From: an uncultured Rickettsiales bacterium
Lineage (GTDB): Bacteria > Pseudomonadota > Alphaproteobacteria > Rickettsiales > UBA1997
Assembly (NCBI GenBank): GCA_944391025.1
Contig: CALXSC010000110.1
Location: 2,406 to 66,405, forward strand
Direction: 5' to 3'
Length of the DNA: 64,000 nt
A program made the position numbers and the translations under genes. How positions within the stretch are numbered: the stretch's first letter is position 1; the number at the start of each line of letters is the position of its first letter. Below the pieces are notes generated by a model. The model did not search any database and was not told the origin of the DNA. It saw nothing but the letters and a program-made list of their open reading frames with translations. Below are positions 1 through 64,000 of this stretch, piece by piece.

Positions 1-222
1 AATGGTTAATACTTTTGTAAGTAAGATTGTTGTGATAACACTCTTACTTTTCCTTTTAGAAAACTCAATTCAATAAAATATGAAACATAAGTATTTAGTA
101 ACCTTCCGTTTCGGGAAAGGTATTAACAAGTTCGTATGTACAAGAACGTTAAAAAGCGTATGGATTTTTGCTTTGAAAAAAGTTCCAAAAAGAGGTTTAT
201 TTACAATTAAAAGACTAGACAA

Positions 223-429
223 ATGATTGCTAAAGGAATACTCTTATGGAGTACTTTTGTTTCCATCATTTTATTTTTAGGTGGAATCGATGGGTTAAGT
301 GAACAAAGAATGCTAATTCCTGCATTACTATGGTGCACATTTTTATCATTACTCTGTTATAAGTATATAGATAAAAATGAGTTTAATGTATTATCGTTAT
401 CTAATTTTATAAATAAACTACTAAAATGA
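223..429 (+). CDS. hypothetical small membrane protein
   Basis: Track ORF, 68 aa, hydrophobic segments; stop overlaps next ATG (ATGA). Confidence 0.5.
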   Translation: MIAKGILLWSTFVSIILFLGGIDGLSEQRMLIPALLWCTFLSLLCYKYIDKNEFNVLSLSNFINKLLK

Positions 430-578
430 TCACATTTGTTGCGTTGATTTGCATGACAATTATGATTACTACAGTCATAGATGAACGAAAAAATATAAGT
501 AAAGAACTCTTTTTAAAATTACTTGTATTATCTATACTAGTGTCTATCTCATTGTTAATTTTAGGAATCTTTTGTTAA
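426..578 (+). CDS. hypothetical small membrane protein (50 aa, below track cutoff)
   Basis: ATG 426 overlapping upstream TGA; translation MITFVALICMTIMITT...LLILGIFC is two hydrophobic helices; TAA 576-578. Confidence 0.35.
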   Translation: MITFVALICMTIMITTVIDERKNISKELFLKLLVLSILVSISLLILGIFC

Positions 579-797
579 ACTTTTAAAATTATATTAAAAT
601 GATTTATCCATTTATTCTTTTATTAATTTTATACATGCTCGGAGATGCAGACAGGTAAATATATTCTCTATGATTCATTAGGGAATTACATCAAACAATT
701 CAGTACTTACCAGCAAGCAGAAACTTATAAATTTGCTAAAGGTAATTATGGCTGGATAATAAAATTTGTGTATTAACAAAGATATTGTTTAAAAATT

Positions 798-869
798 CTC
801 CCCATAATTCAACGGATAGAATAAGAATCTTCTAAATTCTAAATGTAGGTTCAATTCCTACTGGGGAGA
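798..869 (+). tRNA. tRNA-Arg (anticodon UCU)
   Basis: Cloverleaf by hand: acceptor 798-804/862-868, D stem 807-810/819-822, anticodon stem 824-828/836-840 with loop CTTCTAA, T arm GTAGG-TTCAATT-CCTAC. Confidence 0.8.
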
Positions 870-995
870 CTTTTTTAATTTTAAGATTATGGAAGAAAAT
901 AATAGAACTAATAAGATTATTTCAATTTGCTTTGTTACAGCGTGTGTAATCTTAAGTATAGGCGTTGGTATTATTGCTTATTAAAATAAATTATT

Positions 996-1403
996 ATGGA
1001 TAAGAAGTATTTAGATTATTATGGAGTTCCTGTAGTAATCTATCCGGCTTTGTTTAAGTATACGATTAAAGTGTACAATATTGATGGTAAATGTATACCT
1101 GAAATAGAAGATGAAAATGAAGAAGTAATTCTATCACCTACTAAAACTCTTGAATTATTTAATAATCAAAATTACTGGGATACAGAAGATGAAGCTTACT
1201 CTGCCGCAAAACAAGTTCTTATCAACTATTTAAATAGTTATAATAAGAAACTTCAAGAAGGATGGATCAATCTATATAAAAGTGGATTAGACTTTCATCC
1301 TGCAATCGTTGGTTCATCTTTTGTATACTATACCAAGGAAGAAGCATTACAGGATGCAGGTCCTGGTGTGATGGCGACTATTAAAATAACTTGGGAAGAA
1401 TAA
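996..1403 (+). CDS. hypothetical protein, member of a 3-copy paralog family ending in ...I/V-K-I-x-W-E-E
   Basis: Track ORF; C-terminus ATIKITWEE matches ATAKINWEE (2412-3269) and TTVKIEWEE (59960-60493). Confidence 0.7.
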   Translation: MDKKYLDYYGVPVVIYPALFKYTIKVYNIDGKCIPEIEDENEEVILSPTKTLELFNNQNYWDTEDEAYSAAKQVLINYLNSYNKKLQEGWINLYKSGLDFHPAIVGSSFVYYTKEEALQDAGPGVMATIKITWEE

Positions 1404-1417
1404 ATTTGTTATATTTT

Positions 1418-1561
1418 AGAGAGTAATATTCATCCAGTAATACTGGTCCTGTATACCATTAGCATAGCTCTGCAAGCGCGTAAGCATCTATCAACTCTTG
1501 GGAATCTAATAGAATTTTCTAGAAACTACTGATCATAGTTGGAAATAGATTCTTACTCTCT
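1418..1561 (+). ncRNA. candidate structured RNA (unclassified)
   Basis: Intergenic, locally GC-richer; 9-bp closing helix AGAGAGTAA(1418-1426)/TTACTCTCT(1553-1561); internal hairpin CCAGTAATACTGG. Confidence 0.25.
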
Positions 1562-1578
1562 TTAATTATTAAATTATT

Positions 1579-2028
1579 ATGTGTTTAGCAGTTTATAAAA
1601 ATTTTAAAATAGAGATCGTTAAAGAACCTATTTTTGTTTATAAAATTGGATGTCCTTTATTAGATTGTTTTACTTCTCCTCATTATGATTATAAATACAT
1701 ACAAGGGGAACTAAGTGTTTGCCCGAATCCATTTGAAATAATGAGTAGAAAATATAAAGAAGGCTTTGTAGTTTACGATCAAGCTGAGTTTGATAATCTT
1801 ATTAATGAGTTTAAGTTTGGTGATCCATTAATTTTATGGATGAAAGAAACATTTGATTTAATTGTTACAGGATTTCACTTTATGTATTCTAACAGAAGAA
1901 TTACATCTACGGATTATAAGCTTGGCATATTTGCGATTCCAGAAGGCGCAAGAGTAGTTACAGGTATTGATAGTGATTTAGGTGTTACTGATAAAATAAT
2001 TTATTTAGGAAATAGTAAAGATTTATAA
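1579..2028 (+). CDS. hypothetical protein
   Basis: Track ORF, 149 aa; co-oriented, stop overlaps next ATG (TAATG). Confidence 0.7.
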   Translation: MCLAVYKNFKIEIVKEPIFVYKIGCPLLDCFTSPHYDYKYIQGELSVCPNPFEIMSRKYKEGFVVYDQAEFDNLINEFKFGDPLILWMKETFDLIVTGFHFMYSNRRITSTDYKLGIFAIPEGARVVTGIDSDLGVTDKIIYLGNSKDL

Positions 2029-2402
2029 TGGATATTATTCAATTAAAATATGAGCTTTCTAAAAAGAGTCCAGCAGAAATTTAGATTCTATTACAAATGC
2101 TAATGATTGAAAAGAAACTATCTTTTGTTTCACTATCAAATGCATATGTTGAGTATCTCGAACAAATAAAAGAAGATAACGAAAACAAATTAATAGAAGC
2201 TGAAACTTGTGTGATGGAAAGTTTCATTTATAATAGGAAAGATAAAGATGCCGCTTCCCATAACTCAGCTTTACGTGCTCTCTATCTATTAAATAAATCT
2301 AATAGATTTAATGTACAAGCAGAAAATAAAAAATATAATTATAATGAAGAGGAGGCAAGAAAATTATCTTGGTATGAACGTAATAAAAATAGTAATTCAT
2401 AG
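2028..2402 (+). CDS. hypothetical protein; start at 2028 requires reading TAG 2082-2084 as sense
   Basis: ATG 2028 overlaps upstream TAA; in frame with track ORF 2097-2402 through one TAG; ends in TAG 2400-2402, in frame with 2412-3269. Confidence 0.5.
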
Positions 2403-2411
2403 GATATTCAC

Positions 2412-3269
2412 ATGGAACGTAAGATTGGAGAAATATTTGAGTATGATGATGAGTGGTATCAGTGTATAAGAAGTACTACTTGTGCAGGTTGTTCTCTTTT
2501 TGATACAATATGTATGGGTGATGATAAAGATAAAGTGTTTGGCGAATGTAGCTACGCAGAAAGAAATGATGGTAAATCTATTAGCTTCAAGAAACTTGAA
2601 AAGATTAGAGAACCTTTTGAAATAAATGGTTATACGTATCAAGAATATGCGGTATATACATATCCTGCATTAATAAATGGAGATGCTAAAATACCTACAG
2701 TTAATGGATTTGCAGTAATAATCAAAGAAAACAAAGGAGATATGAAAATAAAGAGAGTTATAATGAACCATAATGACAGAGATTATCTTTTGGATACATT
2801 GGAAGCTATTCTACATGATACTCATTGCCAAGAATACAAAGATGAGATTTGTGAAGCATTTTCAAAGTATATAATTCCAGAAGCTACTGCTGATTTGAAA
2901 CCCTTTGATTTAGATGCCGCTAAAGCTGGTAAGCCAGTTTGTACTCGTGACGGAAGAAAGGCGAGGATTATTTGCTTTGACAGGGGTGACAATAAACCTA
3001 TTGTTGCACTTATAACTACTAATAATAGAGAATATCTAACAGAATATTATTGTAATGGAAGAATATCACATTATAATTCAGAAAATAACGACCTTATGAT
3101 GCGCTCCGAAAATAAAGAGGGATGGGTGAATGTGTATTGCGATTGTGATGGAGCAAACATAACTAAGGATGATAACATTTATTCTTCAAAGGACGCTGCA
3201 ATCGCATCTGCGCAAATAATTGATAGAGATAACTATGTTGCAACGGCTAAGATAAACTGGGAGGAATAA
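2412..3269 (+). CDS. hypothetical protein, WEE-tail paralog family
   Basis: Track ORF 285 aa; KPFDLDAAKAGKPVCTRDGRKARIICFD and NKEGWVNVY blocks shared with 59960-60493, including a 23-nt identical DNA stretch. Confidence 0.75.
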   Translation: MERKIGEIFEYDDEWYQCIRSTTCAGCSLFDTICMGDDKDKVFGECSYAERNDGKSISFKKLEKIREPFEINGYTYQEYAVYTYPALINGDAKIPTVNGFAVIIKENKGDMKIKRVIMNHNDRDYLLDTLEAILHDTHCQEYKDEICEAFSKYIIPEATADLKPFDLDAAKAGKPVCTRDGRKARIICFDRGDNKPIVALITTNNREYLTEYYCNGRISHYNSENNDLMMRSENKEGWVNVYCDCDGANITKDDNIYSSKDAAIASAQIIDRDNYVATAKINWEE

Positions 3270-3270
3270 T

Positions 3271-3459
3271 ATGGCATGGGTAGCAGTAGATAAGAATGGG
3301 AATGAAGTTATTTTTGAATTTGAGCTATACAGATGGAATGATTTCTTTTGGGTGGAAGATACTGGTGATTACATAGACCTTCCAAAAGGCTCAATTAAGA
3401 AACTTATAGGTAGAGACTTAGATTGGAATAATGAACCTGTAGAATTAAAGGTGGAATAA
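3271..3459 (+). CDS. hypothetical small protein (tandem paralog of 3463-3699)
   Basis: Track ORF; MxW(V/I)A..KNG... N-terminus and ...EP.EL tail resemble the next ORF. Confidence 0.65.
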   Translation: MAWVAVDKNGNEVIFEFELYRWNDFFWVEDTGDYIDLPKGSIKKLIGRDLDWNNEPVELKVE

Positions 3460-3462
3460 ATT

Positions 3463-3699
3463 ATGTGGATAGCGAGAAATGAAAACGGTATGCTTCATGC
3501 CTTTGATTCAAAACCTATTAAAAGCAGAAGACTCAAAGGATATTGGACTTATGATACAGGACCTAATTACTGGCTTGATGATAGATATGCAATAGAGCTT
3601 CCTAGAAAATGGTTTCCAGAAGTCAAATGGGAAGATGAAGAACCGCGAGAACTTGTTTTAAAACCGATAAAGAAGAATAATTATGAGAATAGAACCTAA
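3463..3699 (+). CDS. hypothetical small protein
   Basis: Track ORF; tightly packed; similar to 3271-3459. Confidence 0.65.
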   Translation: MWIARNENGMLHAFDSKPIKSRRLKGYWTYDTGPNYWLDDRYAIELPRKWFPEVKWEDEEPRELVLKPIKKNNYENRT

Positions 3700-4342
3700 A
3701 ATTGGAGAAATAATAACTGTTGAAAATGTTAAATATATAACAAAATTAACAATTAATCCGGAACCACAATGTAATCAATGTCATCTTCTTAATAAACCTT
3801 GTAGGGACATTAGTTGTATACCATTTTTTAGAAAAGATGGTCAAGCAGTAATATTTAAAGAAGTAAAAGAAATGGAAGTAAAGATTCAAATACCTGATAA
3901 TTGTGAACTCATCAAGGATGGGAACACATATATAGTTAAAGAGAAGAAACAAGAACCTCCAAAAAGTTGGGAGGAGTTCTGTGAGAGATATCCTACTCAG
4001 AAAAGGGAGGCTTATATAGATTTAGTGGGCCAAGTTAGAGAAATTGCCTATAATTGTACACCATCAAGACCAAGAAACGGTAAAAATTTCTGTATTTCAA
4101 AAGAAGAAGCAGAAGCATTTCTTGCCTTAATGCAATTAAGACAGTTAAGGAAAGCTTGGATTGGAGATTGGGAACGTGATTATGAACATTTTGTATATTG
4201 TATTATTAATTGTGAAGATTCACTTGTTCGTTCATCCCATCTGTATGCTAATAGTCCTCTTTCATTTCCTACTGAAGAAATGGCTAAAGAATTTCATGAA
4301 TGTTTTAAAGATTTGTGTGAAACTGCTAAAAGATTTTTATAA
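3683..4342 (+). CDS. hypothetical protein
   Basis: Track ORF 219 aa; overlaps neighbours by a few nt. Confidence 0.7.
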   Translation: MRIEPKIGEIITVENVKYITKLTINPEPQCNQCHLLNKPCRDISCIPFFRKDGQAVIFKEVKEMEVKIQIPDNCELIKDGNTYIVKEKKQEPPKSWEEFCERYPTQKREAYIDLVGQVREIAYNCTPSRPRNGKNFCISKEEAEAFLALMQLRQLRKAWIGDWERDYEHFVYCIINCEDSLVRSSHLYANSPLSFPTEEMAKEFHECFKDLCETAKRFL

Positions 4343-4344
4343 TT

Positions 4345-4653
4345 ATGTTTGCACTTATAGTAATTACACTTATTTTATTTTCTTTATTCCTCGTAGTTCT
4401 TGATATTTATTTAGATATTTATTTAAAAACATCTAAAAAACCTAGAGTATTATTCATAATCGGTGGGATGATTATGGTTGCTTTGTTGTTTTCGATTTTA
4501 ATAGAGTACACTACTACTCCTACAATAGAAGATTATGTACATGGTAATACTACGACAGAAATAAAATATGAAATGCATGACGGTGTTTTAATTAAAGCAG
4601 ACACTACTTACATCTATAAAACAAAGGAATGCAAAGAATTTTATGGAAACTAA
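4345..4653 (+). CDS. hypothetical membrane protein
   Basis: Track ORF; two N-terminal hydrophobic helices. Confidence 0.6.
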   Translation: MFALIVITLILFSLFLVVLDIYLDIYLKTSKKPRVLFIIGGMIMVALLFSILIEYTTTPTIEDYVHGNTTTEIKYEMHDGVLIKADTTYIYKTKECKEFYGN

Positions 4654-4900
4654 AACTGAAATTATAGAATTAAACAATCTTAATTTTTACTTTTCAATCA
4701 ACTGTGACGTGATGAAAAGTGAATACTGGTATTAATAACCTTTACTAAGCTCGTGCGAATAATAGTAACACGTGGTTAAACTTAGTTCCCTTACGGGCTG
4801 TGGGAAACGCTTATCATTTCCTACAGGACATTGCCAGTGGAATAGTAACTGGAACAATTATCCAACATTAAAATAAATCCTTAGTTGGAGAGGTAATCTT

Positions 4901-5209
4901 ATGATTGGTCGTAATTCAATTTGCGTTAAATTTACAATTAAAAAGAAACCTGTAATTATACAGGCAAACAAAAATTATGCAATTTGTGATATTATATTCA
5001 GTCATGATGCAATAGAACCTAAAAAACCGATTGAACTTACAAAAGAATCCATGGCTAAATATAGGAAAGAAAAACTTTCCTATGATCTTGCTGTAAGAGA
5101 AATTAAAAATCAGCGTCAAGCGTTTCTTAATAAGTTTCAAGGTAAACAATTAAATGATGCATATATAGTTGAACGTATTAATTATTACTTCAATGAGACA
5201 GCGATTTAA
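4901..5209 (+). CDS. hypothetical protein
   Basis: Track ORF 102 aa; rare purine-rich GGAGAGG 8 nt upstream. Confidence 0.55.
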   Translation: MIGRNSICVKFTIKKKPVIIQANKNYAICDIIFSHDAIEPKKPIELTKESMAKYRKEKLSYDLAVREIKNQRQAFLNKFQGKQLNDAYIVERINYYFNETAI

Positions 5210-5594
5210 TGCGATTAATTGTATTATGCAATTTAATCAGATTAGAATTGAAATGTCTAATCAATCTGCGACTGAACAGGATTTTAAATACTTCTTTAAA
5301 ATCTGTGGTATTCCTTGTAACGCCTTGTTCTGGAGTAAATTTGAAAAATCAGGTTTAATTCAGAAAATTGATAATAATTCTTATATATGGACAAATCCGA
5401 AAAGACCTATTCATTATCAAGAATTAGATAATATTTATCAAGAGTATAAAAACACCTTTGATAGATATTATCATACTTATCAAGAAAAGAAAATAAAAAA
5501 GAATACACAGGTACTTCAAGATGCTATAAACTTATTAAAAGAAAATGGGTTTATAATTCTTAAGCAAGAAGGTAATATGTTCGAACAACTATAA
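5193..5594 (+). CDS. hypothetical protein (start ambiguous: ATG 5193, 5226 or 5253)
   Basis: Track ORF 5169-5594 uses a non-ATG start; three in-frame ATGs follow. Confidence 0.6.
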   Translation: MRQRFNAINCIMQFNQIRIEMSNQSATEQDFKYFFKICGIPCNALFWSKFEKSGLIQKIDNNSYIWTNPKRPIHYQELDNIYQEYKNTFDRYYHTYQEKKIKKNTQVLQDAINLLKENGFIILKQEGNMFEQL

Positions 5595-5600
5595 ATAATC

Positions 5601-5680
5601 AATAATTTGTGATTTTCAAGTAATTAACTATTTTTAATATAGTTACTATTTGAAATATCACAAATTATTATTATTTTTGT
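5601..5680 (+). terminator. long imperfect hairpin plus T-run, likely intrinsic terminator
   Basis: AATAATTTGTGAT(5601-5613) pairs with ATCACAAATTATT(5657-5669); further inner pairing; followed by TTATTATTTTTG. Confidence 0.6.
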
Positions 5681-5881
5681 AAATATCCGTTAATTAAACA
5701 TGTTTTCTCGGTTGGACTGTACCAGAACAAGTCGGATTCTATACGTCGCTGTAGTATAGCCATTCTTTAAAGTTCTAGGGAGAGAAACTGAGTTGTTTGG
5801 TTATTTGTTGACTTTAAATAGAAATAACCTATAACTAGCTAATCTATAAGGAATGAGAATAACCCTGATTAGTATAGTTTT

Positions 5882-5954
5882 CGGGCTATAGTTTAATTGG
5901 TAAAACGTCTGATGCTTAATCAGAATATGTTGGTTCGAATCCAACAAAGTCCGC
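5882..5954 (+). tRNA. atypical tRNA, positional anticodon CUU (Lys) with G at position 33
   Basis: Canonical T arm GTTGG-TTCGAAT-CCAAC and D arm GTTT-AATTGGTA-AAAC; anticodon stem TCTGA/TCAGA with loop TGCTTAA; acceptor has one mismatch and a 1-nt register problem. Confidence 0.5.
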
Positions 5955-5975
5955 TAATTTTTAAAAAGTAATATT

Positions 5976-6188
5976 ATGAATACAATTTTTCTTATTTATT
6001 TAATCGGAGTTATATGTAGTGTTATTATGACAATTCTTACAGGAATTGAAAAGAGAGATAATAAGATAACTTTTTGGACTGTATTAGCTGGAATAAGTGC
6101 TAGTCTATTATCATGGGGTAGTGTTGCTGTATATGTAGTCCTAATATATCTTGAATATTTAAGTAGCAAATGGACTAAATTAAACTAA
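5976..6188 (+). CDS. hypothetical membrane protein
   Basis: Track ORF 70 aa, two hydrophobic helices. Confidence 0.6.
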   Translation: MNTIFLIYLIGVICSVIMTILTGIEKRDNKITFWTVLAGISASLLSWGSVAVYVVLIYLEYLSSKWTKLN

Positions 6189-6189
6189 C

Positions 6190-6582
6190 ATGGAAGAAGA
6201 AATAATAGATCCAGAAATTAAAGAAAAAATACTTCAAGCCGAATTAAAGTCTCCTGAAGAAAGGACATATGAAGAACGTTATTATGTTTGGTTAAAAGAA
6301 AGATACCAATATCAGGATTATAACGAAGGCGAAGAAATAGAAATATATGATGGCGACAAACTTTATTATAATAAATTACGTGATGGATTTGGTAAAGAAT
6401 TTCCTGAATGGATAAGAGAATGTGGTAAATATTTTGGTAGAAAAGTAAGACAATGTATAACAGGAGAAATCAAAACTCTTATAGGAATTTCTTATACATA
6501 TATGGATTACTATTATATTCTTGAAGATAATGGAGAGAAATCTTATGAAACATGTCTTTCTAGTATTGAAATCTTAGATTGA
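6190..6582 (+). CDS. hypothetical protein
   Basis: Track ORF 130 aa; starts 2 nt after previous stop. Confidence 0.7.
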   Translation: MEEEIIDPEIKEKILQAELKSPEERTYEERYYVWLKERYQYQDYNEGEEIEIYDGDKLYYNKLRDGFGKEFPEWIRECGKYFGRKVRQCITGEIKTLIGISYTYMDYYYILEDNGEKSYETCLSSIEILD

Positions 6583-6625
6583 GTTTTTAGATTAAGATAA
6601 AAAAAAATTGAATTATTAATTAGGA

Positions 6626-6921
6626 GCCGGGATGTTGAAATTGGTAGACAAGACAGACTTAGAAAAATAATCAATATTAGGTAATGAGTGCCTAAAAGGA
6701 AACTTTTAGAGTAGAAGCCAGCTAATTCGGGGAAGGTATCAGCCGTATAAATGATAATAATCCCGAGCTAAATAGAAAAAACTTCTTAAATGTGTACAGA
6801 CTATACACTGGCTACCTAAATCACTACTAAGTGCTATGGTAAAGAGATAGTCGAGAGAGTAGATTACTCTCGAAAATTTGTTGCCTTAACAGGCGTGTGG
6901 GTTCGAGTCCCACTTCCGGTA
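6626..6921 (+). tRNA. tRNA-Leu (anticodon UAA) split by a group I intron; exons 6626-6660 and 6873-6921
   Basis: Acceptor GCCGGGA/TTCCGGT; T arm GTGGG-TTCGAGT-CCCAC; long variable arm; anticodon stem ACAGA/TTTGT. Joined loop is CTT|AAAA, so the insertion lies between U34 and A35. Confidence 0.8.
6661..6872 (+). mobile_element. group I intron (IC3-like), ORF-less, 212 nt
   Basis: 5' exon ends in U and intron ends in G (..CTCG). Core strings GTGTACAGACTATACACTGG, CTACCTAAA, GTGCTATGGTAAAGAGATAGTCG resemble my recollection of cyanobacterial tRNA-Leu and Azoarcus intron cores. Confidence 0.75.
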
Positions 6922-6960
6922 CTAAAACAAATGATTTATTAATATTTTATATTAAACATT

Positions 6961-7392
6961 ATGACAAAATTAATACCTAGAAGTTATGCAAAAGGAGGCT
7001 AGCTTAATAGCCTATAGTTATTTACAGATTTCATAAGTAAATTAGAAGGATGGAAAACTAAATGTAAAAATCTTCATTGGGCTGCTCCTAAAAACAATAT
7101 TCATGTAAGGCTTGATGAGTTTTTAGAAGTTCTTTCAGATTATCAAGATACTTTAGCAGAAGGAATAATGGGATTACTAGGAGTACATCTTGGTCCTAAC
7201 GATATATCAGGAGATCCAGGTAATATAGATAATGCTACTGATTTTATACATCAAGTAAAAACAGAAACATTATCTTTTTATAATAGTATTCCATCAGATA
7301 TACAATATTGTGGATTAAAATCAGAGACTGAAACATTTATTTATAATATTAATAAATACACCTATCTCTTCTCAATTTGCTCTAATGAATAA
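6961..7392 (+). CDS. Dps/ferritin-like protein; needs two in-frame TAGs (7000, 7015) read as sense
   Basis: ATG 6961 is in frame with track ORF 7168-7392. Recoded N-half carries Dps-like K..HW..(N)..H..LDEF...D.LAE spacing (NLHWAAPKNNIHVRLDEFLEVLSDYQDTLAEGI). Confidence 0.65.
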
Positions 7393-7408
7393 TTATCAAA
7401 AGATTTAA

Positions 7409-7606
7409 ATGTATATATTAAGTATCAGTCCTAAAGCTTTTATTAAGCAGGGACAAGAAAATGAAATTATTATAGTATCCGATCCAAATAAAGCTACTAT
7501 AATAGAAACAATAGGTGACGCTATGAAAATTGCTTCTATAATCAATACTGATTTTGAAGCGGATGTTGTCAAAGTTCTATCAACCTCAGTTTCTAGTAAT
7601 CTATAA
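7409..7606 (+). CDS. hypothetical protein
   Basis: Track ORF 65 aa; preferred over the overlapping antisense ORF because of orientation. Confidence 0.5.
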   Translation: MYILSISPKAFIKQGQENEIIIVSDPNKATIIETIGDAMKIASIINTDFEADVVKVLSTSVSSNL

Positions 7607-7674
7607 ACTGGTGACTTTAGATCTTCGTTCAACAAGAACTGAGATAGGTTGGCTAACCTAAGTAATAGTCAAAA

Positions 7675-7730
7675 AGGACTAACTTATATAGTTATGAGGT
7701 TGAATTATAATTAAGTTAGTCCTATTTTTA
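7675..7730 (+). terminator. intrinsic terminator-like hairpin
   Basis: 12-bp stem AGGACTAACTTA/TAAGTTAGTCCT, 25-nt loop, then ATTTTTA. Confidence 0.6.
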
Positions 7731-7741
7731 ATTTATATGTT

Positions 7742-7999
7742 ATGGGAGAAATTATTTTAAGTTGTTTAATTGCAAATATTATTACACTAATATTTGTATC
7801 TGTAATATTTATTCTTATAGGATATATATTATATAAAAAATATATAGATAACATTAAAGATATAATATCTGATACAACTCAGAATGTAAATAATATTATT
7901 TCAGAAATTACTTCAACTACTAGTGAAGTTAAAAATTCTATGAATAAAATAAAAGAATTCTTAGACAAATGGGAAAGAATTATAAACTTTGGAATGTAG
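7742..7999 (+). CDS. hypothetical membrane protein (ends in TAG)
   Basis: Track ORF 85 aa; N-terminal TM helix. Confidence 0.6.
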   Translation: MGEIILSCLIANIITLIFVSVIFILIGYILYKKYIDNIKDIISDTTQNVNNIISEITSTTSEVKNSMNKIKEFLDKWERIINFGM

Positions 8000-8148
8000 G
8001 TGATCGAGTTAAAATAATTCGTAGTCATAGTGATGATTTAGGTAAAGAAGGAATTATTGTAGAAGTACGTCCTTCATTCTGTAAAATTGAGATTGAAGGC
8101 TATTCTAAGCCAAAAAATCATTGTTATGGTCAATTTGAGCGAATTTAA
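7969..8148 (+). CDS. small KOW/SH3-like protein (59 aa, below track cutoff)
   Basis: ATG 7969 to TAA 8146; MGKNYKLWNVGDRVKIIRSHSDDLGKEGIIVEVRPSFCKIEIEG... has a G-D-x-V-x-I...G..G.I pattern. Confidence 0.4.
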   Translation: MGKNYKLWNVGDRVKIIRSHSDDLGKEGIIVEVRPSFCKIEIEGYSKPKNHCYGQFERI

Positions 8149-8576
8149 AGCCCTTCGAGGTTAGTGGAAGCCAGCCCTTGCGATTTTATAAAACACTTAT
8201 CTGGTATACTAGGTTGGGTATCCTAGTTGTGGAAAGTTTTAGGATTTTTATCACCAATCAAAAAGAAAAAATCATTTTTAGATTTGTAGATTACTTATAT
8301 TATTAACTTAAACTTTTTGTATTATGTTAGAATGGATTAAAAAAGTTATCAAGTGGTACTTAGACCAACTTAAAGACACTAACGTTTTTGTCCCTACAGG
8401 CATGATACCTGTTTAGGAGTAATCAGATTATTAGATAGGACATTCTCAATACGGAGAATGCTCCTGATGTAGAGAGAAATAAAAGGAACACGTTCTACTA
8501 ACCTCCACGTGGTGTGTTCTGGATAAACAACTGATAAGTAGAGTAAAGAAATAAAATGTTTAATTAAAAAAAAACT

Positions 8577-8714
8577 ATGGCCAACAAAAAATTTATAATT
8601 GATGGAGAAAGAGTTATCTAGTAGTCTCCAGATGGTACTTTGACATATACAATAGATTGGTCTGGAGATATGTCAAAATTATTAGACTTTTTTAAAACAT
8701 TGCCTCTAATGTGA
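8577..8714 (+). CDS. small hypothetical ORF containing two consecutive in-frame TAG codons
   Basis: ATG 8577, TAG TAG at 8619-8624, TGA 8712-8714; otherwise open and hydrophilic. Confidence 0.35.
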
Positions 8715-8720
8715 TTAGTT

Positions 8721-9047
8721 ATGGAAATAGAATTAGATTATAATGAAGAACGTAAAATAGCTTCTTCTTTATCAGATGAAGAGTTAATGAATAAATATTG
8801 TGAGGGAGCTTTGTCTTTTGCAGAATATCATGAATTTTGTGATAGGATTGCAGAGAAAGATGCGGAAAAAGGCATAAGAGTGTCCTTTATGCCGTATGAA
8901 TTATATCTCGCAGAATATAAGGAATTGCTAAGTCAGCCTTATACATCCGTGACATGTGAAGGACCTATAATAAAACTCTCTGATGAACCAATTAAAACAG
9001 AACCTCCCAAAAAGAAAAATTTTTGGAATAAATTGTTTGATATATAA
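8721..9047 (+). CDS. hypothetical protein
   Basis: Track ORF 108 aa. Confidence 0.65.
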   Translation: MEIELDYNEERKIASSLSDEELMNKYCEGALSFAEYHEFCDRIAEKDAEKGIRVSFMPYELYLAEYKELLSQPYTSVTCEGPIIKLSDEPIKTEPPKKKNFWNKLFDI

Positions 9048-9048
9048 A

Positions 9049-9073
9049 AGAGAGTTACCTAAGATAACTCTCT
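9049..9073. terminator. hairpin between convergent genes
   Basis: 8-9 bp stem GAGAGTTA/TAACTCTC, loop CCTAAGA; T-rich on + strand, TTTT after it on - strand. Confidence 0.55.
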
Positions 9074-9089
9074 CTTGTAATACATCTAA

Positions 9090-9278
9090 TTACCTAGATT
9101 TCATCGTCTTTGAGACGAAGTGACAGTAGATTTCATACAGAATAGAGATGCAACCTACTGGAATACTTACTATTGGAAATATCATTCCTATTATAGTAAG
9201 TACAACACTGATTATAAGCTAGTGATGCTATTCAATCAGTGCATATAAATTCTTCATAAGTTTAAAGAATTTATTCAT
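9090..9278 (-). CDS. small membrane protein with two in-frame TAGs; the only minus-strand gene inside the plus-strand block
   Basis: Minus-strand GAAAGGAGGTGTTT-ATG; MNKFFKLMKNLYALIE-TAG-HH-TAG-LIISVVLTIIGMIFPIVSIPVGCISILYEIYCHFVSKTMKSR; frame checked, 62 codons. Confidence 0.5.
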
Positions 9279-10030
9279 AAACACCTCCTTTCCTCTTTAA
9301 AATTAGACATGCAATGTTATAGTACTGGTCATTGCTTCTACCATTTTACAAAGAAACTAATTTTAAATGAAAGGAGGTGTTTACTTGGAAATTTTTAAAA
9401 GAGAAACAGGAAAGAAGCTCTACACTCCTTTCCTGAAGAGTAAACTCTTTTTAGAATAAAGCTATGATAGAGACTGCTAATGACAGTACTTCTATCACGA
9501 CTATCTACCAAAGAGATAGTCTTTCTAATTGAGTTTCCTGCTTTTTAGGAAACTCAATCTAAAACTTGAATGAAAATTTTATTTTCATAGGTTTTGAGAT
9601 TAAAGTTTCAGGCTAAAAGTCCTCCAGCCATACTCGGACTAAATTTCCTGAAACTGGAGTATCCTAGCAATAGGATACTTTATTTTGAATAATTATTTAA
9701 ACAATATAGTATCTTTGCAGCCCAAGAGAGGAGGATAGTTGGTATTCCTCCAATTGGAAAAGCTAAAATATCCATTGAATGACACAAGACCAACTATCTT
9801 CAATTATTGCTTGAAGAATTGTCATTATAATGAAACAAATAACTTTCCAAACCGTCTTTTTGATTTTAGCCTTCCAAATAGCTAGATGGTGAAAAATTCG
9901 CTATTGGAGGCTTTTAAATATCATAGGCAAAATTTTTTAAAATTACTATAAGCACTATTGCTTATAGAGGCTGCAAAGATACAAATTCAGATTAAGGTAG
10001 CATTTATGTGCTACTTTAATCTTTGTTTTT
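9279..10030. other. hairpin-dense non-coding island
   Basis: No ORF over 25 codons on either strand even with TAG as sense; at least 12 perfect 7-15 bp stems found by eye (details in findings). Confidence 0.5.
9709..9982. repeat. element bounded by 14-bp perfect inverted repeat GTATCTTTGCAGCC / GGCTGCAAAGATAC
   Basis: Arms 9709-9722 and 9969-9982; same arms (one transition) bound 11602-11696. Confidence 0.5.
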
Positions 10031-10031
10031 T
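9989..10031 (+). terminator. strong intrinsic terminator
   Basis: 14-bp stem AGATTAAGGTAGCA/TGCTACTTTAATCT (one G-U), then TTGTTTTTT. Confidence 0.7.
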
Positions 10032-10044
10032 AGAAATAATATAT

Positions 10045-10054
10045 TATATTTGTA
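10045..10054 (+). promoter_or_regulatory. Bacteroidota-type -7 box TATATTTGTA, with TTTG 19 nt upstream
   Basis: Matches TAnnTTTG; TTTG at 10022-10025; ATG at 10057 is only 5 nt after the box G. Confidence 0.5.
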
Positions 10055-10056
10055 CA

Positions 10057-10674
10057 ATGAATGATATTGAACAACAATCAGACAATACTAGAGTAGCAAT
10101 GCCTCTATAGAGAATGCCAGTAATTCCTTATGATTATATGGCGGAAGCACTAAGAATTAGGCAATCTACTCCTGAGTTTAAATAGGATAACAGAACTGAA
10201 AGTTAGAAGAAACATGATAATATGGTATCTGATTATCTTATTTATGAAGATTAGAAATAGAAGAATTTACAAGAAGCTGGTAAAGCAGTAGATGCTATGT
10301 TAACTATGGTTTCTCCATCCACTTATGTTGGAGCAGCTACAAGAAATAATGATAAATCCTATTGGGAGAACGTAGCTTCTGGAGAGGGATTTGGTAACTT
10401 CTGGGGAAATTTCCTTTTTGATAGTGCAGTAGCAGGAATAGCAGGACTTGCTGCGAAAGGAGCAGCAAAAGGAGCTAGTAAATAGGTTACTAAACAGATA
10501 GATGAAGAACTTATAGATGATATACAAAATAGAGTTACTGAATATTTATCTTATCCTGGGATTTCCAAAAATGTGAAAATTCATATTACGAATGAATCAG
10601 CTTAGGAAGCTAAAAATTTATTAGGTAATGATGCAGAATATGTTAATTTTGGAGAGAAAATGCCCTTGGATTAA
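10057..10674 (+). CDS. hypothetical protein with 7 in-frame TAGs (includes track ORF 10297-10485)
   Basis: 205 codons from ATG 10057 to TAA 10672 with no TAA or TGA; frame arithmetic checked. Confidence 0.65.
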
Positions 10675-10718
10675 GAGTTCCTACAAAGTTAAGTTAGAGA
10701 ACTAAGGATTACTATAAA

Positions 10719-11339
10719 ATGCTGGAAGAAAGATTTAAAGCATTTGGAATAAAATTGCCAGATGATTTTGATATATCAAATGTGCCAGCATATAAAATAT
10801 ATGCACCTGAATTTGCAGATGATGCTGGAAATATACGGATACATAATTATAAGGATGAGGTAAAAGGAATCCAAGATTTTTATGGATGGAAAGGATTTCA
10901 TACAGATAACCCTAACGAAATTTATATCAGAGAACATATTCAAAATAAAACTCCTAAAAATTTTAATCGTAATAATACAGAGTTACATGAAGCATTACAT
11001 GTTACCGACAAATACATTCCTGATGAAATTAAGAAAATATATAAAGAAATGTCTGGATTTTCAGATGATGTTGAATGGAATGAAAGAAGAAATACTAAAC
11101 ATCAAGTTGATTTAGTGATGAAAGAGAAGTATGGAAATAATTACTCTCGACATTTAAATCCAGATGTAAAAGAGGAATATAAATAGGAAATAGTAGATGA
11201 TTTCGTTAATGCAATGCACAATATGAATGGATATGGTGAAAGTTGGGTATATTCTAAAAAGAGTTGGGAAGATATGAGAAAAGTTCTTCCTTTACCAATA
11301 TTAACTTTACCATTATTACAGCAATAGAATTATAAATGA
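10719..11339 (+). CDS. HExxH-motif protein (putative Zn-metallopeptidase-like), 2 in-frame TAGs
   Basis: Track ORF 10719-11186 ends in TAG; frame stays open through TAG 11325 to TGA 11337; motif TELHEALHV. Confidence 0.6.
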
Positions 11340-11340
11340 T

Positions 11341-11583
11341 ATGATTGAAGTAAATGACAAACTAATGTCTCCTGATGAATATCGAGAATATACTCGTAAT
11401 ACAAATGGAATCGACATTTCTTGGTATTCTTATACTGAATATTTAGGAATACCTTCTGAACAAGTAGAAAAGGATAGACTTACTACAGATTATGATAAAC
11501 TTTGTTGGAAATACTATCAAGAAACATTAGATAGAATGAAGCAATGGGAAAGAGAGGAAGCTAAAGAAAAGTCTCTAGAATAA
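11341..11583 (+). CDS. hypothetical protein
   Basis: Track ORF 80 aa. Confidence 0.65.
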   Translation: MIEVNDKLMSPDEYREYTRNTNGIDISWYSYTEYLGIPSEQVEKDRLTTDYDKLCWKYYQETLDRMKQWEREEAKEKSLE

Positions 11584-11601
11584 ACTATTTAAATAACGTA
11601 C

Positions 11602-11696
11602 AGTATCTTTGTAGCCAACCTTAAACAATACCATTGAAGCTTTTCATTCTTTTTGTTTTACCATAACTATAAATTACCATAGGCTACAAAGATACT
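11602..11696. repeat. element bounded by 15-bp perfect inverted repeat AGTATCTTTGTAGCC / GGCTACAAAGATACT, followed by T-run
   Basis: Arms 11602-11616 and 11682-11696; 65-nt interior; could also act as a terminator. Confidence 0.5.
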
Positions 11697-11713
11697 TTTT
11701 TAATTACTTTGTT

Positions 11714-12400
11714 ATGAATTTACTTATAACCTCATTTAATATTAAAAATACTATTCCAGATTACGAAGGATATAGATCAAAAGATATTTATAAACTTATA
11801 GAATCTTATGATATTGTATGCTTACAGGAACTTACTCCGATTACAAATATTTTATTACGCCACTTTATGAGAAAAACTCATAAATTTTATGGATGTATGT
11901 TTGGTACTGGAGTATTTGTTAATAAGAAATTTAAAATTAAAAAGAAAAGAAAGATCAAATTATTTGATAATCTCGTAGAGGTTATTAAAGATGTTGATAA
12001 CTACAGGAAAGCTACATTTGTAGAAGTAGAAATAGATTCTAATACTTCTCTTAAAGTTTATTCTTGTCATTTTGGATTTAATACTGAATGGTATACAAAT
12101 TATAGTTCTTTACAAGATGCTATAAGAAATACTGATAAATCTAATTTATTGATATGTGGTGATTTTAATATTACTCCAGATAGTAATAATTATTCACTTC
12201 TTAAACATATTGATAATTTAAACTTAAATGATTTGAATGTACATAATCTTCCTACATTTCATGGTTTTAATGAAGATACAAAGGCATGGAAGATTATTGA
12301 TTATACTTTAACTAATGTAAATTATAAAAGAAGTATATTCTTTACGAATTATAGTGAAGTATCTGATCATCTTCGATTAGGTATAGATCTTTCATTATAA
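11714..12400 (+). CDS. endonuclease/exonuclease/phosphatase (EEP) family protein
   Basis: Track ORF; LITSFNI, CLQEL, ICGDFNITPD, IDYTL, SDH motifs in EEP order. Confidence 0.75.
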   Translation: MNLLITSFNIKNTIPDYEGYRSKDIYKLIESYDIVCLQELTPITNILLRHFMRKTHKFYGCMFGTGVFVNKKFKIKKKRKIKLFDNLVEVIKDVDNYRKATFVEVEIDSNTSLKVYSCHFGFNTEWYTNYSSLQDAIRNTDKSNLLICGDFNITPDSNNYSLLKHIDNLNLNDLNVHNLPTFHGFNEDTKAWKIIDYTLTNVNYKRSIFFTNYSEVSDHLRLGIDLSL

Positions 12401-12410
12401 TTTTAAGTAT

Positions 12411-12493
12411 TCCGCCTTCGCATAGAGGTTGATTGCACTAAATTTGTAATTTAGATCCTTAAGGACACGTCAGTTCGAATCTGACAGGCGGAT
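12411..12493 (+). tRNA. class II (long variable arm) tRNA with anticodon UGU; amino-acid identity unclear
   Basis: Perfect 7-bp acceptor TCCGCCT/AGGCGGA; T arm GTCAG-TTCGAAT-CTGAC; anticodon stem CTAAA/TTTAG with loop TTTGTAA; 14-nt variable arm ATCCTTAAGGACAC. Confidence 0.6.
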
Positions 12494-12722
12494 CAAAATA
12501 AAAATTAAAATATTATATAGACTGTGGGAAGGAATCCAGGTTCGAATCCTGTTTGGAAATAGACTACACAACATTGTTTGTCGATTTGGTGTATAGAAAG
12601 GTTAGCACATTCCATAGTTTATTTACTTAGGATGCTTGTTATTAACTTCCTTAACTTGTATATTATAGTGTTAGAAAAATAAAACAAATTGTAAAGAAGC
12701 TATTATAAAAAATTAAAATATT

Positions 12723-12926
12723 ATGGAAAGAAATTTAGTTATACAAGTACCAGGTGTTTTGAGTTTATTAGGAATTGCATTTATAATATTAAAATTATGT
12801 AATGTCATTACATGGTCGTGGATAGCAGTATTAGCTCCTTTTTGGATACCTGTACTGATTGTATTTTGTGGTACAATATGTGCATTACTTATACTGCTAG
12901 TTTACTATATAATAAAATTAAAATAA
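12723..12926 (+). CDS. hypothetical membrane protein
   Basis: Track ORF 67 aa, two TM helices. Confidence 0.6.
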   Translation: MERNLVIQVPGVLSLLGIAFIILKLCNVITWSWIAVLAPFWIPVLIVFCGTICALLILLVYYIIKLK

Positions 12927-12957
12927 TGCTGTGAAGCATGAATAACTTTTTGGCTTA

Positions 12958-12988
12958 GTAAGGTACTTTATAGTACCTTACATTTTTT
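12958..12988 (+). terminator. intrinsic terminator
   Basis: 9-bp stem GTAAGGTAC/GTACCTTAC, loop TTTATA, then ATTTTTT. Confidence 0.6.
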
Positions 12989-13076
12989 GGAGAATTGCTA
13001 GAATGGTAATAGGCCTGACTTGAAATCAGAGGCAACGTAATCATCCGTTGAATAGGTTCGATTCCTATATTCTCCT
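12989..13076 (+). tRNA. tRNA-Ser (anticodon UGA)
   Basis: Acceptor GGAGAAT/ATTCTCC; loop CTTGAAA; 5-bp variable-arm stem CAACG/CGTTG; T arm ATAGG-TTCGATT-CCTAT. Confidence 0.8.
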
Positions 13077-13081
13077 CTAAT

Positions 13082-13111
13082 AAGAGTATCAGTATTCTGG
13101 TACTCTTTTTT
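13082..13111 (+). terminator. terminator-like hairpin after tRNA-Ser
   Basis: Stem AAGAGTA/TACTCTT followed by TTTTTT. Confidence 0.55.
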
Positions 13112-13141
13112 ATATGTATAATGTTTAAAATTAATTAATTT

Positions 13142-14176
13142 ATGAACAAATTTTTAGTTTACACTTCAAATCCTCCCTTCCAACCTAAGAACTTGGAAGA
13201 AGTAATTAACTGGGCTAAAGATGAATGCAAATTTATGATAGCCCCAGTAGAACTTAATGCTTATCTTCAAAACGTTAAAGTAGGCGATAACCTTATTACT
13301 AAGAAAGGTAATTCTCTTTACGTATTGAGAGTTATTGAAACTAGTCTTGAAGATATGAATGATGAAGATAGAGAATACATCGACAATCTTGCACGTAATT
13401 ATAACTTGAAGAAAGTTAATATTACTAGTGTAGCCAATCGTGTTAAATTTGAAACTTGGTGTCAAACAGTTAAACCACTTATTAATCAAACTTCTAACAA
13501 ATCAACTAAAATGAATTCAGTAAAAGACTTTACAGCTCGTATGAAAGAAATGTTTATGCCTACTGAGGCTAAAGATGTACGTATTGCCACTGATGGTAAT
13601 TTGTGTGTAGCAACTCAACATGGATATGTAACGATTGATAAAAATAATAATCTTACTTCTTATCCTGAAGAGTTAACTATCGATCTTCCTGTATTTATTA
13701 TTTGCAAGCCTAAGGAACAAATTGCAGTTGGTGATGTTATTGCTCTTGATAATAGTTATGCTAAAGTAACTAAGATTAATGGCGATAAAATTAGTGCTAT
13801 TAGTTATACAGGTGCAGGACGTTCTATTCGTACAATTAAGGACTTCTTGTTTAATCAAACTATGATTAGAGTAGTTGTATCTCTTGCTGGTAATATTGGT
13901 GGACAAATTAACCCTATGATGTTGATGATGTTGTCGAAAGACAAGGATTCTCTTCTTCCTCTGCTGATGATGAATCAGAATATGGGAGCCGTAGGGATGA
14001 ATCCTATGATGCTGATGATGCTTTCTAAAGAAGACATTTCTATGAAAGATCTTCTTTTGATGTCTTCTCTGAATGGAGATAATATGTTTGCTAATATGTT
14101 TACTACTCCTCAACAAACTGCTACAAAAGAACCTGCTGAGGAATATCCAGAAGAAGCTGCTGAAATTGAAGACTAA
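13142..14176 (+). CDS. hypothetical protein with Met-rich tandem repeat (NPMMLMMLSK x2) and acidic tail
   Basis: Track ORF 344 aa; flanked by terminators on both sides; GC-richer codons. Confidence 0.8.
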   Translation: MNKFLVYTSNPPFQPKNLEEVINWAKDECKFMIAPVELNAYLQNVKVGDNLITKKGNSLYVLRVIETSLEDMNDEDREYIDNLARNYNLKKVNITSVANRVKFETWCQTVKPLINQTSNKSTKMNSVKDFTARMKEMFMPTEAKDVRIATDGNLCVATQHGYVTIDKNNNLTSYPEELTIDLPVFIICKPKEQIAVGDVIALDNSYAKVTKINGDKISAISYTGAGRSIRTIKDFLFNQTMIRVVVSLAGNIGGQINPMMLMMLSKDKDSLLPLLMMNQNMGAVGMNPMMLMMLSKEDISMKDLLLMSSLNGDNMFANMFTTPQQTATKEPAEEYPEEAAEIED

Positions 14177-14188
14177 AAAGTAAATATA

Positions 14189-14222
14189 GTAACACTCCTA
14201 TATAAGGGAGTGTTACTTTTTT
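14189..14222 (+). terminator. strong intrinsic terminator
   Basis: 10-bp perfect stem GTAACACTCC/GGAGTGTTAC, then TTTTTT. Confidence 0.75.
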
Positions 14223-14232
14223 ATACAAAAGT

Positions 14233-14955
14233 ATGAATGAATTTAGATATTTAAGTTATCACACTAGATATTCTAGTGAAGGTGATACACCAGTTCGTTT
14301 AGGTAATTATGCTTGTTTTAGTAGTATTTTTCATGATAGGAATGGTATTTTAAACAACTACTATGAAATAGTACTATACACTGATATTAATAACGCTAAA
14401 GAAAATTATAATAATAATTATTGTCCTTTTTCTGAAAAACTTATAAATAGACATATTCATTTACTTACATATTTATTTCCTATTAAATGGAGACTTTCTA
14501 CAGACGATGATACTATAATAGTACATGTAGAATTAAAAGGAATAAAAATGTATCATTTATATGCTTTAGCGTGGATTAGGTATCTATATGAATTTCCATA
14601 TAATATGATTCTGATGGATGCTTATAACTTAAAGAGTAATAAACTTTTTACCTTTACTTCTATCGAAACTCTCTTTAATTTAATTTCAGCAAATTATGAA
14701 AATCAATTTGACGGATTACATGCTCTTTATCCACCAGAGGTACACATACCTATGAAAATTAAGCAATTACGAAAAAAACTTGAAACAGTTAATAGGTTAC
14801 ATGATATTTTTAATAGCATGAATACTAGAGTATGGCAACAACCTGATGTACCTTGGTATTCTCCTTATGATGTAGAATTTTGGAGTGATGAATTTTATCC
14901 TATAAGAGAAACTTGTTATATAGATTATTATTTAAATTTCGTTAAAAGAAAATGA
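14233..14955 (+). CDS. hypothetical protein, first gene of the amidoligase operon
   Basis: Track ORF 240 aa; stop overlaps next start (ATGA). Confidence 0.75.
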   Translation: MNEFRYLSYHTRYSSEGDTPVRLGNYACFSSIFHDRNGILNNYYEIVLYTDINNAKENYNNNYCPFSEKLINRHIHLLTYLFPIKWRLSTDDDTIIVHVELKGIKMYHLYALAWIRYLYEFPYNMILMDAYNLKSNKLFTFTSIETLFNLISANYENQFDGLHALYPPEVHIPMKIKQLRKKLETVNRLHDIFNSMNTRVWQQPDVPWYSPYDVEFWSDEFYPIRETCYIDYYLNFVKRK

Positions 14956-15584
14956 AAATATTTGTAGTAGGAAATAGCAAAAATTATGCTAATTTCATTG
15001 AAAATGCTGAATTAGTCGATAATTTAGAAGAAGCGCAATGTGTATTATTTACTGGAGGGGAAGACGTAGATCCTTCATTATATGGATGCGAAAAACATGA
15101 ATATACCTACTCTAATTTAAGTAGAGATCTAAAGGAGAAGAAAATTTTTGATAAAGTTAATCCTGAGACTCAAATTTGTGTAGGTGTATGTCGTGGATCA
15201 CAATTAATGTGCATTTTAAACGGAGGTTTGCTTGTACAAGACTGCGATAATCATGCTGTACCTCATACTCATGCAATAACTGATGGAGAAACTATGTATG
15301 AAATTACATCTACTCATCATCAGATGCAATATCCATATAATTTATCTACAGAACATTATAAGGTTTTGTATACAGCTTGTCCTAGGTTAAGTCATTACTA
15401 TTCAGGTGATAAAATTAACTCTGAACTTATTAAAAGAAATGGAGAACCTGAAGTAGTATTGTATACTAAACCTAATCTACCTATTTGTTTAGCGATTCAA
15501 GGACATCCAGAAATGATTCCTGAATCTCCTGTTTCTAAAATGTTAAGTGATCTAATAAATAATTTAGTAAAAAATGATAAGTAA
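14952..15584 (+). CDS. class I glutamine amidotransferase / peptidase C26 (gamma-glutamyl hydrolase-like)
   Basis: GGEDVDPSLYG, nucleophile elbow GVCRGSQ, QGHPE. Confidence 0.75.
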   Translation: MKIFVVGNSKNYANFIENAELVDNLEEAQCVLFTGGEDVDPSLYGCEKHEYTYSNLSRDLKEKKIFDKVNPETQICVGVCRGSQLMCILNGGLLVQDCDNHAVPHTHAITDGETMYEITSTHHQMQYPYNLSTEHYKVLYTACPRLSHYYSGDKINSELIKRNGEPEVVLYTKPNLPICLAIQGHPEMIPESPVSKMLSDLINNLVKNDK

Positions 15585-16362
15585 TGTTTTTGTAGGAGCT
15601 GATCCTGAATTGTTTATAATTAATACGAAAAATAAAAAAGTAGTATCAGCTGTTGGTATAATTCCTGGAGAAAAAGGAAATCCTTATCATAGTGACGACA
15701 TGCCTGAAGGATTTGGCTTAGAAACTGATAATATATTAGCTGAATTTAATATTCCTCCTGCATGTTCAATGGAAGGATTTATTAATAACATAGAGTATAT
15801 GAAAAGTTATATTGACAATTTTGTTAAAAATATAAATCCTGATTATGGAATTCTATGTGCAGCTTCTAAAAAGGTTGATGACAGTCAGCTTCAAAGTGAA
15901 CAAGCTAGGCTATTTGGTTGTTCTCGCGATTTTAACGTATATACGGGTAAAGCAAACCCAAAACCTAAAGGAGAATCTACTAATCTCCGCTCAGCAGGAT
16001 TCCATTTGCACATAAGTTATGAAAATCCTAACATTAACACTTCTTTAAGACTAATTAAGTATCTTGATATGTATTTGGGTATTCCTTCTGTTATTAAAGA
16101 TACTGATAAAAGAAGAAGATCATTATATGGAAAAGCAGGATGTTTTAGATTAAAACCTTATGGGCTTGAATATCGAGTATTAAGTTCTGCAATGATGAAA
16201 GATACTCAAACTTTATGTTTTGTATGGAAACAATTAGTAACAGCTGTAGAAGCTTGTGTTAGAGGTTCTAAACTAGCAGACCCTGAGAATGTAATACAAG
16301 CAATTAACAACAGTGATTTGAAATTAGCTAGAAAGATTGTTGAAGCCTACGATATTATGTAA
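15574..16362 (+). CDS. phage-type COOH-NH2 (carboxylate-amine) ligase, type 2-like
   Basis: VGADPELFI, GLETDN..EFNI, FGCSRDFN, SAGFHLHISY, RRRSLYGKAG.FR.KPYGLEYRVLS, matching my recollection of the family. Confidence 0.65.
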   Translation: MISNVFVGADPELFIINTKNKKVVSAVGIIPGEKGNPYHSDDMPEGFGLETDNILAEFNIPPACSMEGFINNIEYMKSYIDNFVKNINPDYGILCAASKKVDDSQLQSEQARLFGCSRDFNVYTGKANPKPKGESTNLRSAGFHLHISYENPNINTSLRLIKYLDMYLGIPSVIKDTDKRRRSLYGKAGCFRLKPYGLEYRVLSSAMMKDTQTLCFVWKQLVTAVEACVRGSKLADPENVIQAINNSDLKLARKIVEAYDIM

Positions 16363-16375
16363 AAAAAAAAGAATT

Positions 16376-16568
16376 ATGGAGAAATGGAAAGACATTGCTG
16401 GGTATGAGGGCAGATATTAGGCTTCTAACCTTAGATAGCATTAAAAGCCTAATTTCTTTAAGATCTGTTGAAAGAGAGTTAAATATACCCCATAGTAACA
16501 TCATTGCTTCTATTAAAAGGAATGGAAGAGCTGGAGGTTATATATGGAAATTATTAAATAACAATTAA
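16376..16568 (+). pseudogene. decayed NUMOD4/NUMOD1-type homing endonuclease relic
   Basis: MEKWKDIAGYEGRY-TAG-ASNLR-TAG-H stops at 16442. The +1 frame (ATG 16404 to TAA 16566) carries a NUMOD1-like HTH SLRSVERELNIPHSNIIASIKRNGRAGGYIWK. No nuclease domain remains. Confidence 0.5.
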
Positions 16569-16580
16569 AATTTTAAGATT

Positions 16581-17846
16581 TTGTGCGGCATTGCTGGTAT
16601 TATTAGTAAAACTCCCAGAGCGTTTGATTATGGAACGTTCTGTACTCTTGGTATTGCAAACGATACTAGAGGTGGAGATTCGTGTGGTATCTTTATTGAT
16701 GGAGTTTGTGATTATGGAGTAGATAAGAAAAAATTATTTACTGATTACTTTATGGACTCCGAAATCTTAAATAATGTAAAGATTTCACAAATAGCTTTAC
16801 TTCATTGTAGAAAAGCTTCTGTAGGATCTATTGGATTAAGTACTGCGCAACCTGTTGTTCTTTACGGTGAGGATGGTCCAGAATTTATAGTAATGCATAA
16901 CGGGACTATTCGGAACTATGAAGAATTAGCTAAAAAGTATATTCCAGATATTAACATAACTGGAATGACTGACTCACAGGTAATGGCTAGAATCTTTTAT
17001 TATAAAGGTTATGAAGTATTGCGTGAATATATTGGGGCAGCAGTATTTGTGATAGTAGATTATAGGAGTGGAGAGCCTGTAACTAAATTATTTAAAGGAC
17101 GTTCTAAATTACATTCTTATTCTGTAGAAGAATCTGACGAAAGGCCTCTTTATTATTGTATTACTAACGGAGAACTGGTATTTTCTTCAATATGGACATA
17201 TTTAGTAGCCTTAAGAAAAGATAGCAGAGTATATTCTCTAAGAGCTAATGAACTTTTAGAATTTAATGGTAAGAATTTAGTAACCGTTGAAGAAATTGAT
17301 CGGTCCAGAGTTGCTCAAACTTTACCTAGTAAGTATTATGATAATAATTCATATCTTTCTAATTATCTATCTATTGACTTAAATAAAAATATTTATAGTT
17401 ATAATAATGCAAGAGCGCATTTTGTATATAATATAGATAATATAGGTAGGTTAAAGATTGCTGATGGAACTGATGTTTATTTCTTTGATGGAGTAGCTCT
17501 TAAGAATAAAGCTTGTTACGATTTCTTAACAAATCTTAGGATTAAAAGTAAACTTCCTTTAAAAATATTTTCTAAGAGATTTGAAAATGTTATAAGGTAT
17601 TTAAGTGTTGATCAAGTTTATCCTATAGGAGATTTATGGTATAGAGCTGTTTCTCCTTTAAAGCATGAATTATTTAGTGGAATATATAATCCTATAATTT
17701 CTTCATGTAGAACAGAATATAAAGGGGGAATAAAATTAGGTACGACATATCTATTTCCTAGAGTTCCTATGTCCGAGTATATTGATGAAAAGAAAGAGTT
17801 TAATTTTAAAAAGATTAGAGAAGAATGCAAGTCTTTGATGAAATAA
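16581..17846 (+). CDS. class II (Ntn) glutamine amidotransferase with uncharacterised C-terminal half
   Basis: TTG start then Cys2 (MCGIAGI); RGGDSCGIF, HCRKAS, MHNGTIRNYEEL, TDSQV. Confidence 0.8.
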   Translation: MCGIAGIISKTPRAFDYGTFCTLGIANDTRGGDSCGIFIDGVCDYGVDKKKLFTDYFMDSEILNNVKISQIALLHCRKASVGSIGLSTAQPVVLYGEDGPEFIVMHNGTIRNYEELAKKYIPDINITGMTDSQVMARIFYYKGYEVLREYIGAAVFVIVDYRSGEPVTKLFKGRSKLHSYSVEESDERPLYYCITNGELVFSSIWTYLVALRKDSRVYSLRANELLEFNGKNLVTVEEIDRSRVAQTLPSKYYDNNSYLSNYLSIDLNKNIYSYNNARAHFVYNIDNIGRLKIADGTDVYFFDGVALKNKACYDFLTNLRIKSKLPLKIFSKRFENVIRYLSVDQVYPIGDLWYRAVSPLKHELFSGIYNPIISSCRTEYKGGIKLGTTYLFPRVPMSEYIDEKKEFNFKKIREECKSLMK

Positions 17847-18703
17847 ACAAAAAGTTTATATCTACTAGCAAGGCAAAAAGAACTGTAGTAGACATATGTA
17901 ATGATACTATTGTATATGGATATGTCCCAAAAGACAGTGAAATGGTTACTTTTAGGTATATTGATAGTTACTTTGAGGGAAGTTATGAACTATTAAAAGA
18001 TAAATTAGTATATAGTAATCTACGTGGAGTATATATGCTTAAAAATCACATGTCTCTTGAAGATATAATAAACAATAGTTATCTCATGGGGCGTGGTGAT
18101 TTTCCTTATAGTTTTTCTAGAAAATATGAAGCTGTAGAGAATTTTGATATATTTTATAATAAGCAGAAAATACTAAATCCCGAAGAATTTCCTATTTCTA
18201 ATTATTTTAAATATACTTTCGGATTAGAATTTGAAACTTCTATGGGTTATATTCCTGAACGAATTTGTTATCGTGATGGATTAATTCCCTTAAGAGATGG
18301 ATCAATTCATGGATTAGAGTATTCTACTGTAGTATTAAAGGGTAATGATGGGTTATCTTTATTAAAACAGCAGTTAAATTCTTTAAAAGAATATACTGCG
18401 TTTGATAAAGAATGCTCATTACATATCCATATGGGTAATTTCCCACTAGAACCTGGAGCTATATTTAATGCATATAAAATATTTTATAGTATACAAGAGA
18501 ATATTGCCCTTCTAGTTCCTCCATTAACTTTTAGAGGAGACAAATATAAAGAAAATGGAAAGAACTATTGCAAGCTTTTAGAAAGATATGAGGATTTTGA
18601 TAAAATGTATCTTCATTTGGTAGGGGTTCCGTTTTTTGGAGACTTAATGCAGCCTCACCCTAAAGATTTATCAAGATCCTCTAAGTGGCATATAGATACT
18701 CGT
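17825..18703 (+). CDS. Amidoligase_2 / glutamine-synthetase-like carboxylate-amine ligase, exon 1
   Basis: FGLEFETS, LRDGSIHGLEYSTVVLKG, CSLHIHMG. The frame ends at the intron's TAA just after ..WHIDTR. Confidence 0.75.
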
Positions 18704-19555
18704 TAAGATAATGGCGAGGCTAATTGGTGACAATTAGAAAAATAAATTGGGTGAATTTAGGGAAATCTAAATAAAATTAGTATATTTGTAGTATGGAAAA
18801 TAATGAATTAAAACGTAAAAGTTATTAGAATTATCCTTTTTATAAAGGACAGGTAATAGATGCTATTACCATTTTAGAAGACGATTTTGTTTATGTCGAT
18901 GGAAGATACCTGGTTAAATTTGAATGTAGATGTGGAAAGGTTGATTATAAAAGATTAAATATATTACAGAAAATGCAATTTAAATGTTGTAAATATTGCG
19001 AAAGAAAAAATAATTATCCAGAAAAGAGAAAATCTAGAGGATATTTTGATGAAAACAATATGCACAAAACTTGGTTATCTGTAATAAAACAAAATTTAGA
19101 TAGAGGTAGTAAACACATCGAATGTACTATTACTATGCAAGATCTATATGATACCTTAAAAAAGCAAAATTTTAAATGTGCTTATACTGGAAAAGATCTT
19201 AATGTAGTAGGAGTACTTAGAGATCAATCTAATGGATCTGTAGATAGAATTGATTCTTCTAAAGGATATATTCCAGATAATATTCAATGGGTTTATAAAC
19301 CTATTAATATTATGAAAAATAGCTTTACTGATGAAATTTTTAAAAATCTATGCTATAAGGTTGCTGATTTTACAAGACAATCCTAAGCCAAGCTAAAGGT
19401 TAATAACTTTAGAAGGTTCAGAGACTAGACACTGAAACTCTATTTGGAGAATATAATGTGTCCACGAGTGCCCAACATCTTATATAGATGATGATATAGT
19501 CCGATACCTAAAGGAAACTTTAGGATGCAAGATAAAGAGCTTGCTATAACATTTG
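18704..19555 (+). mobile_element. group I intron (IC3-like) carrying an HNH endonuclease ORF
   Basis: 5' exon ends in U (CGT|) and intron ends in G (ACATTTG|). Core TAAGCCAAGC, GAAGGTTCAGAGACTAGACAC (19412-19432), ATATAGTCCGA (19494-19504). Splicing restores the family motif ..TR|YYAVN..IEFRF. Confidence 0.75.
18793..19386 (+). CDS. intron-encoded HNH homing endonuclease (one in-frame TAG at 18826)
   Basis: ATG 18793 lies 2 nt after a TATATTTGTA box and is in frame with track ORF 18973-19386; SVDRIDSSKGYIPDNIQWVYKPINIMK HNH-type motif; CxxC pairs. Confidence 0.75.
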
Positions 19556-19897
19556 TATTACGCTGTGAACTTCATTAATATACTCTGTTATGCTGTTAAT
19601 AAAACCATTGAATTTAGATTTCTTAGGCCTACTTATAATTTTCATAAAATATTAGTTTGGCTAGCTATATTTAATGCGGTTCTAGAATATGCAGAACGAA
19701 GATTACCTATTCCTTCTACAAACAGGTTGAAAAATATTATCATTAAAATTTATGATGATCCTAAGATTCGTGATTTTGTTTTAGAAGGTATTTATAAATT
19801 AAGAGCACTAGCTAATTTACAGAGTAATAATGGTGATTCTATTGGAAATGATGTAAGTTTTGAGGATAAATTATTTAATGATGAACGATATAATTAA
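19556..19897 (+). CDS. Amidoligase_2 ligase, exon 2
   Basis: YYAVNFINIL....TIEFRFLRPTYN continues the family's C-terminal motif; same frame as track ORF 19553-19897. Confidence 0.75.
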   Translation, partial: YYAVNFINILCYAVNKTIEFRFLRPTYNFHKILVWLAIFNAVLEYAERRLPIPSTNRLKNIIIKIYDDPKIRDFVLEGIYKLRALANLQSNNGDSIGNDVSFEDKLFNDERYN

Positions 19898-20228
19898 TTA
19901 TAAAGAATTAACTCTTTATCCAGATGCTTTTATGTGTTTTGTAGGAGATAAAGAAGTTAAATTAACTCGGAATGAATATAATTTATTACATTTTTTTCTA
20001 ACTAATCAGAATCATGTGTTTAGTAGAAGAGAAATAATGGATTCCGTATGGAATAAGAAAATTTCTTTTAATACTATCGATGCTACTGTGTCTAAAATTC
20101 AAAAGAAAATTTCTCCATATCGTTATATAACGACTCAGGGAAGTTTTGGATATGGAATTTTAGATAAGGATGTTATTAGAGAAAGATGTTCTGAGTTAAG
20201 ACTTAAGAAAAAAGAAAATAACGAATAA
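19878..20228 (+). CDS. stand-alone OmpR/PhoB-type winged-helix DNA-binding protein
   Basis: LTRNEYNLLHFFLTNQNHVFSRREIMDSVW......IDATVSKIQKKI.....ITTQGSFGYGI; ATG 19878 overlaps the ligase end. Confidence 0.65.
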   Translation: MMNDIINYKELTLYPDAFMCFVGDKEVKLTRNEYNLLHFFLTNQNHVFSRREIMDSVWNKKISFNTIDATVSKIQKKISPYRYITTQGSFGYGILDKDVIRERCSELRLKKKENNE

Positions 20229-20233
20229 ACTAT

Positions 20234-20319
20234 GAGGGTGTGGTGAAATTTGGTTGAAACACGCCAGTCTCTGGTACGGATTGATGATCACGTTGTGAGT
20301 TCGAATCTCACCACCCTTA
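20234..20319 (+). ncRNA. tRNA-like RNA lacking a canonical anticodon arm
   Basis: 7-bp acceptor GAGGGTG/CACCCTT; U8; T arm GTGAG-TTCGAAT-CTCAC; D-like arm. The 31 nt between them fold only as CCAG-TCT-CTGG. T8 run follows. Confidence 0.45.
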
Positions 20320-20340
20320 CTTTTTTTTAATTAATTTAAA

Positions 20341-20535
20341 ATGGATATTGTTAAAAGAATAAACGCCAATAATAAACTAGTTCATGTATTATCAGAATAT
20401 CTGAGTAAACATCCAGAACAGAGATTTATTCAGGCGTTATGGAATCTTAAAATAATTGATTCTATTGATGAACTTATAGTAGATAGGTATTATGAAGAAC
20501 CTACAGCTACACTTAAACGTATAGGATATGAGTAG
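20341..20535 (+). CDS. hypothetical protein
   Basis: Track ORF 64 aa. Confidence 0.65.
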   Translation: MDIVKRINANNKLVHVLSEYLSKHPEQRFIQALWNLKIIDSIDELIVDRYYEEPTATLKRIGYE

Positions 20536-20812
20536 TCATTTTATAATGAATGAAAACATGGAACAAGAATTTTTTATATGTCAATGTAACAATATAGAAC
20601 ATCAAATGGTTTTTAGTTATTTTAAAGATGATAATTTTGGTGATGTATATGTTACAATTCATTTAGTTCCAGATTCTTTTTGGAAACGTATAAAGAATGC
20701 TTTTAAATACATTTTTGGATACAAATCTAAATATGGTGATTTTGATGAATTTATTCTAAAACCTACTGATGCCGATAGATTACAGAAAGTTGTTAATTAT
20801 TTAAGATTATGA
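20528..20812 (+). CDS. hypothetical protein
   Basis: Track ORF 94 aa; overlapping starts and stops. Confidence 0.65.
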   Translation: MSSHFIMNENMEQEFFICQCNNIEHQMVFSYFKDDNFGDVYVTIHLVPDSFWKRIKNAFKYIFGYKSKYGDFDEFILKPTDADRLQKVVNYLRL

Positions 20813-21045
20813 CTGTAGGAACTATGACTATTACAATTTTATCAGGAATAATAGTACTGTTTGTAATTTCTATAACACTTTATCAATTACAGATTAATTA
20901 TTATAGAAAAAACGGATACAAAGACCCAAAATCTGAAGCAGATTATGAGTTCTGTATTTTCTTGTCTTTTTTAATAGTTCTAGTTGGAATTTTAGTATTT
21001 AAAGGTTGTGAATATGTAATATTAAATTGGAATGTCCCAGTATAA
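20809..21045 (+). CDS. hypothetical membrane protein
   Basis: Track ORF 78 aa, two TM helices. Confidence 0.6.
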   Translation: MTVGTMTITILSGIIVLFVISITLYQLQINYYRKNGYKDPKSEADYEFCIFLSFLIVLVGILVFKGCEYVILNWNVPV

Positions 21046-21460
21046 ATTATTTTGTGACGGTGCTTATTCACCATTAAGAAATCAAATGGGAGTTGGTATA
21101 GTATTTTTAAAAGATGATAAACCGATTTTAGAATATTCTAAAATGTTAATAGGTGGATCTAATAATAGAGCAGAATTATCCGCTTTAATTATTGGATTAT
21201 CATTTATTAAAAATCCTATATATTCTTTAACTATCATTTGTGATAGTATGTATTGTGTGGGATCTGCGATATTAGGATGGAAACGTTCTAAAAATCAAGA
21301 TTTATGGAAACTTTTTGATCTTCAATTTAATAGAGTCAAAGAATTATGTTCTGATATAAATTTTGAGCACGTTTTAGGTCATCAAAAGAACGATGATCTT
21401 AATACAATTTATAATAACAAAGCGGATAAACTAGCAAGAACTTCATCTCAACGATTATGA
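21032..21460 (+). CDS. RNase H (RNase HI-like)
   Basis: FCDGAY...GVGIV, NNRAELSALI, ICDSMY, HVLGH....N..ADKLA order of the DEDD-type motifs. Confidence 0.8.
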   Translation: MSQYKLFCDGAYSPLRNQMGVGIVFLKDDKPILEYSKMLIGGSNNRAELSALIIGLSFIKNPIYSLTIICDSMYCVGSAILGWKRSKNQDLWKLFDLQFNRVKELCSDINFEHVLGHQKNDDLNTIYNNKADKLARTSSQRL

Positions 21461-21876
21461 ATTTATTAAAATTATTTAAAAAAAGAAATGATACAGTAAT
21501 TAATTCTGTTTTAAGATTTGAACCATTTGATTTTGGATTTCTGTTAGAAATAGAAAGACAAAGCCTTATACAAATGAGGGATTATTTTAAAGTTTCTAAT
21601 ATTTCAGAGGATGATTATAAAGTATACACTCAAATAAGACTAGCTGTTCAATTACTTAATATAGTTTTAGAAGAGGATTCGGCATATCATTATAATAATG
21701 GGGAGTCTTTTGTAGACATTTATATAAATCCTAGAAATAGTTATAGGTTTATGAAATCTGTATCATCAAATGTAATAAAAAATAATCCTATTTTGTTAGA
21801 TGATCTTAGGATACAAAAAGCATGGTTCTTATATAATAAATTAAGATTCTATAGTATGCAAGGATGGTGGAAATAG
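21457..21876 (+). CDS. hypothetical protein
   Basis: Track ORF 139 aa. Confidence 0.65.
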   Translation: MNLLKLFKKRNDTVINSVLRFEPFDFGFLLEIERQSLIQMRDYFKVSNISEDDYKVYTQIRLAVQLLNIVLEEDSAYHYNNGESFVDIYINPRNSYRFMKSVSSNVIKNNPILLDDLRIQKAWFLYNKLRFYSMQGWWK

Positions 21877-22340
21877 GTAATATAGTCTTCCTTGATTTTG
21901 ACGGAGTAATAACTACATTAAAGTCTAGATGGAAAATTGATAGAGAAAAGTGTAAATTAGTTAAGAAAATATGTGATGAGACTAGAGCTAAAATAGTAAT
22001 ATCATCCTCTTGGAGAAAATATTCATTTGAAGAAACAATGAAACAATTTAACCGAGAAGAATTTATATTATATGATTATATAATAGATATTACTAAACGT
22101 TTAACGCTAAATGGCACTAATCTAACAGTTCCTAGAGGTGTCGAAATAATGGATTGGATAGAGAATCATACTGTTGATAACTATGTTATATTAGACGATG
22201 ATTCTGATATGTTATTATGGCAGAAGGATAATTTTGTTCAAACAGATACTTATAAAGGTATAAACGAACAAGATGTTCAAAAAGCTATATCCATTTTAAA
22301 TAAAGCATATGAAAATAAAAATAGTTTATCCGATAACTAA
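21864..22340 (+). CDS. HAD-superfamily phosphatase-like protein
   Basis: VFLDFDGVIT (DxD), VISSSWR, VILDDD. Confidence 0.6.
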   Translation: MVEIGNIVFLDFDGVITTLKSRWKIDREKCKLVKKICDETRAKIVISSSWRKYSFEETMKQFNREEFILYDYIIDITKRLTLNGTNLTVPRGVEIMDWIENHTVDNYVILDDDSDMLLWQKDNFVQTDTYKGINEQDVQKAISILNKAYENKNSLSDN

Positions 22341-22443
22341 AAAACTTAAATGTCCTAGATGTGGGCAAACAGTTAAACACACTCTATTTAATAAAGAGTA
22401 TAGTATTTATAAGTGTTCAAATTGTGGTAATATTCATGCATGA
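22309..22443 (+). CDS. small zinc-ribbon protein (44 aa, below track cutoff)
   Basis: ATG 22309 to TGA 22441; CPRCG...(16)...CSNCG; ATGA overlap with next gene. Confidence 0.4.
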   Translation: MKIKIVYPITKKLKCPRCGQTVKHTLFNKEYSIYKCSNCGNIHA

Positions 22444-22892
22444 AAAAGAAAAATAATAAAAGTCCTGTTAAGGCACCCCAAAGTGAACAAGATCTTTGGG
22501 TAAATGTACATGACGATGTTCAAATGATAAATTTAGGGATTCAACCTCCTTATCTTACTCCTAGAGATGAAAGTGTTTGGACTAAAACTGATCACGAGAG
22601 AAATCTATTAAGAACTCTAAGACATAGTTATAAAGGAGATTCACATTTTCATACTCTTCCAGTTAAACCTATTCCTGTTAGAGACAAATTGATAATTCAA
22701 TTAAAAAAGAATAAACAGTTTTCTAAAACTACTTATTCTATGGAATGTTGGCAATATGAAATAGGAGAATTACTTTCAAAATATAATACTATTAATAGGA
22801 AAACTGGTTTGGAAGAATCTCTTGTACTTAAGTATTCATTTAATGGAAAAACGTATTCAGTAAATGAAAGACCATACTGGTTTGGAAAGTAA
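22440..22892 (+). CDS. hypothetical protein
   Basis: Track ORF 150 aa. Confidence 0.65.
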   Translation: MKKKNNKSPVKAPQSEQDLWVNVHDDVQMINLGIQPPYLTPRDESVWTKTDHERNLLRTLRHSYKGDSHFHTLPVKPIPVRDKLIIQLKKNKQFSKTTYSMECWQYEIGELLSKYNTINRKTGLEESLVLKYSFNGKTYSVNERPYWFGK

Positions 22893-23172
22893 AGTATATA
22901 ATTATAATAGTACAAAATTAGAAGAATTTAATACTTTTCTATATGAAATATGTGTATATGATTGTCAAAAGAATCAATATTCATTAATAGAAAGTAAATT
23001 TTTCACTTCCGATAAACTAATTAAAGATAATGTAATTAGATATAAAGAAAATAATAGAGTTATTGATAAATCAATTACATTAATCGGAGCACCCATTCAA
23101 TTTATAACTGAAAATAATTTATCAGAATATGTCAAAAAATCAAAAAGAAAGAATAGAAGTTCTTCAAAGTGA
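22864..23172 (+). CDS. hypothetical protein
   Basis: Track ORF 102 aa. Confidence 0.55.
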   Translation: MKDHTGLESKVYNYNSTKLEEFNTFLYEICVYDCQKNQYSLIESKFFTSDKLIKDNVIRYKENNRVIDKSITLIGAPIQFITENNLSEYVKKSKRKNRSSSK

Positions 23173-23668
23173 GTTCACTGATTATGCAGGTAGAGTTCAT
23201 AAATTTGTTATTGTAGGAGTAAGTGTATGTAATGAAGAACGTATTACTTATGATAATTATGTAACTTACATTCCAAAAGCATTAAAAATTGGTATATCTA
23301 TTTGTAATCCTAATGATGAATTTGATTTTGATAAGGGGTATAACAAAGCCTATACTCGAGCTAAAAAATCTGAACCTGCATTATATGCAAGTAAAAAAGG
23401 GTATATCAATAGTAAAATGATAAATGCTTTCTTGGAACAAGAAGCAGAGTATCTTATAAATAATCCTGAAAATTACATTGAAGGATATTTAGATGCTAAG
23501 AAACGGTATCTTAGAAATTCTGAAATGGATAATCTTTATAATAATATGTCTAAATCTGAAAAAGAAATTATAGAGAATTCTAAGAAAGATGCTAAGGTAA
23601 TAGATAAATTAAAATCTTATTTAACGTGGTTTAATAATCAGAAGATAGGAAATGCGAAAGGTAATTAA
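23129..23668 (+). CDS. hypothetical protein
   Basis: Track ORF 179 aa. Confidence 0.65.
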   Translation: MSKNQKERIEVLQSEFTDYAGRVHKFVIVGVSVCNEERITYDNYVTYIPKALKIGISICNPNDEFDFDKGYNKAYTRAKKSEPALYASKKGYINSKMINAFLEQEAEYLINNPENYIEGYLDAKKRYLRNSEMDNLYNNMSKSEKEIIENSKKDAKVIDKLKSYLTWFNNQKIGNAKGN

Positions 23669-23996
23669 TATTGCTTTTATCCTTTCTATAATATTAAATC
23701 TAATTTTAGGTTCAATTCTCTTAAAAAATAATGTAACTATAGATTCCGAGGAATACTTATCAAAGATAGATTCCTTGGAATCTATTATTACGGATTTACA
23801 CAATAAAAAAGATTCTATTAGATTAGAAATTGATACTGTATACAGTGAATTAAAAGAAGTTCAAATTAAATATGAAAAAGATAGTAATATTATTATCAAT
23901 AATTCTATTTTGGACGACTATTACTTTTTCACAAGATACCTTGAAAATTACAGACTCAGTAGTAGTTATAACAGCTCAACAGTTGAAAGAGACTAA
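23652..23996 (+). CDS. hypothetical protein with N-terminal TM helix and coiled-coil-like region
   Basis: Track ORF 114 aa; overlaps the next ORF by 125 nt in another frame. Confidence 0.5.
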   Translation: MRKVINIAFILSIILNLILGSILLKNNVTIDSEEYLSKIDSLESIITDLHNKKDSIRLEIDTVYSELKEVQIKYEKDSNIIINNSILDDYYFFTRYLENYRLSSSYNSSTVERD

Positions 23997-24270
23997 TCTA
24001 ATTTTCATAGAGCATAATAAGCTACTTTTAGAGAATGATTTACTCTATGAGCAATTATCTAATTATGAAAAAGAGAATTTATCGTTATCTCAATTAGATT
24101 CAATTAGAAGCAATCAAATAAAGAATTATCAGAACTTAACTACAGCGTATCAGAATGAAATTATAAGTCTTAATAAGGAATTATCTAAAAAGAAAAAGTC
24201 TTTATTAGGATGGCAGATAGGAGGAGTAACGGTTACTTTTGGTTTAGTTGTATGGCTACTATTACGATAA
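23872..24270 (+). CDS. hypothetical protein with N-terminal signal-like helix and C-terminal TM anchor
   Basis: Track ORF 132 aa; MKKIVILLSIILFWTTITFSQ...; C-terminal GGVTVTFGLVVWLLL. Confidence 0.55.
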   Translation: MKKIVILLSIILFWTTITFSQDTLKITDSVVVITAQQLKETNLIFIEHNKLLLENDLLYEQLSNYEKENLSLSQLDSIRSNQIKNYQNLTTAYQNEIISLNKELSKKKKSLLGWQIGGVTVTFGLVVWLLLR

Positions 24271-24440
24271 AGTCTGATAAGACTGTAAAGGATGAAAATG
24301 GAATTGTGTTAAAATTTCCAAAAAGAATTTGTAAAAAATGTAGTAGATATCCCTGTGTTTTAGGTATGGATAAACTTCGCTCTAATTTTGCAGCTTATGG
24401 ATGTACCTATTTTCTATCTAAACGAAAGAAGAAAAAATAA
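24210..24440 (+). CDS. hypothetical Cys-rich small protein
   Basis: Track ORF 76 aa; CKKC...C...C. Confidence 0.45.
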   Translation: MADRRSNGYFWFSCMATITIKSDKTVKDENGIVLKFPKRICKKCSRYPCVLGMDKLRSNFAAYGCTYFLSKRKKKK

Positions 24441-24745
24441 TGGTTACATTAGCTAAATTAGTTGCGAGGGAAACTGATAGTATGGGATACACTACTTATG
24501 TTTTTGAGATTTTAGATGAAGAGATTCGTAAGATTACTAAATATATCATGTGTACTCAATTTTATAATTGGGATCATAGATTAGTAGAGCTTGATGAAAT
24601 TGGATATTTAAATTGTATAGAAATACAAGCGGGAGTTGATAAATGGTTTGATGGAAGTAAAATGATTCCGTATAATTATAATATGGTTCAGTTCATTAAG
24701 TTCGTTAGTAAACCTAAAAAAGAATCTCATGAGTTTATAATGTAG
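24440..24745 (+). CDS. hypothetical protein (ends in TAG)
   Basis: Track ORF 101 aa. Confidence 0.65.
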   Translation: MVTLAKLVARETDSMGYTTYVFEILDEEIRKITKYIMCTQFYNWDHRLVELDEIGYLNCIEIQAGVDKWFDGSKMIPYNYNMVQFIKFVSKPKKESHEFIM

Positions 24746-24781
24746 ATTAATTATTAAAATAAGTAAATATGAAGAATAAAT

Positions 24782-25708
24782 ATGACAATTTTAAGGGATA
24801 AACTTATCAAAGCTATTGAAGAAAAGAATAATGATGTTAACTCATTTGTATGGAAATTGGCTAAAAAGTCTGATGGAACTCAGGAAGAAATAAAACTTAT
24901 GGATGCCTCCCCTGAACAACTTCAGCAATTTTATGATCATTGCATGTCTATGTTGTACAGTAATGATAAAACTAATCCAGGTAGGTATGTTCTTCTTAAA
25001 ATTATAGAAGATCAACGAAAGAAATGTAATATAGAACTGTTTCTAAGAAAACTTGAATCTGGTTCTATTTGTGCAGATAAACAACCTTATCCGAGACATT
25101 TGTATATTCAAGACATTAGAATGTATATGAATGCTCACAAAGAAGATTTTCCTTCAAGTGAACTTAAGAATATTTCTATTTCTGCTTGTACTGGAGGACT
25201 TCCTAGAGAATTTGATCGATTGTCTATTGATGATGTATTAAATGGGGGATTGGATTTATTAGGACAACTTGATACCAAACATATTACTTTCAGTTTTATT
25301 CTTAATATGGGAATTTATCTTACCCCTTCTGAAATGAAAGACCTTGATGAGAAGGATAAAGATGGAAATCCTAGAAGTAAAATGGAAGTAGTTAAAGAAA
25401 GACTGGGATTAAAGCCTAGTGTTAGATTAATTGTAAAGCCTTCTGGACTTAATTTCAGTGAGCTTAGAGCTATGATTAATCTTAAATCTAAAAGATATGC
25501 AGATTCCGGAACTACTATTAGCCTTAAAAGTAAGAAGTATTCGGAATTAACTACTGATCAATTAACAGTACTTAGAAATAAAGTACTATTTAGGTTAGAA
25601 AATGAAGTTATGTTTCATATAGAACAGTGGGAAGAAAGAATTAAGCAAATAGAAAAGGTTTGTGAAGCTAGGGGCATCCAACTAAATAAAGAAGACAATT
25701 CAAATTAA
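24782..25708 (+). CDS. hypothetical protein
   Basis: Track ORF 308 aa. Confidence 0.75.
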   Translation: MTILRDKLIKAIEEKNNDVNSFVWKLAKKSDGTQEEIKLMDASPEQLQQFYDHCMSMLYSNDKTNPGRYVLLKIIEDQRKKCNIELFLRKLESGSICADKQPYPRHLYIQDIRMYMNAHKEDFPSSELKNISISACTGGLPREFDRLSIDDVLNGGLDLLGQLDTKHITFSFILNMGIYLTPSEMKDLDEKDKDGNPRSKMEVVKERLGLKPSVRLIVKPSGLNFSELRAMINLKSKRYADSGTTISLKSKKYSELTTDQLTVLRNKVLFRLENEVMFHIEQWEERIKQIEKVCEARGIQLNKEDNSN

Positions 25709-25737
25709 AAAATCATTTGATTTTTTGATTACACTAT

Positions 25738-26031
25738 ATGACAAGAGACGAAAGACAGAAGATATGTTTAGAAAAGTGGATAAAAAGTAAATGTAAAGGA
25801 ACTTTAGTTCAGCCTACGGGAACTGGTAAAACCCGAGCGGCTCTTAAATGTTTAAAAGCAGTATTTGATCGTTATCCACATTTCACAGCTCTAATTGTTG
25901 TACCTACTGATAACCTAAGAGATCAGTGGAGACAGCAATTAGATACTTGGGGAATGGAATTTAATACGGATGTTCAAGTAATTAATACTGTAGTTAAGAG
26001 AAAGTGGAAAACTACGATTTTAGTACTCGAT
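25738..26031 (+). CDS. SF2 (ResIII/SNF2-like) DNA helicase, exon 1
   Basis: Walker A QPTGTGKT; ends ..ILVLD just before the E-C-H of motif II. Confidence 0.8.
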
Positions 26032-26384
26032 GAATAACCTTGTTGAGTATAAATTCGTCTAACTGCTGGGAACCCCTTAGAGTCTTATATACTATCTAAT
26101 TAATTTTATATTTATTTAAATAGAGATAGTGAAAATTATAAGAATTGGGCAATCAGCAACTAAGACTTTAATAATACTATTAAAGTAAAGCTCATCGACT
26201 ATCCTTTTAATGGAGTACAAATAAAATTCATATCTATGTTTTATTTGGAAATGGCGAAAATTTATAATATATTTGTTTTAAATTTAAAAATAAATACAAT
26301 TAATACTCATACTATAATTATATTATAATTATATTATAAATTAAGATATAGTCAGACTTTATATGAAAATATAAAAAGTATTCG
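26032..26384 (+). mobile_element. group I intron, ORF-less (boundary +/-3 nt because GAA is present at both junctions)
   Basis: Exon 1 ends in U (GAT|), intron ends in G (ATTCG|). Joining gives VLD-ECH-KYN..LGLTATFER (motifs II and III) in one frame. AGATATAGTCAG (26344-26355) is P7'-like. Confidence 0.65.
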
Positions 26385-27344
26385 GAATGCCACAAATATA
26401 ATAGTGATACCTTCCAGAAAGTATTTGAAACCGTTCAATATAATTATGTACTCGGTTTAACCGCTACTTTTGAAAGGTTAGATGGAAAACATGTTATAAT
26501 GAATAAGTATTGTCCAGTTATTGACGAAATTACTCAGTTTGAAGCTTTATCAAATGGATGGATTTCTCAATTTAAAGAATATCAAGTATTGATAGATGTT
26601 CCTGATATTCATATTTATAAAGAATATAATAGGGATTTTATTAAATACTTTGAGTTCTTTAATTTTGATTGGAATTTAGCTATGTTATGTATTGGTAAAA
26701 ACGGATTTATTAACAGAGCTAAACTAAGAGATACTTTATGTCCTCATGGATCTGAAACAGAGCGAAAGAATATCTTTCAACAGATTACTGTTAATGCTAT
26801 TAACTTTACCAAAATTGTACAAAAACGAAAATCTTTTATTAATAATCATCCTAAGAAATTAGAATTAACTAGAAAGATAATTCAAGCTAGACCTAATTCT
26901 AAAATACTGACATTTTCTAATAATATTAAAATGGCAGAAGCTATTGGTATAGGAGATGTATATACTGGTAAAGACTCTAAGAAAAAAGCTAGAATTACTT
27001 TAGAGGAATTTAATCAAGCTAAAACTGGAGTATTGAATTCTTTAAAGAAATTAATTACTAGTGCAGATATTCAAGGTTTATCAGTAGCAATTATGTTAGG
27101 AATTGATTCTTCTAATATTAGAGCTGTACAGTCTAGAGGAAGAGTAATCCGTTTTGAGGAAGGAAAACAAGCAGAAATATTTAATCTAATTATAGATCAG
27201 ACTGTTGAAACTAAGTGGTTTTCTAATTCTCATCAGGATGGTAATTATATTACTATCGATGAACAAGGACTTAATGATGTATTAAATTATAAAGATCCCC
27301 AACCTTATCATAAAAAGATCAAAGATTATACTTTTCGGTATTAA
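26385..27344 (+). CDS. SF2 DNA helicase, exon 2
   Basis: Frame open from 26367; ECHK, LGLTAT, then helicase-C motifs (ILTFSNN, QSRGRVIR); contains track ORF 26499-27344. Confidence 0.8.
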   Translation, partial: ECHKYNSDTFQKVFETVQYNYVLGLTATFERLDGKHVIMNKYCPVIDEITQFEALSNGWISQFKEYQVLIDVPDIHIYKEYNRDFIKYFEFFNFDWNLAMLCIGKNGFINRAKLRDTLCPHGSETERKNIFQQITVNAINFTKIVQKRKSFINNHPKKLELTRKIIQARPNSKILTFSNNIKMAEAIGIGDVYTGKDSKKKARITLEEFNQAKTGVLNSLKKLITSADIQGLSVAIMLGIDSSNIRAVQSRGRVIRFEEGKQAEIFNLIIDQTVETKWFSNSHQDGNYITIDEQGLNDVLNYKDPQPYHKKIKDYTFRY

Positions 27345-27347
27345 ATT

Positions 27348-27512
27348 ATGACTGAAAAAGAAATGTTAGAATGGTTAGTTATTGATAAAATAACTAATCT
27401 TATTTATTCTTCTGAATGTAAAGAAGATGTCAAGAAGTTATATGATTTAAATAGATTACAAAATAGATTTACAGAATTATTTAGTAAATTTATGCAAGAG
27501 TATCGTATGTAA
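27348..27512 (+). CDS. small hypothetical protein (54 aa)
   Basis: ATG 3 nt after helicase stop; open hydrophilic frame. Confidence 0.4.
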   Translation: MTEKEMLEWLVIDKITNLIYSSECKEDVKKLYDLNRLQNRFTELFSKFMQEYRM

Positions 27513-27586
27513 TTGATAACACTCGAAAGAGGATTAAAATTTTACAGTTTATAGATATAAGTTATTAACTATAAACTATAAACTGA

Positions 27587-28204
27587 TTGAAAAGTTTAAC
27601 TTTAAACCTAGAAGAAGAGGTAGCCCTCTTAAGTAAATATAGGTTAACTCCTAACGAACTTATGTTTATAAGAACTCTACTGTTATTACAAGATGATGAA
27701 AATGAGGATATATTTAAATCTTATATAGAAAGTTTACATAATTGCGGAGTTAACCTTAGAGAATGTCTTTTATCTCTTCAAGATAAAGGAATCATTTTAA
27801 AATCTTATAAGATAGTAAATGCGGGTGATCCTTTTAATCCTTATGAAGTTCCGTTTAATAAGGCATTTATAAAAACTCTTTATAAAAGTTCATTTGAACT
27901 TGGTAAAGAGTTATTTGAGAATTATCCTCAAACTACATTTATAAATGGAAATATAGTAACATTAAGAGGAGTATCTAAGCATTTTAATTCTTTAGAAGAT
28001 TGTTATATAAAATATGGAAAATCTATAGGATGGAATCCAGATAAACATAATCATATAATAGAATTAGTAAAATGGGGGAAAGAGAATAGTACAATTAATC
28101 AGTCTCTCAGTTCTTTTGTAATAAATCATGCCTGGTTAGATTTAGAAGCCTTAAGAAATGGAGATTCTAATAATATTAACTTCAATACTGTTAGAATGTT
28201 ATGA
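27587..28204 (+). CDS. hypothetical protein upstream of the helicase (possible helicase loader or replisome organiser)
   Basis: Track ORF 205 aa (TTG start); stop overlaps the DnaB-like gene; function is positional inference only. Confidence 0.6.
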   Translation: MKSLTLNLEEEVALLSKYRLTPNELMFIRTLLLLQDDENEDIFKSYIESLHNCGVNLRECLLSLQDKGIILKSYKIVNAGDPFNPYEVPFNKAFIKTLYKSSFELGKELFENYPQTTFINGNIVTLRGVSKHFNSLEDCYIKYGKSIGWNPDKHNHIIELVKWGKENSTINQSLSSFVINHAWLDLEALRNGDSNNINFNTVRML

Positions 28205-29286
28205 TTTCTTCCGAATTATTAGCTGAAGTTGATAGAGGAAGACTTGGTTTAAATCATGGATTTTCTATGGGTCTTCCAAAACTAGAAAGTATTATAGATG
28301 GAATTTCCAGAGAGACTTATACTCTGATAATCAGTAATTCAGGAAGTGGAAAAACTTCATTTGCATTATATTCTTATGTTTTTCGTCCTTTAATGGATCA
28401 TTTAGACGATGATGACTTTAAAGTTTTATATTTTAGTCTAGAAATGAATAAAATTTCATTATTTGTTAAATTGTTATCTATATATATATTTGAAACTTAT
28501 GGTAAAGAAATTTCTTTTAAGAAAATATTATCGAGAGAGAAGAACTATATATTAGATGATGAAACTTATCAAATAATCCAAGAATGTTTGCCCTGGTTAG
28601 ATAAAGTTGAAAGTAAGCTTGAAATATATGATAAACAGATAAATGCTAAAACTGTTTATGCTATTTTAAAGCAACGTTTAGAAACTATGGGTGAATTTAC
28701 TGAAACTGATACTAGATTAATTTATACTCCTAATAATCCTAATTTAGTTTATAATGTTATTATAGATCATATTGGATTAATTAGACCTACTCAGGGATCT
28801 CTAAAACAAGAAATGGATCTATTATCTAGTTATTTAGTTACTTTAAGGGAAAAATGTGGTATAAGTCCTGTAATTATTCAGCAAGCAAACAGAGATCAAG
28901 GTAATATTGAGAGATTTAAGCAAAATAAATCGGCCTTTACTATTAATGATAGTAAGGACTCTGGGAATATGGTTCAGGATTGTAATATAATGCTAGCAAT
29001 TTATAATCCATTTAGAGATTCATTAAAAACTTATAAGAAATATGATGTTTCTGCATTAGAAAGTACCTTTAGATCTGTTATGGTATTAAAAAATAGATTT
29101 GGAGACTGTGATGTAGAAATAGGAACTGCATTCTATGGATGGATAAATTATTTTGCAGAGTTACCTCGTCCTGATGAAATATATGATTATAGTAAATTTG
29201 AGAATCCTAGATGGATATTAGATAAAAACTCAGACAATATAGAAATAGATGAACCTAAACATGAAAATTTTAACTTTATATTGTGA
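28201..29286 (+). CDS. DnaB-like replicative helicase (RecA-fold domain)
   Basis: Walker A SNSGSGKTSF, Walker B IIDHIGLI, QQANR. Confidence 0.8.
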   Translation: MISSELLAEVDRGRLGLNHGFSMGLPKLESIIDGISRETYTLIISNSGSGKTSFALYSYVFRPLMDHLDDDDFKVLYFSLEMNKISLFVKLLSIYIFETYGKEISFKKILSREKNYILDDETYQIIQECLPWLDKVESKLEIYDKQINAKTVYAILKQRLETMGEFTETDTRLIYTPNNPNLVYNVIIDHIGLIRPTQGSLKQEMDLLSSYLVTLREKCGISPVIIQQANRDQGNIERFKQNKSAFTINDSKDSGNMVQDCNIMLAIYNPFRDSLKTYKKYDVSALESTFRSVMVLKNRFGDCDVEIGTAFYGWINYFAELPRPDEIYDYSKFENPRWILDKNSDNIEIDEPKHENFNFIL

Positions 29287-29289
29287 TTT

Positions 29290-29988
29290 ATGAGTAATCT
29301 TATAGGTTTATGTGGTTTAAGTAATAGTGGTAAGAGCACCTCTTTAAAATATCTCGATCCAGCAAGCACTTTTATTATTAGTTGCACAAATAAACAACTT
29401 CAAATTCCAGGATTTAGAAAAAAATATCAAAAAATCAAAATAGATAATAATAAATTAGTAGGAAACTGGATGGTTAGTAATAATTATCAGGACATTCAAA
29501 AGATAATGAAAGTTGTATCAGCTACTAGACCTGAAATAAAAGTATTGGTTATTGATGATGCTAACTATTTATTAAGTAATGCTACTTTTCGTGACGCTTT
29601 AGTCAAAGGGTATGAAAAATTCACGATCCAAGCTAAGGATTATTATGATTTGATTGAAGGAGCTTTAAATCTTAGAGATGATCTTACAGTAATATTTATA
29701 TCTCACATTGAAAACTGTGGGTCTGATATAGATCCTAGTTGGAGACTCTACACGACTGGTAAAATGCTAACTAATGCCATTAATCTTGATGGATTATTTA
29801 GTTATTTGCTATATGCTGAACGTTATATTCCTGATGGAGATGATAATGTACATTATAGAATCAAAACTCGTACTGATGGAAATGATACCTGTAGAAGTGT
29901 AGCAGGATGTTTTCCTGAAAAATATGTAGAGCCTAATATGAAGATGATAGTAGAAACTATTAATGCATTTGAGAAATCTGATGAGTAA
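29290..29988 (+). CDS. Sak4-like / AAA_24-type RecA-fold ATPase
   Basis: Walker A GLSNSGKSTS, Walker B VLVIDDANY. Confidence 0.65.
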   Translation: MSNLIGLCGLSNSGKSTSLKYLDPASTFIISCTNKQLQIPGFRKKYQKIKIDNNKLVGNWMVSNNYQDIQKIMKVVSATRPEIKVLVIDDANYLLSNATFRDALVKGYEKFTIQAKDYYDLIEGALNLRDDLTVIFISHIENCGSDIDPSWRLYTTGKMLTNAINLDGLFSYLLYAERYIPDGDDNVHYRIKTRTDGNDTCRSVAGCFPEKYVEPNMKMIVETINAFEKSDE

Positions 29989-30547
29989 TATACAAACTGA
30001 TGTATTTACTATTAGTCTCACTTATGAGATGAAAGTAAATACTGATACTGGGGAAATATTAAGTACTACACTTATTAAAAGAAGTGTAGATACTCCTAAA
30101 ACTAATAAAAACATGTTAGTTCAGGATGAAGAACCTGAACCTAAATTATATTTGGAAGAAAATAAGTATAGATTAAATAATGCCGCAATTCAACTCATGG
30201 GATTGAAAAGTGATTCTAAAATACTTATAAAGTATGAAGAAAATGATGGTACTGTAACTCCAGTTATAGGTACGAATCTTGCTTTTCATGTTAGTGGAGG
30301 AAATAGGCTTACTAAATCAAATACAGTAGGCTGTAGAGGTAATAATCACGATGAGTTAGCCAGTTATGGTACTACTTTTAAGATTGAACCTCATCCTAAT
30401 AGAGAAGGATTGTTTGTATTAATTTCAGATACACCTAAGCAAGAATTAAACGGAGATGAAAACATTAAAGTAGAAGAGATGAATTTTGAAGACTTGGTAG
30501 ATAATAGTAATATTACTGAAATTGATTCAACATTTTTTAAATTATAA
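29981..30547 (+). CDS. hypothetical protein
   Basis: Track ORF 29963-30547; first ATG at 29981 overlaps the upstream stop. Confidence 0.65.
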   Translation: MSNIQTDVFTISLTYEMKVNTDTGEILSTTLIKRSVDTPKTNKNMLVQDEEPEPKLYLEENKYRLNNAAIQLMGLKSDSKILIKYEENDGTVTPVIGTNLAFHVSGGNRLTKSNTVGCRGNNHDELASYGTTFKIEPHPNREGLFVLISDTPKQELNGDENIKVEEMNFEDLVDNSNITEIDSTFFKL

Positions 30548-30552
30548 TCTAT

Positions 30553-31260
30553 ATGGCATTTAATTTTGGAACTTTAGCAACGACTCAGGCAACTTCTAGT
30601 ATTCAAAGACGTCTTTCTCCGTGGGGTATTTATAATGTAAAATTCGCAGGAGCTAAAAAAGAAACTGTTCAAGGTAAAAAAGATGCTAATGCAACATATG
30701 ATATTTTGAAAGTTAGATTTGAAGGAGAAGATGGTTATTATGAGGAATCTATATTTTATCCGAAAGAAGGAGATGATAAGAGACCTACATATACTAGCAA
30801 AGACGGACATGAATATGAAGGAGCTTCTTCTTTTGAAAGAACAATGACTTTTATTGCCCAAGTTGCTAGAGTACTTAATCCTAAAGGATTTGAAAAGATG
30901 CAAGAAGCTAGCACTAAATTTAAGTCATTTGATGACGTTGTAAAAGCTTTTATTGCAATCACTGATCCAGTAAAAGGTAAAGAAACTCACCTTAAATTAG
31001 TCGGAAGAACACAGAATGGGAGTGTCGTAGCTGCTCTTCCTAAGTTTGTAGCTGTAAATAAGAATGGCGAATTGTTTACTAGTGATAATTTCATTGGTGA
31101 TAATTTGTTCTTTACAGCATATGAAGAATCTAGAAAGAAGGCTGCTGAAAGTGCTAAGCCTACTGATATGGATTCGTTAAACAATACTTTTGAAGAAATG
31201 AATCAACCTTCGGAAGATAAGATTGATTTTGATAGCTGGGACGATCTCGGTAAGCTTTAA
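30553..31260 (+). CDS. putative single-stranded DNA-binding protein
   Basis: Position among replication genes; acidic C-terminal tail DKIDFDSWDDLGKL; own strong terminator; three spurious antisense ORFs indicate strong codon bias. Confidence 0.5.
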   Translation: MAFNFGTLATTQATSSIQRRLSPWGIYNVKFAGAKKETVQGKKDANATYDILKVRFEGEDGYYEESIFYPKEGDDKRPTYTSKDGHEYEGASSFERTMTFIAQVARVLNPKGFEKMQEASTKFKSFDDVVKAFIAITDPVKGKETHLKLVGRTQNGSVVAALPKFVAVNKNGELFTSDNFIGDNLFFTAYEESRKKAAESAKPTDMDSLNNTFEEMNQPSEDKIDFDSWDDLGKL

Positions 31261-31269
31261 TTATATATT

Positions 31270-31304
31270 GGGGTTGCTAGAAATAGCAACTCCATTTTGT
31301 TTTT
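31270..31304 (+). terminator. intrinsic terminator
   Basis: 10-bp stem GGGGTTGCTA/TAGCAACTCC, GAAA loop, then ATTTTGTTTTT. Confidence 0.75.
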
Positions 31305-31353
31305 AAATGAAAGTTTAATAAATTTATATTCTTTGTTAAGATTGTATAGGTAT

Positions 31354-32379
31354 ATGGACTTTTCATTTAAAACTGAGGTTACTAAAGAATTAATTTTATC
31401 TAAATATTCAGAGGAACAAATAATGGAGTTCTATCTACATGTACCTGTTAAAAAAGGACTCTTCAGATCTTCATTAAGAAAGGATCATAAGCCCACATGT
31501 TCATTTTATAGAAATAAGTCTGGTTACTTAATATTTAAAGACTTTGCAACAGGACAACATTTAAATGTATTCAATGTAGTACAGGAACTCTTCAATTGTG
31601 ACTATTATACAGCATTAAAAATTATTGCTAATGATTTTGGAATTGTAAAGGATAATACAATTTATAAGAATAAAGGTAAAATTAATAAATCTCCTATAAA
31701 ATTTCAGGAGAAAGAGCTTTCCAAGATTCAAGTAGAGATTCAAGATTTTACAGATTTAGAATTAAAATGGTGGAGTAATTACGGAATTGCTCCAGAAATA
31801 CTTAAGAAGTTTAATGTTTATTCGTGTAAACATGTATTTTTAAATGGACAATTAGTCGCTAAATCTCAACAACATTGTCCGATATTCGGATATTATGGTG
31901 GGAAAATTAAACAGAATGGCGAAAGTGTAGAATTATGGAGATGTTATTTTCCTAAACGTTCCGAATATAAATGGTTGACAAATTGGCCTTCTAAAAAGAT
32001 CCAAGGGTATGAACAGCTTCCTAAAACAGGAGAATTACTAGTAATCACTAAAAGTATGAAAGATTCTATGTGTTTATATTCTCTTGGAATAGCAAGTTGT
32101 AGTCCTAATTCAGAAACTCAATTTATTTCTACTTCAGTTTTAGATGATTTAAAGAAACGATTTAAACATATTGTAGTTTTATATGATTTGGATGAAACTG
32201 GAATTAAGTTCTCTAAAAAAATTAAGAAAGAATATCCTGAATTGATAGTTACTTTACTTCCTAGAACAGATCGATGTAAAGATATTAGTGATTATTATAA
32301 AACGTATGGTAGAAAAAGAACGTTACAAATGATTCAATGTAAAATAGATTTGTTTAAAGGTTCTATAAAGTTAAAATAA
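31354..32379 (+). CDS. putative DNA primase (Toprim-like)
   Basis: Track ORF (first ATG 31354); VVLYDLDETG DxD-type motif; position between the SSB-like gene and the origin-like repeats. Confidence 0.45.
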   Translation: MDFSFKTEVTKELILSKYSEEQIMEFYLHVPVKKGLFRSSLRKDHKPTCSFYRNKSGYLIFKDFATGQHLNVFNVVQELFNCDYYTALKIIANDFGIVKDNTIYKNKGKINKSPIKFQEKELSKIQVEIQDFTDLELKWWSNYGIAPEILKKFNVYSCKHVFLNGQLVAKSQQHCPIFGYYGGKIKQNGESVELWRCYFPKRSEYKWLTNWPSKKIQGYEQLPKTGELLVITKSMKDSMCLYSLGIASCSPNSETQFISTSVLDDLKKRFKHIVVLYDLDETGIKFSKKIKKEYPELIVTLLPRTDRCKDISDYYKTYGRKRTLQMIQCKIDLFKGSIKLK

Positions 32380-32413
32380 TATTAATCTCTAAAAAAAATA
32401 TTTTCGCGCTGCG

Positions 32414-32524
32414 TTTAAGTATAGTTACGATTAAGTATATATTAAGTATAGTTAGTTGAAAATCTGGTCGCACTTTATGAAAATTCGGTCGCAGATACAA
32501 AAATTTTAGTCGCACTTTGCGACT
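32414..32524. repeat. iteron cluster: 3x TTAAGTATA, 3x AAAAT-N2-3-(G/A)GTCGCA, and palindrome AGTCGCACTTTGCGACT
   Basis: TTAAGTATA at 32414, 32431, 32443; GGTCGCA at 32466 and 32487, AGTCGCA at 32509; palindrome 32508-32524. Confidence 0.55.
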
Positions 32525-32578
32525 GATTTTACATAATAAAATTTTTCAGTAAATTATTTGGAGTTACAGAAAATTATA

Positions 32579-32588
32579 TATATTTGTA
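32579..32588 (+). promoter_or_regulatory. TATATTTGTA -7 box
   Basis: Exact 10-mer shared with 10045, 18781, 39726, 44152; 22 nt upstream of ATG 32611. Confidence 0.45.
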
Positions 32589-32610
32589 TATTAACTTAAA
32601 TATATGAATT

Positions 32611-33219
32611 ATGGATAATGAAGATAATAAATGTTATCCTTCATTACAGACTATCGCAGAAGAATCTGGAATTAGTGTACCAACGATTAGAGCTAGTATT
32701 AAAAGATTAGAAAAAGAACAATATATTACTACAGAAAAGATAGGTAGAAAAATTTATTATTTCTTTAATCCTTATAAAACTTTCGAGCCATTTTCAGATG
32801 AATTCTTAAAGAGGAAAGATTTAAGTCCATTAACAAAATCCTATTTAGTAGCAATTCAACAATATATGTATAAAGATATAGAAGGATTAGGTAAAATTTC
32901 TATGAGTAATTATGAAATAGCAAAAAAGATAAAGACTTCAGAACATACAGTCAGAAAATGTAATAAAGAGTTAGAAAGAAAAAATTATTTAACTGTTGTT
33001 ACAAATGAATCACGAGATTTAGAAACTGGCTGTAAAACTAATACAAAAATTTATAATTTATTTAAATTAGGACAAGCTATCATATGGACTTTAAACGATC
33101 ACGAAGATAGACTAGAATATTTAGAAAAATCTAATCAAGAAAAGGATAAATTAATTGAAAAATTAACAGAAAGAGTTTCTAAATTAGAACAAAAAGAACC
33201 TAACGAATTTATAATGTAA
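32611..33219 (+). CDS. tandem winged-helix/HTH protein, candidate replication initiator or regulator
   Basis: CYPSLQTIAEESGISVPTIRASIKRLEKEQYI and MSNYEIAKKIKTSEHTVRKCNKELERKNYL; C-terminal coiled coil; adjacent to iterons. Confidence 0.55.
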   Translation: MDNEDNKCYPSLQTIAEESGISVPTIRASIKRLEKEQYITTEKIGRKIYYFFNPYKTFEPFSDEFLKRKDLSPLTKSYLVAIQQYMYKDIEGLGKISMSNYEIAKKIKTSEHTVRKCNKELERKNYLTVVTNESRDLETGCKTNTKIYNLFKLGQAIIWTLNDHEDRLEYLEKSNQEKDKLIEKLTERVSKLEQKEPNEFIM

Positions 33220-33231
33220 TTAAATTTTAAT

Positions 33232-33774
33232 ATGAAATAGAATTTAAATACTTCAGTTGAAATTACTTTTAAAAATGGAGAAGTTAAGCAATTTTCTACT
33301 ATAGAAGAAGCAAGTGAAGTCACTGGATTAAGTGCAGCTTCTATTAAGCTTAGATGTAATAAGTTTAGACAAGGAAGTGCTAATAAAAAAGATAAAATTC
33401 ATTGTAAATGGATTGATGATCATACATTTAGACACTTTTCTGCTAAACGTAGTAAACATAAAGGTAGTAATTTCGAATTAACTATCATTAAAGAATTAAC
33501 AGATCTAGGATTTACAGGTTTAAAGACTTCTAGAAGCGAAAGTAAGAACCTAGATAACAATAAAGTAGATATATTTGATTCAGAGAACTGTATGGATTGT
33601 TATATTCAAGCTAAACATACTGCTAATACTCCTAGTATATCTAAACTTAATAAAGAAGTAGGTTTAAAAGACAAACCACTCGCTATTTTTTGGAAAGTTG
33701 CTAATACTCAAAACGAGGAATATGTAATTATTCCTAAAAACTATTTTTATAAACTAATTACTAAAAATGAATAA
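33232..33774 (+). CDS. NUMOD1-like HTH fused to Hjc/PD-(D/E)XK-like nuclease (TAG at codon 3)
   Basis: ATG 33232, TAG 33238, in frame with track ORF 33592-33774; FSTIEEASEVTGLSAASIKLRCNK; GSNFE...VDIFD...YIQAKH. Confidence 0.5.
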
Positions 33775-33979
33775 ATATATTATTCCTGTATGTAATATAG
33801 ATAACAATGATATATGGATTGAAGTTATCTATGCGACATCTATAGAAGACTGTCAAGATAAGTTTATGGAAAGGTATTCCGATTATGCAAGTAGTACTGA
33901 TTGGGAAGAATTTCTAACTGATTTATTCGCAGACAGTGATACAATTGTAGGAACAATAAAAGATATAGAAGAATTATGA
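33767..33979 (+). CDS. hypothetical acidic protein
   Basis: Track ORF 70 aa. Confidence 0.6.
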   Translation: MNKYIIPVCNIDNNDIWIEVIYATSIEDCQDKFMERYSDYASSTDWEEFLTDLFADSDTIVGTIKDIEEL

Positions 33980-34506
33980 GTCTAAAAGCTAGTTTCGACC
34001 TGGATGACACAATCTTCGAGTGGTCAGATTATTATGTAAGTATTTTTGGTCCGCCTAAAACGGATGCAGAAATAACGAGAAATGTACGAAGAGTATTAAC
34101 TAAGGATAAAGACTTTTGGTTATCTCAACCCTTAATGGATGCTCCTGATTTCATTCCTCATTGTTATTGTACAGCTAGGATAATAAGTAAATCTGTTATT
34201 AAATATCAATTGCAGATTAATAAATTACCTAATGCTCCTATCTATCAGGTACACGGATATGGATTAAGTAAATATGCACAATTAAAGCGTTCTGGTGCTG
34301 ATGTTCATATTGATGACAGTGTATCTAATTTTATAGATCTTAATCTAAAAGGAATTCCTTGTTTACTTATAGATAGAGAACATAATAGAGACTGGGGACC
34401 AATTGGAAGAATATTTAATCTAAGGCAAGATCATATTATAGAAACATATCATTTATTTATGAAGACTATGTTTCCTCATTTTAAAGATCTTGTAAATGCT
34501 GCCTGA
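33976..34506 (+). CDS. HAD-family 5'(3')-deoxyribonucleotidase-like protein
   Basis: FDLDDTIF (DxDxT), HIDDS. Confidence 0.55.
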   Translation: MSLKASFDLDDTIFEWSDYYVSIFGPPKTDAEITRNVRRVLTKDKDFWLSQPLMDAPDFIPHCYCTARIISKSVIKYQLQINKLPNAPIYQVHGYGLSKYAQLKRSGADVHIDDSVSNFIDLNLKGIPCLLIDREHNRDWGPIGRIFNLRQDHIIETYHLFMKTMFPHFKDLVNAA

Positions 34507-35515
34507 TATTAAAATAATACCGCTTTTAGATACTCTTAGAATACAGAAAATTCCGGATAAAGAGTATTTTAGTAATACTTATAATGAATATATAAGTAAT
34601 TCTAGATTATCATTATTAAAATCAGACGGACCTGAAGCATTCTTCGAAGGTTTGAGTAAACATAATAAATATAGTGAGAGTCTAACTTTAGGATCATGCG
34701 TGCATGAATTAGTTTTACAGCCAGAATTATTTAATCTTTCAATGTTTGTTTTTAAACCCTCTGCTAAGATGGGTGCTATGGCTGACGAATTATATAATGC
34801 ATACTTAGATAATAAAGTAAATGACAATACTATAATTTCTGCATCAAATAAGATTGGCTATTATAAGGATAAAATGAATGAAGCTAAAATACAAGCAGTA
34901 ATTGATGCTTGTACTCCATATTGGATTCAGAGAAGAGAGTATGAGAAAACTCTTCCTGATTCTGATATAACTACTATATATTTAGATAAAAAAAGTGTAG
35001 ACAAAGTACTTAATTGTGTTACAGCTTTACAAAATAATCAGTATATACAAGAGTTACTTCATCCAACAGGGTTAATTATTGATCCTATATCTGAAAATGA
35101 ACAAGCAATTTTATTAGATGTAGAAGTACATGCTCCTAATCATACTCCATTTATATTTAAATTAAAAGCTAAACTTGATAATTATACTATAGATTTTGAA
35201 TCAAATACAATTATTGTAAATGATATTAAAACTATAGGAAAAATTCTACTAGAATTTGAAAATAACTTTAATACTTATTCTTATTATAGGGAATTGTCTA
35301 TATATTCTTGGTTATTATCTTTAGTAGCCAAGAAGTTTTATAATATGGAAAATGGATCTATTAAATCTAACTGTTTAGTAGTATCTACAATTCCCAATTA
35401 CTATACTAAAGTATACAGATTAACTAAAAGTGATTTCAGTAGAGGATGGGGTGAATTTTTGTCATTATTAAGATTAGTTGCTAAATTTTACATCGATGGA
35501 TATAGATTCAAATAA
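34496..35515 (+). CDS. PD-(D/E)XK exonuclease (RecE/DUF3799-like)
   Basis: GSCVHELVLQPE and IIVNDIKT (D-x-K) motifs. Confidence 0.6.
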   Translation: MLPDIKIIPLLDTLRIQKIPDKEYFSNTYNEYISNSRLSLLKSDGPEAFFEGLSKHNKYSESLTLGSCVHELVLQPELFNLSMFVFKPSAKMGAMADELYNAYLDNKVNDNTIISASNKIGYYKDKMNEAKIQAVIDACTPYWIQRREYEKTLPDSDITTIYLDKKSVDKVLNCVTALQNNQYIQELLHPTGLIIDPISENEQAILLDVEVHAPNHTPFIFKLKAKLDNYTIDFESNTIIVNDIKTIGKILLEFENNFNTYSYYRELSIYSWLLSLVAKKFYNMENGSIKSNCLVVSTIPNYYTKVYRLTKSDFSRGWGEFLSLLRLVAKFYIDGYRFK

Positions 35516-35825
35516 ATTAAAGCAGATATATAATCAGTATTTTTCTATGCAAGGATATGCTGATAGTATAAATACGAAGTTTGCTTTAATTTCTTTAATT
35601 TGTTATGTTGTAACTAAACTGCAGGAAAAGAAACCTGATGTAACTTTTTATCAAATTATAAAACAGTTATCAGGAGATAATATTCCTGCAGATTTAGTTA
35701 CTGGGTTATCCATTATGTGTGAAGACTTTTCTAATACTAGAAAAGATTTTCCCACTTTTGGAATAGAAGAGAAAGATATTCCAAAGAAGATAAAAGAAAT
35801 ATTTTTTAGCTGGACACCATTCTAA
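35496..35825 (+). CDS. hypothetical protein
   Basis: Track ORF 35478-35825; first ATG 35496. Confidence 0.6.
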   Translation: MDIDSNKLKQIYNQYFSMQGYADSINTKFALISLICYVVTKLQEKKPDVTFYQIIKQLSGDNIPADLVTGLSIMCEDFSNTRKDFPTFGIEEKDIPKKIKEIFFSWTPF

Positions 35826-35883
35826 GAGTCAGTAAATTAAAAATATTTTGTATGTCTCTATTTGGGGTAATTCAAATTGTATA

Positions 35884-35893
35884 TATATTTGCA
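35884..35893 (+). promoter_or_regulatory. TATATTTGCA -7 box with TTTG 19 nt upstream
   Basis: TTTG 35861-35864, N19, TATATTTG. Confidence 0.45.
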
Positions 35894-35976
35894 TTACTTA
35901 ATAAGATAATTCAGATGTTTTATAGAAGATGGTAGATGTAGGATATGAATTAATGTTTTAAAAATTTTTTTGAATT

Positions 35977-36528
35977 ATGACACAAGTAATGAATTTTAAA
36001 AGAATGGAAGTATTGGGAGCAACTAAAGAAGAAGCACTTGCTAAAGCTCCGTTTGATATTATGGGAGATGCTACACAAGCCTATAAGACTTGGATGAAAA
36101 AGCAACTTCATGGAGTAACTGATGAAGATAAGAAAGAATTTATGCTTGATTATCTGGCTAAGAAGTCTAAGAATGTTGCTGGTGTAGGTTTCGTAATTAC
36201 TCAGGAAGCTGCTGTAGCTGATACTCGTGAACGTCCTTATAAGATTACTGATGTAAAGAATGAACAAGGCGCACGTAAGTATAAGACTATTTATCAGCTT
36301 GTTGATACTGCCACTGGTGCAGTAGTAGCCGAAACCAATGAAACCAAAGCTAAGGCTAAGGAACTTGCTAAGGAATTGTATACGGATCACGGTTTTAAGG
36401 GTGATTTGGTTTGTACTTATACTAAGCAAGTTATTGAAGGCGAACCTGTAGCATTTAAAGTAAGTTATGCTCCTTCTAAGAGTGCTAAAGTTGGGAGCTA
36501 TGTCGTTTTCGGGTTTGAAAGACCTTGA
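35977..36528 (+). CDS. hypothetical protein, apparently monocistronic and strongly expressed
   Basis: Track ORF 183 aa; own promoter box and strong terminator; GC-richer codons; a full-length antisense ORF is a composition artefact. Confidence 0.8.
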   Translation: MTQVMNFKRMEVLGATKEEALAKAPFDIMGDATQAYKTWMKKQLHGVTDEDKKEFMLDYLAKKSKNVAGVGFVITQEAAVADTRERPYKITDVKNEQGARKYKTIYQLVDTATGAVVAETNETKAKAKELAKELYTDHGFKGDLVCTYTKQVIEGEPVAFKVSYAPSKSAKVGSYVVFGFERP

Positions 36529-36555
36529 TATTATTTTAAAATTAAACATTCTGAA

Positions 36556-36590
36556 AACATTGGCTAGAAATAGTCAATGTTTTTTTTTTG
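36556..36590 (+). terminator. strong intrinsic terminator
   Basis: 11-bp stem AACATTGGCTA/TAGTCAATGTT, GAAA loop, T10. Confidence 0.8.
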
Positions 36591-36595
36591 TTTAT

Positions 36596-36961
36596 ATGGA
36601 AAATACTTTTAAAATTTTAGTCGCAATTGAGGCTTATAATTACAGCCCAATAGATGGTGAAAAACTTGTAACAGTTTTGAAGCCTACAGAAGAAGACATT
36701 ACAGTGTATCAATATTTAAGACATAACTGTTGCTTAGATTATACTTTAATGCAAGAATTTCTTAAATATTTAATATTTAAATCTCTTCCAGCAAATGAAT
36801 TTAACATGTTCGATCCTAGTCTTAAATTGAATATTGTAAAAGATAGTAGGTTTAATTGGGGAGACTTTAAATTACTCTGCTATAAGGATAATTATTACGA
36901 TTTAGAAGAAGATTGGAATTGGTTCTGCAATACTTATCAATATAAAGAACCTTATAAATAA
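36596..36961 (+). CDS. hypothetical protein
   Basis: Track ORF 36467-36961 trimmed to first ATG after the terminator. Confidence 0.65.
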   Translation: MENTFKILVAIEAYNYSPIDGEKLVTVLKPTEEDITVYQYLRHNCCLDYTLMQEFLKYLIFKSLPANEFNMFDPSLKLNIVKDSRFNWGDFKLLCYKDNYYDLEEDWNWFCNTYQYKEPYK

Positions 36962-37021
36962 GATATAACTTTTAAAAGCTTAATAGCTTAATTTAAAATT
37001 GAATAAAACAATTAAAAATAA

Positions 37022-38578
37022 ATGAAGTGGTCAACAATAAAGAAATATACGGATCTGTTAATTAAAGTAAAAGAGAGTGGGTTGTCTTTTAATAAGTACT
37101 GTACTGATAATGGAATTAACCCAAGTACTCTATACAGTACTATAAGTAATATTAAAAAACAGAATGAAATAGAAAATACAGCAGTACGCAATCTCTTAGA
37201 ATTATATTATTCTGTAATTAATGAAAATTATACAGATGCAACTTGGATGGAAGAGGTCGATACTGATGATAGAGCTGAGATTTCTTATATTAGAGATAAT
37301 AATGATAAAATTCAATATTATTCTTATCAAATATATAGAAAGAATAAAGTACCTTTAACTGGTAAATTGTCTAGAGAAGAGATGGCTTCTATTTATAGGC
37401 TATATTCATATTATGGAGATTCTCTTACTCAGAGAGTAGTATCTAGACATTTTGTTGACTTATCCTTAATTGATCTTAAACGAATTCTTCGTGCATTTAA
37501 TATTACTAAAGCTTCTGGACCATTTCCCCCTCATATGCTCGAAGAACTTTCAGAGGAAGAATTACGTGAAATTCAACTACGTGAAAAAGAAAATAGCTTT
37601 TTAAGGAAAGCGGAAGAAGATCAAATAAAGAATAACGAAAAACTTCTTCGTAAGTATGCAAATGAAAATATTGAACTTAAAAAGCAACTTGAAACATTTA
37701 GTAATTTTAAAGTTGAATTTTCAACTGACTTTAAGCCTATAGATACTCCTCCAGCTAATATAAAGTCAGTGAAAAATATTAATTTATATTTAGCTGATAT
37801 GCATATTGGAGCATCCGTTTGGACTGGTGCGGTATACAAAGAAAATATAGGTTATGGCAGAGATGAAGTGAGACGCCGACTTACTGAAGTTTACAAAAAA
37901 CTTCAAGAACTTGGGCAATTTGATACAATTAATTTAGTATTATGTGGAGATAATATTGATTGTGCTGGTGTATTTGGGAAAACTGCTAGATTAGATCATG
38001 ATATGCCTGAGAATATGGATCCAAAAGCACAAGTCAATATTTTCTTAGAAACTGTAATATGGTTTATTCATTCTATTATATATTCAGAATATCCATTATG
38101 TAATCAATTAAATGTATATTCTGTTCCAGAGGGAAATCACGGGGGTAATTTGGAATATGTAGCAAATAAAGCACTTATGGCTACTATAAATGCTATATTC
38201 CCTAGAGTTAAAACTACTCTCTTTGAAGAATTTTATGGTAAATTTGAGCAAAATGGAGAAACCTTTATTGTGATGCATGGAAAAGATCAAAAATTCATGA
38301 AGAAAGGCTTTCCTAATAACTTAGACGATAAAACCAAAGTTCTTTTGTATGAATGGTTGTCTCAAAACAATCTTTTAGGTAAGAAAGTTCATATTGTAAA
38401 AGGAGATTTACATTCTGACAATTTTAATTCATGTTATTTATTGGATTATAGGAATGTATTAAGTCTCTTTGGAGCTTCTGATTATGCTAATTATAACTTT
38501 AGTAGGAATTCTTATGGAGTATCCTATGATCTATTTATAAATAATAATTTAGTAAAAGGTACTTTTGAAAATATTTAG
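37022..38578 (+). CDS. HTH domain fused to calcineurin-like metallophosphoesterase (ends in TAG)
   Basis: N-terminal GLSFNKYCTDNGINPSTLYSTI; LADMHIG, CGDNID, GNHGG, MHGKD, GDLHSD. Confidence 0.7.
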   Translation: MKWSTIKKYTDLLIKVKESGLSFNKYCTDNGINPSTLYSTISNIKKQNEIENTAVRNLLELYYSVINENYTDATWMEEVDTDDRAEISYIRDNNDKIQYYSYQIYRKNKVPLTGKLSREEMASIYRLYSYYGDSLTQRVVSRHFVDLSLIDLKRILRAFNITKASGPFPPHMLEELSEEELREIQLREKENSFLRKAEEDQIKNNEKLLRKYANENIELKKQLETFSNFKVEFSTDFKPIDTPPANIKSVKNINLYLADMHIGASVWTGAVYKENIGYGRDEVRRRLTEVYKKLQELGQFDTINLVLCGDNIDCAGVFGKTARLDHDMPENMDPKAQVNIFLETVIWFIHSIIYSEYPLCNQLNVYSVPEGNHGGNLEYVANKALMATINAIFPRVKTTLFEEFYGKFEQNGETFIVMHGKDQKFMKKGFPNNLDDKTKVLLYEWLSQNNLLGKKVHIVKGDLHSDNFNSCYLLDYRNVLSLFGASDYANYNFSRNSYGVSYDLFINNNLVKGTFENI

Positions 38579-38581
38579 AAT

Positions 38582-38962
38582 ATGAAAATTTATATAGTAA
38601 CAGAATGTGGAGGGGAATGGGAAGATGCTTATGAACTTCCGATTGTTGCGTGTAAATCTAAAGAATTAGCAGAAAAAGCTAAGATAAAATTAGAAAATGC
38701 AAGAAAAGATTTCAAAATTTCGTCTGATAAGTGGGATGAAATGTATTCTAAACTTGACGAAGTAGAGGATAAAGAAGGTTTATATCCTACAATAGAAGAC
38801 GGAATGGTAGCTTTATTTCCTGAATACACACTTGAAGATATTAAACAAGCTATGTGTTTATATGATACTTATGATAATTATATAGGTATTCAAATAAAGG
38901 AAGTAAACTATGCGGAATCTGAGAACGATATAAATAAAATAATTAATGAATATAACCATTGA
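38582..38962 (+). CDS. hypothetical protein, in frame with 37022-38578 across TAG-AAT
   Basis: Track ORF 126 aa. Confidence 0.65.
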   Translation: MKIYIVTECGGEWEDAYELPIVACKSKELAEKAKIKLENARKDFKISSDKWDEMYSKLDEVEDKEGLYPTIEDGMVALFPEYTLEDIKQAMCLYDTYDNYIGIQIKEVNYAESENDINKIINEYNH

Positions 38963-39707
38963 TCAACTTTTAAAAGGAAAAGAAACTATTATAAAAGGAA
39001 AAGAGTATTTAAGTACTGAAGCTTATGTTACTCCGTTTCTAGAAAGAATGTCTAAAATTACTGATGATTTTAGAGTTCAAGTAAAGATGCCTGATCAAAT
39101 AACTAAAGATGCTGATGTAGAAGACATTACTTACAATAGAATAGTAATCCAAGCTGTACTTCCAGATGAACTTATAATTGACCATTCTCAGGTAATTGGA
39201 TTTGTGTTGGGGCTAGATGTGCGTAAACCTGTAGTTAAATTTTATAATGGAGCACTAGATAGAGTATGTACGAATCTTTGTGTATTTAGTCCTGATCAAT
39301 TATTTTGTCAAGAAGTAGAACCTGAAACTCCTTTAAAATATAAAGCCCTTGATACCATTATTGATAATATAGAAAGTACTGTAGAATTTATTAGAAAAAT
39401 GAAAAATACTCCGTTTAATTGTGAATATTCAAATACTAGTGAACAATTAGGGAATTGGATTAAATGTTGTATGAATGTTTCATTTGATCAAGGGTTTGGT
39501 AAAGTTAAATTATCTACAAGTACTCCGATTGATGCTTATAAACTATTATTTGTAGATGATGAATCTAGGTATTTTGTAAAAAATCCTACTACTGATTTAT
39601 ATAATGTTTATGGAGCATTTACTCAGGTGATTACTGATGGTCTTAAAAGAGATATAATGAATACTTTTGAGAAGACCTATATTGTTAAGCAAATTCTTGG
39701 ATTTTGA
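38946..39707 (+). CDS. hypothetical protein (possibly DUF932-like)
   Basis: Track ORF 253 aa; RVCTNLCVF resembles the family's vC.N motif from memory only. Confidence 0.6.
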   Translation: MNITIDQLLKGKETIIKGKEYLSTEAYVTPFLERMSKITDDFRVQVKMPDQITKDADVEDITYNRIVIQAVLPDELIIDHSQVIGFVLGLDVRKPVVKFYNGALDRVCTNLCVFSPDQLFCQEVEPETPLKYKALDTIIDNIESTVEFIRKMKNTPFNCEYSNTSEQLGNWIKCCMNVSFDQGFGKVKLSTSTPIDAYKLLFVDDESRYFVKNPTTDLYNVYGAFTQVITDGLKRDIMNTFEKTYIVKQILGF

Positions 39708-39725
39708 TAATTAAAAATTAATTAC

Positions 39726-39735
39726 TATATTTGTA
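39726..39735 (+). promoter_or_regulatory. TATATTTGTA -7 box, followed by a second box-like TATAGTCCATCTTTGCAG
   Basis: Exact 10-mer; the ATCTTTGCAG 10-mer also occurs in the left arm of the 9709 repeat. Confidence 0.45.
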
Positions 39736-39798
39736 ATTCTATAGTCCATCTTTGCAGATCAATTCTTGGACATAATAGATATTAACAAAAAATATATC

Positions 39799-39975
39799 AT
39801 GACAACAGATAAACAAAAGAGAGCAATATCTTTTTGTGAATCTTGGTTAAAAATACAATTTACTGGAGACATCAATAATTTTAAAGATGTCTCCAGTTTT
39901 TGTCTATATACCTAGATGAAGCAAAATCTATTGCAGAAGATGCAGTATCGTCTTATTATAGTAATTTTGATTATT
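39799..39975 (+). CDS. small ORF with apparent frameshift at a T5 run
   Basis: Frame 0 gives MTTDKQKRAISFCESWLKIQFTGDINNFKDVSSFCLYT-TAG. The +2 frame after AGTTTTTG gives FLSIYLDEAKSIAEDAVSSYYSNFDY-TAA, ending 1 nt before the RNR ATG. Confidence 0.35.
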
Positions 39976-39976
39976 A

Positions 39977-42223
39977 ATGTCCGAAAAAGAGTGGTTAAAT
40001 AACAATCAATTATCTCTCGATATATGGAATAAAAAATATCGAGTAAAAAATGAGTCGTTCGATGAGTGGCTTAACAGAGTAAGTGGAGGAGATGAAGACA
40101 TAAGACAATTAATCTTAGAGAAAAAGTTCTTATTTGGTGGAAGAATTCTAGCTAGTAGAGGAGTTACTGATAGAAAAGTTACATATAGTAACTGTTATGT
40201 TATTACTCCGCCTGAGGATAGTATAGAATCTATATTTGAAACAGCTTCAAAATTAGCTAGAACTTATAGCTATGGTGGAGGATGTGGTGTAGATATTAGT
40301 AATTTAAGACCAAAGAATGCTATTGTTCATAATGCTGCTAAGAGCACTTCCGGTGCTGTAAGTTTTATGGACTTTTATAGCTATGTAACAGGACTAATTG
40401 GCCAAAGTGGACGTAGAGGTGCTCTTCTTCTAACCTTAGACTGTTCTCATCCAGATATAGAAGAATTTATTAACTTAAAAACTAAGCAAGGAGTATGTGA
40501 GAAAGCAAATATTAGCATTAGAGTTAGTGATGATTTTATGAATGCTGTGGAAAATAATGAGGACTGGATAACAGAATTTAATAGTCCTGAAACTGGTAAG
40601 ATTACTAGAACTTTTAAAGCTAGAGATCTTCTTATGCTTCTTGCAAAAAGAAATTGGGAATGGGCAGAACCGGGATTAGTATATTGGGATACTATAGAGA
40701 GCTATAATATGCTTAATAACAATCCTGAATTTAAATATTCTGGACTAAATCCGTGTGCGGAAGAGAGTTTACCTGCTGGAGGTAGCTGTTTACTTGGAAG
40801 TATTAACTTAAGTGAGTTTGTAGATAATCCATTTACTGCAGATTCTACTGTTAATATAACCAAATTAGAATTAGCAGTGCATACTGCTGTTAAAGGACTA
40901 AATAAAGTTCTTCTAGAAGGAATGAATTTACATCCTCTTCAAGAGCAAAGGGAATCTGTTAATAATTGGAGACAAATTGGTTTAGGAACTTTTGGACTAG
41001 CAGATCTACTTATAAAAATGGGTATTAAATACGGTTCGTCCAAAGCAATTGATGTTATTAACATTATTTATAAGACTATTGCAGTAGAAGCTGTGAAAGA
41101 ATCTCTTAATATTGCTAAATCTGAGCAAGGAATGTATCCTAAATGTAAACCAGAATTAGTTGTAGAATCTAATTTTATTAAAAGCTTAAATTTAAGTCCT
41201 GGAATCTTAAATGAAATAAGACAATATGGATTGGCACATAGCCAGATACTTACTTGTCCTCCAACTGGAAGTACTGCCACCATGTTTCAGGTTTCTACAG
41301 GTTTAGAACCGAACTTTGCGTTAAAATATACAAGAAAGACGCAATCCTTAAATGGAGAAGATACATATTATGATGTTAATGCAAAAATAGTAGAGGATTA
41401 TATTGAAGCTACTAAAAATAAAACATTGCCAAACTATTTTATAACATCTGAAGATATTCGTCCATTAGATAGAATTAAAGTTCAGAGTACTATACAAAAA
41501 TATGTTGATGCGTCACTAAGTTCTACCGTTAATCTCCCTAATGAAGCTACTATAAACGATGTTTATGATATATACGTGGCAGCATGGAAAGCAGGATGTA
41601 AAGGAGTTACAGTATATAGATCTGGATGTTATAGAGAAGGTATCCTTACAGTTGAGACACCTAAAGAAGAAGTTAAAAAAGAATCCACACACGAACTAAA
41701 AAGAGGTGAAGTAATTCCTGCAGGTAATAATTGGATAGGATTAAAACGTATTCTCGTAACAGGCTGTGGATCACTTCATTGTACAGCATATTTTGATCCT
41801 AATAATGGTGAATTACGTGAATGTTACTTGTCTAAAGGGTCTACAGGAGGCTGTCAAATCTTTATGATAGGATTATCTCGATTTATTTCACTATCTGCTA
41901 GAGGAGGAATAAAAATTGATGATATACTTGATCAACTAAAATCATGTGGGACTTGTCCATCTTATGCCGTAAGAACTGCAACCAAAAAGGATACTTCTAA
42001 AGGATCTAGTTGTCCTGTTGCGGTAGGTAAGGCTTTAAAAGAGATGTATGATGAATTTCAGAATTTAATTATAAATAAAGATTTAAAACATACTCCTGAT
42101 ATTGAGCCAAAAGTTATAGTAGAACCTACTTATGAGGAATGTCCTCAATGTCATGAGAAAACTTTAACACACGTAGGAGGATGTACAACCTGTCCTTCTT
42201 GCGGATATAGTAAATGCGATTAA
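39977..42223 (+). CDS. ribonucleotide reductase, large catalytic chain; probably class II (B12-dependent)
   Basis: SNCYV, NPCAEESL...GSCLLGSINL, TCPPTGSTA, GCKGVTVYRSGC, C-terminal CPQC...CPSCG zinc ribbon; no small-subunit gene in the window. Confidence 0.85.
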   Translation: MSEKEWLNNNQLSLDIWNKKYRVKNESFDEWLNRVSGGDEDIRQLILEKKFLFGGRILASRGVTDRKVTYSNCYVITPPEDSIESIFETASKLARTYSYGGGCGVDISNLRPKNAIVHNAAKSTSGAVSFMDFYSYVTGLIGQSGRRGALLLTLDCSHPDIEEFINLKTKQGVCEKANISIRVSDDFMNAVENNEDWITEFNSPETGKITRTFKARDLLMLLAKRNWEWAEPGLVYWDTIESYNMLNNNPEFKYSGLNPCAEESLPAGGSCLLGSINLSEFVDNPFTADSTVNITKLELAVHTAVKGLNKVLLEGMNLHPLQEQRESVNNWRQIGLGTFGLADLLIKMGIKYGSSKAIDVINIIYKTIAVEAVKESLNIAKSEQGMYPKCKPELVVESNFIKSLNLSPGILNEIRQYGLAHSQILTCPPTGSTATMFQVSTGLEPNFALKYTRKTQSLNGEDTYYDVNAKIVEDYIEATKNKTLPNYFITSEDIRPLDRIKVQSTIQKYVDASLSSTVNLPNEATINDVYDIYVAAWKAGCKGVTVYRSGCYREGILTVETPKEEVKKESTHELKRGEVIPAGNNWIGLKRILVTGCGSLHCTAYFDPNNGELRECYLSKGSTGGCQIFMIGLSRFISLSARGGIKIDDILDQLKSCGTCPSYAVRTATKKDTSKGSSCPVAVGKALKEMYDEFQNLIINKDLKHTPDIEPKVIVEPTYEECPQCHEKTLTHVGGCTTCPSCGYSKCD

Positions 42224-42226
42224 TTA

Positions 42227-42373
42227 TGGAAGGAAAATATATTGTAGCCGACTATTCTACTTCGGTAGATCTTGCCTCTGGATTAAATCAAATGTCTAAT
42301 GAAGGTTATCGTCCATTATTTATGGATAGAACTTCTGGAGGCTTTATAACTGTAGTTTACGAAAAAGAATGAT
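42227..42373 (+). CDS. small hypothetical protein (48 aa)
   Basis: ATG 4 nt after RNR stop; ATGA overlap with next ORF. Confidence 0.4.
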
Positions 42374-42710
42374 TTCTCAATCTATTATTCCTGAACAAAC
42401 TACTTTAATTCTAGATTATGATGAAAAGAATTTATACATACATGAATTAAGTGGTATGATCAGAGGAAATAAAGATATTACATGTGTCTTATTTAAAGGC
42501 ACTGTAAATTTATTTGATATTAATTTATCTGCTTCTATGATTAAGAATTATGAGAATAATATATTAACAGCGTGGGAAGGAGATGAATTAAAAGAAGAAA
42601 TAGAGTTAAAGAATTTTAATTATATTAAACTAAAGGATAAACTTTATTCTGTAGAAATATCTAATGAAAAAGGAAATCCAATGTATAGTTTAATTGAGAT
42701 ACGACTATGA
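42369..42710 (+). CDS. hypothetical protein
   Basis: Track ORF 113 aa. Confidence 0.65.
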   Translation: MISQSIIPEQTTLILDYDEKNLYIHELSGMIRGNKDITCVLFKGTVNLFDINLSASMIKNYENNILTAWEGDELKEEIELKNFNYIKLKDKLYSVEISNEKGNPMYSLIEIRL

Positions 42711-42895
42711 AACTAATAGGATTTATACTTATTACGATAAGTTTATTTAAACTATTAATTGTTTATTTAATAAGTTCACAAAAGAGTCCAATAGTTATAG
42801 AAGACTTAGAAAATTATAAAATAACAGCAATTTATCTTGTTTTCTTAGATATGTTTATTGGAGCACTTGGTGGAGCTTGTTTATATTACTTATGA
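42707..42895 (+). CDS. hypothetical membrane protein
   Basis: Track ORF 62 aa, two TM helices. Confidence 0.6.
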   Translation: MKLIGFILITISLFKLLIVYLISSQKSPIVIEDLENYKITAIYLVFLDMFIGALGGACLYYL

Positions 42896-43149
42896 AAATA
42901 TATGTAATATGCAATAAAAATGACGAAATGAAGATTAGGGAATCTACAAAAGATTCCCTAAACTTTTATTTTATAGACCCTACTACTTCTAAAGGGATAA
43001 AAGAATCTAGATCTTTAAAGTCTCATTGGGCTGCTAGAAAAGATCCGTTTGCTTTAATAGAAGAAAATAATAAACCTATAAAAGCATTTTATTCTGAAGC
43101 AGAGGATGTAGTTACTAACTTAATTAAATATTTAAATGAAAAGATGTAG
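42892..43149 (+). CDS. hypothetical protein
   Basis: Track ORF 42877-43149 trimmed to ATG 42892 (ATGA overlap). Confidence 0.6.
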   Translation: MKIYVICNKNDEMKIRESTKDSLNFYFIDPTTSKGIKESRSLKSHWAARKDPFALIEENNKPIKAFYSEAEDVVTNLIKYLNEKM

Positions 43150-43357
43150 TTTATCAGGTATCTATATATTTGATACCTTAGATGGAGAAGAAAAGAGATC
43201 TCCAACATGTATTGAAGATTGTAAATATGAAACTAGAGATAAGTGGTTAAACACTCTTGAAAAAGAAGCTCTAGTTAATACTGTTCATCACTTATGTGAT
43301 ACTTTAAAACAAATTAGTGAACAATTCGGAATAACAAGTAATCCTGATGAAGAATAA
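43136..43357 (+). CDS. hypothetical protein
   Basis: Track ORF 73 aa. Confidence 0.6.
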   Translation: MKRCSLSGIYIFDTLDGEEKRSPTCIEDCKYETRDKWLNTLEKEALVNTVHHLCDTLKQISEQFGITSNPDEE

Positions 43358-44078
43358 GTTGTTAATACTAGGAGATATCCACGGAAAAACTCAGTGGTTG
43401 AATATTATAAATAAGGAAAGTCCAGATCTTACTATCTTCTTAGGAGATTATGTAACTACACATGATGATATTAGCTCAGAACAGCAGATAGCTAATCTAG
43501 AAGATATATTATCTTATAAAGAAGATAACAACGATTCTGTTATTTTGCTTAGAGGCAATCACGACGTACAGATGCTCGGGTATTATTGGGCACAATGTTC
43601 TGGTTTTGATCCTAAGGTAGCAGAGTATATGAGTTCTCCTGAATTTAGAGATAGGTTTCTTAAACTTACTCAATGGGTATATATTGATGAAGATTTGAAA
43701 ACTATATTTTCTCATGCTGGAGTATCTGAAGTTTGGTTAAAAGAAATAGCTAAACTTAATAATATCTACGAGATTAATGATTTACCTCCGTGTGAATTAT
43801 TTGGTTTTACTCCTAATTCATTTCACGATAATACTGGAGATTCTATTACTCAACCTCCTATTTGGATTAGACCTACATCTTTAGCTGAATGCTATGTAAA
43901 GCATTGGAATCAAGTAGTAGGACATACTCCAGTATATAAGATAACTAATATAAAAGATATTATTGATATTGAAGAGAATCTCTGGCTGTGTGATTCTTTG
44001 GGAGTAAATCAGTATTTAGTAATAGATAACGATAAATTTCAACCTAAAACTTTGAACAATGATAGTACCTATTTATAA
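43347..44078 (+). CDS. Ser/Thr phosphatase-like metallophosphoesterase
   Basis: LILGDIHGK, GDYV, RGNHD, FSHAG, GHTP. Confidence 0.8.
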   Translation: MKNKLLILGDIHGKTQWLNIINKESPDLTIFLGDYVTTHDDISSEQQIANLEDILSYKEDNNDSVILLRGNHDVQMLGYYWAQCSGFDPKVAEYMSSPEFRDRFLKLTQWVYIDEDLKTIFSHAGVSEVWLKEIAKLNNIYEINDLPPCELFGFTPNSFHDNTGDSITQPPIWIRPTSLAECYVKHWNQVVGHTPVYKITNIKDIIDIEENLWLCDSLGVNQYLVIDNDKFQPKTLNNDSTYL

Positions 44079-44151
44079 CAATTCTGATAATAAAATCTTT
44101 TCTAATTTCACTTTTTTATTCGTTTGATTTGGATGCTATATACGATCTAAC

Positions 44152-44161
44152 TATATTTGTA
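44152..44161 (+). promoter_or_regulatory. TATATTTGTA -7 box with TTTG 20 nt upstream
   Basis: ATTTGG 44128-44132, N20, TATATTTGTA; 22 nt before ATG 44184. Confidence 0.45.
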
Positions 44162-44183
44162 TAGAATTATAAAAATATATTAT

Positions 44184-45527
44184 ATGGCATATACAAAAGA
44201 ATAGTTTGAAAAAATGATTTAGGAAAAGTATCCTAATATAGAATTAATTACAGATTATACTAAAATGAGAGAACCAATTAGTGCTAGATGTAAAATATGT
44301 GGACATGAATGGTCTTTAAAGTAGGCAGCAAGTCTTATTAAATCAGGTTGCCCTAAATGTTCTTTAATTAAAAAAGGTATAAATCGTAGAAAAAGTCATG
44401 AAGATTTTTTAAAAGAATTATCTGAATTAAATTCAGACATAGATATTTTATCTAAATACTCAAAAGCAAAAGATCCTATTTAGTGTAAATGTAAAATATG
44501 TGGATATGAATGGGAAACAACTCCTGATACTTTACTTAAAGGATCAAGTTGTCCTAAATGTGCATAGATAAAATTACATAAATCTCAAAAATTATCTATG
44601 GAAGAAATAGAACAACGAGTTACTTCCATTAATTCTAATATAGTTTTATTAGATGAGTATAAAAATGCAAAAAGTCATATTAAATGTCATTGTAATAAAC
44701 ATAATATTGACTTTGAAGTCTATAGTGAAACTCTTTTATATGGAAAATATATTTGTCCATTATGTACAAAAGAAGGAATTAGTAATAGTAAATTAAAAAC
44801 TCATGAAGAGTTTATAGAAGAGTTACATAGAGTGCATAGTAATTTGATTCCGTTAGAACAGTATAAAGGCGCTAATCATAAAATTAAAATGAAGTGTCTT
44901 AAATGTGGACATGAAAGATACGTATTTCCAAATAATATATTTAGATTTGGGGATGGATGTCCAAAATGCCTAGGAATTATAACAGGACAAGAAGATTTTA
45001 TATAGTAGGTACAAGAAGTTCATAATTTTAAGTATAATTATGACAAAACTATTTATACAGGCAGACATAATAAATTAGTTATAACCTGTCCTATTCATGG
45101 AGATTTTGAATAGGAAGCTGGCGCTCATTTATGTGGGTCTGGATGTCCTAAATGTAAACAATCTAAAGGAGAAACATTAGTTTCTTAGGTACTATAGAAT
45201 TTAAAAATTGAATACATATCACAATTTATTATAAACGATCCTGTATATTTCTCCAATAATAGATTTGTAAAGTTAGATTTTTATTTTAATTATAATCAAA
45301 TTGATTATGTAGTAGAATATAACGGGCCTTAGCATTATAAGCCCATTACCTATTTTGGAGGAGAAGAATAGTTTAAAAAGCAATAGCTTAGAGATAAATG
45401 TGTTAGAAAATACTGTAAAGATAAAAATTTATTCTTGATAGAAATACCTCATACTTATAAAGATCTTGAATCTATTTCTAATTTAATTAAAAATATTATA
45501 CATTATGAAAGTAGAAATATACAATAA
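44184..45527 (+). CDS. four zinc-ribbon repeats fused to a PD-(D/E)XK (Vsr/DUF559-like) nuclease domain; 13 in-frame TAG codons; homing-endonuclease-like
   Basis: 447 codons with no TAA or TGA; includes track ORF 44598-45005. Repeats ..(I/L)..Y......I...C..CGHEW......L..G..CPKC; C-terminal DF.....DYVVEYNGP-TAG-HY. Confidence 0.75.
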
Positions 45528-46020
45528 TTCTTCTTGGAAACAAGGAGTCTATGCTCATCCTACAGATGCAGGATGTGATGTGCGTGCTGACTTTAGTAGA
45601 GTTTCTCCTGATAATCCTATTAAAGTATTCGGAGGAGGAGAGATAATATTTGCTGGAGATGGACATCCAATTACTATGTTGAGGTTAGAACCAGGTTCAA
45701 GAGCATTAATCCCTACTGGTATTCATACTTCTATTCCTGAAGGTTATGAAATTCAAGTCAGGCCTAGAAGTGGATGGGCATTAAAGAAAGGATTAACAAT
45801 CATTAACACACCGGGCACTGTGGACCAAAATTTTAAAGCAGAAATAGGTGTAATCTTAGTAAATTTAGGTTTAGAAGATGTCTGGATTGAAGATGGAGAA
45901 CGTATTGCTCAATTTGTTCTAAATAAGGTAGAACACATAGATTGGGAACCTGTTAAAAGTATTACAGATCTATCTGGAGAAGATAGAGGAGGTGGTTTTG
46001 GAAGTACTAATACAAAATAA
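45505..46020 (+). CDS. dut: dUTPase
   Basis: AGCDV, RPRSGWALKKG, GTVDQNF, GGFGSTN in canonical order. Confidence 0.85.
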   Translation: MKVEIYNNSSWKQGVYAHPTDAGCDVRADFSRVSPDNPIKVFGGGEIIFAGDGHPITMLRLEPGSRALIPTGIHTSIPEGYEIQVRPRSGWALKKGLTIINTPGTVDQNFKAEIGVILVNLGLEDVWIEDGERIAQFVLNKVEHIDWEPVKSITDLSGEDRGGGFGSTNTK

Positions 46021-46025
46021 ATAAT

Positions 46026-46394
46026 ATGGGCTTGGATATTTGGTTTGAAAAGAGAAAGACTATTACTAAAGAACTAGATTACTTTAGGAAAGTTAATTTC
46101 TTAGTAAAGTATTTTGAAGGAAGGGGAGCTGATATTGATTCTCAAATACCTTTTCCTATGACTAAAGACGATGCAGAAGAATTACTTAATAGATGTGAAG
46201 AAGTTTTAAAAGACCATAGTAAAGCTGAGGAATTACTTCCAACTATGGAAGGATTTTTCTTTGGACCTACTGATTATGATGAATACTATTTTGATGATGT
46301 AGAAAGAGTTAGAAATTCATTAATTACTAAAGTAATTCCTGCATTTGATACTCTAGAGAATGATGAAAATATTTATTTTACAATTTGGTGGTAA
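46026..46394 (+). CDS. hypothetical protein
   Basis: Track ORF 122 aa. Confidence 0.65.
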   Translation: MGLDIWFEKRKTITKELDYFRKVNFLVKYFEGRGADIDSQIPFPMTKDDAEELLNRCEEVLKDHSKAEELLPTMEGFFFGPTDYDEYYFDDVERVRNSLITKVIPAFDTLENDENIYFTIWW

Positions 46395-46443
46395 ATGAAA
46401 GGTTTTATTAAAACAGACGCCATAGTTGGGCGGCTAGACTAAT

Positions 46444-46626
46444 ATGGATAAAGAATTATTTTTAAAAGAAATTTCTCTAAAAGCATCAAAATATGTAAGA
46501 GAAATATTGTGTAATCCTGAAGACCATGAGGATGAAGTACAAGCAATCACTGAAGACTTTATAGCAGGTGCTTCTGCTGCCTATGATTTATTAACTAATT
46601 TAAGACATACTAAATATGATAACTAA
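46444..46626 (+). CDS. hypothetical protein
   Basis: Track ORF 60 aa. Confidence 0.55.
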   Translation: MDKELFLKEISLKASKYVREILCNPEDHEDEVQAITEDFIAGASAAYDLLTNLRHTKYDN

Positions 46627-46918
46627 AGAAGAGTTTGTTAAACTGATTAATGATTATATTAAATGGGAAGCTCGTATCGAAGAAGTATCTGATGTTTTTG
46701 GAGGCAATCTATTTGAAGTAGATTGGGTAGAATACACTTCTTATCAATTTGAGGATATAATCAAAATTCTATTTAACGAATTTGGAGTAGATACAATATT
46801 CTGGTGGGTCTTTGAAAAAAGACTTAATCCAGAATTAAAGATCTACGAAGAAGATGTTGAGATTACTTGTGATACAGTAGAAGATCTTTATGAAATTGTA
46901 AAAACTAATTTAAAATAA
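46616..46918 (+). CDS. hypothetical protein
   Basis: Track ORF 100 aa. Confidence 0.65.
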   Translation: MITKEEFVKLINDYIKWEARIEEVSDVFGGNLFEVDWVEYTSYQFEDIIKILFNEFGVDTIFWWVFEKRLNPELKIYEEDVEITCDTVEDLYEIVKTNLK

Positions 46919-46926
46919 TTTTTTTT

Positions 46927-47211
46927 ATGGAAGCTTACGTAGAAAGAATGTGTAGTGAGCATAAAGCTCTTAGTGAAAAAATTGCTAAACTTGTTACATG
47001 GATTAATAATCCTGAAAATAATGATCCTAAACCTGAATTTGCTCTTAAATTTGCTCAGGCTAAAGCTATGATTTCTTATGAAGAATGTCTTAGAAACAGA
47101 CTTATGCTTGTAGGTATTACTGTTTCAAATGGACAGTATTTTGAAAAACCTGTTGAAGTAAATTCAGAAGAAACCCCAGTAAAGGAAGACACCCAATCTA
47201 ATGAAAATTAA
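46927..47211 (+). CDS. hypothetical protein
   Basis: Track ORF 94 aa. Confidence 0.65.
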   Translation: MEAYVERMCSEHKALSEKIAKLVTWINNPENNDPKPEFALKFAQAKAMISYEECLRNRLMLVGITVSNGQYFEKPVEVNSEETPVKEDTQSNEN

Positions 47212-47464
47212 ATTTAAATCTAATTACCTAAACATATATGAGGAAGAAGAGTCTCTTAGAGAGGCTCTTTTACCTTATTTTGATGAAGTAATTTATAATA
47301 TATTCATTAAAGATTTTACATCTTTAGAAGAACTAAAAGATTTTTGTAGTAAAATTAGAAAAGTATACAGTTCTTTTGATATGATGTATCTTTTTAAATA
47401 TCCAGATTTTATATATAAACCAGATGAAGATTTAATAGAAATTTATGATTTTTATATAGAATGA
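47201..47464 (+). CDS. hypothetical protein
   Basis: Track ORF 87 aa. Confidence 0.6.
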   Translation: MKIKFKSNYLNIYEEEESLREALLPYFDEVIYNIFIKDFTSLEELKDFCSKIRKVYSSFDMMYLFKYPDFIYKPDEDLIEIYDFYIE

Positions 47465-48657
47465 CTACACTAATTGGAAAAGATTCTAAAGGTAAACTGA
47501 GAGTAGTGCTAGCCTCTTACAATTGGGATGATAATCAGAATGGATATGTTATATACAGAACTACTGGAACCTATAAAGGTAAGTTAACGAATCAACCTGA
47601 ATTATTGATTTCTAAAGGTAAAGCTGGAAGAAGTGTTACAGAACAATGTACTTTAGAATTTAATTCTATAATTAAAAAATATCTTGATAAAGGATATAAA
47701 CTTCTAGAAAATTCTTTAGATTCTTATTCTGAAGAAGAATTATATTCTATAGTTGGAGAAGTTACTACTAATCAACTAGGCGTTCCTAAACCTATGCTTG
47801 CTAAACAAGAAGATAAAGTAACGAATAGAAAGATCTTTGATAAAGAATGGTATGCGAGTAGAAAAATAGACGGTGTTAGATGCCTCATGTATTGGGATGG
47901 TAAAGAAATAAGAACTGCATCTAGAGGTGGAGGTGATTACGATCCTTCTACTTCTATGATTAGAAATCACCCAGCACTTATAGAATACTTTAAAGACCAC
48001 GAACATATAATTCTTGATGGCGAATTGTATAAACATGGTAAATCTTTACAACAAATTAGTGGTGCTGCTAGGTTAGAGAAAACTGCTGATGGTATTGACT
48101 GGATACAGTACTACGTATATGATGTAATCGACTTGCTAGACCCAAGTAGGCCATTCAGTAGTAGGCTGGAAGAATTAGAATTCATGGAATCTACTCTTCC
48201 TGTGCAGTTTGATCCAAATAAGGAATATTCTGGAGAAGACTTACGAGTACAGATAGTTCCTCATGTTCTTATAAAAGGATGGGACAATATAATGGCTTTA
48301 CATGATCAATATGTTAGTGAAGGTTTTGAAGGACTTGTATTAAGAGATCCTAGTAAGCTTTATAAGCCTAATGGTAGGACAAATGATATGATCAAAGTCA
48401 AAAAATATTTGGATAAAGAATTCGAAATCACTGGATTATCTGAAGGGCTAAGAGATGAAGATATGTGTTTTACTTTGGTTACTGAAGATGGTAAAGAATT
48501 TAAAGCAAAGCCAATGGGAAGTAGAGAACTTAAGCAGCAATATAGAGAAGATCTTGATAAACTTATTGGTAAGATGGCAACTGTAAAATATTTTTATCTC
48601 AGTGACGAAGGAACTCCACTTCAGCCAGTATTGAAAGCAATTAGAGATTACGAATAA
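47461..48657 (+). CDS. ATP-dependent DNA ligase
   Basis: Adenylation motif I SRKIDGVRC (KxDG), DGELY, EGLVLRD, IKVKK. Confidence 0.85.
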   Translation: MTTLIGKDSKGKLRVVLASYNWDDNQNGYVIYRTTGTYKGKLTNQPELLISKGKAGRSVTEQCTLEFNSIIKKYLDKGYKLLENSLDSYSEEELYSIVGEVTTNQLGVPKPMLAKQEDKVTNRKIFDKEWYASRKIDGVRCLMYWDGKEIRTASRGGGDYDPSTSMIRNHPALIEYFKDHEHIILDGELYKHGKSLQQISGAARLEKTADGIDWIQYYVYDVIDLLDPSRPFSSRLEELEFMESTLPVQFDPNKEYSGEDLRVQIVPHVLIKGWDNIMALHDQYVSEGFEGLVLRDPSKLYKPNGRTNDMIKVKKYLDKEFEITGLSEGLRDEDMCFTLVTEDGKEFKAKPMGSRELKQQYREDLDKLIGKMATVKYFYLSDEGTPLQPVLKAIRDYE

Positions 48658-48674
48658 ATTTAATTTTTATAATT

Positions 48675-48941
48675 ATGACTAAAGACGAAGTTATTAATGC
48701 TTGTATTAAAGCTATTCAAGATTTTAAACTAGAGCAAATATTCATAGATAGAGTATATTATGACGAAGACTGGATAATACTAAGTCTTTGTGGAGGATTT
48801 CGTAATCCTAGTAAAAATAATTGTAGCACTTATCTAGAACAAATTAGAGAACTAATTGATGAACTAGATGCATATCTATTTGATTGGTTCTATAACGAAA
48901 TAGATGACTCTTATTCTACTTCTATAGCTATTAAAAAATGA
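48675..48941 (+). CDS. hypothetical protein
   Basis: Track ORF 88 aa. Confidence 0.65.
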   Translation: MTKDEVINACIKAIQDFKLEQIFIDRVYYDEDWIILSLCGGFRNPSKNNCSTYLEQIRELIDELDAYLFDWFYNEIDDSYSTSIAIKK

Positions 48942-49453
48942 ATTTTAAAGGAGATATTATAATTACTGATCCTTGTTATGTTATAAAGGATGAACACTGG
49001 GAAAAATCCAATTATGGATTAGATTTGAGTCAATTTGGATTTACTCGGTATATAACAAATAATACTTTATATGGAGATTGGAGTTGTTCTACATATACTA
49101 CAGATAAAGATATTATTGAGCAGCTTAATCAATTATACGCTCTTTATGAGGAAGTAAAAAAGTATGATGCAGGCTCTTTAAAGTATTCTGAGGAATGCAT
49201 TAAAATTAAGAAACTATATGATAATTGGAGGGAACTTGGAAGATTTTGTGCAGATGCTGGAATGGTATCTGTACTTTATTTAGATGAAGTTCTAAAATAC
49301 AATCCAGAATTTAATTATCACATTAATAGACCCTGGACTACTACTCTTATTAGAGACTTTAATGGGGATATTGATAAAATGATTATTGATAGAAATCTTC
49401 ATATTATAGGTAAAGGAAATATTAACTTTTTTACAATTCAAACAGGATTCTAA
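48938..49453 (+). CDS. hypothetical protein
   Basis: Track ORF 171 aa. Confidence 0.7.
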   Translation: MNFKGDIIITDPCYVIKDEHWEKSNYGLDLSQFGFTRYITNNTLYGDWSCSTYTTDKDIIEQLNQLYALYEEVKKYDAGSLKYSEECIKIKKLYDNWRELGRFCADAGMVSVLYLDEVLKYNPEFNYHINRPWTTTLIRDFNGDIDKMIIDRNLHIIGKGNINFFTIQTGF

Positions 49454-49616
49454 TGGATAAACTTAAAGTAATTTCAATGCTTCTTGACATAGCTAAAGTG
49501 GGAGTTCAGTTAGATGTTCATGGTAAAGTAGATTGCCAAACTAATTTAAATAATGTATTAGCTACTTTATTAAATTATACTGATAAACTTATTAATGAAG
49601 TTAATAAAAATGACTA
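49454..49616 (+). CDS. small hypothetical protein (53 aa)
   Basis: ATG immediately after previous stop; open frame to TGA 49614-49616. Confidence 0.4.
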
Positions 49617-49727
49617 AAATAAAAAAGAAGTCTAAAAATATTCATTATAAAGTAAAAGATAATTTAAATTATCCAAAAATAGATTTTATAGAAAAACAAT
49701 TATTAATTAAAAACATTTGTATTTAAT

Positions 49728-49973
49728 ATGGAATATACTGAATATGTTAATTTTCTTATTGAAAATTCCGATGATTATAAGTTTGTAGTAAATATAGTTA
49801 ATGATAAAAAGTATTATCAAGTTTATTTTAAAGATCCTGATACAGGTCGTACTTCTCAGTTTATTCATTTTACAATCGAAGATGAAGATATAATTGATTA
49901 CTTTACAAATACTGTTGTAGGTGATTCTAATTATCTTGATTTAGATGATTTTGAAGAGTTGGCTAAACAATGA
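49728..49973 (+). CDS. hypothetical protein (tandem paralog of 49970-50215)
   Basis: Both 81 aa; MEYTEYVNFLIENSDDYKF vs MTFDKFINWLVDNPEGYKF. Confidence 0.65.
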   Translation: MEYTEYVNFLIENSDDYKFVVNIVNDKKYYQVYFKDPDTGRTSQFIHFTIEDEDIIDYFTNTVVGDSNYLDLDDFEELAKQ

Positions 49974-50215
49974 CATTTGATAAATTTATAAATTGGTTGG
50001 TAGATAATCCAGAAGGATATAAATTCTGGATTATCTACTTTAATCAACAATATATGTATGTTGTTTATAAAATCAGCAATAATAATACTTTATCTGAAAT
50101 TATTAGATTTTATATTATAAACAATGATGTGAAAGAAGGATATACTGATCTAGTAATATGTCCTAAAAGTAAAATCAACTTAGAAAGATTTAACGAATTG
50201 TGCAAAGAATTTTAA
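49970..50215 (+). CDS. hypothetical protein (tandem paralog)
   Basis: Track ORF 81 aa. Confidence 0.65.
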   Translation: MTFDKFINWLVDNPEGYKFWIIYFNQQYMYVVYKISNNNTLSEIIRFYIINNDVKEGYTDLVICPKSKINLERFNELCKEF

Positions 50216-50219
50216 AGAT

Positions 50220-50876
50220 ATGAAAAGTAATTTATTACATATTTGTTTTGTATTAGATGAAAGTGGTTCAATGTATTATTCTAGTACAGATGTCATTGGC
50301 GGTTTTAAATCTTTAATAGAGGAACAAAAGAAGCAAAATCAAGGAGAATGTATAATATCTGTTTATAAATTTTCTGATGAAGTAAAACATGATTATATAG
50401 GTAAATCTATATATGAAATACCTGATTTAGAATATTCTCCTGGAGGATGTACTGCTATGAATGATGGAATAGGTACAGCTATTGATGAAATTGGTGAATG
50501 GCTATCTAATATGGATGAATCAGAACGTCCGTCTAAAAATCTAATAGTTATTATGACCGATGGACAGGAAAATAGTTCTAAAAAGTATTCATTCAAAGAT
50601 GTTAAGGATAGAATCAAACATCAAGAAGAAAAATATAATTGGTCGTTTGTTTATATGGGAACTGATCTAGCTGATACAGAAGAAGCTACTAATCTCGGTA
50701 TTGTATATAAGTCTGTTTCAGGAAGAGATAATATTGTAGCTAATTATAGAACGATATGTACTTATGCCACTAATTATAGAAATGCTAAAAATGAATCTGA
50801 TATTTTGTTAGCTCAAATTACCTTAGATAATACATTGAATAATGATACTACAAATTATTATAAAGGTATTAAATGA
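50220..50876 (+). CDS. von Willebrand factor A (vWA) domain protein
   Basis: MIDAS DESGSM, T in CTAMNDG, MTDGQEN. Confidence 0.8.
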   Translation: MKSNLLHICFVLDESGSMYYSSTDVIGGFKSLIEEQKKQNQGECIISVYKFSDEVKHDYIGKSIYEIPDLEYSPGGCTAMNDGIGTAIDEIGEWLSNMDESERPSKNLIVIMTDGQENSSKKYSFKDVKDRIKHQEEKYNWSFVYMGTDLADTEEATNLGIVYKSVSGRDNIVANYRTICTYATNYRNAKNESDILLAQITLDNTLNNDTTNYYKGIK

Positions 50877-51721
50877 GAGGTATAAGAATCTCTAAATCTA
50901 TAACTGATAGACAGGATGAATCTTTAAAAATATTTTTTAAGGAAATATCAAAATATCCTTTACTTGACCAGGACGAAGAAATAGAATTAGCAAGAAGAAT
51001 ACAAAAAGGAGATGAAAAAGCTCTTCAGAAATTAGTAAATTCTAATTTAAGATTTGTTGTTTCAGTAGCTAAACAGTATCAAGGTAAAGGAATTCCTCTA
51101 GTTGATTTAATTCAAGAAGGCTGTGACGGAATTATAATTGCTGCTAAGAAGTTTGATCCAAATAGAGGAATTAAATTTATATCTTATGCTGTATGGTGGA
51201 TAAGACAAGTAATTGTAAAAGCATTATCTGATCATTGTAGAGTAGTTAGAGTTCCAGTAAGTCAAATTCTATATCTAAGTAGAATAAATAAATCTGTAGA
51301 AAAACTTGAAAAGATATATGAAAGACCTCCGTCTGATGATGAACTAGGGGAAGATATAGATATTAGTTCTGATAAAGTAAATAGTACTTTAAAATATTCT
51401 ATTCGTGCAACTTCGTTAGATACTCCAATTAACGAGGATAATGATAGTCTATTAGATATAATTCCAAATAATTCTGATTTAGTTGATGAACAAATAAATC
51501 AAAATGATTTATATAATACTTTAGATCGGATATTAAATAAACTTCCTAATAGGGAAAGTGATATTTTAAGAATGTTATTTGGAATAGGAATGCCTCCTGT
51601 TTCTCAGGAAAAAATAGCTAATATGTTTGGAATAGGAGGAGAACGAGTTAGACAAATTCAACATAAAGGTCTAGATATGATTAGAAAAAAGTATATAAAA
51701 GAATTAAATGATTTATTATGA
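50873..51721 (+). CDS. sigma-70 family RNA polymerase sigma factor (regions 2, 3, 4)
   Basis: FFKEISKYPLL..DEEIELARRIQKGD, NLRFVVSVAKQYQGKGIPLVDLIQEG..G...A..KFDP.RG.KF.SYA.WWIRQ, region 4 HTH IANMFGIGGERVRQIQHKGL. Confidence 0.85.
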   Translation: MRGIRISKSITDRQDESLKIFFKEISKYPLLDQDEEIELARRIQKGDEKALQKLVNSNLRFVVSVAKQYQGKGIPLVDLIQEGCDGIIIAAKKFDPNRGIKFISYAVWWIRQVIVKALSDHCRVVRVPVSQILYLSRINKSVEKLEKIYERPPSDDELGEDIDISSDKVNSTLKYSIRATSLDTPINEDNDSLLDIIPNNSDLVDEQINQNDLYNTLDRILNKLPNRESDILRMLFGIGMPPVSQEKIANMFGIGGERVRQIQHKGLDMIRKKYIKELNDLL

Positions 51722-51942
51722 AATACAAACTTTTTGTTGATGAATATGTTTCTTTATGGAGACGTAATGACATAGAGATAGAAGCAGAATCTAAAGAAGA
51801 AGTAATTAGTAAATATAAAGACGGAGAATATGAACTTCTTGATAGCTACTATTTATCAGAAACTGAATCAATGCCTAAGAACTATGAGATTTATAATGAT
51901 GAAACTGAAGAGCTTATTTATTCTGAAATTTTAGAGGAATGA
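51718..51942 (+). CDS. hypothetical acidic protein
   Basis: Track ORF 74 aa. Confidence 0.6.
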   Translation: MKYKLFVDEYVSLWRRNDIEIEAESKEEVISKYKDGEYELLDSYYLSETESMPKNYEIYNDETEELIYSEILEE

Positions 51943-53228
51943 TATATTTAGTAACTAATAATATAGAAATATTTCCTAATGATCTATACACTATAATTAG
52001 CATTGAAGAAAGTCTAAATTTACTTGAACCATTAAAAATAGTAGGATTGGATAGTGAAACTTCAGGATTAAAAGTACATCAAGATAAATTACTTTCTTTA
52101 CAATTAGGATGTTATGAATTTCAAGTAGTTATTGATTGTTCTAGCGTTAATATAACTTATTATAAGGATTATCTCGAATCTGATCGCCTTTTTGTTGGAC
52201 ATAATTTAAAGTTTGATCTTCAGTGGCTTTACCTATATCATATCGTTCCAAAAAACATATATGATACCTATTTAGGAGAACTTATACTATGGAATGGGTA
52301 TCCAATAGTAATTACTCCTGATACTTATGATAAAATTGAGTGTGATAGGTATGAATATGTTCCTGGAGATGAGAAAAGTAAAAAGAAATCTCATTATATG
52401 CTGTCTACTAGCTTAAAGGCTATTTCTAAAATATATCTAGGAATAGATAGAGATAAATCTATTAGAGGTCAAATAATTTGGAAAGGAATCAAAGATTCTT
52501 TAGTTATTCAATATGCTGCTGATGATGTAAAATATATGGAACAATTGATGAATAAGCAATTAGAAGAACTGAAAAGAAATAATCAGGAGAAAGCTATTGA
52601 TTTACTTAATAGGTTTACTGTAGTGGTTGCTTATATGGAGTTCTGTGGAGTGCGGTTAGATACTGCTAAATGGCAAGAAAAAATGAAGAGAGACCAAGCA
52701 GAATTAAATAAATGCATAGATGAAATAACTGAGTGGATAGTTAATGACAATCCTAATTCTCCATATATTTATAGAGATTTTCAGGGAGATCTATTTTCTG
52801 GATATAATACTAAGCCTCAATTAAAGATAAATTTAAATAGCCCTAAACAAGTTATCAGTATGTTTAAATCATATGGAATAACTGTTACTGTAGATAAAAA
52901 AGGTGAAGTTTCTGAATCTATTGATGCAAAATCATTAGCTCCTCAAGCTTCTAAATGCGGTTTAATTCCGATATATCTTAAATATAAAGAACAGGCTAAA
53001 TTAGTTGGTACTTATGGTGAAAATGTTTTAAAGCAAGTAAATAAAAATACAGGCAGATTATATACAAAGTATAATACTAAAGGTACCGACACTTTCAGAA
53101 TATCTTCTGGAGGAAAAGATGGAACTATTAAATATGTTAATATGTTAAATATCCCTTCAGATTCCTTTACTAGATCATGTTTCGTAGCAGAACCTGGTAA
53201 TAAGTGGATTAGTATAGATTTCTCAGGT
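51939..53228 (+). CDS. polA: family A DNA polymerase, exon 1 (3'-5' exonuclease and N-terminal polymerase part)
   Basis: Exo I VGLDSETSG, Exo II HNLKFDLQWL, Exo III YAADDV; ends ..ISIDFSG inside motif A. Confidence 0.85.
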
Positions 53229-53459
53229 TAAAAATACTTCATATAATGTTTATATGATAATGCTCATTATTTTTTTTTAAAGAAAAATAATTTTGGCCCT
53301 ATATTAAAGAAATTTAATATAAGTAACTCCGTAAATTCAGTTAATGGAGAGTATCCTAAGACTGAGCCAAGCCTTACTAAGGAAGGTGCAGAGACTAGAA
53401 ACGGAGAACCTAATGAGTAATACTCTATGGTTAAGGTATAGTCCAACGTAAGTACGTTG
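53229..53459 (+). mobile_element. group I intron (IC3-like), ORF-less, 231 nt
   Basis: Exon ends in U (GGT|), intron ends in G (ACGTTG|). TGAGCCAAGCC, GGAAGGTGCAGAGACTAGAAACGG (53381-53404), GGTATAGTCCAAC (53435-53447). Splicing restores motif A DFSG|QESFLLA. Confidence 0.8.
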
Positions 53460-54284
53460 CAAGAAAGCTTTTTATTAGCCTCTATAGCTAATGATGAAGC
53501 TATGATTTATGAATTAATGGAGGGAGAAAAGGATTTACATACTCTAACTGCTAAATTAGTATTTTCAGAGATACCTAAAGATATGCCTGCTGATGAAGTT
53601 AAGAAAAAATATCATGATTTGAGACAGAAAGCTAAGGGATATGAGTTTGCATTTGGATATGGAGGATCTGCTCATACCTTAATGCAAAACTATGGACTTC
53701 CTAAGCAAGAAGCTGAGAGAATTTATAATTCATATATGTCTGGATTTTCAGGATTGAAACGTTATCAAGATTGGAGAAGACAAGATTGGAAAGAAAAAGG
53801 ATATATATTATTAAGTCCTATATTTGGTTTTAGAGCAAATATATATGATTATAAATATTTAGCCAAGTTAAAACAAAAATTTGATGATCCTGTATATAAA
53901 GAGTACTATAATGAAATGAAACAATCCAATCCTAATTGTAATACTGTTCAGGAAAGAAAGAATTATTACAAACGAATCTCTGAATCTGATAGACAATCTA
54001 TTAATTATTTAATTCAACATGCAGGTGCTCTTTGTACAATGACTGCTGCTATCATATTCTTCAATTATTTAAGACAGAACAATCTTCTTTTTAAAGTATT
54101 GATTACTGTAATGCCGTATGATGAATTTAATTGTGAAGCTCCTGAAGAGATAGCTAATGAAGTTGCTAATATTTTATATAAATGTATGGTAAAAGCAGGA
54201 AGTTATTATTGTACTAGATGTAAACTGGATGCAGATATAAGTACAGATAAAGAAGGTAATTTACCTACATATTGGATACATTAA
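53460..54284 (+). CDS. polA: family A DNA polymerase, exon 2
   Basis: Motif B RQKAKGYEFAFGYGGS, motif C VMPYDEF; 275 codons in frame. Confidence 0.85.
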   Translation, partial: QESFLLASIANDEAMIYELMEGEKDLHTLTAKLVFSEIPKDMPADEVKKKYHDLRQKAKGYEFAFGYGGSAHTLMQNYGLPKQEAERIYNSYMSGFSGLKRYQDWRRQDWKEKGYILLSPIFGFRANIYDYKYLAKLKQKFDDPVYKEYYNEMKQSNPNCNTVQERKNYYKRISESDRQSINYLIQHAGALCTMTAAIIFFNYLRQNNLLFKVLITVMPYDEFNCEAPEEIANEVANILYKCMVKAGSYYCTRCKLDADISTDKEGNLPTYWIH

Positions 54285-54287
54285 TTT

Positions 54288-54605
54288 ATGAAAAAAATAT
54301 TAATTTGTTTTGAACAAGGTCCATCAGTATATGAACCAGAATATCAAGAATTATGGGATCCTGAGGAAAATGTACATTTGTTTTCTATTAGAAACTTAAC
54401 TGAATGTCCAGAAGATGCTATTATTGGAAGAGATGTATTTGATGCCTGGGATATTGGACTGATGTTAGAACAAGGTATATTATATAGTAAGGGAGGATAT
54501 GATTCTATTGAAATTATATATGAATATTGTCCCGATAATGAAAATTTAGATAAATTTAGAAAAGAATATATAAATAATAAAGAATGGCTGAAAGATATTT
54601 ATTAA
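54288..54605 (+). CDS. hypothetical protein
   Basis: Track ORF 105 aa. Confidence 0.65.
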   Translation: MKKILICFEQGPSVYEPEYQELWDPEENVHLFSIRNLTECPEDAIIGRDVFDAWDIGLMLEQGILYSKGGYDSIEIIYEYCPDNENLDKFRKEYINNKEWLKDIY

Positions 54606-54748
54606 TTGGATGGCCAGAAATCCAGGAATTTATGGATAATCCTAGATGGTCTGAGTGTATATTTTGTACAGAAATTGAAGGACATCCTTGTCCAGATTCA
54701 ACATACGCTGTTCCTGAATCCTTATACAATAAAGTAGTAAGTATATGA
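54584..54748 (+). CDS. small hypothetical protein (54 aa)
   Basis: ATG 54584 to TGA 54746, ATGA overlap with next gene; Cys/His-containing. Confidence 0.4.
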   Translation: MAERYLLIGWPEIQEFMDNPRWSECIFCTEIEGHPCPDSTYAVPESLYNKVVSI

Positions 54749-55107
54749 TTAAAGAATATAAAATTGAACCATATCCTAGACGATTATGGGTTGCAAGTAA
54801 TGAAAATTTTGATGAAATAAAAGATCAGTTTAAATTCTGGGATGATATTGATGGATATACTCATGAGTATATTATATGTAATTTTTCTGCTATTGTATTT
54901 AGATGCAGTAAAGAAGATTATGCTGGATACCTAGTTTTTGTAACTGATGAGTACAACGATTCTGATCTAGTTCACGAAACAGGACATATCACATTACATG
55001 TATATGAAGATTGTGATATGAAATTAAAAAGAGGAATGGATCAAGAACCTTTTTGTTATTTACTTTCTTATATTTATAAATTAATTAAAGATGGGTTGGA
55101 CGACTGA
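54745..55107 (+). CDS. small HExxH-motif protein (putative Zn-metallopeptidase-like)
   Basis: DLVHETGHITLH in a 120-aa ORF. Confidence 0.5.
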   Translation: MIKEYKIEPYPRRLWVASNENFDEIKDQFKFWDDIDGYTHEYIICNFSAIVFRCSKEDYAGYLVFVTDEYNDSDLVHETGHITLHVYEDCDMKLKRGMDQEPFCYLLSYIYKLIKDGLDD

Positions 55108-55480
55108 TTTATTTTGTAATATTACTTTTCATAAGGAAACTTATGATAATAAATATAAAGTAGAGTCTGAAATAGAAGAATTGAATCAGAGTATTAAGGA
55201 AAGTGAAGAATATTTAAAGAAATTAGTTTTTATTACTGAACCTAACAAATTCTTTCCTGAAGATACCTTTTATTCTATAGATTCTGCTGTAAAAGATACT
55301 CTTGAAATACTACAAGAGGATTATATTAAGAAGTATAAACTGGAACTCCTATTAGATAATTGGGAAATGTGTCATACTGAAGATGGATTAGCAATTGATC
55401 CACCCGAAGGTATGGGATATGATACTGCTTATTTATCTGGAGATTTTATTAAAAGTATAAAACATCCTGGAGATGAATGA
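55091..55480 (+). CDS. hypothetical protein
   Basis: Track ORF 129 aa. Confidence 0.65.
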   Translation: MGWTTDLFCNITFHKETYDNKYKVESEIEELNQSIKESEEYLKKLVFITEPNKFFPEDTFYSIDSAVKDTLEILQEDYIKKYKLELLLDNWEMCHTEDGLAIDPPEGMGYDTAYLSGDFIKSIKHPGDE

Positions 55481-55715
55481 GACTAAAATGATAGAAGTAA
55501 AGGCTACTATTACTATGAGTAGATCTTTATATATAGAGGTTCCTATTGAAGCTACTAATGATGAAATTATTTCTAAAGCTAAGACAGAGATACTTATTCC
55601 ACAAGTTGCTTTAGAAACTGCAAATGCAGCATTAAGAAAAGTAGGAATTGTAATTAATGGTCTTGATTTAAAAGACTGGGAAACTAATAATATAGAATTT
55701 ACAATAAATGAATAA
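55473..55715 (+). CDS. hypothetical protein (paralog of the C-terminal part of 55937-56296)
   Basis: IEVKATITMSRSLYIEV...DWETNNIEFTINE vs IEVTVSITMSKTVKVLV...NWNVDEFEVVLE. Confidence 0.65.
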   Translation: MNETKMIEVKATITMSRSLYIEVPIEATNDEIISKAKTEILIPQVALETANAALRKVGIVINGLDLKDWETNNIEFTINE

Positions 55716-55839
55716 TTCTGAAAAAAGTTATCAAGTAGGATGGGTTTGCCCTAAATGTGGTAGTGTTTTTAGCCCTAATGAAAGCGAATGTAGATATTGT
55801 AATTCTAGACAATATATGACTATAACTTGTATGTATTAA
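55708..55839 (+). CDS. small zinc-ribbon protein (43 aa)
   Basis: CPKCG...(11)...CRYC; terminator follows directly. Confidence 0.45.
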   Translation: MNNSEKSYQVGWVCPKCGSVFSPNESECRYCNSRQYMTITCMY

Positions 55840-55866
55840 GGAGATAGGAAACTATCTCCTTTTATT
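55839..55866 (+). terminator. intrinsic terminator
   Basis: 9-bp stem AGGAGATAG/CTATCTCCT, GAAA loop, then TTTTATT. Confidence 0.7.
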
Positions 55867-55936
55867 ATGGAATAAAGAAGATTCTATATAAGATGTAAAA
55901 GATTTTGTTACTAATATTATATCAATAATAGACTTG

Positions 55937-56296
55937 ATGCAAAATAATTATGATTATCCGCTAGGATCTGATACTTCTGATGCTCCTTGGAATTATGAAC
56001 CACAACCCTCTCACGAAATAGAGGTTACAGTAAGCATTACAATGAGTAAAACTGTAAAAGTATTAGTAGATGATTATAAAGCTGAGAAGATGCAAGATAA
56101 GGATGGAAGTTATTACGATTATATAGATTATTCTGAATGTGATTTAGTAGGGGCAGTTCAAGATCAAATCTGTTTGCCTACTGAAGCAGCTGTATATATT
56201 GATAAATATGCCTCCAAAGCAGGATATATAACAGTCCCCGAAATAAAAGATTTAAGTAACTGGAATGTTGATGAATTTGAAGTAGTACTAGAATGA
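55937..56296 (+). CDS. hypothetical protein
   Basis: Track ORF 55934-56296 trimmed to ATG. Confidence 0.65.
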   Translation: MQNNYDYPLGSDTSDAPWNYEPQPSHEIEVTVSITMSKTVKVLVDDYKAEKMQDKDGSYYDYIDYSECDLVGAVQDQICLPTEAAVYIDKYASKAGYITVPEIKDLSNWNVDEFEVVLE

Positions 56297-56547
56297 AATA
56301 TAAATTAGAAATAGCATCTTCAGTAATTGGTGAAGATACTAAAGTAAAGGAAGCTTTACTTAAATGTCCTTTAGTTAAGGAAATTAATAATGAATTGTAT
56401 GTTAATATAGAGTATCTTAGTAATCTACAAGATTTATTAGACTATATTAGCGAGGATTGTTATAATTGGTATGGATGGAAACCAGAAGAGGTTATTGTTA
56501 ATCCTAAAGATATGTGCATTACACTTTATGATTATTATATAGAATAA
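56293..56547 (+). CDS. hypothetical protein
   Basis: Track ORF 84 aa. Confidence 0.6.
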   Translation: MKYKLEIASSVIGEDTKVKEALLKCPLVKEINNELYVNIEYLSNLQDLLDYISEDCYNWYGWKPEEVIVNPKDMCITLYDYYIE

Positions 56548-56549
56548 AT

Positions 56550-57488
56550 ATGAAACTAATTAAACCATCAGTAAAAATCTGGGAACAAGACCCTGGATTA
56601 GAGGGAATTTATAAAATTATTGAAAGAGCAGCTAAGGTTTGTTATAAGTCGGAGGGAAACATAACAGAAGATTCTGCTAAACCTTTTATTGATAATGTAC
56701 TTTTAAAAAGACACCATCACTCTCCTCTAGAACACGGTACTGTATATCTTAAAATACATTGGAGTAATGAATTACATAATGTATTTGGAGATATGTATAA
56801 GTTTTATTATGAAAATCCATATTCTAAAATAGTGAGAAAAGTACTTAATCATGATGATTTGTGTCCTGATTTATTTATTAGTACTAATTTTAGAGTTTTG
56901 ATAGAACATGATAGACTTAATGATTTACAATATCTATGTAAACCTACAGAATTTCATGAGAAGAGAATCACTGTTAAGTTTATTCTATCAAGAAGTATAG
57001 CTCAGGAGTATACAAGGCATAGAGTATTTAGCTATAGCATGGAATCTCAAAGATATTGTGCATATAATAAGGATAAATTTGGTAATGAAGTTACTTTTAT
57101 TATTCCTTGTTGGGCAGATTTACTTGAGGGTAATTATACTAATATAAGCAGACAGAATCCAGAAGATGGGGAATTTAAGCAAATAATGCTGCATGAAAAT
57201 AATATTAATGCTTATCCAGTAACTACTACTCCTGAAGGTAGATTCTTATGGCATTGCCTCTGGTCTGAACATGATTATTTTGACCTGTTAAATCAAGGAT
57301 GGAAACCTCAACAAGCAAGAGAAATATTACCTAATGCTTGTAAGACAGAGTTAGTAATGACTGGCTTTGTATCTGACTGGAAGCATTTCTTTAAATTGAG
57401 ATGTGCTGAAAATGCTCATCCTCAAGCAAGAGAGCTGGCTATTCCTTTAAAGGAGGAATTTATTAAGAGAGGATATATCAATGAATAA
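56550..57488 (+). CDS. thyX: flavin-dependent thymidylate synthase
   Basis: ThyX signature RHRVFSYSMESQRY (RHRxxS-x4-SxR), plus HHSPLEH. Confidence 0.9.
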   Translation: MKLIKPSVKIWEQDPGLEGIYKIIERAAKVCYKSEGNITEDSAKPFIDNVLLKRHHHSPLEHGTVYLKIHWSNELHNVFGDMYKFYYENPYSKIVRKVLNHDDLCPDLFISTNFRVLIEHDRLNDLQYLCKPTEFHEKRITVKFILSRSIAQEYTRHRVFSYSMESQRYCAYNKDKFGNEVTFIIPCWADLLEGNYTNISRQNPEDGEFKQIMLHENNINAYPVTTTPEGRFLWHCLWSEHDYFDLLNQGWKPQQAREILPNACKTELVMTGFVSDWKHFFKLRCAENAHPQARELAIPLKEEFIKRGYINE

Positions 57489-57533
57489 ATAATAAAAAGA
57501 TACTAAAAAATCAGTTGAGATAAAAATTAATTT

Positions 57534-57935
57534 ATGAAAAAACTTATTTTAATTTTACTTGCCACTATATTTAGCATATCTATGTATAGTGAAATTTTAA
57601 CGTGTAGAACTAATCTATTTGCAATAAATGAGTATAATGAATATTACGGTAAATGGACTGGTTGGAGTGATTGGGAAGAATCTAACATGTTAGTTACTAT
57701 CGACGCAAATGAAGGAGTTGTTGTTATAAATTCTCCTTATCGTCAAGTATACTCTTTTATCTCTAATGCTAGAGATTATTATGATTCGGATAATGAACGT
57801 AATATTGAGGTTAAATTCATAGACCAAGATGGAGATAGAGGAACTCTTAGGCTTATTTTAAGAAATTCAGGAAATCTTGAAATGTATATTAATTTTAATA
57901 ATGTACGATGGTGTTATCAATTAAAACCTCTTTAG
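57534..57935 (+). CDS. hypothetical secreted protein (ends in TAG)
   Basis: Track ORF; N-terminal signal-like MKKLILILLATIFSISMYS. Confidence 0.65.
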   Translation: MKKLILILLATIFSISMYSEILTCRTNLFAINEYNEYYGKWTGWSDWEESNMLVTIDANEGVVVINSPYRQVYSFISNARDYYDSDNERNIEVKFIDQDGDRGTLRLILRNSGNLEMYINFNNVRWCYQLKPL

Positions 57936-57936
57936 T

Positions 57937-58134
57937 ATGGAAGTAACAACTAGGAAAACAGTATGGGAAGAACTTAGTAAATTTGATGCTCTTTCTAACG
58001 ATACAATTGAAGTGACCGAATGGTTAAATGGAGAAGGATGGGATATTTCTATTGGAGATACTCATCTATCTTTAACTAGAGGTACATTAGCTGCTATTAA
58101 TTATCTTGTTAACACTCTAGATTATAATAAATGA
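57937..58134 (+). CDS. hypothetical protein
   Basis: Track ORF 65 aa. Confidence 0.6.
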   Translation: MEVTTRKTVWEELSKFDALSNDTIEVTEWLNGEGWDISIGDTHLSLTRGTLAAINYLVNTLDYNK

Positions 58135-58448
58135 AAAGTTTTAATGTATTAGTACATGACCGTAACTCTCGGGAATTAGAGAGTTACGATGTTATTCCTT
58201 ATTTAATGGATTGCTATATTAAAAAGAAAGATAAACCTAAAACGTTTGAAGAATTTAGAGAATTTATTCGTAAGGAAAGTATGTATCAATGGTGGGGAAG
58301 ATGTCAATATGAAATTTTAGTATCCGATTGGCCTTCAGAAAAACGTACTGATAAAATTGATGTTCATTATCAAGTAATGATGAATCTTGATATTATAACA
58401 GAAATAGTAATTAACGAAACACTAAATGGAAAAGCAGAAAATAATTGA
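58131..58448 (+). CDS. hypothetical protein
   Basis: Track ORF 105 aa. Confidence 0.65.
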   Translation: MKSFNVLVHDRNSRELESYDVIPYLMDCYIKKKDKPKTFEEFREFIRKESMYQWWGRCQYEILVSDWPSEKRTDKIDVHYQVMMNLDIITEIVINETLNGKAENN

Positions 58449-58686
58449 TGAAGTTATGGATTTTTTAGATTTTAATAAAATCCATAAAGTTATGCTTCTA
58501 TTAAATTGGGAATGGGCTAAATATAATCAAGTTCCAGAACCTTATGAGATAAGACAATTTCTAAGGGAACTTCTACATGAATTTATTGATCAAGAATTAA
58601 ATGAATTACAATGTGGGGGTTTCTATATAAGAAAGTATAATGAAGGGATTCGAGTATCCTTTGAAATAGAAACTTTGGAAGTATGA
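58426..58686 (+). CDS. hypothetical protein
   Basis: Track ORF 86 aa. Confidence 0.6.
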   Translation: MEKQKIIDEVMDFLDFNKIHKVMLLLNWEWAKYNQVPEPYEIRQFLRELLHEFIDQELNELQCGGFYIRKYNEGIRVSFEIETLEV

Positions 58687-59249
58687 TACACTGTAGAAAA
58701 TGGGGAGATAAATGGTATAAAAACATAATAGCATTTTCTATCGAAAATCCATTAAAAACTTGGTGGAAAGCTAAAAAGTATTTTAAGTTCCCTAATATCT
58801 CTATACGCTTTAGTAATGATAAATATAGTTTTCCTTATGCCAGTAAATTCTGGCAAGGAAAACTACTTGATATAAATATACACGATGTATATTGGAAGGA
58901 TAAATATGATAGTCCTAGGCATGAAAGAAATCCGCTAATTTATATTTGTTTATTTGGCAAATTTAGTATATGGATAGTCTTTTATAAAAAATGGATAAAT
59001 GAATTTGGAGATAAGACAGATGAATCTTTTCATTATTGGGAATATATGTTAGATTATCTTTATTATTCTAAGTCTTTAAAATTAAGTTCATATTGGACTT
59101 TTGATTCTAAGATTGTTAAAACTAAGATATTTGGAAATGCAGAAGACGGAAGCGAAGTTAAACCAATGAAAATGTATATTCCAGAACATCTTATTTCTCT
59201 AAACAAACGTGGACTAAAAGAATTTAAACAATTATATAAAAATGGCTAA
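58683..59249 (+). CDS. hypothetical protein
   Basis: Track ORF 188 aa. Confidence 0.7.
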   Translation: MIHCRKWGDKWYKNIIAFSIENPLKTWWKAKKYFKFPNISIRFSNDKYSFPYASKFWQGKLLDINIHDVYWKDKYDSPRHERNPLIYICLFGKFSIWIVFYKKWINEFGDKTDESFHYWEYMLDYLYYSKSLKLSSYWTFDSKIVKTKIFGNAEDGSEVKPMKMYIPEHLISLNKRGLKEFKQLYKNG

Positions 59250-59529
59250 TGTATGTAATAATTTGATGTATGTATCATCTGATTCTGAAGATAATATACA
59301 AACAGTATTAGATTTTTTTAAGGATTGGACTGCAGATATAGATGCAAATGATACAGAACTAGACATATATTTTGATTCTAAATGGACTTTTCCTTTAGAA
59401 GAAATGAATAAATTATATAAGTTAATTCCTGATAAGGAAGATATTTATATGAGATGCTTAAGTTATGAATTTGGATGTCTTTATTACGAGTTATGGATTT
59501 GTGATAAAGATGGATGGAAAACTGTATAA
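59242..59529 (+). CDS. hypothetical protein
   Basis: Track ORF 95 aa. Confidence 0.65.
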   Translation: MANVCNNLMYVSSDSEDNIQTVLDFFKDWTADIDANDTELDIYFDSKWTFPLEEMNKLYKLIPDKEDIYMRCLSYEFGCLYYELWICDKDGWKTV

Positions 59530-59783
59530 ATTTATTTAAAATGGAATTAGAATATACTAATGGATGTATTTGTATGTCATTAACTGTAGATAACGTAGAA
59601 ACAATTAATATGGATATTAATGAACTTAAGAGTATTCTTCATAAAATGATAGATAATCTTGATGACATTAGTGATTTACAATCTATATTTTGTTATTATC
59701 TAGAAACTTTTGGTGAATATGAGGATTTAGGTACGTGTGATGAATGTGGCGATTCTATATGCAGATTTACATTAAACATTTAA
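59514..59783 (+). CDS. hypothetical protein
   Basis: Track ORF 89 aa. Confidence 0.6.
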   Translation: MENCINLFKMELEYTNGCICMSLTVDNVETINMDINELKSILHKMIDNLDDISDLQSIFCYYLETFGEYEDLGTCDECGDSICRFTLNI

Positions 59784-59959
59784 TATAATGATTAAAAATA
59801 CTACTAAGGAAATAATAAGTCTAATCTTAACTTGTCTTGTAGTTATATTTATATTATTAGCTATATCTATAATTGGATCTATATGGTTTAGTGTGCCTTA
59901 ATGATTTTTATGATTGATTTATAGAAATTGAGATAGAAATAAAACAAAACCAAGAAGAT

Positions 59960-60493
59960 ATGGAAGAAAAGACTAATAAAGAATCTAAGAAAATAGAACT
60001 TAACGATTTAGTCAATGAATATATAAATGAACTTATTGACTATGATGAGTTTGAAAAGGGAATTATAGAATGGAGTGTAAAGTATTCCAATTTAGAGAAT
60101 ATTGGAAAGAATTTGAAACCATTTGACTTAAATTCTGCAAAAGCAGGCAAGCCCGTCTGTACAAGAGATGGGAGACAGGTAAGAATTATTTGCTTTGATA
60201 AAAAGAATGATTATTATCCTATAGTGGCACTTGTAGAGATAGATGGGAAAGAGTGTATATTTCAATATACAAAAGATGGAGAATATTTAGATGGAAATGA
60301 AAACTGTTCTCATTATAATCTCATGATGCTCCCTGAAAAGAAAGAGGGATGGGTGAATGTGTACCATGGTCTTAATGAAATATCTGAACGTGTTTGTGGT
60401 GATATAGTTTCCAATACGAAAGAAGAGGCTATTCAACATGCACAAAATGAGGCTAGCTATATCACAACTGTTAAAATTGAATGGGAGGAATAG
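59960..60493 (+). CDS. hypothetical protein, WEE-tail paralog family (ends TAG TAG)
   Basis: KPFDLNSAKAGKPVCTRDGRQVRIICFD, KKEGWVNVY, TTVKIEWEE. Confidence 0.75.
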   Translation: MEEKTNKESKKIELNDLVNEYINELIDYDEFEKGIIEWSVKYSNLENIGKNLKPFDLNSAKAGKPVCTRDGRQVRIICFDKKNDYYPIVALVEIDGKECIFQYTKDGEYLDGNENCSHYNLMMLPEKKEGWVNVYHGLNEISERVCGDIVSNTKEEAIQHAQNEASYITTVKIEWEE

Positions 60494-60541
60494 TAGATTG
60501 TTAGATGTAGATAATAAATTAACTAAAAGTTTAACACAAAA

Positions 60542-61225
60542 ATGAAAATATGTTGTATATCAGATCTCCATGGATTTTTACCAGAATTACAGGAATGTGA
60601 ACTGGTGTTAATTTGTGGAGATTCTGTTCCATTAAATTATCAATCGGATTCAGAATATACTTATATATGGTATTCTACTATATTTAAAAAATGGGCAAAA
60701 GGTTGTCCTTGTAATAAAGTATTATTTATTGCAGGAAATCATGACAAAAAACTGCAATACAATTACGATACATATAAAGACTTGTTTAATAACAAGAGTA
60801 AAGTAACATATTTGGAACATGAAGAATATACATATATAAGTAAAGAAGGAAAAGAATATAAAATATTCGGTACTCCTTATTGTCATGAGTTTGGTAATTG
60901 GGCTTTTATGGATTCTGATGAAGCTTTAGAGGATTTATACTATGAAATTCCAGGAAATCTAAATATTTTAATGTCTCACGATACTCCTTATGGAGCGTGT
61001 GATATATTACTTCAAAAGGATTATACAAGAGCTACAGGAGAACATCTAGGAAATAACCCTTTAAGGAAAGCTATTGAAGCAACCCAACCTAATTATTGTT
61101 TTTGCGGACATCTTCATTCAGGAAACCATGAATGTGAGACTATAAATAATACTAAAGTATATAATTGCAGTATGAAAGATGAATTTTATCAAGTTGCTTA
61201 TAATCCCTTATATTTAGAAATATGA
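60542..61225 (+). CDS. calcineurin-like metallophosphoesterase
   Basis: ISDLHG, CGDSV, AGNHD, MSHDTP, GHLH. Confidence 0.75.
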   Translation: MKICCISDLHGFLPELQECELVLICGDSVPLNYQSDSEYTYIWYSTIFKKWAKGCPCNKVLFIAGNHDKKLQYNYDTYKDLFNNKSKVTYLEHEEYTYISKEGKEYKIFGTPYCHEFGNWAFMDSDEALEDLYYEIPGNLNILMSHDTPYGACDILLQKDYTRATGEHLGNNPLRKAIEATQPNYCFCGHLHSGNHECETINNTKVYNCSMKDEFYQVAYNPLYLEI

Positions 61226-61410
61226 ATAATAATATATTAGAACAACTCTCTAAAGAACATACAGAACAAGTATTAGAAATATTTAAAGATGGTATGTATG
61301 ATGATGTTAGAGCTACTATAAAAACATTATCTGCTGCATCTTTTCGTATAGGGTTTAGAAGTGCAGTTAGTATTATGGCTGAAACGATAAAAACCTTAAT
61401 GGATAATTAA
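61222..61410 (+). CDS. hypothetical protein
   Basis: Track ORF 62 aa. Confidence 0.6.
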   Translation: MNNNILEQLSKEHTEQVLEIFKDGMYDDVRATIKTLSAASFRIGFRSAVSIMAETIKTLMDN

Positions 61411-61552
61411 AATATGGAATATAGTACAGAGTATAAGAAATGTATACACGATCCTATTTACTTTATAGAACACTATGTTACCGTCAATGATAAGCCTATA
61501 ACATTAACTCCATATCAAAAGCTCATGCTGAAACAATTTACAAAAAAACATC

Positions 61553-61834
61553 ATGATATCCGCAAAAGAAGCTAATAAAAGAACTGTTGAAGCAATTAAA
61601 AATAATAAAATGCTACAGGAGAAAATAAAAGACATATATTATCTAGAAACTTTAGATAAAATAGAAAAGCATATCAAGAAACAAATTGAAAAAGGATATT
61701 CCTTTGTAGATCTAAAGACAGGATGGATGCAACCTAATGCAGAAAGAGTAATTAAAGAATTACAGAGTAATGGCTATAAAGTCACTTTATATCCATCAGA
61801 TATTGTGTCTGAATATATATTAATTGAGTGGTAA
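61553..61834 (+). CDS. hypothetical protein
   Basis: Track ORF 93 aa. Confidence 0.6.
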   Translation: MISAKEANKRTVEAIKNNKMLQEKIKDIYYLETLDKIEKHIKKQIEKGYSFVDLKTGWMQPNAERVIKELQSNGYKVTLYPSDIVSEYILIEW

Positions 61835-61835
61835 T

Positions 61836-62336
61836 ATGACTGATATTGATAATCTGATAAAACAAGCTCTAAAGTCTCAAAATAAAACTGAACTTAGGGC
61901 TTATCGTAATTTGAAAGCTGAATTTCTAAAGGCAGAAACAGCTAAGAATGCTAAACCTATTGATGAGGCTGAACAAATACGAATAATACAAAAATATTGT
62001 CAAACCTTAGAGAAGTCAATTTTAGACTTTTCTGAGGCTCGTAGAGAGGACTTGGTATCTGAATATAGAGATGAATTGGAAATATTAAAAAAGTTGCTTC
62101 CTGAGCCTGTAAATAAGTCACAGATATATTCTGAGCTTCGTATATGGGCTGGGCAAAATAAATTAATTGAAATGTATTTAACTGAAAAAGGCGTTTATCA
62201 ATTTGATGCTATTGAAGTTAGTAAACCCTTTATTCCAAAGAAGGAAATGGGAAATGCCATTAAATATCTAAAATCTAAGTTCCCTCAAGCAGATGGTAAA
62301 ATGATTTCTAATATAGTAAAAGAATATGTCAATTAA
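61836..62336 (+). CDS. GatB/YqeY-domain protein
   Basis: LIKQALKSQNKTELRAYRNLKAEFLKAE......I....Q..IIQKY.QTLEKS...F..A.REDLV..Y..ELEILKKLLPEP follows the YqeY pattern as I recall it. Confidence 0.6.
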   Translation: MTDIDNLIKQALKSQNKTELRAYRNLKAEFLKAETAKNAKPIDEAEQIRIIQKYCQTLEKSILDFSEARREDLVSEYRDELEILKKLLPEPVNKSQIYSELRIWAGQNKLIEMYLTEKGVYQFDAIEVSKPFIPKKEMGNAIKYLKSKFPQADGKMISNIVKEYVN

Positions 62337-62565
62337 AGAAATTGTAACACTAAAAGAACCTGCTAAGTTTAGTCATGCTATAGCTGGAGTTTTATATTAT
62401 ACAATAGATACCAAAGATAAGACAATTATGTTTCCAGTAGATATGAATAACAAAGAGGATGTAGGAACTACAACGTTTGTAGCAGAATATAAACCTATTA
62501 CTTTAATGAGATATATTAGAAAAGCTATAGATTCTGACAATTTGGTTATTGCAAACAAAAAGTAA
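62326..62565 (+). CDS. hypothetical protein
   Basis: Track ORF 79 aa. Confidence 0.6.
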   Translation: MSIKEIVTLKEPAKFSHAIAGVLYYTIDTKDKTIMFPVDMNNKEDVGTTTFVAEYKPITLMRYIRKAIDSDNLVIANKK

Positions 62566-62590
62566 TGGAAATTAATGATTTATATAGTAT

Positions 62591-63130
62591 ATGATGTTTA
62601 ATTTTACAGGAAATTATTAGACTTTAGAAGAACTAAAAGAGCATGTAACTTATAACTATAGTACTGGGGAATTTTATTGGAAAACAGCTAAAAGTCATAG
62701 AAAATTAAATAAACCAATAGGATGTAAAAGTGACAGATATTATGTAGCAACTTTTAATCAAATAAAATATCTTCTACATAAATTAGCTTGGTATTTTTAC
62801 TACGGTGAGTACCCAGATTTTCAGATAGACCATATCAATCAAGATACACATGATAATAGAATAACAAATCTAAGAAAGACGACAGATAAGGATAATAGTA
62901 GAAATAAACCTAAACGAAGAGATAATAAAACAGGAGTTACTGGAGTTTATTTTGAAAGTTATACTAAAAAGTATCGTGCAAATATAATTGATAATGATGG
63001 AAAATGTATTAGAAAACGATTTACTACATTGGATGAAGCAAAATCCTGGCGCGATTCAAAAGCTATTGAATTTGGGTATTATGAGAACCACGGACGAGAG
63101 TTGTCAAGACTACCATATAGGAAAAAGTAA
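62591..63130 (+). CDS. free-standing HNH (HNH_3-type) plus AP2-domain homing endonuclease; one in-frame TAG (62618)
   Basis: 179 codons checked; YLLHKLAWYFYYGEYP...IDHINQDTHDNRITNLR; AP2-like TGVTGVYFESYTKKYRANI...FTTLDEAKSWRDSKAIEFG. Confidence 0.75.
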
Positions 63131-63338
63131 TTATTCAGAACATATAATCCAGCCGTGGCATTTGTGGCAAGAATATAACTTAGATCCTTGGGATGCTGAT
63201 ATAATTAAAAGAGTACTTAGAACTAAAGAGGAGCAAGGTAAAACTCTAAAAGAATCTAGAATACAAGATTATGAAAAGATCATTCATATATGTCAAGAAA
63301 AGATAAGACAATTATCTGTACAAACTTTACCTTTTTAA
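63081..63338 (+). CDS. DUF3310-like protein; start uncertain, 5' end overlapped by the HNH gene
   Basis: Track ORF 62988-63338; YSEHIIQPWHLWQEYNLDPWDADIIKRVLR resembles DUF3310 from memory. Confidence 0.55.
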   Translation: MRTTDESCQDYHIGKSNYSEHIIQPWHLWQEYNLDPWDADIIKRVLRTKEEQGKTLKESRIQDYEKIIHICQEKIRQLSVQTLPF

Positions 63339-63339
63339 T

Positions 63340-63600
63340 ATGATTAAATTTGCATTAACTGATATAGAGGATGGAGTTAAAGGATTAGAGATAGGAATAC
63401 AGAATATTCTCGATTATGTTTATGAAAATAATTCTTATATACTATCTTATCCTATTAATTTTGATATAGTTAAAGGAATCTTAAAAGTATTAGAACTTTC
63501 TACGTATAGTGATTATACTGATTTTATTGTAGTACAATATAAAGATGCAAATATTAAAATTAAGTTTGAAGAAAAGCAAGTTATGTTTACAAAACTATAA
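63340..63600 (+). CDS. hypothetical protein (last + strand gene)
   Basis: Track ORF 86 aa. Confidence 0.6.
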   Translation: MIKFALTDIEDGVKGLEIGIQNILDYVYENNSYILSYPINFDIVKGILKVLELSTYSDYTDFIVVQYKDANIKIKFEEKQVMFTKL

Positions 63601-63605
63601 TATAA

Positions 63606-63655
63606 AAGCCGATAGATTATGGAATAATTCCTAGTCTATCGGCTTATTTTTTTTT
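63606..63655 (+). terminator. intrinsic terminator
   Basis: 11-bp stem AAGCCGATAGA/TCTATCGGCTT followed by T10. Confidence 0.75.
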
Positions 63656-63697
63656 AGCCCTTAGGATGTAGCAATACGTTCTAAGGGCTATTTTTTT
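63656..63697 (+). terminator. second tandem terminator
   Basis: 9-bp stem AGCCCTTAG/CTAAGGGCT followed by T7. Confidence 0.7.
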
Positions 63698-63878
63698 AAA
63701 TTATGTAATAAAAATCAGTTCTATTTAATATATCTAAATCCTTAGCTTTACAAGTAAAATCTTTATTCTAAAAGGATAATTCATTATTAGCATAATCCCA
63801 TTTAAAATATCCTTTAAAATTAGGTAATAATCCTATTTTACCTTTCCTGGCTATATTAGATAATTCATTATATGTCAT
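63696..63878 (-). CDS. hypothetical protein on the minus strand with one in-frame TAG
   Basis: Minus-strand ATG 63878; MTYNELSNIARKGKIGLLPNFKGYFKWDYANNELSF-TAG-NKDFTCKAKDLDILNRTDFYYII; TAA at 63698-63696; frame checked. Confidence 0.5.
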
Positions 63879-64000
63879 CTTTCTACTCCAAATGTACCAC
63901 CTTCTCTTTCGTTTCTCCATATATCAGGTTTAACTGCATCTAAAGCTGGTTCTACAGCTCTAAGTCCACCGGATATACTTACAATACCATCCCATATATC
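63875..64000 (-). CDS. 3' end of a minus-strand gene running off the window
   Basis: Open minus-strand frame ...DIWDGIVSISGGLRAVEPALDAVKPDIWRNEREGGTFGVER-TGA overlapping the next ATG (ATGA). Confidence 0.5.
   Translation of the reverse strand, partial: DIWDGIVSISGGLRAVEPALDAVKPDIWRNEREGGTFGVER

What the first reader, a model, noticed from the sequence alone, without database searches (positions are those of the whole stretch)
2028..63878. TAG is a sense codon in a scattered subset of genes while the core replication genes avoid it
ORFs that make sense only if TAG is read through (TAG count in brackets):
- 2028-2402 (1, and ends in TAG)
- 6961-7392, Dps-like (2)
- 8324-8422 (1)
- 8577-8714 (2 adjacent)
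- complement 9090-9278 (2)
- 10057-10674 (7)
- 10719-11339 (2)
- 16376 relic (2)
- 18793-19386, HNH (1)
- 33232-33774 (1)
- 44184-45527 (13)
- 62591-63130, HNH-AP2 (1)
- complement 63696-63878 (1)

None of these frames contains TAA or TGA. In the Dps-like gene the ferroxidase-motif half can only be reached through the two TAGs.

By contrast, RNR, PolA, ligase, both helicases, ThyX, sigma and the amidoligase genes have no in-frame TAG. Nearly all genes stop with TAA or TGA.

TAG-to-Gln recoding is published for uncultivated gut phages, including crAss-like ones, and is usually described as confined to late genes. Here the recoded genes are interspersed within the replication arm and enriched among selfish nucleases. 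No tRNA with a CUA anticodon is present among the six tRNA-like genes in this window.
Basis: partly seen in the sequence, partly recalled or inferred. Interest (0 to 1): 0.8.

Follow-up and report, generated by a model that had tools for sequence, protein, structure and literature searches.

The report
Amber-gated genes in phage replication arm
This is the replication half of a large gut phage that reads the stop codon TAG as glutamine; a few genes inside the otherwise standard-code half, including every homing-nuclease-like gene found, also need that read-through, which extends an already published phenomenon rather than revealing a new one.

Summary
Nine of the thirteen listed frames are solid TAG-containing genes: long, free of TAA/TGA, coding-like on both sides of each TAG, and with domains or homologues that span the TAGs. 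One is a decayed nuclease relic. Three tiny ORFs are unconvincing.

TAG means Gln. One TAG aligns with a near-invariant Gln. Between this phage and a 94-96% relative, 15 of 23 changes at TAG sites are TAG<->CAA/CAG.

The window is the "dual-coded" early arm of a roughly 170-kb (by relatives), crAss-like-looking phage. In its opposite-strand late arm, TAG supplies about half of all Gln codons. In the early arm, 100 genes have no internal TAG and 7-8 end in TAG.

All four homing-endonuclease-like genes found carry TAG. One nuclease gene is TAG-rich, among TAG-free neighbours, in two relatives about 51% identical. No CUA tRNA lies in the window. Published data place it at the 5' end of the late strand, which I could not reach.

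Recoded late genes, dual-coded early blocks and a recoded homing endonuclease inside an early gene are all already published. This is a new member of a known kind.

The parts
2028..2402 (+). 124-codon gene with a sense TAG at codon 19 and a TAG at its natural C-terminus. The frame continues into the next gene at 2412-3269.
   Evidence: A 68%-identical homologue in L012 starts at the same Met. It has Glu opposite TAG19 and ends 3 residues after TAG125. The best 120 listed homologues of 2412-3269 all cover only that part, so they are not fused.
6961..7392 (+). DUF5856/Dps-like gene with TAG at codons 14 and 19.
   Evidence: Pfam DUF5856 matches residues 39-114 and PHROG 858 matches 21-115. The first table-11 start is Met70. 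Codon score is 0.45.
10057..10674 (+). Gene of unknown function with 7 TAG, which is 54% of its Gln-type codons, a late-arm-like density.
   Evidence: No homologues in IMG/VR or GenBank phages.
10719..11339 (+). Gene of unknown function with an HEALH motif and TAG at codons 156 and 203.
   Evidence: The 46 codons after the first TAG score 0.41, which is coding-like. No homologues in GenBank phages. The AF2 model was unusable.
16376..16570 (+). Decayed homing-endonuclease relic: a NUMOD4-like N-terminus with 2 TAG, then a frameshifted NUMOD1-like helix-turn-helix.
   Evidence: Three-frame translation.
18793..19386 (+). HNH/endonuclease VII-like gene with TAG at codon 12.
   Evidence: PHROG 3322/1035/3118 endonuclease hits, and phrog_374 matches from residue 12. 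There is no start codon between the TAG and 18973.
33232..33774 (+). NUMOD1-like HTH plus PD-(D/E)XK/RusA-like nuclease gene with TAG at codon 3.
   Evidence: Pfam PDDEXK_15 (weak) and PHROG 244 at residues 70-179. No table-11 ORF of 70 aa or more exists in this frame. The NUMOD1-like assignment comes from reading the sequence.
44184..45527 (+). Zinc-ribbon repeat (DUF723/DUF4379/CapR) plus Vsr-like nuclease gene with 13 TAG (57% of Gln-type codons). It overlaps the dUTPase start.
   Evidence: Pfam domains span the TAGs. 1,489 homologues were found, including full-length ones. TAG383 aligns with Q in 40 of 46. Orthologues in L016 and L017 carry 8 and 13 TAG at the same position.
44128..44159 (+). 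Bacteroidetes-type promoter-like site (TTTG-N-TAnnTTTG) in front of the 44184 gene.
   Evidence: A similar site precedes the L016 orthologue. This is a consensus match only.
62591..63130 (+). HNH_3/AP2-type homing endonuclease with TAG at codon 10.
   Evidence: Pfam HNH_3 and PHROG 99 at residues 8-174. The 84%-identical copy in L007 sits at a different locus and keeps the TAG and the 9 upstream codons.
63696..63878 (-). Last gene of the minus-strand late arm (60 aa, 1 TAG).
   Evidence: It is called as a gene in L001 and L007 and overlaps the stop of the 1605-aa gene. Codon score is 0.42. L007 has TCG at the TAG site.
8324..8714 (+). Two tiny ORFs (8324-8422 and 8577-8714) claimed as recoded; the evidence is weak.
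   Evidence: Their lengths are within chance expectation. 8324 ends in TAG with TAA one codon later.
9090..9278 (-). 62-aa ORF claimed as recoded; not supported.
   Evidence: Codon score -0.05.
7742..7999 (+). Example of an early-arm gene that ends in TAG. The others end at 21876, 24745, 38578, 43149, 57935 and 60493 (TAGTAG).
   Evidence: Extensions to the next TAA/TGA are 3-14 codons, except at 38578, which runs in frame into 38582-38962.
798..20320 (+). Span holding the six tRNA-like genes, none with a CUA anticodon: Arg-UCU 798-870, Lys-CUU 5883-5954, Leu-UAA 6626-6922 (group I intron), Thr-UGU 12411-12494, Ser-UGA 12989-13077, and an odd Leu-like tRNA with CUG 20234-20320.

Best explanation
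The window is the early (replication) arm, plus the last late gene, of a roughly 170-kb (by relatives) phage with a crAss-like layout and Bacteroidetes-type promoters. The phage switches its infected cell to reading UAG as glutamine.

Shown here:
- TAG is decoded as Gln.
- TAG provides about half of the Gln codons in the opposite-strand late arm.
- The early arm is 'dual-coded': 100 genes have no internal TAG, and 7-8 genes use TAG as their stop.
- Eight early-arm genes cannot yield their full-length product unless TAG is read through.

Inferred: these eight genes are translated to full length only once an amber-suppressor tRNA-Gln(CUA) has accumulated. That tRNA is expected at the 5' end of the late strand, outside the window. 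If so, their TAG codons work as a translational timer that is independent of where the gene sits or when it is transcribed.

The gated set comprises every homing-endonuclease-like nuclease found, usually with a single TAG in the first 3-19 codons. It also includes two genes with late-arm TAG density (10057-10674 and the 44184-45527 nuclease) and a Dps-like gene.

Genes needed before the switch are kept TAG-free by selection. Genes not needed early are free to use TAG, or benefit from doing so.
For: - TAG = Gln. Q makes up 20% of residues at the 13 TAG columns of 44184 against a 3.5% background. TAG383 aligns with a Gln present in 40 of 46 homologues, including NCBI and JGI standard-code proteins.
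- In L001 (same phage, 99.9% identical overlap) versus L007 (94-96% aa identity), 49 TAG sites are conserved, 15 show TAG<->CAA/CAG, and 8 show other changes.
- Late arm. The giant ORFs carry 36, 7 and 22 in-frame TAG and no internal TAA/TGA. In relatives, TAG roughly equals CAA+CAG.
- Domains and homologues span the TAGs, and segments between TAGs are coding-like.
- Gene-specific recoding is conserved. Orthologues of 44184 in two relatives (51% identical, same place upstream of dUTPase, neighbours 40-56% identical) have 8 and 13 TAG. Their 3-5 neighbouring genes have none.
- The TAG at codon 10 of the HNH gene is kept in a copy at another locus.
- All 4 homing-endonuclease-like genes carry TAG (p=1.3e-5). 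In the low-count genes, 6 of 8 TAGs lie in the first 15% of the gene (p=2.4e-4).
- An A at the +4 position is enriched after sense TAG (39% vs 21%, p=0.009). From my own knowledge, this is the context known to favour amber suppression.
- Literature: late-gene recoding and suppressors in crAss-like phages (PMC7886860); the timing model and a recoded intron endonuclease in an early gene; dual-coded early blocks and Sup-CTA at the 5' end of the code-15 strand; proteomic proof of code 15 (PMC9523058 abstract).
Against: - No CUA-anticodon tRNA, RF2 or GlnRS was found in the window, in the 9.6 kb to its right, in the 1.6 kb to its left, or in about 100 kb of relatives' DNA. The rest of this genome could not be read.
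- Expression timing is entirely inferred. Synonymous codon usage does not separate early from late genes, so it gives no independent support.
- Intron-encoded LAGLIDADG genes in the late arm of relatives have 0 TAG in 7-10 Gln codons. 'Selfish nuclease means TAG' is therefore not a general rule.
- Gene 2028-2402 needs read-through at codon 19 but ends naturally at another TAG. This fits poorly with a clean all-or-none switch.
Confidence: 0.75

Rival explanations
1. Neutral tolerance rather than regulation. Once a suppressor exists, CAG/CAA-to-TAG changes drift to fixation in any gene whose product is dispensable before the switch. The TAGs have no timing function of their own. Decoding is the same as in the best explanation; only the adaptive claim differs.
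For: TAG positions turn over freely between orthologues, as a synonymous codon would. The two TAG-rich genes have the same TAG share (0.54-0.57) as late genes. Selfish and accessory genes are the ones expected to be dispensable early.
Against: TAGs in the low-count genes are concentrated in the first 15% of the gene (p=2.4e-4). The TAG at codon 10 of the HNH gene is conserved in an 84%-identical copy at another locus. Drift alone does not predict either. However, N-termini are also less constrained.
Confidence: 0.35
2. Recent horizontal import. The TAG-bearing genes are mobile elements that arrived recently from recoded regions or from other code-15 phages, and their TAGs simply reflect that origin.
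For: The HNH gene 62591 sits at different loci in this phage and in its 94% relative, with homology starting at the ATG. A decayed endonuclease relic lies at 16376. Homing endonucleases differ between close Zeta crAss-like genomes (PMC12386605).
Against: The most heavily recoded gene (44184) is syntenic with dUTPase and diverges at the same rate as its neighbours in two distant relatives. The 2028 gene and the Dps-like gene are not mobile-element types. All these genes are intact.
Confidence: 0.15
3. For genes with a single N-terminal TAG, translation starts downstream of the TAG at a non-canonical start codon. The TAG then lies in the 5' leader and is never decoded.
For: In 18793, 33232 and 62591 only 2-11 codons precede the TAG. 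Bacteroidetes lack strong Shine-Dalgarno signals, so start sites cannot be verified from sequence.
Against: No ATG/GTG/TTG follows the TAG for 48 to more than 100 codons. The pre-TAG codons of the HNH gene and of the 2028 gene are conserved as protein in homologues. PHROG 99 matches from residue 8 of 62591, upstream of the TAG.
Confidence: 0.08
4. The TAG-containing frames are pseudogenes, or TAG is decoded as something other than Gln, for example through near-cognate reading by the odd CUG-anticodon tRNA at 20234-20320.
For: One frame (16376) really is a relic. From my own knowledge, a CUG anticodon can pair with UAG through a first-position G:U wobble.
Against: There are no TAA/TGA stops or frameshifts in up to 447 codons. 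The same holds for orthologues. Gln dominates the exchanges at TAG sites. Late ORFs with 57-64 TAG need near-complete decoding, which near-cognate reading cannot give. The odd tRNA has two mismatches in its anticodon stem.
Confidence: 0.04

Closest known systems
TAG-to-Gln (code 15) recoded gut phages with a dual-coded early block. Sources: crAss-like phages in Yutin 2021 (PMC7886860), Borges et al. (bioRxiv 10.1101/2021.08.26.457843), Mgcod (bioRxiv 10.1101/2022.06.29.495998) and Peters 2022 (PMC9523058).
   Same: In-frame TAG is concentrated in the late, opposite-strand arm. Early replication genes are compatible with both codes. TAG aligns with Gln. The code boundary coincides with the strand switch at about 63.65 kb. 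The lineage carries group I introns, LAGLIDADG genes and giant late ORFs.
   Different: Individual TAG-dependent genes are scattered inside the early block. One of them has been kept TAG-rich among TAG-free neighbours down to about 51% identity. No suppressor has been found so far. The lineage has no close relative in GenBank phages or IMG/VR.
TGA-recoded group I intron homing endonuclease inserted in an early gene of Agate phages (Borges et al.).
   Same: A selfish nuclease located among early genes carries the recoded stop codon. This was interpreted as delaying endonuclease production until late in infection.
   Different: Here the codon is TAG rather than TGA. The nucleases are free-standing (HNH, PD-(D/E)XK, Vsr-like) rather than intron-encoded. 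Most carry a single TAG near the N-terminus. In this lineage the intron-encoded LAGLIDADG genes seen in relatives are TAG-free.
phAss-1 / Phassvirus and Zeta crAss-like phages (PMC10607447, PMC12386605).
   Same: Large gut phages with many tRNAs, homing endonucleases and amber or opal suppression. A forward block holds nucleic-acid metabolism and tRNA genes, including a GatB/YqeY-type 'tRNA amidotransferase'.
   Different: Those genomes encode detectable Sup-CTA tRNAs. There was no megablast match (window 36-56 kb) and only two weak tblastn matches to GenBank phages. This phage also encodes a full sigma-70.
Delayed translation of phage T4 homing endonucleases such as I-TevI
   Same: Nuclease synthesis is held back post-transcriptionally until late in infection.
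   Different: T4 does this through mRNA structure and late promoters, not through a stop codon and a suppressor tRNA.

Membership tests
Stop-codon-recoded (code 15, TAG=Gln) phage | Conserved genes contain in-frame TAG but no in-frame TAA/TGA, and coding signal continues across the TAG. | tested here: met
Stop-codon-recoded (code 15, TAG=Gln) phage | TAG aligns with glutamine in homologues that use the standard code. | tested here: met
   TAG383 aligns with Q in 40 of 46 homologues, including NCBI and JGI proteins. 15 of 23 changes at TAG sites are to CAA/CAG.
Stop-codon-recoded (code 15, TAG=Gln) phage | The phage encodes a suppressor tRNA with a CUA anticodon. | tested here: inconclusive
   None in the window or in the flanks and relatives' segments read. 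Roughly 95 kb of the genome, including the expected site, was unreachable. Published surveys detect suppressors in only about 40% of TAG-recoded genomes.
Stop-codon-recoded (code 15, TAG=Gln) phage | Recoding is concentrated in late genes on one strand, and the early block is compatible with both codes. | tested here: met
   Late arm: TAG/(TAG+CAA+CAG) is about 0.5. Early arm: 0 internal TAG in 100 genes.
Stop-codon-recoded (code 15, TAG=Gln) phage | The host uses the standard code. | not testable with these tools
   The host is unknown. Bacteroidetes-type promoter motifs are enriched in intergenic DNA (8 found, about 0.3 expected). This is only a hint.
Crassvirales / crAss-like phages | Signature TerL, portal and major capsid proteins. 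| not testable with these tools
   The structural region is not in the window or in any locus obtained.
Crassvirales / crAss-like phages | Giant virion RNA polymerase with a DxDxD motif, homologous to phi14:2 gp66. | tested here: inconclusive
   A giant late ORF contains GSDFDIDT. In relative L007 it is split exactly there by a LAGLIDADG intron. No sequence or profile match to PDB or PHROGs was found.
Homing endonuclease genes (the four nuclease genes) | A nuclease domain of a homing-endonuclease class (HNH, PD-(D/E)XK), usually with a NUMOD or AP2 DNA-binding module. | tested here: met
   The NUMOD1-like N-terminus of 33232 was read from the sequence.
Homing endonuclease genes (the four nuclease genes) | Sporadic presence or different insertion sites among close relatives. 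| tested here: inconclusive
   Met for HNH 62591, which sits at a different locus in L007 and is absent in L008. Not met for 44184, which is syntenic in L016 and L017. Not tested for 18793 and 33232.

The most novel reading that the evidence does not exclude
TAG may be deliberately ambiguous in this phage, and the suppressor may re-wire the early-arm proteome rather than merely unlock late genes. Three things would follow.
- Single TAGs in the first 3-19 codons would be selected on/off gates for nucleases.
- TAG-terminated early genes would gain C-terminal extensions after the switch.
- Two in-frame gene pairs would become fusion proteins after the switch: 2028-2402 with the YO09-family gene 2412-3269, and the SbcD-like 37022-38578 with 38582-38962.

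Gene 2028-2402 would then exist essentially only as a fusion product. The conserved YqeY/GatB-like protein (61824-62336) could be the accessory that lets host GlnRS charge the CUA suppressor.
Probability: 0.15. Interest if true: 0.6.

Novelty: new member of a known kind. Interest (0 to 1): 0.35.

Why it matters
The practical consequence is for annotation. Neither table 11 nor table 15 is correct for this arm. Table 11 truncates or loses eight genes, including all the nucleases. Table 15 wrongly extends or fuses 7-8 genes that end in TAG.

Biologically, the case adds lineage-level evidence that recoding status is a property of individual genes that is maintained over long divergence, not only of genome blocks. 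The evidence is a TAG-rich nuclease gene held among TAG-free neighbours down to about 51% identity.

It also extends the published idea that stop-codon recoding restrains selfish nucleases, from one TGA/intron case to free-standing TAG-bearing nucleases. Per-gene TAG content could therefore serve as a sequence-only readout of which genes a recoded phage can afford to express late.

Tried and rejected
- Crude six-frame ORF totals under different stop sets do not discriminate between codes. TGA-as-sense lengthens ORFs even more than TAG-as-sense.
- Megablast of 20 kb against GenBank phages found nothing.
- The best RNR hit, Bacteroides phage BS-TP1, is an unrelated myovirus.
- tblastn of the RNAP-like fragment found only two weak, unannotated records.
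- IMG/VR holds no relatives of the 10057 protein or of PolA.
- An exact 35-mer from the left flank is absent from JGI metagenomes.
- The two 50-200 kb contigs carrying right-end genes are never returned by the look-up of encoding contigs, so the rest of the genome and its suppressor could not be read.
- Relatives' segments L007-L014 hold no suppressor.
- P0079's 170-kb contig is an unrelated standard-code phage.
- AF2 of 10719-11183 gave pLDDT 39, so no fold search was run.
- An early-versus-late synonymous codon-usage classifier has no power.
- PDB and PHROG searches did not link the giant late protein to the crAss RNAP.
- The whole-window Rfam 'evalue' scan missed both introns; only short sub-windows found them.
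- Rfam found nothing in 7600-10100.
- I considered and rejected the tRNA-Leu intron boundaries hiding a CUA/UUA anticodon. Splicing after U and before the terminal G gives UAA.
- I considered and rejected the ATG at 53427 with TAG at codon 5 as a recoded PolA start. It lies inside the group I intron.

Full report
**What the window is.**
The window has 28.9% G+C and almost all genes lie on the plus strand. Pfam and PHROG scans identify these replication and nucleotide-metabolism genes:
- a GATase/amidoligase cluster (14952-18706)
- RNase H
- SF2 and DnaB helicases and a primase
- an SbcD-like exonuclease
- class II-type RNR (39977-42223)
- dUTPase and ATP-dependent ligase
- a complete sigma-70
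- PolA and ThyX
- two metallophosphatases and a YqeY/GatB-like protein

Contigs from other samples are 99.9-100% identical to the window and extend it by 1.6 kb on the left and 9.6 kb on the right. To the right, the coding strand flips at about 63.65 kb. Giant minus-strand ORFs follow: 1605 aa with a PD-(D/E)XK domain, 354 aa, and more than 1278 aa containing GSDFDIDT.

A relative with 94-96% aa identity (L007) and one with about 44% identity on a 169-kb contig (L008) share this layout. Bacteroidetes-type promoter motifs (TTTG-N17-23-TAnnTTTG) occur 8 times in intergenic DNA, against about 0.3 expected.

The architecture resembles large crAss-like phages as described by Yutin et al. (PMC7886860). 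Membership could not be shown, because no PDB or PHROG match to the crAss RNAP was found and the structural genes are out of reach.

**Checking the observation.**
Every listed frame translates as claimed. TAA+TGA occupy 9.7% of shifted-frame codons. TAA/TGA-free runs of 124-447 codons therefore have probabilities of 3e-6 to 1e-20, against roughly 12,000 intervals tested. Runs of 32-62 codons are expected by chance.

Codon-usage log-odds are coding-like for essentially every segment of 10 or more codons between TAGs in the large frames. Pfam DUF723, DUF4379 and CapR span TAGs in 44184-45527. DUF5856 and PHROG 858 begin upstream of the first possible table-11 start in 6961-7392. PHROG 99 matches 62591-63130 from residue 8, upstream of its TAG at codon 10.

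Three mini-ORFs are not convincing: 8324-8422, 8577-8714 and complement 9090-9278. The '16376 relic' is a frameshifted NUMOD4/NUMOD1 endonuclease remnant.

**Which amino acid TAG encodes.**
The 44184 protein has 1,489 homologues, including full-length ones, so homologues do not stop at the TAGs. In an alignment with 46 of similar length, Gln makes up 20% of residues at the 13 TAG columns, against a 3.5% background. TAG383 falls on a Gln present in 40 of 46, including NCBI and JGI proteins from standard-code annotation.

An independent test compares the late genes of this phage with L007. It shows 49 conserved TAGs, 15 TAG<->CAA/CAG exchanges and 8 other changes. The three orthologues of 44184 also swap TAG and CAA repeatedly. 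TAG therefore means Gln, as in published code-15 phages.

**How TAG is distributed.**
In late-arm genes, TAG roughly equals CAA+CAG. One 2242-codon ORF, for example, has 64 TAG against 62 CAA+CAG.

In the early arm, 100 genes (16,780 codons, 485 CAA/CAG) have no internal TAG. Seven of them end in TAG, one with TAGTAG. Extensions to the next TAA/TGA are 3-14 codons, except at 38578, where the frame runs into the next gene.

Eight early-arm genes hold 28 TAG against 44 CAA/CAG. Two of them, 10057-10674 and 44184-45527, have late-arm density (0.54-0.57). The others have one or two TAGs.

All four homing-endonuclease-like genes carry TAG (18793, 33232, 44184, 62591; Fisher p=1.3e-5). The caveat is that only about 60 of 108 genes, all of the larger ones, were scanned for domains. 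In the low-count genes, 6 of 8 TAGs lie in the first 15% of the gene (p=2.4e-4).

**Evolutionary behaviour.**
The 44184 nuclease is not a recent arrival. In two relatives it sits in the same overlapping arrangement upstream of dUTPase. It is 51% identical there, while the neighbours are 40-56% identical. It carries 8 and 13 TAGs, and all 3-5 neighbouring genes carry none. One of these relatives also has the promoter-like motif in front of it. Gene-specific recoding is thus maintained over deep divergence.

The HNH gene 62591 is mobile. In L007 it occupies a different site, with homology beginning at the ATG. It nevertheless keeps the nine pre-TAG codons and the TAG.

By contrast, the LAGLIDADG intron genes in the late arm of L007 and L008 have no TAG. 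The link between selfish nucleases and TAG is therefore not universal.

**An awkward case.**
A 68%-identical homologue of the 2028-2402 protein (L012) starts at the same Met. It has Glu opposite TAG19 and ends three residues beyond the position of the terminal TAG125. The best 120 listed homologues of the downstream in-frame gene (YO09 family) all lack the upstream part.

One mRNA therefore needs TAG read through at codon 19 but ends naturally at another TAG. With the near-complete suppression that 57-64-TAG ORFs require, the product would be a 413-aa fusion.

**The suppressor.**
Six tRNA-like genes are present and none has a CUA anticodon. None was found in the flanks or in about 100 kb of relatives' DNA.

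The Mgcod study places Sup-CTA at the 5' end of the code-15 strand. The window contains only the 3' end of that strand. The long contigs that would settle this were not retrievable. Published surveys also miss suppressors in most recoded genomes.

**Interpretation and novelty.**
The data fit the published temporal model (Ivanova, Yutin, Borges, Mgcod). In that model, early genes are readable under both codes and TAG-bearing genes become translatable once the suppressor is present.

What this window adds is a set of TAG-dependent genes embedded in the early block. One is conserved as such over long divergence, and the set is strongly associated with free-standing nucleases and with N-terminal TAG placement.

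Borges et al. already described a TGA-recoded intron endonuclease in an early gene and proposed the same rationale. A full-text search found no other report linking homing endonucleases and recoding. I therefore rate this a new member of a known kind, with modest interest.

Whether the TAGs are selected gates or merely tolerated remains open.

Noticed in passing
window 6626-6922: tRNA-Leu(UAA) is interrupted in its anticodon loop, at the classical U34|A35 site, by a 212-nt ORF-less group I intron. ARAGORN finds it with introns allowed, and Rfam RF00028 gives 55.1 bits at 6668-6871. The whole-window scans miss it.
   Followed up: yes
window 53232-53456: PolA is split inside motif A ('..IDFSG | QESFLLA..') by an ORF-less group I intron of about 230 nt (RF00028 49.9 bits, E=8e-12). 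The apparent ATG at 53427 with a TAG at codon 5 lies inside the intron. In relative L014, PolA carries a LAGLIDADG intron instead.
   Followed up: yes
window 20234-20320: An 87-nt type-II, Leu-like tRNA (A73, G37, U38) has anticodon CUG and two mismatches in the anticodon stem. It looks like tRNA-Leu(CAG) with an A35U change, or a pseudo-tRNA. If it is functional and charged by LeuRS, it would read CAG as Leu.
   Followed up: partly
window 61824-62336: A free-standing YqeY/GatB-like protein (Pfam 1.2e-18; PHROG 'tRNA amidotransferase') is conserved in relatives L008 and L014. It is absent from the corresponding interval of the 94% relative L007. It is a possible helper for charging a Gln suppressor. 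Lera, a TGA-recoding Zeta crAss-like phage, is also reported to carry an Asp/Glu-tRNA amidotransferase gene.
   Followed up: partly
L007 8600-10001, compared with L001 about 10400: In the 94% relative, the giant RNAP-like gene is cut exactly before the DFDID motif ('..LLQGS|DFDID') by an insert encoding a LAGLIDADG protein with no TAG. The phage of the window lacks this insert.
   Followed up: partly
window 37022-38962 and 2028-3269: Two TAG-terminated genes are followed, 1-3 codons later and in the same frame, by the next gene's ATG. Amber suppression would therefore produce 646-aa and 413-aa fusion proteins. Two of 8 is about what chance would give.
   Followed up: partly
window 9280-10056: About 780 nt contain no convincing ORF on either strand but hold two Bacteroidetes-type promoter-like sites (9684, 10022). 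The stretch lies directly upstream of the TAG-rich gene pair 10057-11339. Rfam finds nothing there.
   Followed up: partly
window intergenic sites at 5649, 9684, 10022, 26244, 32557, 35861, 44128: TTTG-N17-23-TAnnTTTG motifs, several sharing a longer 'TTTGG...TATATATTTG' form, suggest transcription by a Bacteroidota host RNA polymerase. The phage nevertheless also encodes a complete sigma-70 (50873-51721).
   Followed up: partly
window recoded genes and L001 late genes: The base after a sense TAG is A in 39% of 93 cases, against 21% after CAA/CAG in the same genes (Fisher p=0.009).
   Followed up: partly
window 12411-12494: tRNA-Thr(UGU) is 84 nt long and has an unusually long variable arm for a Thr tRNA (Rfam 52 bits).
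   Followed up: no
window 13142-18706: A cluster encodes class I and class II glutamine amidotransferases, a phiEco32-type COOH-NH2 ligase and an Amidoligase_2 protein. All are TAG-free. The cluster looks like a peptide- or metabolite-modification module of unknown target.
   Followed up: no

What the first reader, a model, noticed from the sequence alone, without database searches (positions are those of the whole stretch)
6626..6921. Phage tRNA-Leu(UAA) interrupted by a group I intron at the cyanobacterial U34/A35 position
The hand-folded exons give a complete class II tRNA-Leu. The anticodon loop CTT|AAAA is split after U34 by 212 nt (6661-6872).

The insert obeys group I rules: U before the 5' splice site and a terminal G. 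It carries strings (GTGTACAGACTATACACTGG, CTACCTAAA, GCTATGGTAAAGAGATAGTCG) that closely resemble what I recall of the Anabaena tRNA-Leu and Azoarcus tRNA-Ile IC3 intron cores.

That intron-tRNA pairing is regarded as ancient in cyanobacteria and plastids. Finding it in a phage with Bacteroidota-type signals would be an unexpected reservoir or vector. Functional tRNA-Leu(UAA) would also depend on splicing.
Basis: partly seen in the sequence, partly recalled or inferred. Interest (0 to 1): 0.7.

Follow-up and report, generated by a model that had tools for sequence, protein, structure and literature searches.

The report
Self-splicing intron in phage tRNA-Leu gene
A gut crAss-like phage carries a leucine tRNA gene split by a small self-splicing (group I) RNA intron, one of a so far unannotated family of such introns in phage tRNA genes, although a 2014 review said that all phage group I introns known then sat in protein genes.

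Summary
Exons 6626-6660 and 6873-6921 join into a class II tRNA-Leu(UAA). The 212-nt insert (6661-6872) lies between U34 and A35. It scores 55.1 bits (cutoff 50, E 2e-13) on Rfam's group I intron model, but only in a local scan; whole-window scans and default ARAGORN miss it.

It has the IC3-type core: a 4-bp P1 with a U.G wobble, P2 with a GAAA loop, P3-P8, a receptor-like P8 and a terminal G. Its P9 domain is cut down to one hairpin.

The window is a crAss001-like Bacteroides phage, and a second group I intron splits its DNA polymerase gene.

The cyanobacterial reading is only partly right. Split tRNA-Leu(UAA) genes with the same site occur in Bacteroidota, Gammaproteobacteria and Firmicutes-labelled genomes, and in many phages. 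These include the cultured Agrobacterium phage Atu_ph07, where the gene is unannotated.

The window intron's closest relatives (82-87% core identity) are phage introns in tRNA-Leu, tRNA-Ser and tRNA-Arg genes. Cyanobacterial introns are about 52% identical. Longer relatives carry HNH or PD-(D/E)XK homing endonuclease genes in the P1 loop, so this copy looks like an ORF-less derivative of a mobile phage lineage.

Splicing itself is inferred, not shown.

The parts
6626..6660 (+). 5' exon of tRNA-Leu(UAA): acceptor 5' strand, D arm, anticodon stem 5' strand and loop bases C32 U33 U34. It ends in ...GACUU.
   Evidence: ARAGORN with intron option. Coordinates checked.
6661..6872 (+). Group I intron, 212 nt, with no ORF.
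   Evidence: Rfam RF00028, 55.1 bits, E 2e-13. ARAGORN intron call. Aligned with 34 other tRNA group I introns.
6661..6685 (+). P1 loop, the segment between the 5' splice site and the guide sequence. In longer relatives this is where the homing endonuclease ORF sits.
   Evidence: Comparison with L011, L013, L014, L272 and L006. U6685 can pair with A35, the first 3' exon base (a 1-bp P10). This position covaries with base 35 in 11 of 12 relatives.
6686..6689 (+). Internal guide sequence GAGU. It pairs with exon ACUU (6657-6660) to form P1, with a U34.G6686 wobble at the splice site.
   Evidence: Read from the sequence. GAG is invariant in all 12 subclade members, and all 12 have CUU before the splice site. 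The pairing is inferred.
6692..6709 (+). P2 hairpin, 7 bp, closed by a GAAA tetraloop (6699-6702).
   Evidence: All 7 pairs show changes on both sides across the subclade. Also found in the minimum-free-energy fold.
6716..6721 (+). P3 5' strand (AGCCAG). Pairs with 6808-6813.
   Evidence: 5 of 6 pairs covary.
6727..6766 (+). P4-P5 domain: P4 is 6727-6732 with 6761-6766; P5 is 6737-6741 with 6752-6756; L5 is 6742-6751.
   Evidence: 100% of cells paired. One P4 pair and two P5 pairs covary. The P5 sequence is specific to this phage subclade.
6767..6793 (+). P6/P6a, a short hairpin (AGAA/UUCU). In relatives it holds insertions of 100 nt or more.
   Evidence: Poorly alignable, so it was not tested for covariation.
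6797..6803 (+). P7 5' strand (C-A-GACUA, with A6798 bulged). Pairs with 6848-6853. This is the expected guanosine-binding helix.
   Evidence: C6797-G6853 switches to G-C in 6 of 12 relatives. The other five pairs do not covary: four are invariant and one is unpaired in a single relative. The role as G-binding site is inferred from established group I structure.
6808..6813 (+). P3 3' strand (CUGGCU).
6815..6839 (+). P8 hairpin with an 11-nt-receptor-like motif (CCUAAA ... UAUGG). It is the presumed docking site for the P2 GAAA loop.
   Evidence: The receptor position is G.U in 7 relatives, A.C in 4, and A-U in the window. Docking is inferred by analogy with Azoarcus (my own knowledge, not tested here).
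6840..6853 (+). J8/7 (UAAAGAGA) and the P7 3' strand (UAGUCG).
   Evidence: The block GGTAAAGAGAnAGTC is among the most conserved across the 35 tRNA introns aligned.
6855..6872 (+). P9, a single 7-bp hairpin (6855-6871), followed directly by the terminal guanosine G6872.
   Evidence: A hairpin of different sequence occupies this place in all 12 subclade members. The longer P9.0/P9 domain with a GAAA loop seen in most other tRNA introns is absent.
6873..6921 (+). 3' exon: A35 A36 A37 A38, anticodon stem 3' strand, long variable arm, T arm, acceptor 3' strand and discriminator A. No CCA is encoded.

Best explanation
This is a real, probably splicing-competent group I intron of the compact tRNA (IC3-like) type. 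It interrupts a working phage tRNA-Leu(UAA) gene between U34 and A35.

Proposed pathway:
1. The pre-tRNA is transcribed.
2. The end of exon 1 (ACUU) pairs with the guide sequence GAGU to form P1, with a U.G wobble at the splice site.
3. Free guanosine, bound in P7, cleaves after U34.
4. The terminal G6872 takes the guanosine site, and U34 is joined to A35. The exons are held together mainly by the tRNA anticodon stem, plus a 1-bp P10.
5. The result is the anticodon loop CUUAAAA.
6. Ordinary end-trimming and CCA addition then give a tRNA that reads UUA. UUA is the phage's most used leucine codon.

The intron is an ORF-less, minimal member of a phage-borne lineage. Longer members carry HNH or PD-(D/E)XK homing endonuclease genes in the P1 loop and occupy several tRNAs that have U33-U34. 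It most likely arrived by homing between phage tRNA genes and later lost its endonuclease gene.

Shown here: the family match, exact boundaries, the helices with covariation, the relatives and their endonuclease genes. Inferred: splicing activity, the order of steps, the homing history, and the tertiary contacts.
For: Family match and boundaries:
- Rfam RF00028, 55.1 bits (above the cutoff of 50), E 2e-13, full-length match.
- Boundaries obey the U / terminal-G rule, and the joined exons fold as a class II tRNA-Leu(UAA).

Structure, from the 12-member subclade alignment:
- 95.8% of cells form standard pairs, against 82% when the 3' letters are shuffled and at most 46% when partners are slid by 1-3 columns.
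- 19 of 36 pairs change on both sides; 0 of 500 shuffles reach this.
- P7 C-G switches to G-C six times.
- A P9 hairpin is present in all 12, and the P10 base tracks base 35 in 11 of 12.
- All 12 have a 5' exon ending in CUU.

Relationships:
- Nearest relatives: L273 Leu 86.6%, L011 Ser 85.1%, L280 Leu 84.2%, L274 Arg 82.4%.
- The clade has 199/200 bootstrap support.

Mobility:
- PDDEXK_5 (PF11645) ORFs in the L011 and L010 introns score 54 and 62 bits.
- HNH ORFs occur in L013 and L006, and in chromosomal Bacteroidota tRNA-Leu introns. L006 and L203 are 41% identical, E 5e-34.

Context:
- The window is a crAss001-like phage.
- A second group I intron splits its PolA gene.
- TTA is 43 per 1000 codons, about half of all Leu codons, in a 28.9% GC genome.
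Against: - No RNA data: splicing was not observed.
- The Rfam score is only 5 bits above the cutoff.
- P1 is only 4 bp.
- The P9 domain with the GAAA loop seen in most other tRNA introns is missing. In Azoarcus that loop makes a stabilising contact (my own knowledge). Folding may therefore be weaker or need help.
- One relative (L280) has A instead of G at the terminal position, so members of this lineage can decay.
- No intron-less allele of this particular tRNA was found, so there is no direct evidence of gain.
Confidence: 0.82

Rival explanations
1. The intron is a decayed, splicing-dead remnant. The tRNA-Leu(UAA) gene would then be a pseudogene kept only by recent descent.
For: - Reduced P9, short P1, no ORF.
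- Rfam score just above the cutoff.
- Relative L280 lacks the terminal G.
- The other assemblies are 100% identical, so they say nothing about selection.
Against: - Every core helix is intact in the window copy.
- Differences from relatives are compensatory: window GCCAG/CUGGC against L011 GCUGG/CCAGC in P3, and C-G against G-C in P7.
- The most conserved core blocks shared by 35 tRNA introns are present.
- The tRNA exons fold without defect.
- The tRNA decodes the phage's commonest Leu codon.
Confidence: 0.1
2. The intron-tRNA pair comes directly from the ancient cyanobacterial/plastid tRNA-Leu(UAA) intron, with the phage acting as its reservoir or vector.
For: Identical insertion site and the same conserved core blocks.
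Against: - Cyanobacterial introns are the most distant tRNA-Leu group: mean 52% and maximum 57% core identity, 18-24 bits in nhmmer.
- Phage relatives score up to 107 bits.
- The spliced tRNA is closer to Bacteroidota tRNA-Leu (75-79% for six of the seven, 73% for L194) than to cyanobacterial tRNA-Leu (73%).
- The same site is used in several other phyla.
Confidence: 0.03
3. The split gene was captured whole from a Bacteroidota host chromosome, tRNA and intron together. On this view it was not invaded by an intron moving between phage tRNA genes.
For: - The exons are Bacteroidota-like. The first seven bases of the acceptor stem (GCCGGGA) match the Arsenicibacter gene (L140), and identity to Bacteroidota tRNA-Leu(UAA) is 73-79%.
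- Bacteroidota chromosomes carry introns at this site with HNH genes homologous to the phage ones.
Against: - The intron core is 58% identical on average (maximum 64%) to Bacteroidota introns. It is 82-87% identical to phage introns in tRNA-Ser, tRNA-Arg and other tRNA-Leu genes. The intron and exon histories therefore differ.
- The Bacteroidota hits are environmental orders, not gut Bacteroidales.
Confidence: 0.1
4. The intron is kept because it is useful, not merely tolerated. One version: it destroys the anticodon-loop DNA target of homing endonucleases carried by competing phages. Another version: it makes tRNA-Leu(UAA) supply depend on the GTP/Mg2+ state or on the stage of infection.
For: - Related introns encode endonucleases, and the intron sits at the spot where such enzymes would be expected to cut the tRNA gene. 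Target specificity is inferred, not tested.
- ORF-less copies persist in several phages.
Against: Nothing here tests function. Persistence is equally well explained by neutral self-splicing.
Confidence: 0.15

Closest known systems
[quoted passage not shown] 1990 and Xu et al. 1990, as cited in PMC3984707)
   Same: Same gene, same insertion site (U34|A35; exon context ACUU|AAAAU), same core blocks in J3/4, J6/7-P7 and J8/7-P7', a GAAA loop on P2, a terminal G, and compact size.
   Different: - Only about 52% identical over the core, and in a separate, strongly supported clade.
- P5 has a different sequence.
- The P9.0/P9 domain with its GAAA loop is replaced by one short hairpin next to the terminal G.
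- The host genome is a phage.
Azoarcus tRNA-Ile(CAU) group I intron (the structurally solved IC3 ribozyme)
   Same: From my own recall of the Azoarcus sequence, not tested here: about 200 nt, very short P1, P2 GAAA loop with an 11-nt-type receptor in P8, and exons held by the anticodon stem.
   Different: - Different tRNA and a different position in the loop.
- Azoarcus has a second tetraloop contact (L9 to P5), for which the window intron has no counterpart.
- The window receptor reads CCUAAA/UAUGG, not CCUAAG/UAUGG.
Group I introns of phage protein-coding genes (T4 td/nrdB/nrdD, SPO1 polymerase, crAss-like delta/zeta group genes; PMC3984707, PMC7886860)
   Same: Phage-borne, self-splicing and often linked to homing endonuclease genes. 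This same window has one in its PolA gene.
   Different: - Those introns interrupt ORFs.
- The 2014 review states that all phage introns observed to that date are in protein-coding genes, despite many phage tRNA genes.
- This one interrupts a tRNA anticodon loop.
tRNA-fMet intron of Synechocystis with endonuclease I-Ssp6803I (Bonocora and Shub 2001, as cited in PMC3984707)
   Same: A tRNA anticodon-loop group I intron carrying an endonuclease. Relatives L011 and L010 carry PDDEXK_5 (PF11645) ORFs. That I-Ssp6803I is a PD-(D/E)XK enzyme is from my own knowledge.
   Different: The window copy has no ORF, and the tRNA and site differ.

Membership tests
Group I intron (Rfam RF00028) | Covariance-model score at or above the curated gathering score | tested here: met
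   55.1 bits against 50, E 2.1e-13, model positions 1-253. Found only in a local scan; whole-window scans filter it out.
Group I intron (Rfam RF00028) | U before the 5' splice site able to form a U.G wobble with a guide sequence (P1), and a terminal G at the 3' end | tested here: met
   U6660 with G6686, in ACUU/GAGU; G6872 is the last intron base. GAG and CUU are invariant in 12 relatives.
Group I intron (Rfam RF00028) | Core helices P3-P8, including the P3/P7 pseudoknot, supported by covariation | tested here: met
   Of the 36 pairs tested, 95.8% of cells are paired, 19 pairs change on both sides, and 0/500 shuffles reach this. Slid controls give at most 46%.
Group I intron (Rfam RF00028) | Guanosine-dependent self-splicing | not testable with these tools
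   Needs in vitro transcription and splicing, or RNA data.
IC3-type bacterial tRNA introns (Azoarcus/Anabaena type) | Inserted in a tRNA anticodon loop, with an alignable conserved core | tested here: met
   U34|A35. Aligns with 34 tRNA introns from cyanobacteria, Bacteroidota, Proteobacteria, Firmicutes-labelled genomes and viral contigs, sharing 42 invariant columns. No subgroup-specific model was available, so 'IC3' rests on this alignment.
IC3-type bacterial tRNA introns (Azoarcus/Anabaena type) | P2 GAAA tetraloop and an 11-nt-type receptor in P8 | tested here: met
   GAAA at 6699-6702; CCUAAA...UAUGG at 6815-6839, a variant of CCUAAG/UAUGG. Docking itself was not tested.
IC3-type bacterial tRNA introns (Azoarcus/Anabaena type) | Extended P9.0/P9 domain ending in a GAAA loop | tested here: not met
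   Replaced by one 7-bp hairpin with a GAU loop next to the terminal G. L011 and L013 in the broad alignment share the reduction, and all 12 subclade members have a single hairpin there. I treat this as a peripheral feature, not a core one.
Cyanobacterial/plastid tRNA-Leu(UAA) intron lineage | Same gene and same insertion site | tested here: met
   ACUU|AAAAU in the window and in all cyanobacterial examples retrieved.
Cyanobacterial/plastid tRNA-Leu(UAA) intron lineage | Closest sequence relatives are cyanobacterial or plastid introns | tested here: not met
   Mean 52%, maximum 57% core identity, against 82-87% to phage introns. The phage clade has 199/200 bootstrap support. nhmmer gives 18-24 bits against 107. 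Plastid sequences were not sampled.
Class II tRNA-Leu | Cloverleaf with long variable arm, anticodon UAA and discriminator A73 after splicing | tested here: met
   ARAGORN on the hand-spliced sequence. The exons hit Bacillus phage tRNA-Leu genes as two pieces at 87%. tRNAscan-SE and the Rfam tRNA model could not be run on the spliced sequence.
Mobile (homing) group I intron | Intron-encoded homing endonuclease | tested here: not met
   No ORF in the 212 nt. Relatives carry HNH or PDDEXK_5 ORFs in the P1 loop, so mobility of this copy would need an enzyme supplied in trans.

The most novel reading that the evidence does not exclude
Group I introns in phage tRNA genes may be a widespread, overlooked class of mobile element.
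- They home, by HNH and PD-(D/E)XK endonucleases, into the U33-U34 anticodon-loop DNA of several tRNAs: Leu-UAA, Leu-UAG, Ser-UGA, Arg-UCU and Lys-UUU.
- They move between phages, and between phages and bacterial chromosomes.
- Phages would then be the vector behind the patchy, multi-phylum spread of the 'ancient' tRNA-Leu(UAA) intron.
- Carrying an intron could also protect a phage's tRNA genes from competitors' endonucleases.
Probability: 0.3. Interest if true: 0.75.

Novelty: new member of a known kind. Interest (0 to 1): 0.6.

Why it matters
**Reported distribution of phage introns.** The 2014 review of bacterial group I introns says all phage introns seen to that date are in protein-coding genes (PMC3984707). 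A 2025 paper still describes their preference for nucleotide-synthesis and DNA-metabolism genes (PMC12350094). This window shows a phage tRNA gene with such an intron. Two short pattern scans turned up 17 more IMG/VR loci. GenBank holds unannotated examples in a cultured jumbo phage (Atu_ph07) and a 735-kb huge phage.

**Annotation.** Default tRNA finders and whole-genome Rfam scans miss these genes, so phage tRNA sets are undercounted. That affects work on codon usage and stop-codon recoding in crAss-like and jumbo phages.

**Origin of the tRNA-Leu intron.** Endonuclease-bearing copies in phages, homologous to those in Bacteroidota chromosomes, offer a concrete route for horizontal spread. 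This bears on the old question of whether the intron is ancient or mobile. Atu_ph07 gives a culturable system to test it.

**Ribozyme design.** The subclade is a naturally trimmed ribozyme of about 190 nt between the guide sequence and the terminal G. It lacks the P9 tetraloop domain, which may interest ribozyme and circular-RNA engineers.

Tried and rejected
- Whole-window Rfam scans at gathering and at E-value thresholds and default ARAGORN did not find the intron. This is a filter or settings effect, not evidence of absence.
- blastn of the intron against 50,697 GenBank phage records found no match. With exons included, only the exons match.
- I looked for an intron-less or near-identical allele of this tRNA in IMG/VR using exon patterns and found none.
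- I looked for the same locus in relatives through the upstream ORF 6190-6582. The homologues lie in tRNA-rich regions but have no tRNA-Leu(UAA) next to them. Gain or loss at this locus therefore could not be dated.
- The look-up of encoding contigs gave only 100% identical copies, so there is no population variation to use.
- The 15-mer scan of viral contigs returned mostly hits with no detectable intron and needed filtering with nhmmer and ARAGORN.
- 4 of the 18 metagenome hits were chance matches: L268, L275, L279 and L285.
- ARAGORN's anticodon labels for many split genes (Phe-aaa, Stop-tta, Gln, Trp) are unreliable. I re-read L001/L013 (Leu-UAA), L014/L271 (Leu-UAG), L010 (Lys-UUU) and L011 (Ser-UGA) by hand. 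L046 and the gut Clostridia set were left unresolved.
- I did not build a custom covariance model. MAFFT misaligns P9 and P6, so P9 was checked by folding each tail and P6 was left untested.
- Eight literature searches found no report of a group I intron in a phage tRNA gene. The library lacks most subscription-journal papers, so prior description cannot be excluded.
Full report
**1. The observation**

The sequence at 6626-6921 is as described.
- ARAGORN with its intron option finds tRNA-Leu(taa) at 6626-6922, with a 212-nt intron between gactt and aaaat.
- Joining 6626-6660 to 6873-6921 by hand gives a normal class II cloverleaf. It has anticodon loop CUUAAAA, a long variable arm, discriminator A and no encoded CCA (coordinates rechecked).
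- A local Rfam scan (6550-7000) gives Intron_gpI RF00028 at 6668-6871: 55.1 bits against a gathering score of 50, E 2.1e-13, full model.
- Default ARAGORN and two whole-window Rfam scans report nothing here. Infernal's speed filters remove the hit when 64 kb is searched at once. Features like this would therefore go unannotated in routine pipelines.
- The region is 100% identical in two further assemblies, and a third short contig is identical up to its end inside the 5' exon. Phage genes lie on both sides, so it is not an assembly chimera. One of the assemblies may be the window's own source.

**2. Anatomy**

I mapped the helices from the Rfam alignment, from alignments with relatives and by direct reading.

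| Element | Coordinates | Note |
|---|---|---|
| P1 | exon ACUU 6657-6660 with GAGU 6686-6689 | U34.G wobble at the splice site |
| P1 loop | 6661-6685 | 25 nt |
| P2 | 6692-6709 | GAAA tetraloop |
| P3 | 6716-6721 with 6808-6813 | |
| P4 | 6727-6732 with 6761-6766 | |
| P5 | 6737-6741 with 6752-6756 | |
| P6 | 6767-6793 | short |
| P7 | 6797-6803 with 6848-6853 | A6798 bulged |
| P8 | 6815-6839 | CCUAAA...UAUGG, an 11-nt-receptor-like motif |
| J8/7 | 6840-6847 | UAAAGAGA |
| P9 | 6855-6871 | one 7-bp hairpin |
| Terminal G | 6872 | |

The minimum-free-energy fold recovers P2, P3, P4-P5, P6a and P9, with z = -2.8.

**3. Is the structure under selection?**

A subclade-specific pattern (TAATTNGGGGAAGGTANNAGCC) retrieved relatives from IMG/VR and from metagenomes. 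I counted 36 pairs (P2, P3, P4, P5, P7, P8) on a 12-sequence alignment (A2).
- 95.8% of cells form standard pairs. Column shuffles give 82%, and sliding partners by 1-3 columns gives at most 46%.
- 19 pairs change on both sides, and 0 of 500 shuffles reach this.
- All 7 P2 pairs and 5 of 6 P3 pairs covary.
- P7 C6797-G6853 is G-C in 6 of the 12 sequences.
- The receptor position is G.U in seven sequences, A.C in four, and A-U in the window.

Further points:
- P9 is a hairpin of different sequence in all 12.
- The base just 5' of GAG tracks the first 3' exon base: U with A eight times, C with G once, U with G once, G with C once, and one mismatch. This amounts to a 1-bp P10.
- All 12 have a 5' exon ending in CUU.

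The structure was derived partly from the window sequence, which inflates the percentage paired. It does not inflate the double-sided changes.

**4. What the window is**

- The downstream DpsA-like gene matches crAss-like phages at 67-77% nucleotide identity.
- The DNA polymerase A N-terminal ORF is 57% identical in protein to Bacteroides phage crAss001 and its relatives. The window is therefore a Steigviridae-like crAss phage.
- GC content is 28.9%. TTA is the most used Leu codon, at 43 per 1000 codons and about half of all Leu codons. A phage tRNA-Leu(UAA) has an obvious use.
- The phage carries more introns. PolA is split into ORFs covering profile positions 29-160 and 166-375. Between them lies a 225-nt element that scores 49.9 bits, E 8e-12, on RF00028.
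- A third group I-like core lies near 19,370-19,545.

**5. Relatives and the cyanobacterial question**

One capped scan of representative bacterial genomes, followed by ARAGORN, found tRNA-Leu(UAA) genes split at ACUU|AAAAU in several groups:
- cyanobacteria;
- Bacteroidota (Arcicella, Arsenicibacter, Spirosomataceae, Cytophagales);
- Gammaproteobacteria;
- genomes labelled Bacilli/Firmicutes;
- Armatimonadota.

The same scan found tRNA-Arg(CCU) introns in Bartonella and Acetobacteraceae, and introns in gut Clostridia that appear to sit in tRNA-Asn(GUU).

In viral contigs, introns of this type sit in these tRNAs:

| tRNA | Loci |
|---|---|
| Leu(UAA) | L001/L013, L006, L036, L038, L049, L112 |
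| Leu(UAG) | L014, L271 |
| Ser(UGA) | L011, L270, L282 |
| Arg(UCU) | L060, L062, L063, L083, L100, L274 |
| Lys(UUU) | L010 |

Almost all are inserted after U34. L083 appears to be inserted after U33.

Core identity to the window intron:

| Intron | Core identity to window |
|---|---|
| L273, Leu-UAA | 86.6% |
| L011, Ser-UGA | 85.1% |
| L280, Leu-UAA | 84.2% |
| L274, Arg-UCU | 82.4% |
| Bacteroidota tRNA-Leu | mean 58%, max 64% |
| Cyanobacterial tRNA-Leu | mean 52%, max 57% |

- nhmmer gives the same ranking: 107 bits for L011 against 18-24 bits for the cyanobacterial introns.
- A neighbour-joining tree recovers the 12-member phage/metagenome subclade in 199 of 200 bootstraps. Branching inside the subclade is poorly resolved.
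- The subclade has a distinct P5 (GGUAUCAGCC...UGAUAAUAAUCC). In the broad alignment the window, L011 and L013 lack the long P9.0/P9 GAAA domain that most other tRNA introns carry, and all 12 subclade tails fold as one short hairpin.
- The spliced tRNA is closest to a phage tRNA (L049, 80%). Six of the seven Bacteroidota tRNA-Leu genes come next (75-79%); the seventh (L194) scores 73%, level with the cyanobacterial genes.

The site is the classical one, but the intron is not a close relative of the cyanobacterial intron. Within the phage lineage the intron tree does not follow tRNA identity. That pattern fits movement between tRNA genes.

**6. Mobility**

Subclade introns range from 212 nt (the window, the shortest) to 844 nt. 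The extra length is mostly an ORF in the P1 loop.
- The L011 and L010 ORFs match PDDEXK_5 (PF11645) at 54 and 62 bits.
- L013 and L006, and the chromosomal Bacteroidota introns L137 and L203, carry HNH ORFs. These score just below Pfam cutoffs but have clear motifs.
- L006 is 48% identical to L013, and 41% identical to the Spirosomataceae ORF (E 5e-34).
- L280 keeps the last codons of the HNH ORF just before the guide sequence, a sign of ORF loss by deletion.

The window copy is therefore best read as an ORF-less derivative.

**7. Published record**

- Hausner, Hafez and Edgell 2014 state that all phage introns observed to that date are in protein-coding genes, despite many phage tRNA genes (PMC3984707).
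- Yutin et al. 2021 report group I introns in crAss-like protein genes only. They found tRNAs with tRNAscan-SE in bacterial mode (PMC7886860).
- Merk et al. 2025 still describe the preference of phage group I introns for nucleotide-synthesis and DNA-metabolism genes (PMC12350094).
- Al-Shayeb et al. 2020 do not use the word 'intron' (PMC7162821).
- Eight searches found no report of a phage tRNA group I intron.

GenBank nevertheless holds examples.
- Agrobacterium jumbo phage Atu_ph07 has a tRNA-Leu(UAA) gene with a 278-nt intron at the same site. RF00028 scores it 48.9 bits, E 1.6e-11. The intron is unannotated, and a 'hypothetical protein' CDS is drawn over the 3' exon and the end of the intron.
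- The 735-kb phage LR756501 has a tRNA-Leu(UAA) gene with a 205-nt intron.

The library lacks most subscription-journal papers, so an earlier description cannot be ruled out.

**8. Verdict**

- It is a new member of a known kind: a compact tRNA-type group I intron at the classical tRNA-Leu(UAA) site.
- Its genomic setting, a phage tRNA gene, contradicts the 2014 review's statement about where phage group I introns lie.
- It belongs to a distinct phage subclade with trimmed peripheral structure.
- Self-splicing, homing history and any benefit to the phage are inferred, not shown.
- Interest is moderate to high (0.6). The interest lies less in this single copy than in the unannotated family it points to, and in a testable phage route for spread of the tRNA-Leu intron.

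Noticed in passing
window 53232-53456 (flanked by ORFs 51939-53231 and 53457-54284): A second group I intron, about 225 nt with no ORF, splits the DNA polymerase A gene. Rfam RF00028 gives 49.9 bits, E 8e-12, in a local scan. The two ORFs cover Pfam DNA_pol_A positions 29-160 and 166-375.
   Followed up: yes
window about 19370-19545, with upstream ORF 18973-19386: A third group I-like core (GACAATCCTAAGCCAAG...AGAGACTAGAC...GATATAGTCC, ending in a P9-like hairpin with a GAAA loop). It lies after a 137-aa ORF with no Pfam hit, and between ORFs 17825-18706 and 19553-19897. nhmmer gives 22 bits.
   Followed up: partly
window about 6960-7392: The DpsA-like gene just downstream of the tRNA has two in-frame TAG codons. 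TAG ends only 3 of 46 long ORFs. This suggests TAG is read as an amino acid in at least part of this phage, as reported for crAss-like beta-group phages.
   Followed up: partly
window 12411-12494 and 20234-20320: Two oddly long tRNA calls: Thr(UGU) at 84 nt with an extra arm, and 'Gln(CUG)' at 87 nt with a poorly paired anticodon stem and a long variable arm. The second might be a mis-called or unusual (suppressor?) tRNA.
   Followed up: no
L286 1157-1518 (MF403008.1, Agrobacterium phage Atu_ph07, about 112,890-113,251, complementary strand): A cultured 490-kb jumbo phage has a tRNA-Leu(UAA) gene with a 278-nt group I intron at U34|A35. The intron is not annotated, and CDS AUZ94936.1 ('hypothetical protein') is drawn over the 3' exon and the end of the intron.
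   Followed up: yes
L289 563-853 (LR756501.1, 735-kb uncultured huge phage): tRNA-Leu(UAA) with a 205-nt group I intron at the same site. It is 82.6% identical to the L038 intron.
   Followed up: partly
L280 10858-11043: A close relative of the window intron (84% core identity), in a tRNA-Leu(UAA) gene of a 156-kb contig. It has A where the terminal G should be (...GCTCTTA|AAAATCC). It may be a decaying copy, or a different 3' splice site.
   Followed up: no
L011 (about 8050-8420, minus strand) and L014 (about 5700-5800, minus strand): The endonuclease ORFs inside these phage tRNA introns contain in-frame TAG codons, so they appear to use the phages' recoded stop codon.
   Followed up: partly
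L003 6654-11115: An 11.9-kb viral contig with five separate Rfam group I intron hits of 52-75 bits within about 4.5 kb.
   Followed up: no
L273 8464-8547 and 7616-8184; L011 9780-10269: The phage-like contigs that carry window-type tRNA introns also encode a Hatchet ribozyme (82 bits) and tmRNAs (58 and 97 bits).
   Followed up: no
L148, L149, L168, L202 and similar (gut Clostridia/Lachnospiraceae MAG contigs): A tight family of 216-248-nt group I introns in a tRNA whose loop reads CUGU|UAA. This looks like tRNA-Asn(GUU) split after base 35. ARAGORN labels them inconsistently as Asn, Phe, Asp, Trp or Cys. In the NJ tree they are the group nearest the window subclade.
   Followed up: partly
L006 about 6150-6450 and 7024-7270 (minus strand): The 101-kb viral contig with an HNH-bearing tRNA-Leu intron has another Rfam group I hit (65.9 bits). 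It also has a further intron-like stretch that ends in a tRNA 3' half, so several tRNA genes in one array may be split.
   Followed up: no

What the first reader, a model, noticed from the sequence alone, without database searches (positions are those of the whole stretch)
14233..20228. Coupled operon of two carboxylate-amine ligases and two amidotransferase-type enzymes with unknown product
The genes are translationally coupled on the + strand:
- 14233-14955: no motif recognised.
- 14952-15584: class I amidotransferase / peptidase C26 fold (GGEDVDPSLYG, GVCRGSQ, QGHPE).
- 15574-16362: phage COOH-NH2 ligase type 2-like (GADPELF, GFHLHISY, GLEYRVLS).
- 16581-17846: Ntn amidotransferase with Cys2 after a TTG start, plus ~200 aa of unassigned C-terminal sequence.
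- 17825-18703 + 19556-19897: Amidoligase_2 / GS-like ligase.
- 19878-20228: an overlapping stand-alone OmpR-type winged helix.

Two different ATP-dependent amide-bond formers, an ammonia donor and a gamma-glutamyl-hydrolase-like trimmer are the parts needed to build and edit an amide- or isopeptide-linked adduct. The target could be a metabolite, a protein, a cell-wall precursor, a nucleotide or DNA base, or a tRNA.

From memory, comparative-genomic work on amidoligases noted similar associations in phiEco32-type phages. I know of no determined substrate or product.

The operon sits inside the DNA-metabolism arm. Homing elements target it (an intron with HNH in the ligase, and an endonuclease relic at 16376-16568), which usually marks conserved, important genes.
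Basis: partly seen in the sequence, partly recalled or inferred. Interest (0 to 1): 0.85.

Follow-up and report, generated by a model that had tools for sequence, protein, structure and literature searches.

The report
Phage amidoligase gene cassette, product unknown
This is a reduced version of a gene cassette for amide-bond-forming enzymes that was predicted in 2009 and is common in crAss-like and other phages; every described feature is real, but the molecule it makes or modifies is still unknown.

Summary
Window 14233-20228 is one terminator-free + strand unit. It encodes an uncharacterised 240-aa protein, a Peptidase_C26 thiol hydrolase, a phiEco32-type COOH-NH2 ligase, an N-terminal-nucleophile (Ntn, class II) glutamine amidotransferase, an Amidoligase_2 enzyme and a stand-alone winged helix.

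A group I intron carrying an HNH gene splits the amidoligase. A decayed HNH gene lies between two cassette genes. Catalytic residues align with solved homologues.

The set is not new in kind. It is a reduced form of the phiEco32/LUZ24-type cassette predicted by Iyer et al. (2009), and similar sets are annotated in crAss-like phages.

- Of 80 IMG/VR loci, 77 hold ligase, amidotransferase and amidoligase, always in that order.
- 74 of those 77 also have C26; 54 have a detectable 240-aa homologue.
- This lineage lacks the ATP-grasp and gamma-glutamyl cyclotransferase genes of the fuller versions.
- The ligase is nearly absent from bacterial genomes.

I found no experimental characterisation.

Most likely it is a soluble ATP- and glutamine-dependent pathway. 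It would build and trim gamma-glutamyl or carboxamide links on a cytoplasmic acceptor during replication. The acceptor is undetermined.

Interest is moderate: an old open question and a new conserved partner family, but no new handle on the product.

The parts
14188..14217 (+). Hairpin (12-bp stem) followed by a T-run. It is the likely terminator of the upstream 344-aa gene and marks the 5' boundary of the cassette transcript.
   Evidence: It is the only + strand terminator-like site between 13107 and 21100.
14233..14955 (+). 240-aa protein of an uncharacterised, cassette-specific family. Cys28, Arg116 and Glu120 are invariant. The conserved motif is HxYxLxWxRYLYExPxN.
   Evidence: No Pfam, PHROG, NCBIfam, PADLOC or PDB match. 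The family has 505 cluster representatives, nearly all 200-340 aa (mostly 235-275), in a 1.84-billion-protein library. AF2 pLDDT is 76; no PDB fold match. BFVD matches only the two unnamed proteins in the same slot of the crAss-like phages cr108_1 and ctelJ1, E=3e-8 to 1e-6. A homologue was detected in 54 of 77 cassettes.
14952..15584 (+). Peptidase_C26 / class I GATase-fold thiol hydrolase. The Cys-His-Glu triad is GVCRGSQ ... QGHPE.
   Evidence: The triad aligns with Lin1909 (3fij) and PuuD (6vtv). Best NCBIfam hit is gamma-glutamyl-CDP-amidate hydrolase, far below its cut-off. Present in 74 of 77 cassettes, directly upstream of the ligase.
15574..16362 (+). phiEco32-type COOH-NH2 ligase, type 2 (GCS2/glutamine-synthetase-like carboxylate-amine ligase).
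   Evidence: Pfam PF14395 3.1e-14 and PHROG 3815 1e-66. The motifs GADPELF, DNILAEFNIPP, GFHxH and YGxEYR are conserved out to phi14:2. No solved relative.
16376..16568 (+). Decayed free-standing HNH homing endonuclease gene. The N-terminal NUMOD4-like end and the C-terminal DNA-binding end are kept; the catalytic middle is lost.
   Evidence: Absent from relatives, which have about 8 nt here.
16581..17846 (+). N-terminal-nucleophile (Ntn, class II) glutamine amidotransferase domain (residues 1-~245, TTG start then Cys2), plus a ~175-aa beta-rich C-terminal domain with no assigned fold.
   Evidence: AF2 pLDDT is 90.6; Foldseek to GlmS, PurF and AsnB glutaminase domains gives E about 1e-11. Cys1, Arg (HCRKAS), Asn-Gly (HNGT) and Asp (TDSQ) align with PurF. 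In the C-terminal domain only three Gly are invariant across cassette types, and there is no PDB match.
17825..18703 (+). Amidoligase_2 exon 1 (residues 1-293). It ends at the invariant Arg of the RY motif.
18704..19555 (+). Group I intron, 852 nt.
   Evidence: The ORF-less homologue in L023 matches RF00028 at 73.9 bits. The window's intron ends are 90-93% identical to it. P1 covaries, a U.G pair sits at the 5' splice site and a G precedes the 3' splice site. The window copy itself is not called by Rfam.
18973..19386 (+). HNH / endonuclease VII-type homing endonuclease ORF inside the intron.
   Evidence: PHROG 3322 1.4e-18 and PHROG 1035 3.7e-18. It is 71% identical to the ORF in L011's intron at the same site.
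19556..19897 (+). Amidoligase_2 exon 2. It carries the invariant Tyr, Asn and T-x-E-x-R motif.
19878..20228 (+). Stand-alone OmpR/PhoB-type winged-helix DNA-binding domain with no receiver domain. It is a lineage-specific neighbour, not a core member.
   Evidence: Trans_reg_C 1.3e-15. Detected in 8 of 80 loci, all of the window's closest type. It lies directly after the amidoligase in L023 and L047 and 3-4 kb downstream in the others.

Best explanation
The cassette is a soluble, phage-specific enzyme set. During the replication phase it would use ATP and glutamine to make, and partly undo, amide bonds on a cytoplasmic acceptor. It is a reduced form of the phiEco32/LUZ24/crAss-type amidoligase cassette.

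Proposed steps:
1. The Ntn protein hydrolyses glutamine. It works as a complex with the glutamine-synthetase-like Amidoligase_2, docking through its non-catalytic C-terminal domain. The amidoligase activates a carboxylate with ATP, and the released ammonia or an amine attacks it.
2. The GCS2-like COOH-NH2 ligase joins a glutamyl-type carboxylate to an amine.
3. The C26 thiol hydrolase cleaves a gamma-glutamyl amide. That is the job done by gamma-glutamyl cyclotransferase (GGCT) in fuller cassettes. It resembles PuuA/PuuD and the butirosin BtrJ/BtrG 'gamma-glutamyl handle' logic.
4. The 240-aa protein is a required partner of unknown activity.

Shown: fold identities, intact catalytic residues, fixed gene order and coupling, restriction to phages, solubility.

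Inferred: the pairing of subunits, the gamma-glutamyl chemistry, and everything about the acceptor. I lean towards a small molecule, such as a nucleotide-linked, polyamine-like or peptide/thiol-like metabolite, rather than a macromolecule.
For: Domain identities and catalytic residues.

Conserved architecture:
- The order ligase, then amidotransferase, then amidoligase holds in 77 of 77 complete IMG/VR loci. C26 lies directly upstream of the ligase in 74.
- The amidotransferase and amidoligase genes overlap by 22 nt here. They are also adjacent, in the reverse order, in LUZ24 (gp18, gp19).
- Each ligase sits next to an enzyme that cleaves a gamma-glutamyl amide: GGCT with ATP-grasp, C26 with COOH-NH2 ligase, Ntn amidotransferase with amidoligase.

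Subunit pairing:
- Two independent evolved lines of a LUZ24-like phage each acquired missense changes in the amidoligase and amidotransferase genes (PMC11450229).
- The amidotransferase C-terminal domain has only Gly invariant across cassette types. That suggests docking rather than catalysis.

The minimal set: 36 of 77 cassettes have neither ATP-grasp nor GGCT, but nearly all keep C26.

Localisation and origin:
- No transmembrane segment or signal-like N-terminus in any product (maximum KD19 of 1.33).
- Only 11 hits in one genome for each of 185,579 species. Ten are flagged as MAG or metagenome-bin contigs and the eleventh is a short contig from a similar gut assembly. This points to a phage function rather than a borrowed host gene.
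- The cassette is absent from some crAss-like phages, since the cr108_1 annotators had to name these genes from non-crAss001 phages. It is therefore accessory.

From my own knowledge: Pfam describes Amidoligase_2 as neighbouring either a GATase-like thiol peptidase or an AIG2 cyclotransferase. PuuA/PuuD, BtrJ/BtrG and EgtA/EgtC are precedents for adding and then removing a gamma-glutamyl group.
Against: - No substrate, product or activity has been measured for any member of this cassette in any phage that I could find.
- C26 could be a second glutaminase feeding the COOH-NH2 ligase rather than a trimmer. The sequence cannot tell these apart.
- The Ntn domain could hydrolyse a gamma-glutamyl-amine, as EgtC does, rather than glutamine.
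- Physical association of the subunits was not tested; no multimer prediction was available.
- The 240-aa protein's role is unknown. Its invariant Cys, Arg and Glu hint at catalysis that the scheme does not account for.
- The position between primase and UDG or RNR would fit a nucleic-acid target equally well.
- Many of the 80 loci are close relatives, so the counts overstate independent support.
Confidence: 0.4

Rival explanations
1. Two glutamine-dependent amidation modules. C26 would be the glutaminase subunit of the COOH-NH2 ligase, and the Ntn protein the glutaminase subunit of the amidoligase. Together they would convert two carboxylates of one substrate into carboxamides, as GatD/MurT or cobyrinic acid diamide synthase do. 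No gamma-glutamyl handle would be involved.
For: The genes come as two overlapping pairs, C26 with ligase and amidotransferase with amidoligase. C26 also passes the class I GATase model (PF00117, 23.6 bits against a cut-off of 22.8) and has the full triad.
Against: The protein scores far better on Peptidase_C26 than on GATase (54.5 against 23.6 bits). Its nearest solved and curated relatives are gamma-glutamyl-amide hydrolases: PuuD and gamma-glutamyl-CDP-amidate hydrolase. The fuller cassettes add GGCT, which acts on gamma-glutamyl amines and makes no ammonia.
Confidence: 0.2
2. DNA or nucleotide hypermodification. The cassette would attach an amino-acid or amide group to a base or nucleotide to protect phage DNA from host nucleases. 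The 240-aa Cys/Arg/Glu protein would be the base-activating enzyme.
For: - The cassette lies in the replication and nucleotide-metabolism block. It sits between primase and UDG in crAss-like phages and next to primase/helicase in LUZ24.
- Its distribution is sporadic and accessory, as for other modification systems.
- Lee et al. 2021 report amidoligase and amidotransferase genes of unknown role in contigs with thymidine-hypermodification genes (PMC8989533).
- An invariant Cys, Arg and Glu recalls enzymes that attack pyrimidine C6 (the comparison is my own knowledge).
Against: - No DNA-binding, glycosylase-like, kinase or base-flipping domain is found in the cassette.
- No Pfam match points to thymidine hypermodification among the window's ORFs, while ThyX and dUTPase are present.
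- The 240-aa model has no fold match to thymidylate synthase or methyltransferases.
- As far as I know, no modified base has been reported for phiEco32 or LUZ24 (my own knowledge).
Confidence: 0.15
3. Cell-wall precursor modification causing superinfection exclusion. This is the reading attributed to Iyer et al. 2009. The enzymes would amidate or extend the peptide stem of cytoplasmic peptidoglycan precursors so that later phages adsorb or lyse poorly.
For: Later papers cite Iyer et al. in this sense (PMC10580990; PMC11318856). The chemistry, ATP-dependent ligation at Glu carboxylates with glutamine as nitrogen donor, matches MurT/GatD (PMC3267633, listed).
Against: - No Mur-ligase domain, membrane anchor or lipid II-related gene is present.
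- The cassette is carried by apparently lytic phages in an early replication module.
- Amidoligase plus GATase genes are also reported in viruses assigned to Poseidoniales archaea (PMC11706807). Those hosts lack peptidoglycan (my own knowledge).
- There is no match to known defence or exclusion proteins.
Confidence: 0.1
4. Peptide tagging or glutamylation of a protein, phage or host (a ribosomal protein, RNAP or a virion protein). It would be added in the manner of RimK or TTL enzymes and removed by C26 or GGCT.
For: The ATP-grasp of fuller cassettes matches the RimK and TTL families. GGACT-type cyclotransferases act on epsilon-(gamma-glutamyl)lysine (my own knowledge). PafA and Dop show that glutamine-synthetase-like ligases can tag proteins (my own knowledge). 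The conserved upstream 344-aa protein ends in an acidic tail.
Against: The window's lineage lacks the ATP-grasp altogether. A terminator separates the 344-aa gene from the cassette, and that gene is confined to one lineage. No tag-like small ORF is conserved in the cassette.
Confidence: 0.1
5. A general auxiliary metabolic module that boosts host nitrogen and amino-acid metabolism (glutamine/glutamate, gamma-glutamyl cycle).
For: Proposed for 'Phage-ZRK32', which carries amidoligase, GATase, ATP-grasp ('glutathione synthase') and GGCT genes (PMC10945688).
Against: The ligase family is nearly absent from bacterial genomes, so it does not duplicate a host pathway. The fixed multi-gene order with a phage-only partner family points to a dedicated product. 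The cited evidence is indirect: growth effects of a phage preparation.
Confidence: 0.05

Closest known systems
phiEco32 / LUZ24-type phage amidoligase cassette (Iyer, Abhiman, Burroughs & Aravind 2009, Mol Biosyst 5:1636; a prediction only)
   Same: It has the COOH-NH2 ligase type 2, Amidoligase_2 and a class II glutamine amidotransferase adjacent to the amidoligase. It sits in the early/replication module next to primase genes. It is phage-restricted and its product is unknown.
   Different: The window lacks the RimK-like ATP-grasp and the AIG2/GGCT genes. It has a C26 thiol hydrolase and a 240-aa protein of a family that is unnamed in the deposited annotations I read. Gene order differs from LUZ24.
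Cassette of crAss-like Steigviridae (Cellulophaga phage phi14:2 g037-g041; uncultured phage cr108_1 QOR59006-QOR59012)
   Same: The order is the same: C26 (in cr108_1), then COOH-NH2 ligase, then amidotransferase, then amidoligase. cr108_1 has two paralogues of the 240-aa family in the same slot.
   Different: Those phages add an ATP-grasp (and GGCT in phi14:2), and a UDG gene follows. Their amidotransferase (492-638 aa) and amidoligase (486-515 aa) are longer. Identity is only 31-40%.
E. coli PuuA/PuuD (gamma-glutamylputrescine synthetase and gamma-Glu-GABA hydrolase) and butirosin BtrJ/BtrG
   Same: A glutamine-synthetase-like or ATP-grasp ligase adds a gamma-glutamyl group to an amine, and a C26 hydrolase or GGCT later removes it. 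The C26 triad aligns with PuuD.
   Different: Similarity is at family level only (E=0.75 to PuuD). The phage set has two further ligase-type enzymes, a glutaminase and the unknown protein. No polyamine or acyl-carrier gene is present.
Heteromeric glutamine-dependent amidotransferases (MurT/GatD; asparagine synthetase B)
   Same: A glutaminase is coupled to an ATP-dependent carboxylate-activating enzyme. The Ntn domain has all the glutamine-binding residues of PurF, GlmS and AsnB.
   Different: The activating partner is a glutamine-synthetase-like amidoligase encoded separately, not a Mur ligase or a PP-loop domain. The Ntn protein's own C-terminal domain matches no known synthase domain.
Phage group I introns carrying HNH genes (for example in T-even and Twort-like phages)
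   Same: The intron sits in a conserved catalytic motif (between the invariant Arg293 and Tyr294 of the amidoligase). The HNH ORF lies in a loop. ORF-less derivatives exist, and the intron is far more conserved (90-93%) than its host gene (about 51-56% protein identity).
   Different: I found no report of an intron in an amidoligase gene among the papers I read.

Membership tests
phiEco32/LUZ24-type phage amidoligase cassette (Iyer et al. 2009) | COOH-NH2 ligase type 2 (PF14395) | tested here: met
   53.3 bits against a gathering score of 25; PHROG 3815 1e-66.
phiEco32/LUZ24-type phage amidoligase cassette (Iyer et al. 2009) | Amidoligase_2 (PF12224) with intact E-x-E, H-x-H and E-x-R motifs | tested here: met
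   The spliced product scores 27.9 bits against a gathering score of 22. All 31 family-invariant residues are present.
phiEco32/LUZ24-type phage amidoligase cassette (Iyer et al. 2009) | Class II glutamine amidotransferase gene adjacent to the amidoligase | tested here: met
phiEco32/LUZ24-type phage amidoligase cassette (Iyer et al. 2009) | RimK-like ATP-grasp ligase | tested here: not met
   No ATP-grasp hit in the cassette or its flanks. It is absent from 36 of 77 related cassettes, including all those of the window's type. The 344-aa gene in that slot is not an ATP-grasp.
phiEco32/LUZ24-type phage amidoligase cassette (Iyer et al. 2009) | AIG2/gamma-glutamyl cyclotransferase | tested here: not met
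   No GGACT hit in the window. C26 is present instead.
Peptidase C26 / class I GATase fold | Cys-His-Glu triad in register, and the Pfam gathering score | tested here: met
   54.5 bits against a gathering score of 20.5. CRG and HPE align with 3fij and 6vtv.
Peptidase C26 / class I GATase fold | Gamma-glutamyl-amide hydrolase activity, as opposed to glutaminase activity | not testable with these tools
   The sequence does not discriminate. An enzyme assay is needed.
Class II (Ntn) glutamine amidotransferases | N-terminal Cys after Met removal, plus the Arg, Asn-Gly and Asp of the glutamine site | tested here: met
   TTG-TGC start. Alignment to PurF. Foldseek E about 1e-11 to GlmS, PurF and AsnB.
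Class II (Ntn) glutamine amidotransferases | Fused acceptor (synthase) domain of a known type: PRTase, SIS, PP-loop or FMN | tested here: not met
   Residues ~245-421 match no Pfam family or PDB sequence, and they have no invariant polar residue.
Group I intron | Match to the RF00028 covariance model | tested here: inconclusive
   The window copy is not called. The ORF-less homologue at the same site in L023 scores 73.9 bits, and the window is 90-93% identical over both ends.
Group I intron | P1 pairing with a U.G at the 5' splice site, a G before the 3' splice site, and exons that join in frame | tested here: met
   The junction equals the uninterrupted homologues.
Group I intron | Self-splicing | not testable with these tools
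   Needs RT-PCR or in vitro splicing.
Thymidine hypermodification clusters (5-HMUDK, aGPT-Pplase; Lee et al. 2018/2021) | 5-hmdU kinase, aGPT-Pplase and dUMP hydroxymethylase or TET genes | tested here: inconclusive
   No Pfam match of that kind was found among the ORFs scanned, and ThyX and dUTPase are present. Only 64 kb of a roughly 160-kb genome is in view, and I did not confirm that Pfam holds models for these families.
MurT/GatD peptidoglycan amidation | Mur-ligase domain partner | tested here: not met
   No Mur_ligase hit.
OmpR/PhoB response regulators | Receiver domain plus Trans_reg_C | tested here: not met
   Only the Trans_reg_C effector domain is present, in a 116-122-aa protein.

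The most novel reading that the evidence does not exclude
The cassette, with the uncharacterised 240-aa Cys/Arg/Glu protein as a new kind of base- or nucleotide-activating enzyme, installs an amino-acid or carboxamide-type hypermodification on phage DNA or its precursors. That would give many crAss-like gut phages, and also LUZ24- and phiEco32-type phages, a DNA chemistry not yet described.
Probability: 0.12. Interest if true: 0.9.

Novelty: new variant of a known kind. Interest (0 to 1): 0.5.

Why it matters
The cassette has lacked a product since it was predicted in 2009. It nevertheless occurs in at least 252 IMG/VR contigs. These include crAss-like phages, which the papers I read describe as highly abundant in the human gut. 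It also occurs in Pseudomonas phages of the LUZ24 type that are being developed for therapy.

This analysis narrows the problem in three ways:
- It defines a minimal five-gene form.
- It adds a conserved partner family that is unnamed in the deposited annotations I read.
- It shows the genes are arranged as ligase/hydrolase pairs.

If the product is a DNA modification, a counter-defence metabolite or a host-takeover modification, it would be new phage biochemistry. It would bear on sequencing, host range and phage therapy. If it is merely a metabolic helper, the finding is ordinary.

Tried and rejected
- Rfam on the window did not call the amidoligase intron at gathering or at E<=10. This was resolved through the ORF-less homologue.
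- The Iyer 2009 paper is not held in the library, so its content is taken from citing papers and from my memory.
- A word-indexed homologue search with only the C-terminal half of the amidotransferase returned one hit and was a wasted search.
- Sequence and profile searches of the PDB with the COOH-NH2 ligase, the amidoligase, the 240-aa family and the amidotransferase C-terminal domain found nothing meaningful.
- Foldseek of the 240-aa model against the PDB gave no hit below E=0.1.
- Foldseek of the full amidotransferase model returned only glutaminase-domain matches. The C-terminal domain could not be searched alone.
- PADLOC gave no defence-system match.
- The idea that the upstream 344-aa gene is a degenerate ATP-grasp was rejected (hhalign probability 0.4%).
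- The idea that LUZ24 gp14 and gp15 belong to the 240-aa family was not supported (hhalign probability <1%). Both do share an N-terminal 'CF' dipeptide at the aligned spot.
- The bacterial genome scan gave only 11 hits, ten of them flagged as MAG or metagenome-bin contigs, so there is no informative cellular context.
- The sigma-70 promoter scan was at background level (52 found against 58 expected) and was not used.

Full report
**What is there**

The window is AT-rich (about 28% G+C) with nearly all genes on the + strand.

The only + strand terminator-like hairpin nearby is at 14188-14217, just upstream of the first gene. None lies inside the block. The block therefore reads as one transcription unit starting near 14220.

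**Gene identities**

| Coordinates | Identity | Evidence |
|---|---|---|
| 14952-15584 | Peptidase_C26 / class I GATase-fold protein | E=1.8e-14, PHROG 7218 2e-33. Its Cys (GVCRGSQ) and His-x-Glu (QGHPE) align with Lin1909 and PuuD |
| 15574-16362 | phiEco32-type COOH-NH2 ligase | PF14395 3e-14, PHROG 3815 1e-66 |
| 16581-17846 | N-terminal-nucleophile (Ntn, class II) glutamine amidotransferase | Starts TTG-TGC. Cys1, Arg, Asn-Gly and Asp align with PurF |
| 17825-18703 + 19556-19897 | Amidoligase_2 | See 'The split amidoligase' |
| 19878-20228 | OmpR/PhoB winged helix, no receiver domain | |

The AlphaFold model of the amidotransferase (pLDDT 90.6) matches the GlmS, PurF and AsnB glutaminase domains at E about 1e-11. 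Its last ~175 residues form a beta-rich domain that matches nothing. Across cassette types only three glycines are invariant in it. That looks like a docking domain rather than a catalytic one.

None of the products has a membrane segment or a signal-like N-terminus.

**The split amidoligase**

Exon 1 alone falls just below the Pfam threshold (20.6 against 22 bits). The spliced 406-aa product passes at 27.9 bits and carries every invariant residue of a 13-member family alignment.

In 340-kb relatives the gene is uninterrupted. It runs from the residue encoded at 18701-18703 straight into the one encoded at 19556-19558.

The 852-nt insert is a group I intron:
- Rfam missed it in the window.
- A relative, L023, carries an ORF-less copy at the same site that scores 73.9 bits, E=4e-19.
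- The window's intron ends are 90-93% identical to that copy and to a third copy in L011.
- The P1 helix covaries: CUCGU/GCGAG against CACGU/GCGUG.

The intron lies between the invariant Arg293 and Tyr294. Its HNH ORF is 71% identical to L011's.

**The endonuclease relic**

At 16376-16568 the N- and C-terminal ends of an HNH homing endonuclease survive without the catalytic core. Relatives have only about 8 nt there.

**The 'no motif' protein**

14233-14955 matches no library or solved structure. It is nevertheless not an orphan.
- A full HMMER search finds 505 cluster representatives, nearly all 200-340 aa (mostly 235-275).
- In a 58-member alignment Cys28, Arg116 and Glu120 are invariant.
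- Its model (pLDDT 76) matches, in the viral structure library, only the two unnamed proteins in the same slot of cr108_1 and ctelJ1.

It is a conserved cassette component, sometimes duplicated.

**How widespread the cassette is**

A profile of the COOH-NH2 ligase finds 252 relatives in IMG/VR. Counts for the best 80 loci:

| Feature | Loci |
|---|---|
| Ligase, amidotransferase and amidoligase all present | 77 of 80 |
| Those three genes in that order | 77 of 77 |
| C26 also present | 74 of 77 |
| Detectable 240-aa homologue together with C26 | 54 of 77 |
| RimK/TTL-like ATP-grasp | 41 of 77 |
| GGCT (gamma-glutamyl cyclotransferase) | 13 of 77 |
| Neither ATP-grasp nor GGCT (the window's type) | 36 of 77 |

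Many loci are close relatives, so these are not independent counts.

The window's type occurs on contigs of 42-353 kb. Fuller versions occur on contigs of about 100 kb, typical of crAss-like phages. These include Cellulophaga phage phi14:2 and cr108_1, where the cassette lies between primase and UDG. LUZ24-like phages carry a rearranged version next to primase/helicase.

The window itself encodes a crAss001_48-related domain, ThyX, dUTPase, RNR, DnaB, primase, DNA ligase, a sigma factor and an intron-split PolA. With its many introns, this fits the Zeta crAss-like group (PMC12386605).

In one genome for each of 185,579 bacterial and archaeal species the ligase has only 11 hits. Ten are flagged as MAG or metagenome-bin contigs, and the eleventh is a short contig from a similar gut assembly. 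It is a phage gene.

Homing elements interrupt the amidoligase, the ligase and C26 in four loci each.

**What is known**

The association was described by Iyer et al. (2009). I could not read that paper. Later papers give only speculative roles:
- Cell-wall modification or superinfection exclusion.
- Secondary metabolites or gene regulation.
- Nitrogen metabolism.
- Unexplained companions of thymidine-hypermodification genes.

The nearest thing to an experiment is a directed-evolution study. Two independent lines of a LUZ24-like phage each acquired missense mutations in the amidoligase and amidotransferase genes. I found no biochemical characterisation.

**How it most likely works**

Every ligase gene sits beside a gene for an enzyme that cleaves the gamma-amide of a glutamyl group:
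- GGCT beside ATP-grasp.
- C26 beside the COOH-NH2 ligase.
- The Ntn amidotransferase beside the amidoligase.

I read the amidotransferase and amidoligase as a two-subunit glutamine-dependent amidoligase. The supports are overlapping genes, adjacency in unrelated lineages, co-mutation and a non-catalytic C-terminal domain.

I read the ligase plus C26 as a pair that adds and removes a gamma-glutamyl group. This follows PuuA/PuuD and BtrJ/BtrG (my own knowledge). C26 would stand in for GGCT in the reduced cassette.

The acceptor is unknown. Solubility, phage restriction and accessory distribution favour a dedicated cytoplasmic product. The position in the replication module keeps a nucleotide or DNA target open. 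These steps are inferences, and I give the scheme about 0.4.

**Verdict**

The system is a compositional variant of a cassette that was predicted long ago and is widely annotated, so it is not a new kind of system. Its value lies in an unsolved product, its abundance in gut phages, and a newly delineated partner family.

Noticed in passing
window 53275-53456: A second group I intron (RF00028, 49.9 bits against a gathering score of 50, E=6e-12). It lies between the two DNA polymerase A ORFs 51939-53231 and 53457-54284 and has no ORF.
   Followed up: partly
window 13142-14176: A conserved 344-aa protein, 53-65% identical in relatives. It has two Met-rich repeats (NPMMLMMLS) and an acidic C-terminus. 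A hairpin terminator separates it from the cassette. It never co-occurs with the ATP-grasp gene that fills this slot in other cassettes (0 of 77), and it is not an ATP-grasp. Function unknown.
   Followed up: partly
window 20234-20320: A tRNA-Gln(CTG) immediately after the winged-helix gene. It is 87 nt long with the anticodon at position 38, which is unusual geometry for tRNA-Gln. tRNA-Ser and tRNA-Thr genes lie upstream at 12989-13077 and 12411-12494.
   Followed up: no
L023 (164.7-kb relative) 7247-10025 and 11278-12851: In this relative three cassette genes are interrupted at once. C26 is split into 87- and 120-aa ORFs. The COOH-NH2 ligase is split by a LAGLIDADG gene. The amidoligase is split by the ORF-less intron.
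   Followed up: partly
L002 13436-14590 and 16993-17559 (minus strand): In the 340-kb relatives, two ORFs lie on the opposite strand just downstream of the amidoligase. By my reading of their sequences they resemble an M42-type aminopeptidase and a NadD-like nucleotidyltransferase. Neither was run through Pfam.
   Followed up: no
L011 6503-6992 and 8710-8913: A phage-encoded tmRNA (97 bits), a dense tRNA array and another group I intron (61 bits) lie just upstream of the cassette. In this relative the C26 gene looks frameshifted and the 240-aa and 344-aa genes are missing.
   Followed up: no
window, ORFs listed: ThyX, dUTPase, a dCTP-deaminase-like domain, YqeY-like, CapR, HAD_SAK_2 and crAss001_48-related domains occur among the smaller ORFs. 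The scan mode did not report which ORF carries which domain.
   Followed up: no
window 50220-51721: A VWA-domain protein gene overlaps a full four-region sigma-70-type factor gene in the replication block.
   Followed up: no
L117 (LUZ24) 1444-3381: gp14 and gp15, two ~320-aa unnamed proteins directly upstream of the COOH-NH2 ligase, show no significant profile match to the 240-aa family. Both align their N-terminal 'CF' dipeptide to its invariant Cys28-Phe29. This may be chance.
   Followed up: partly
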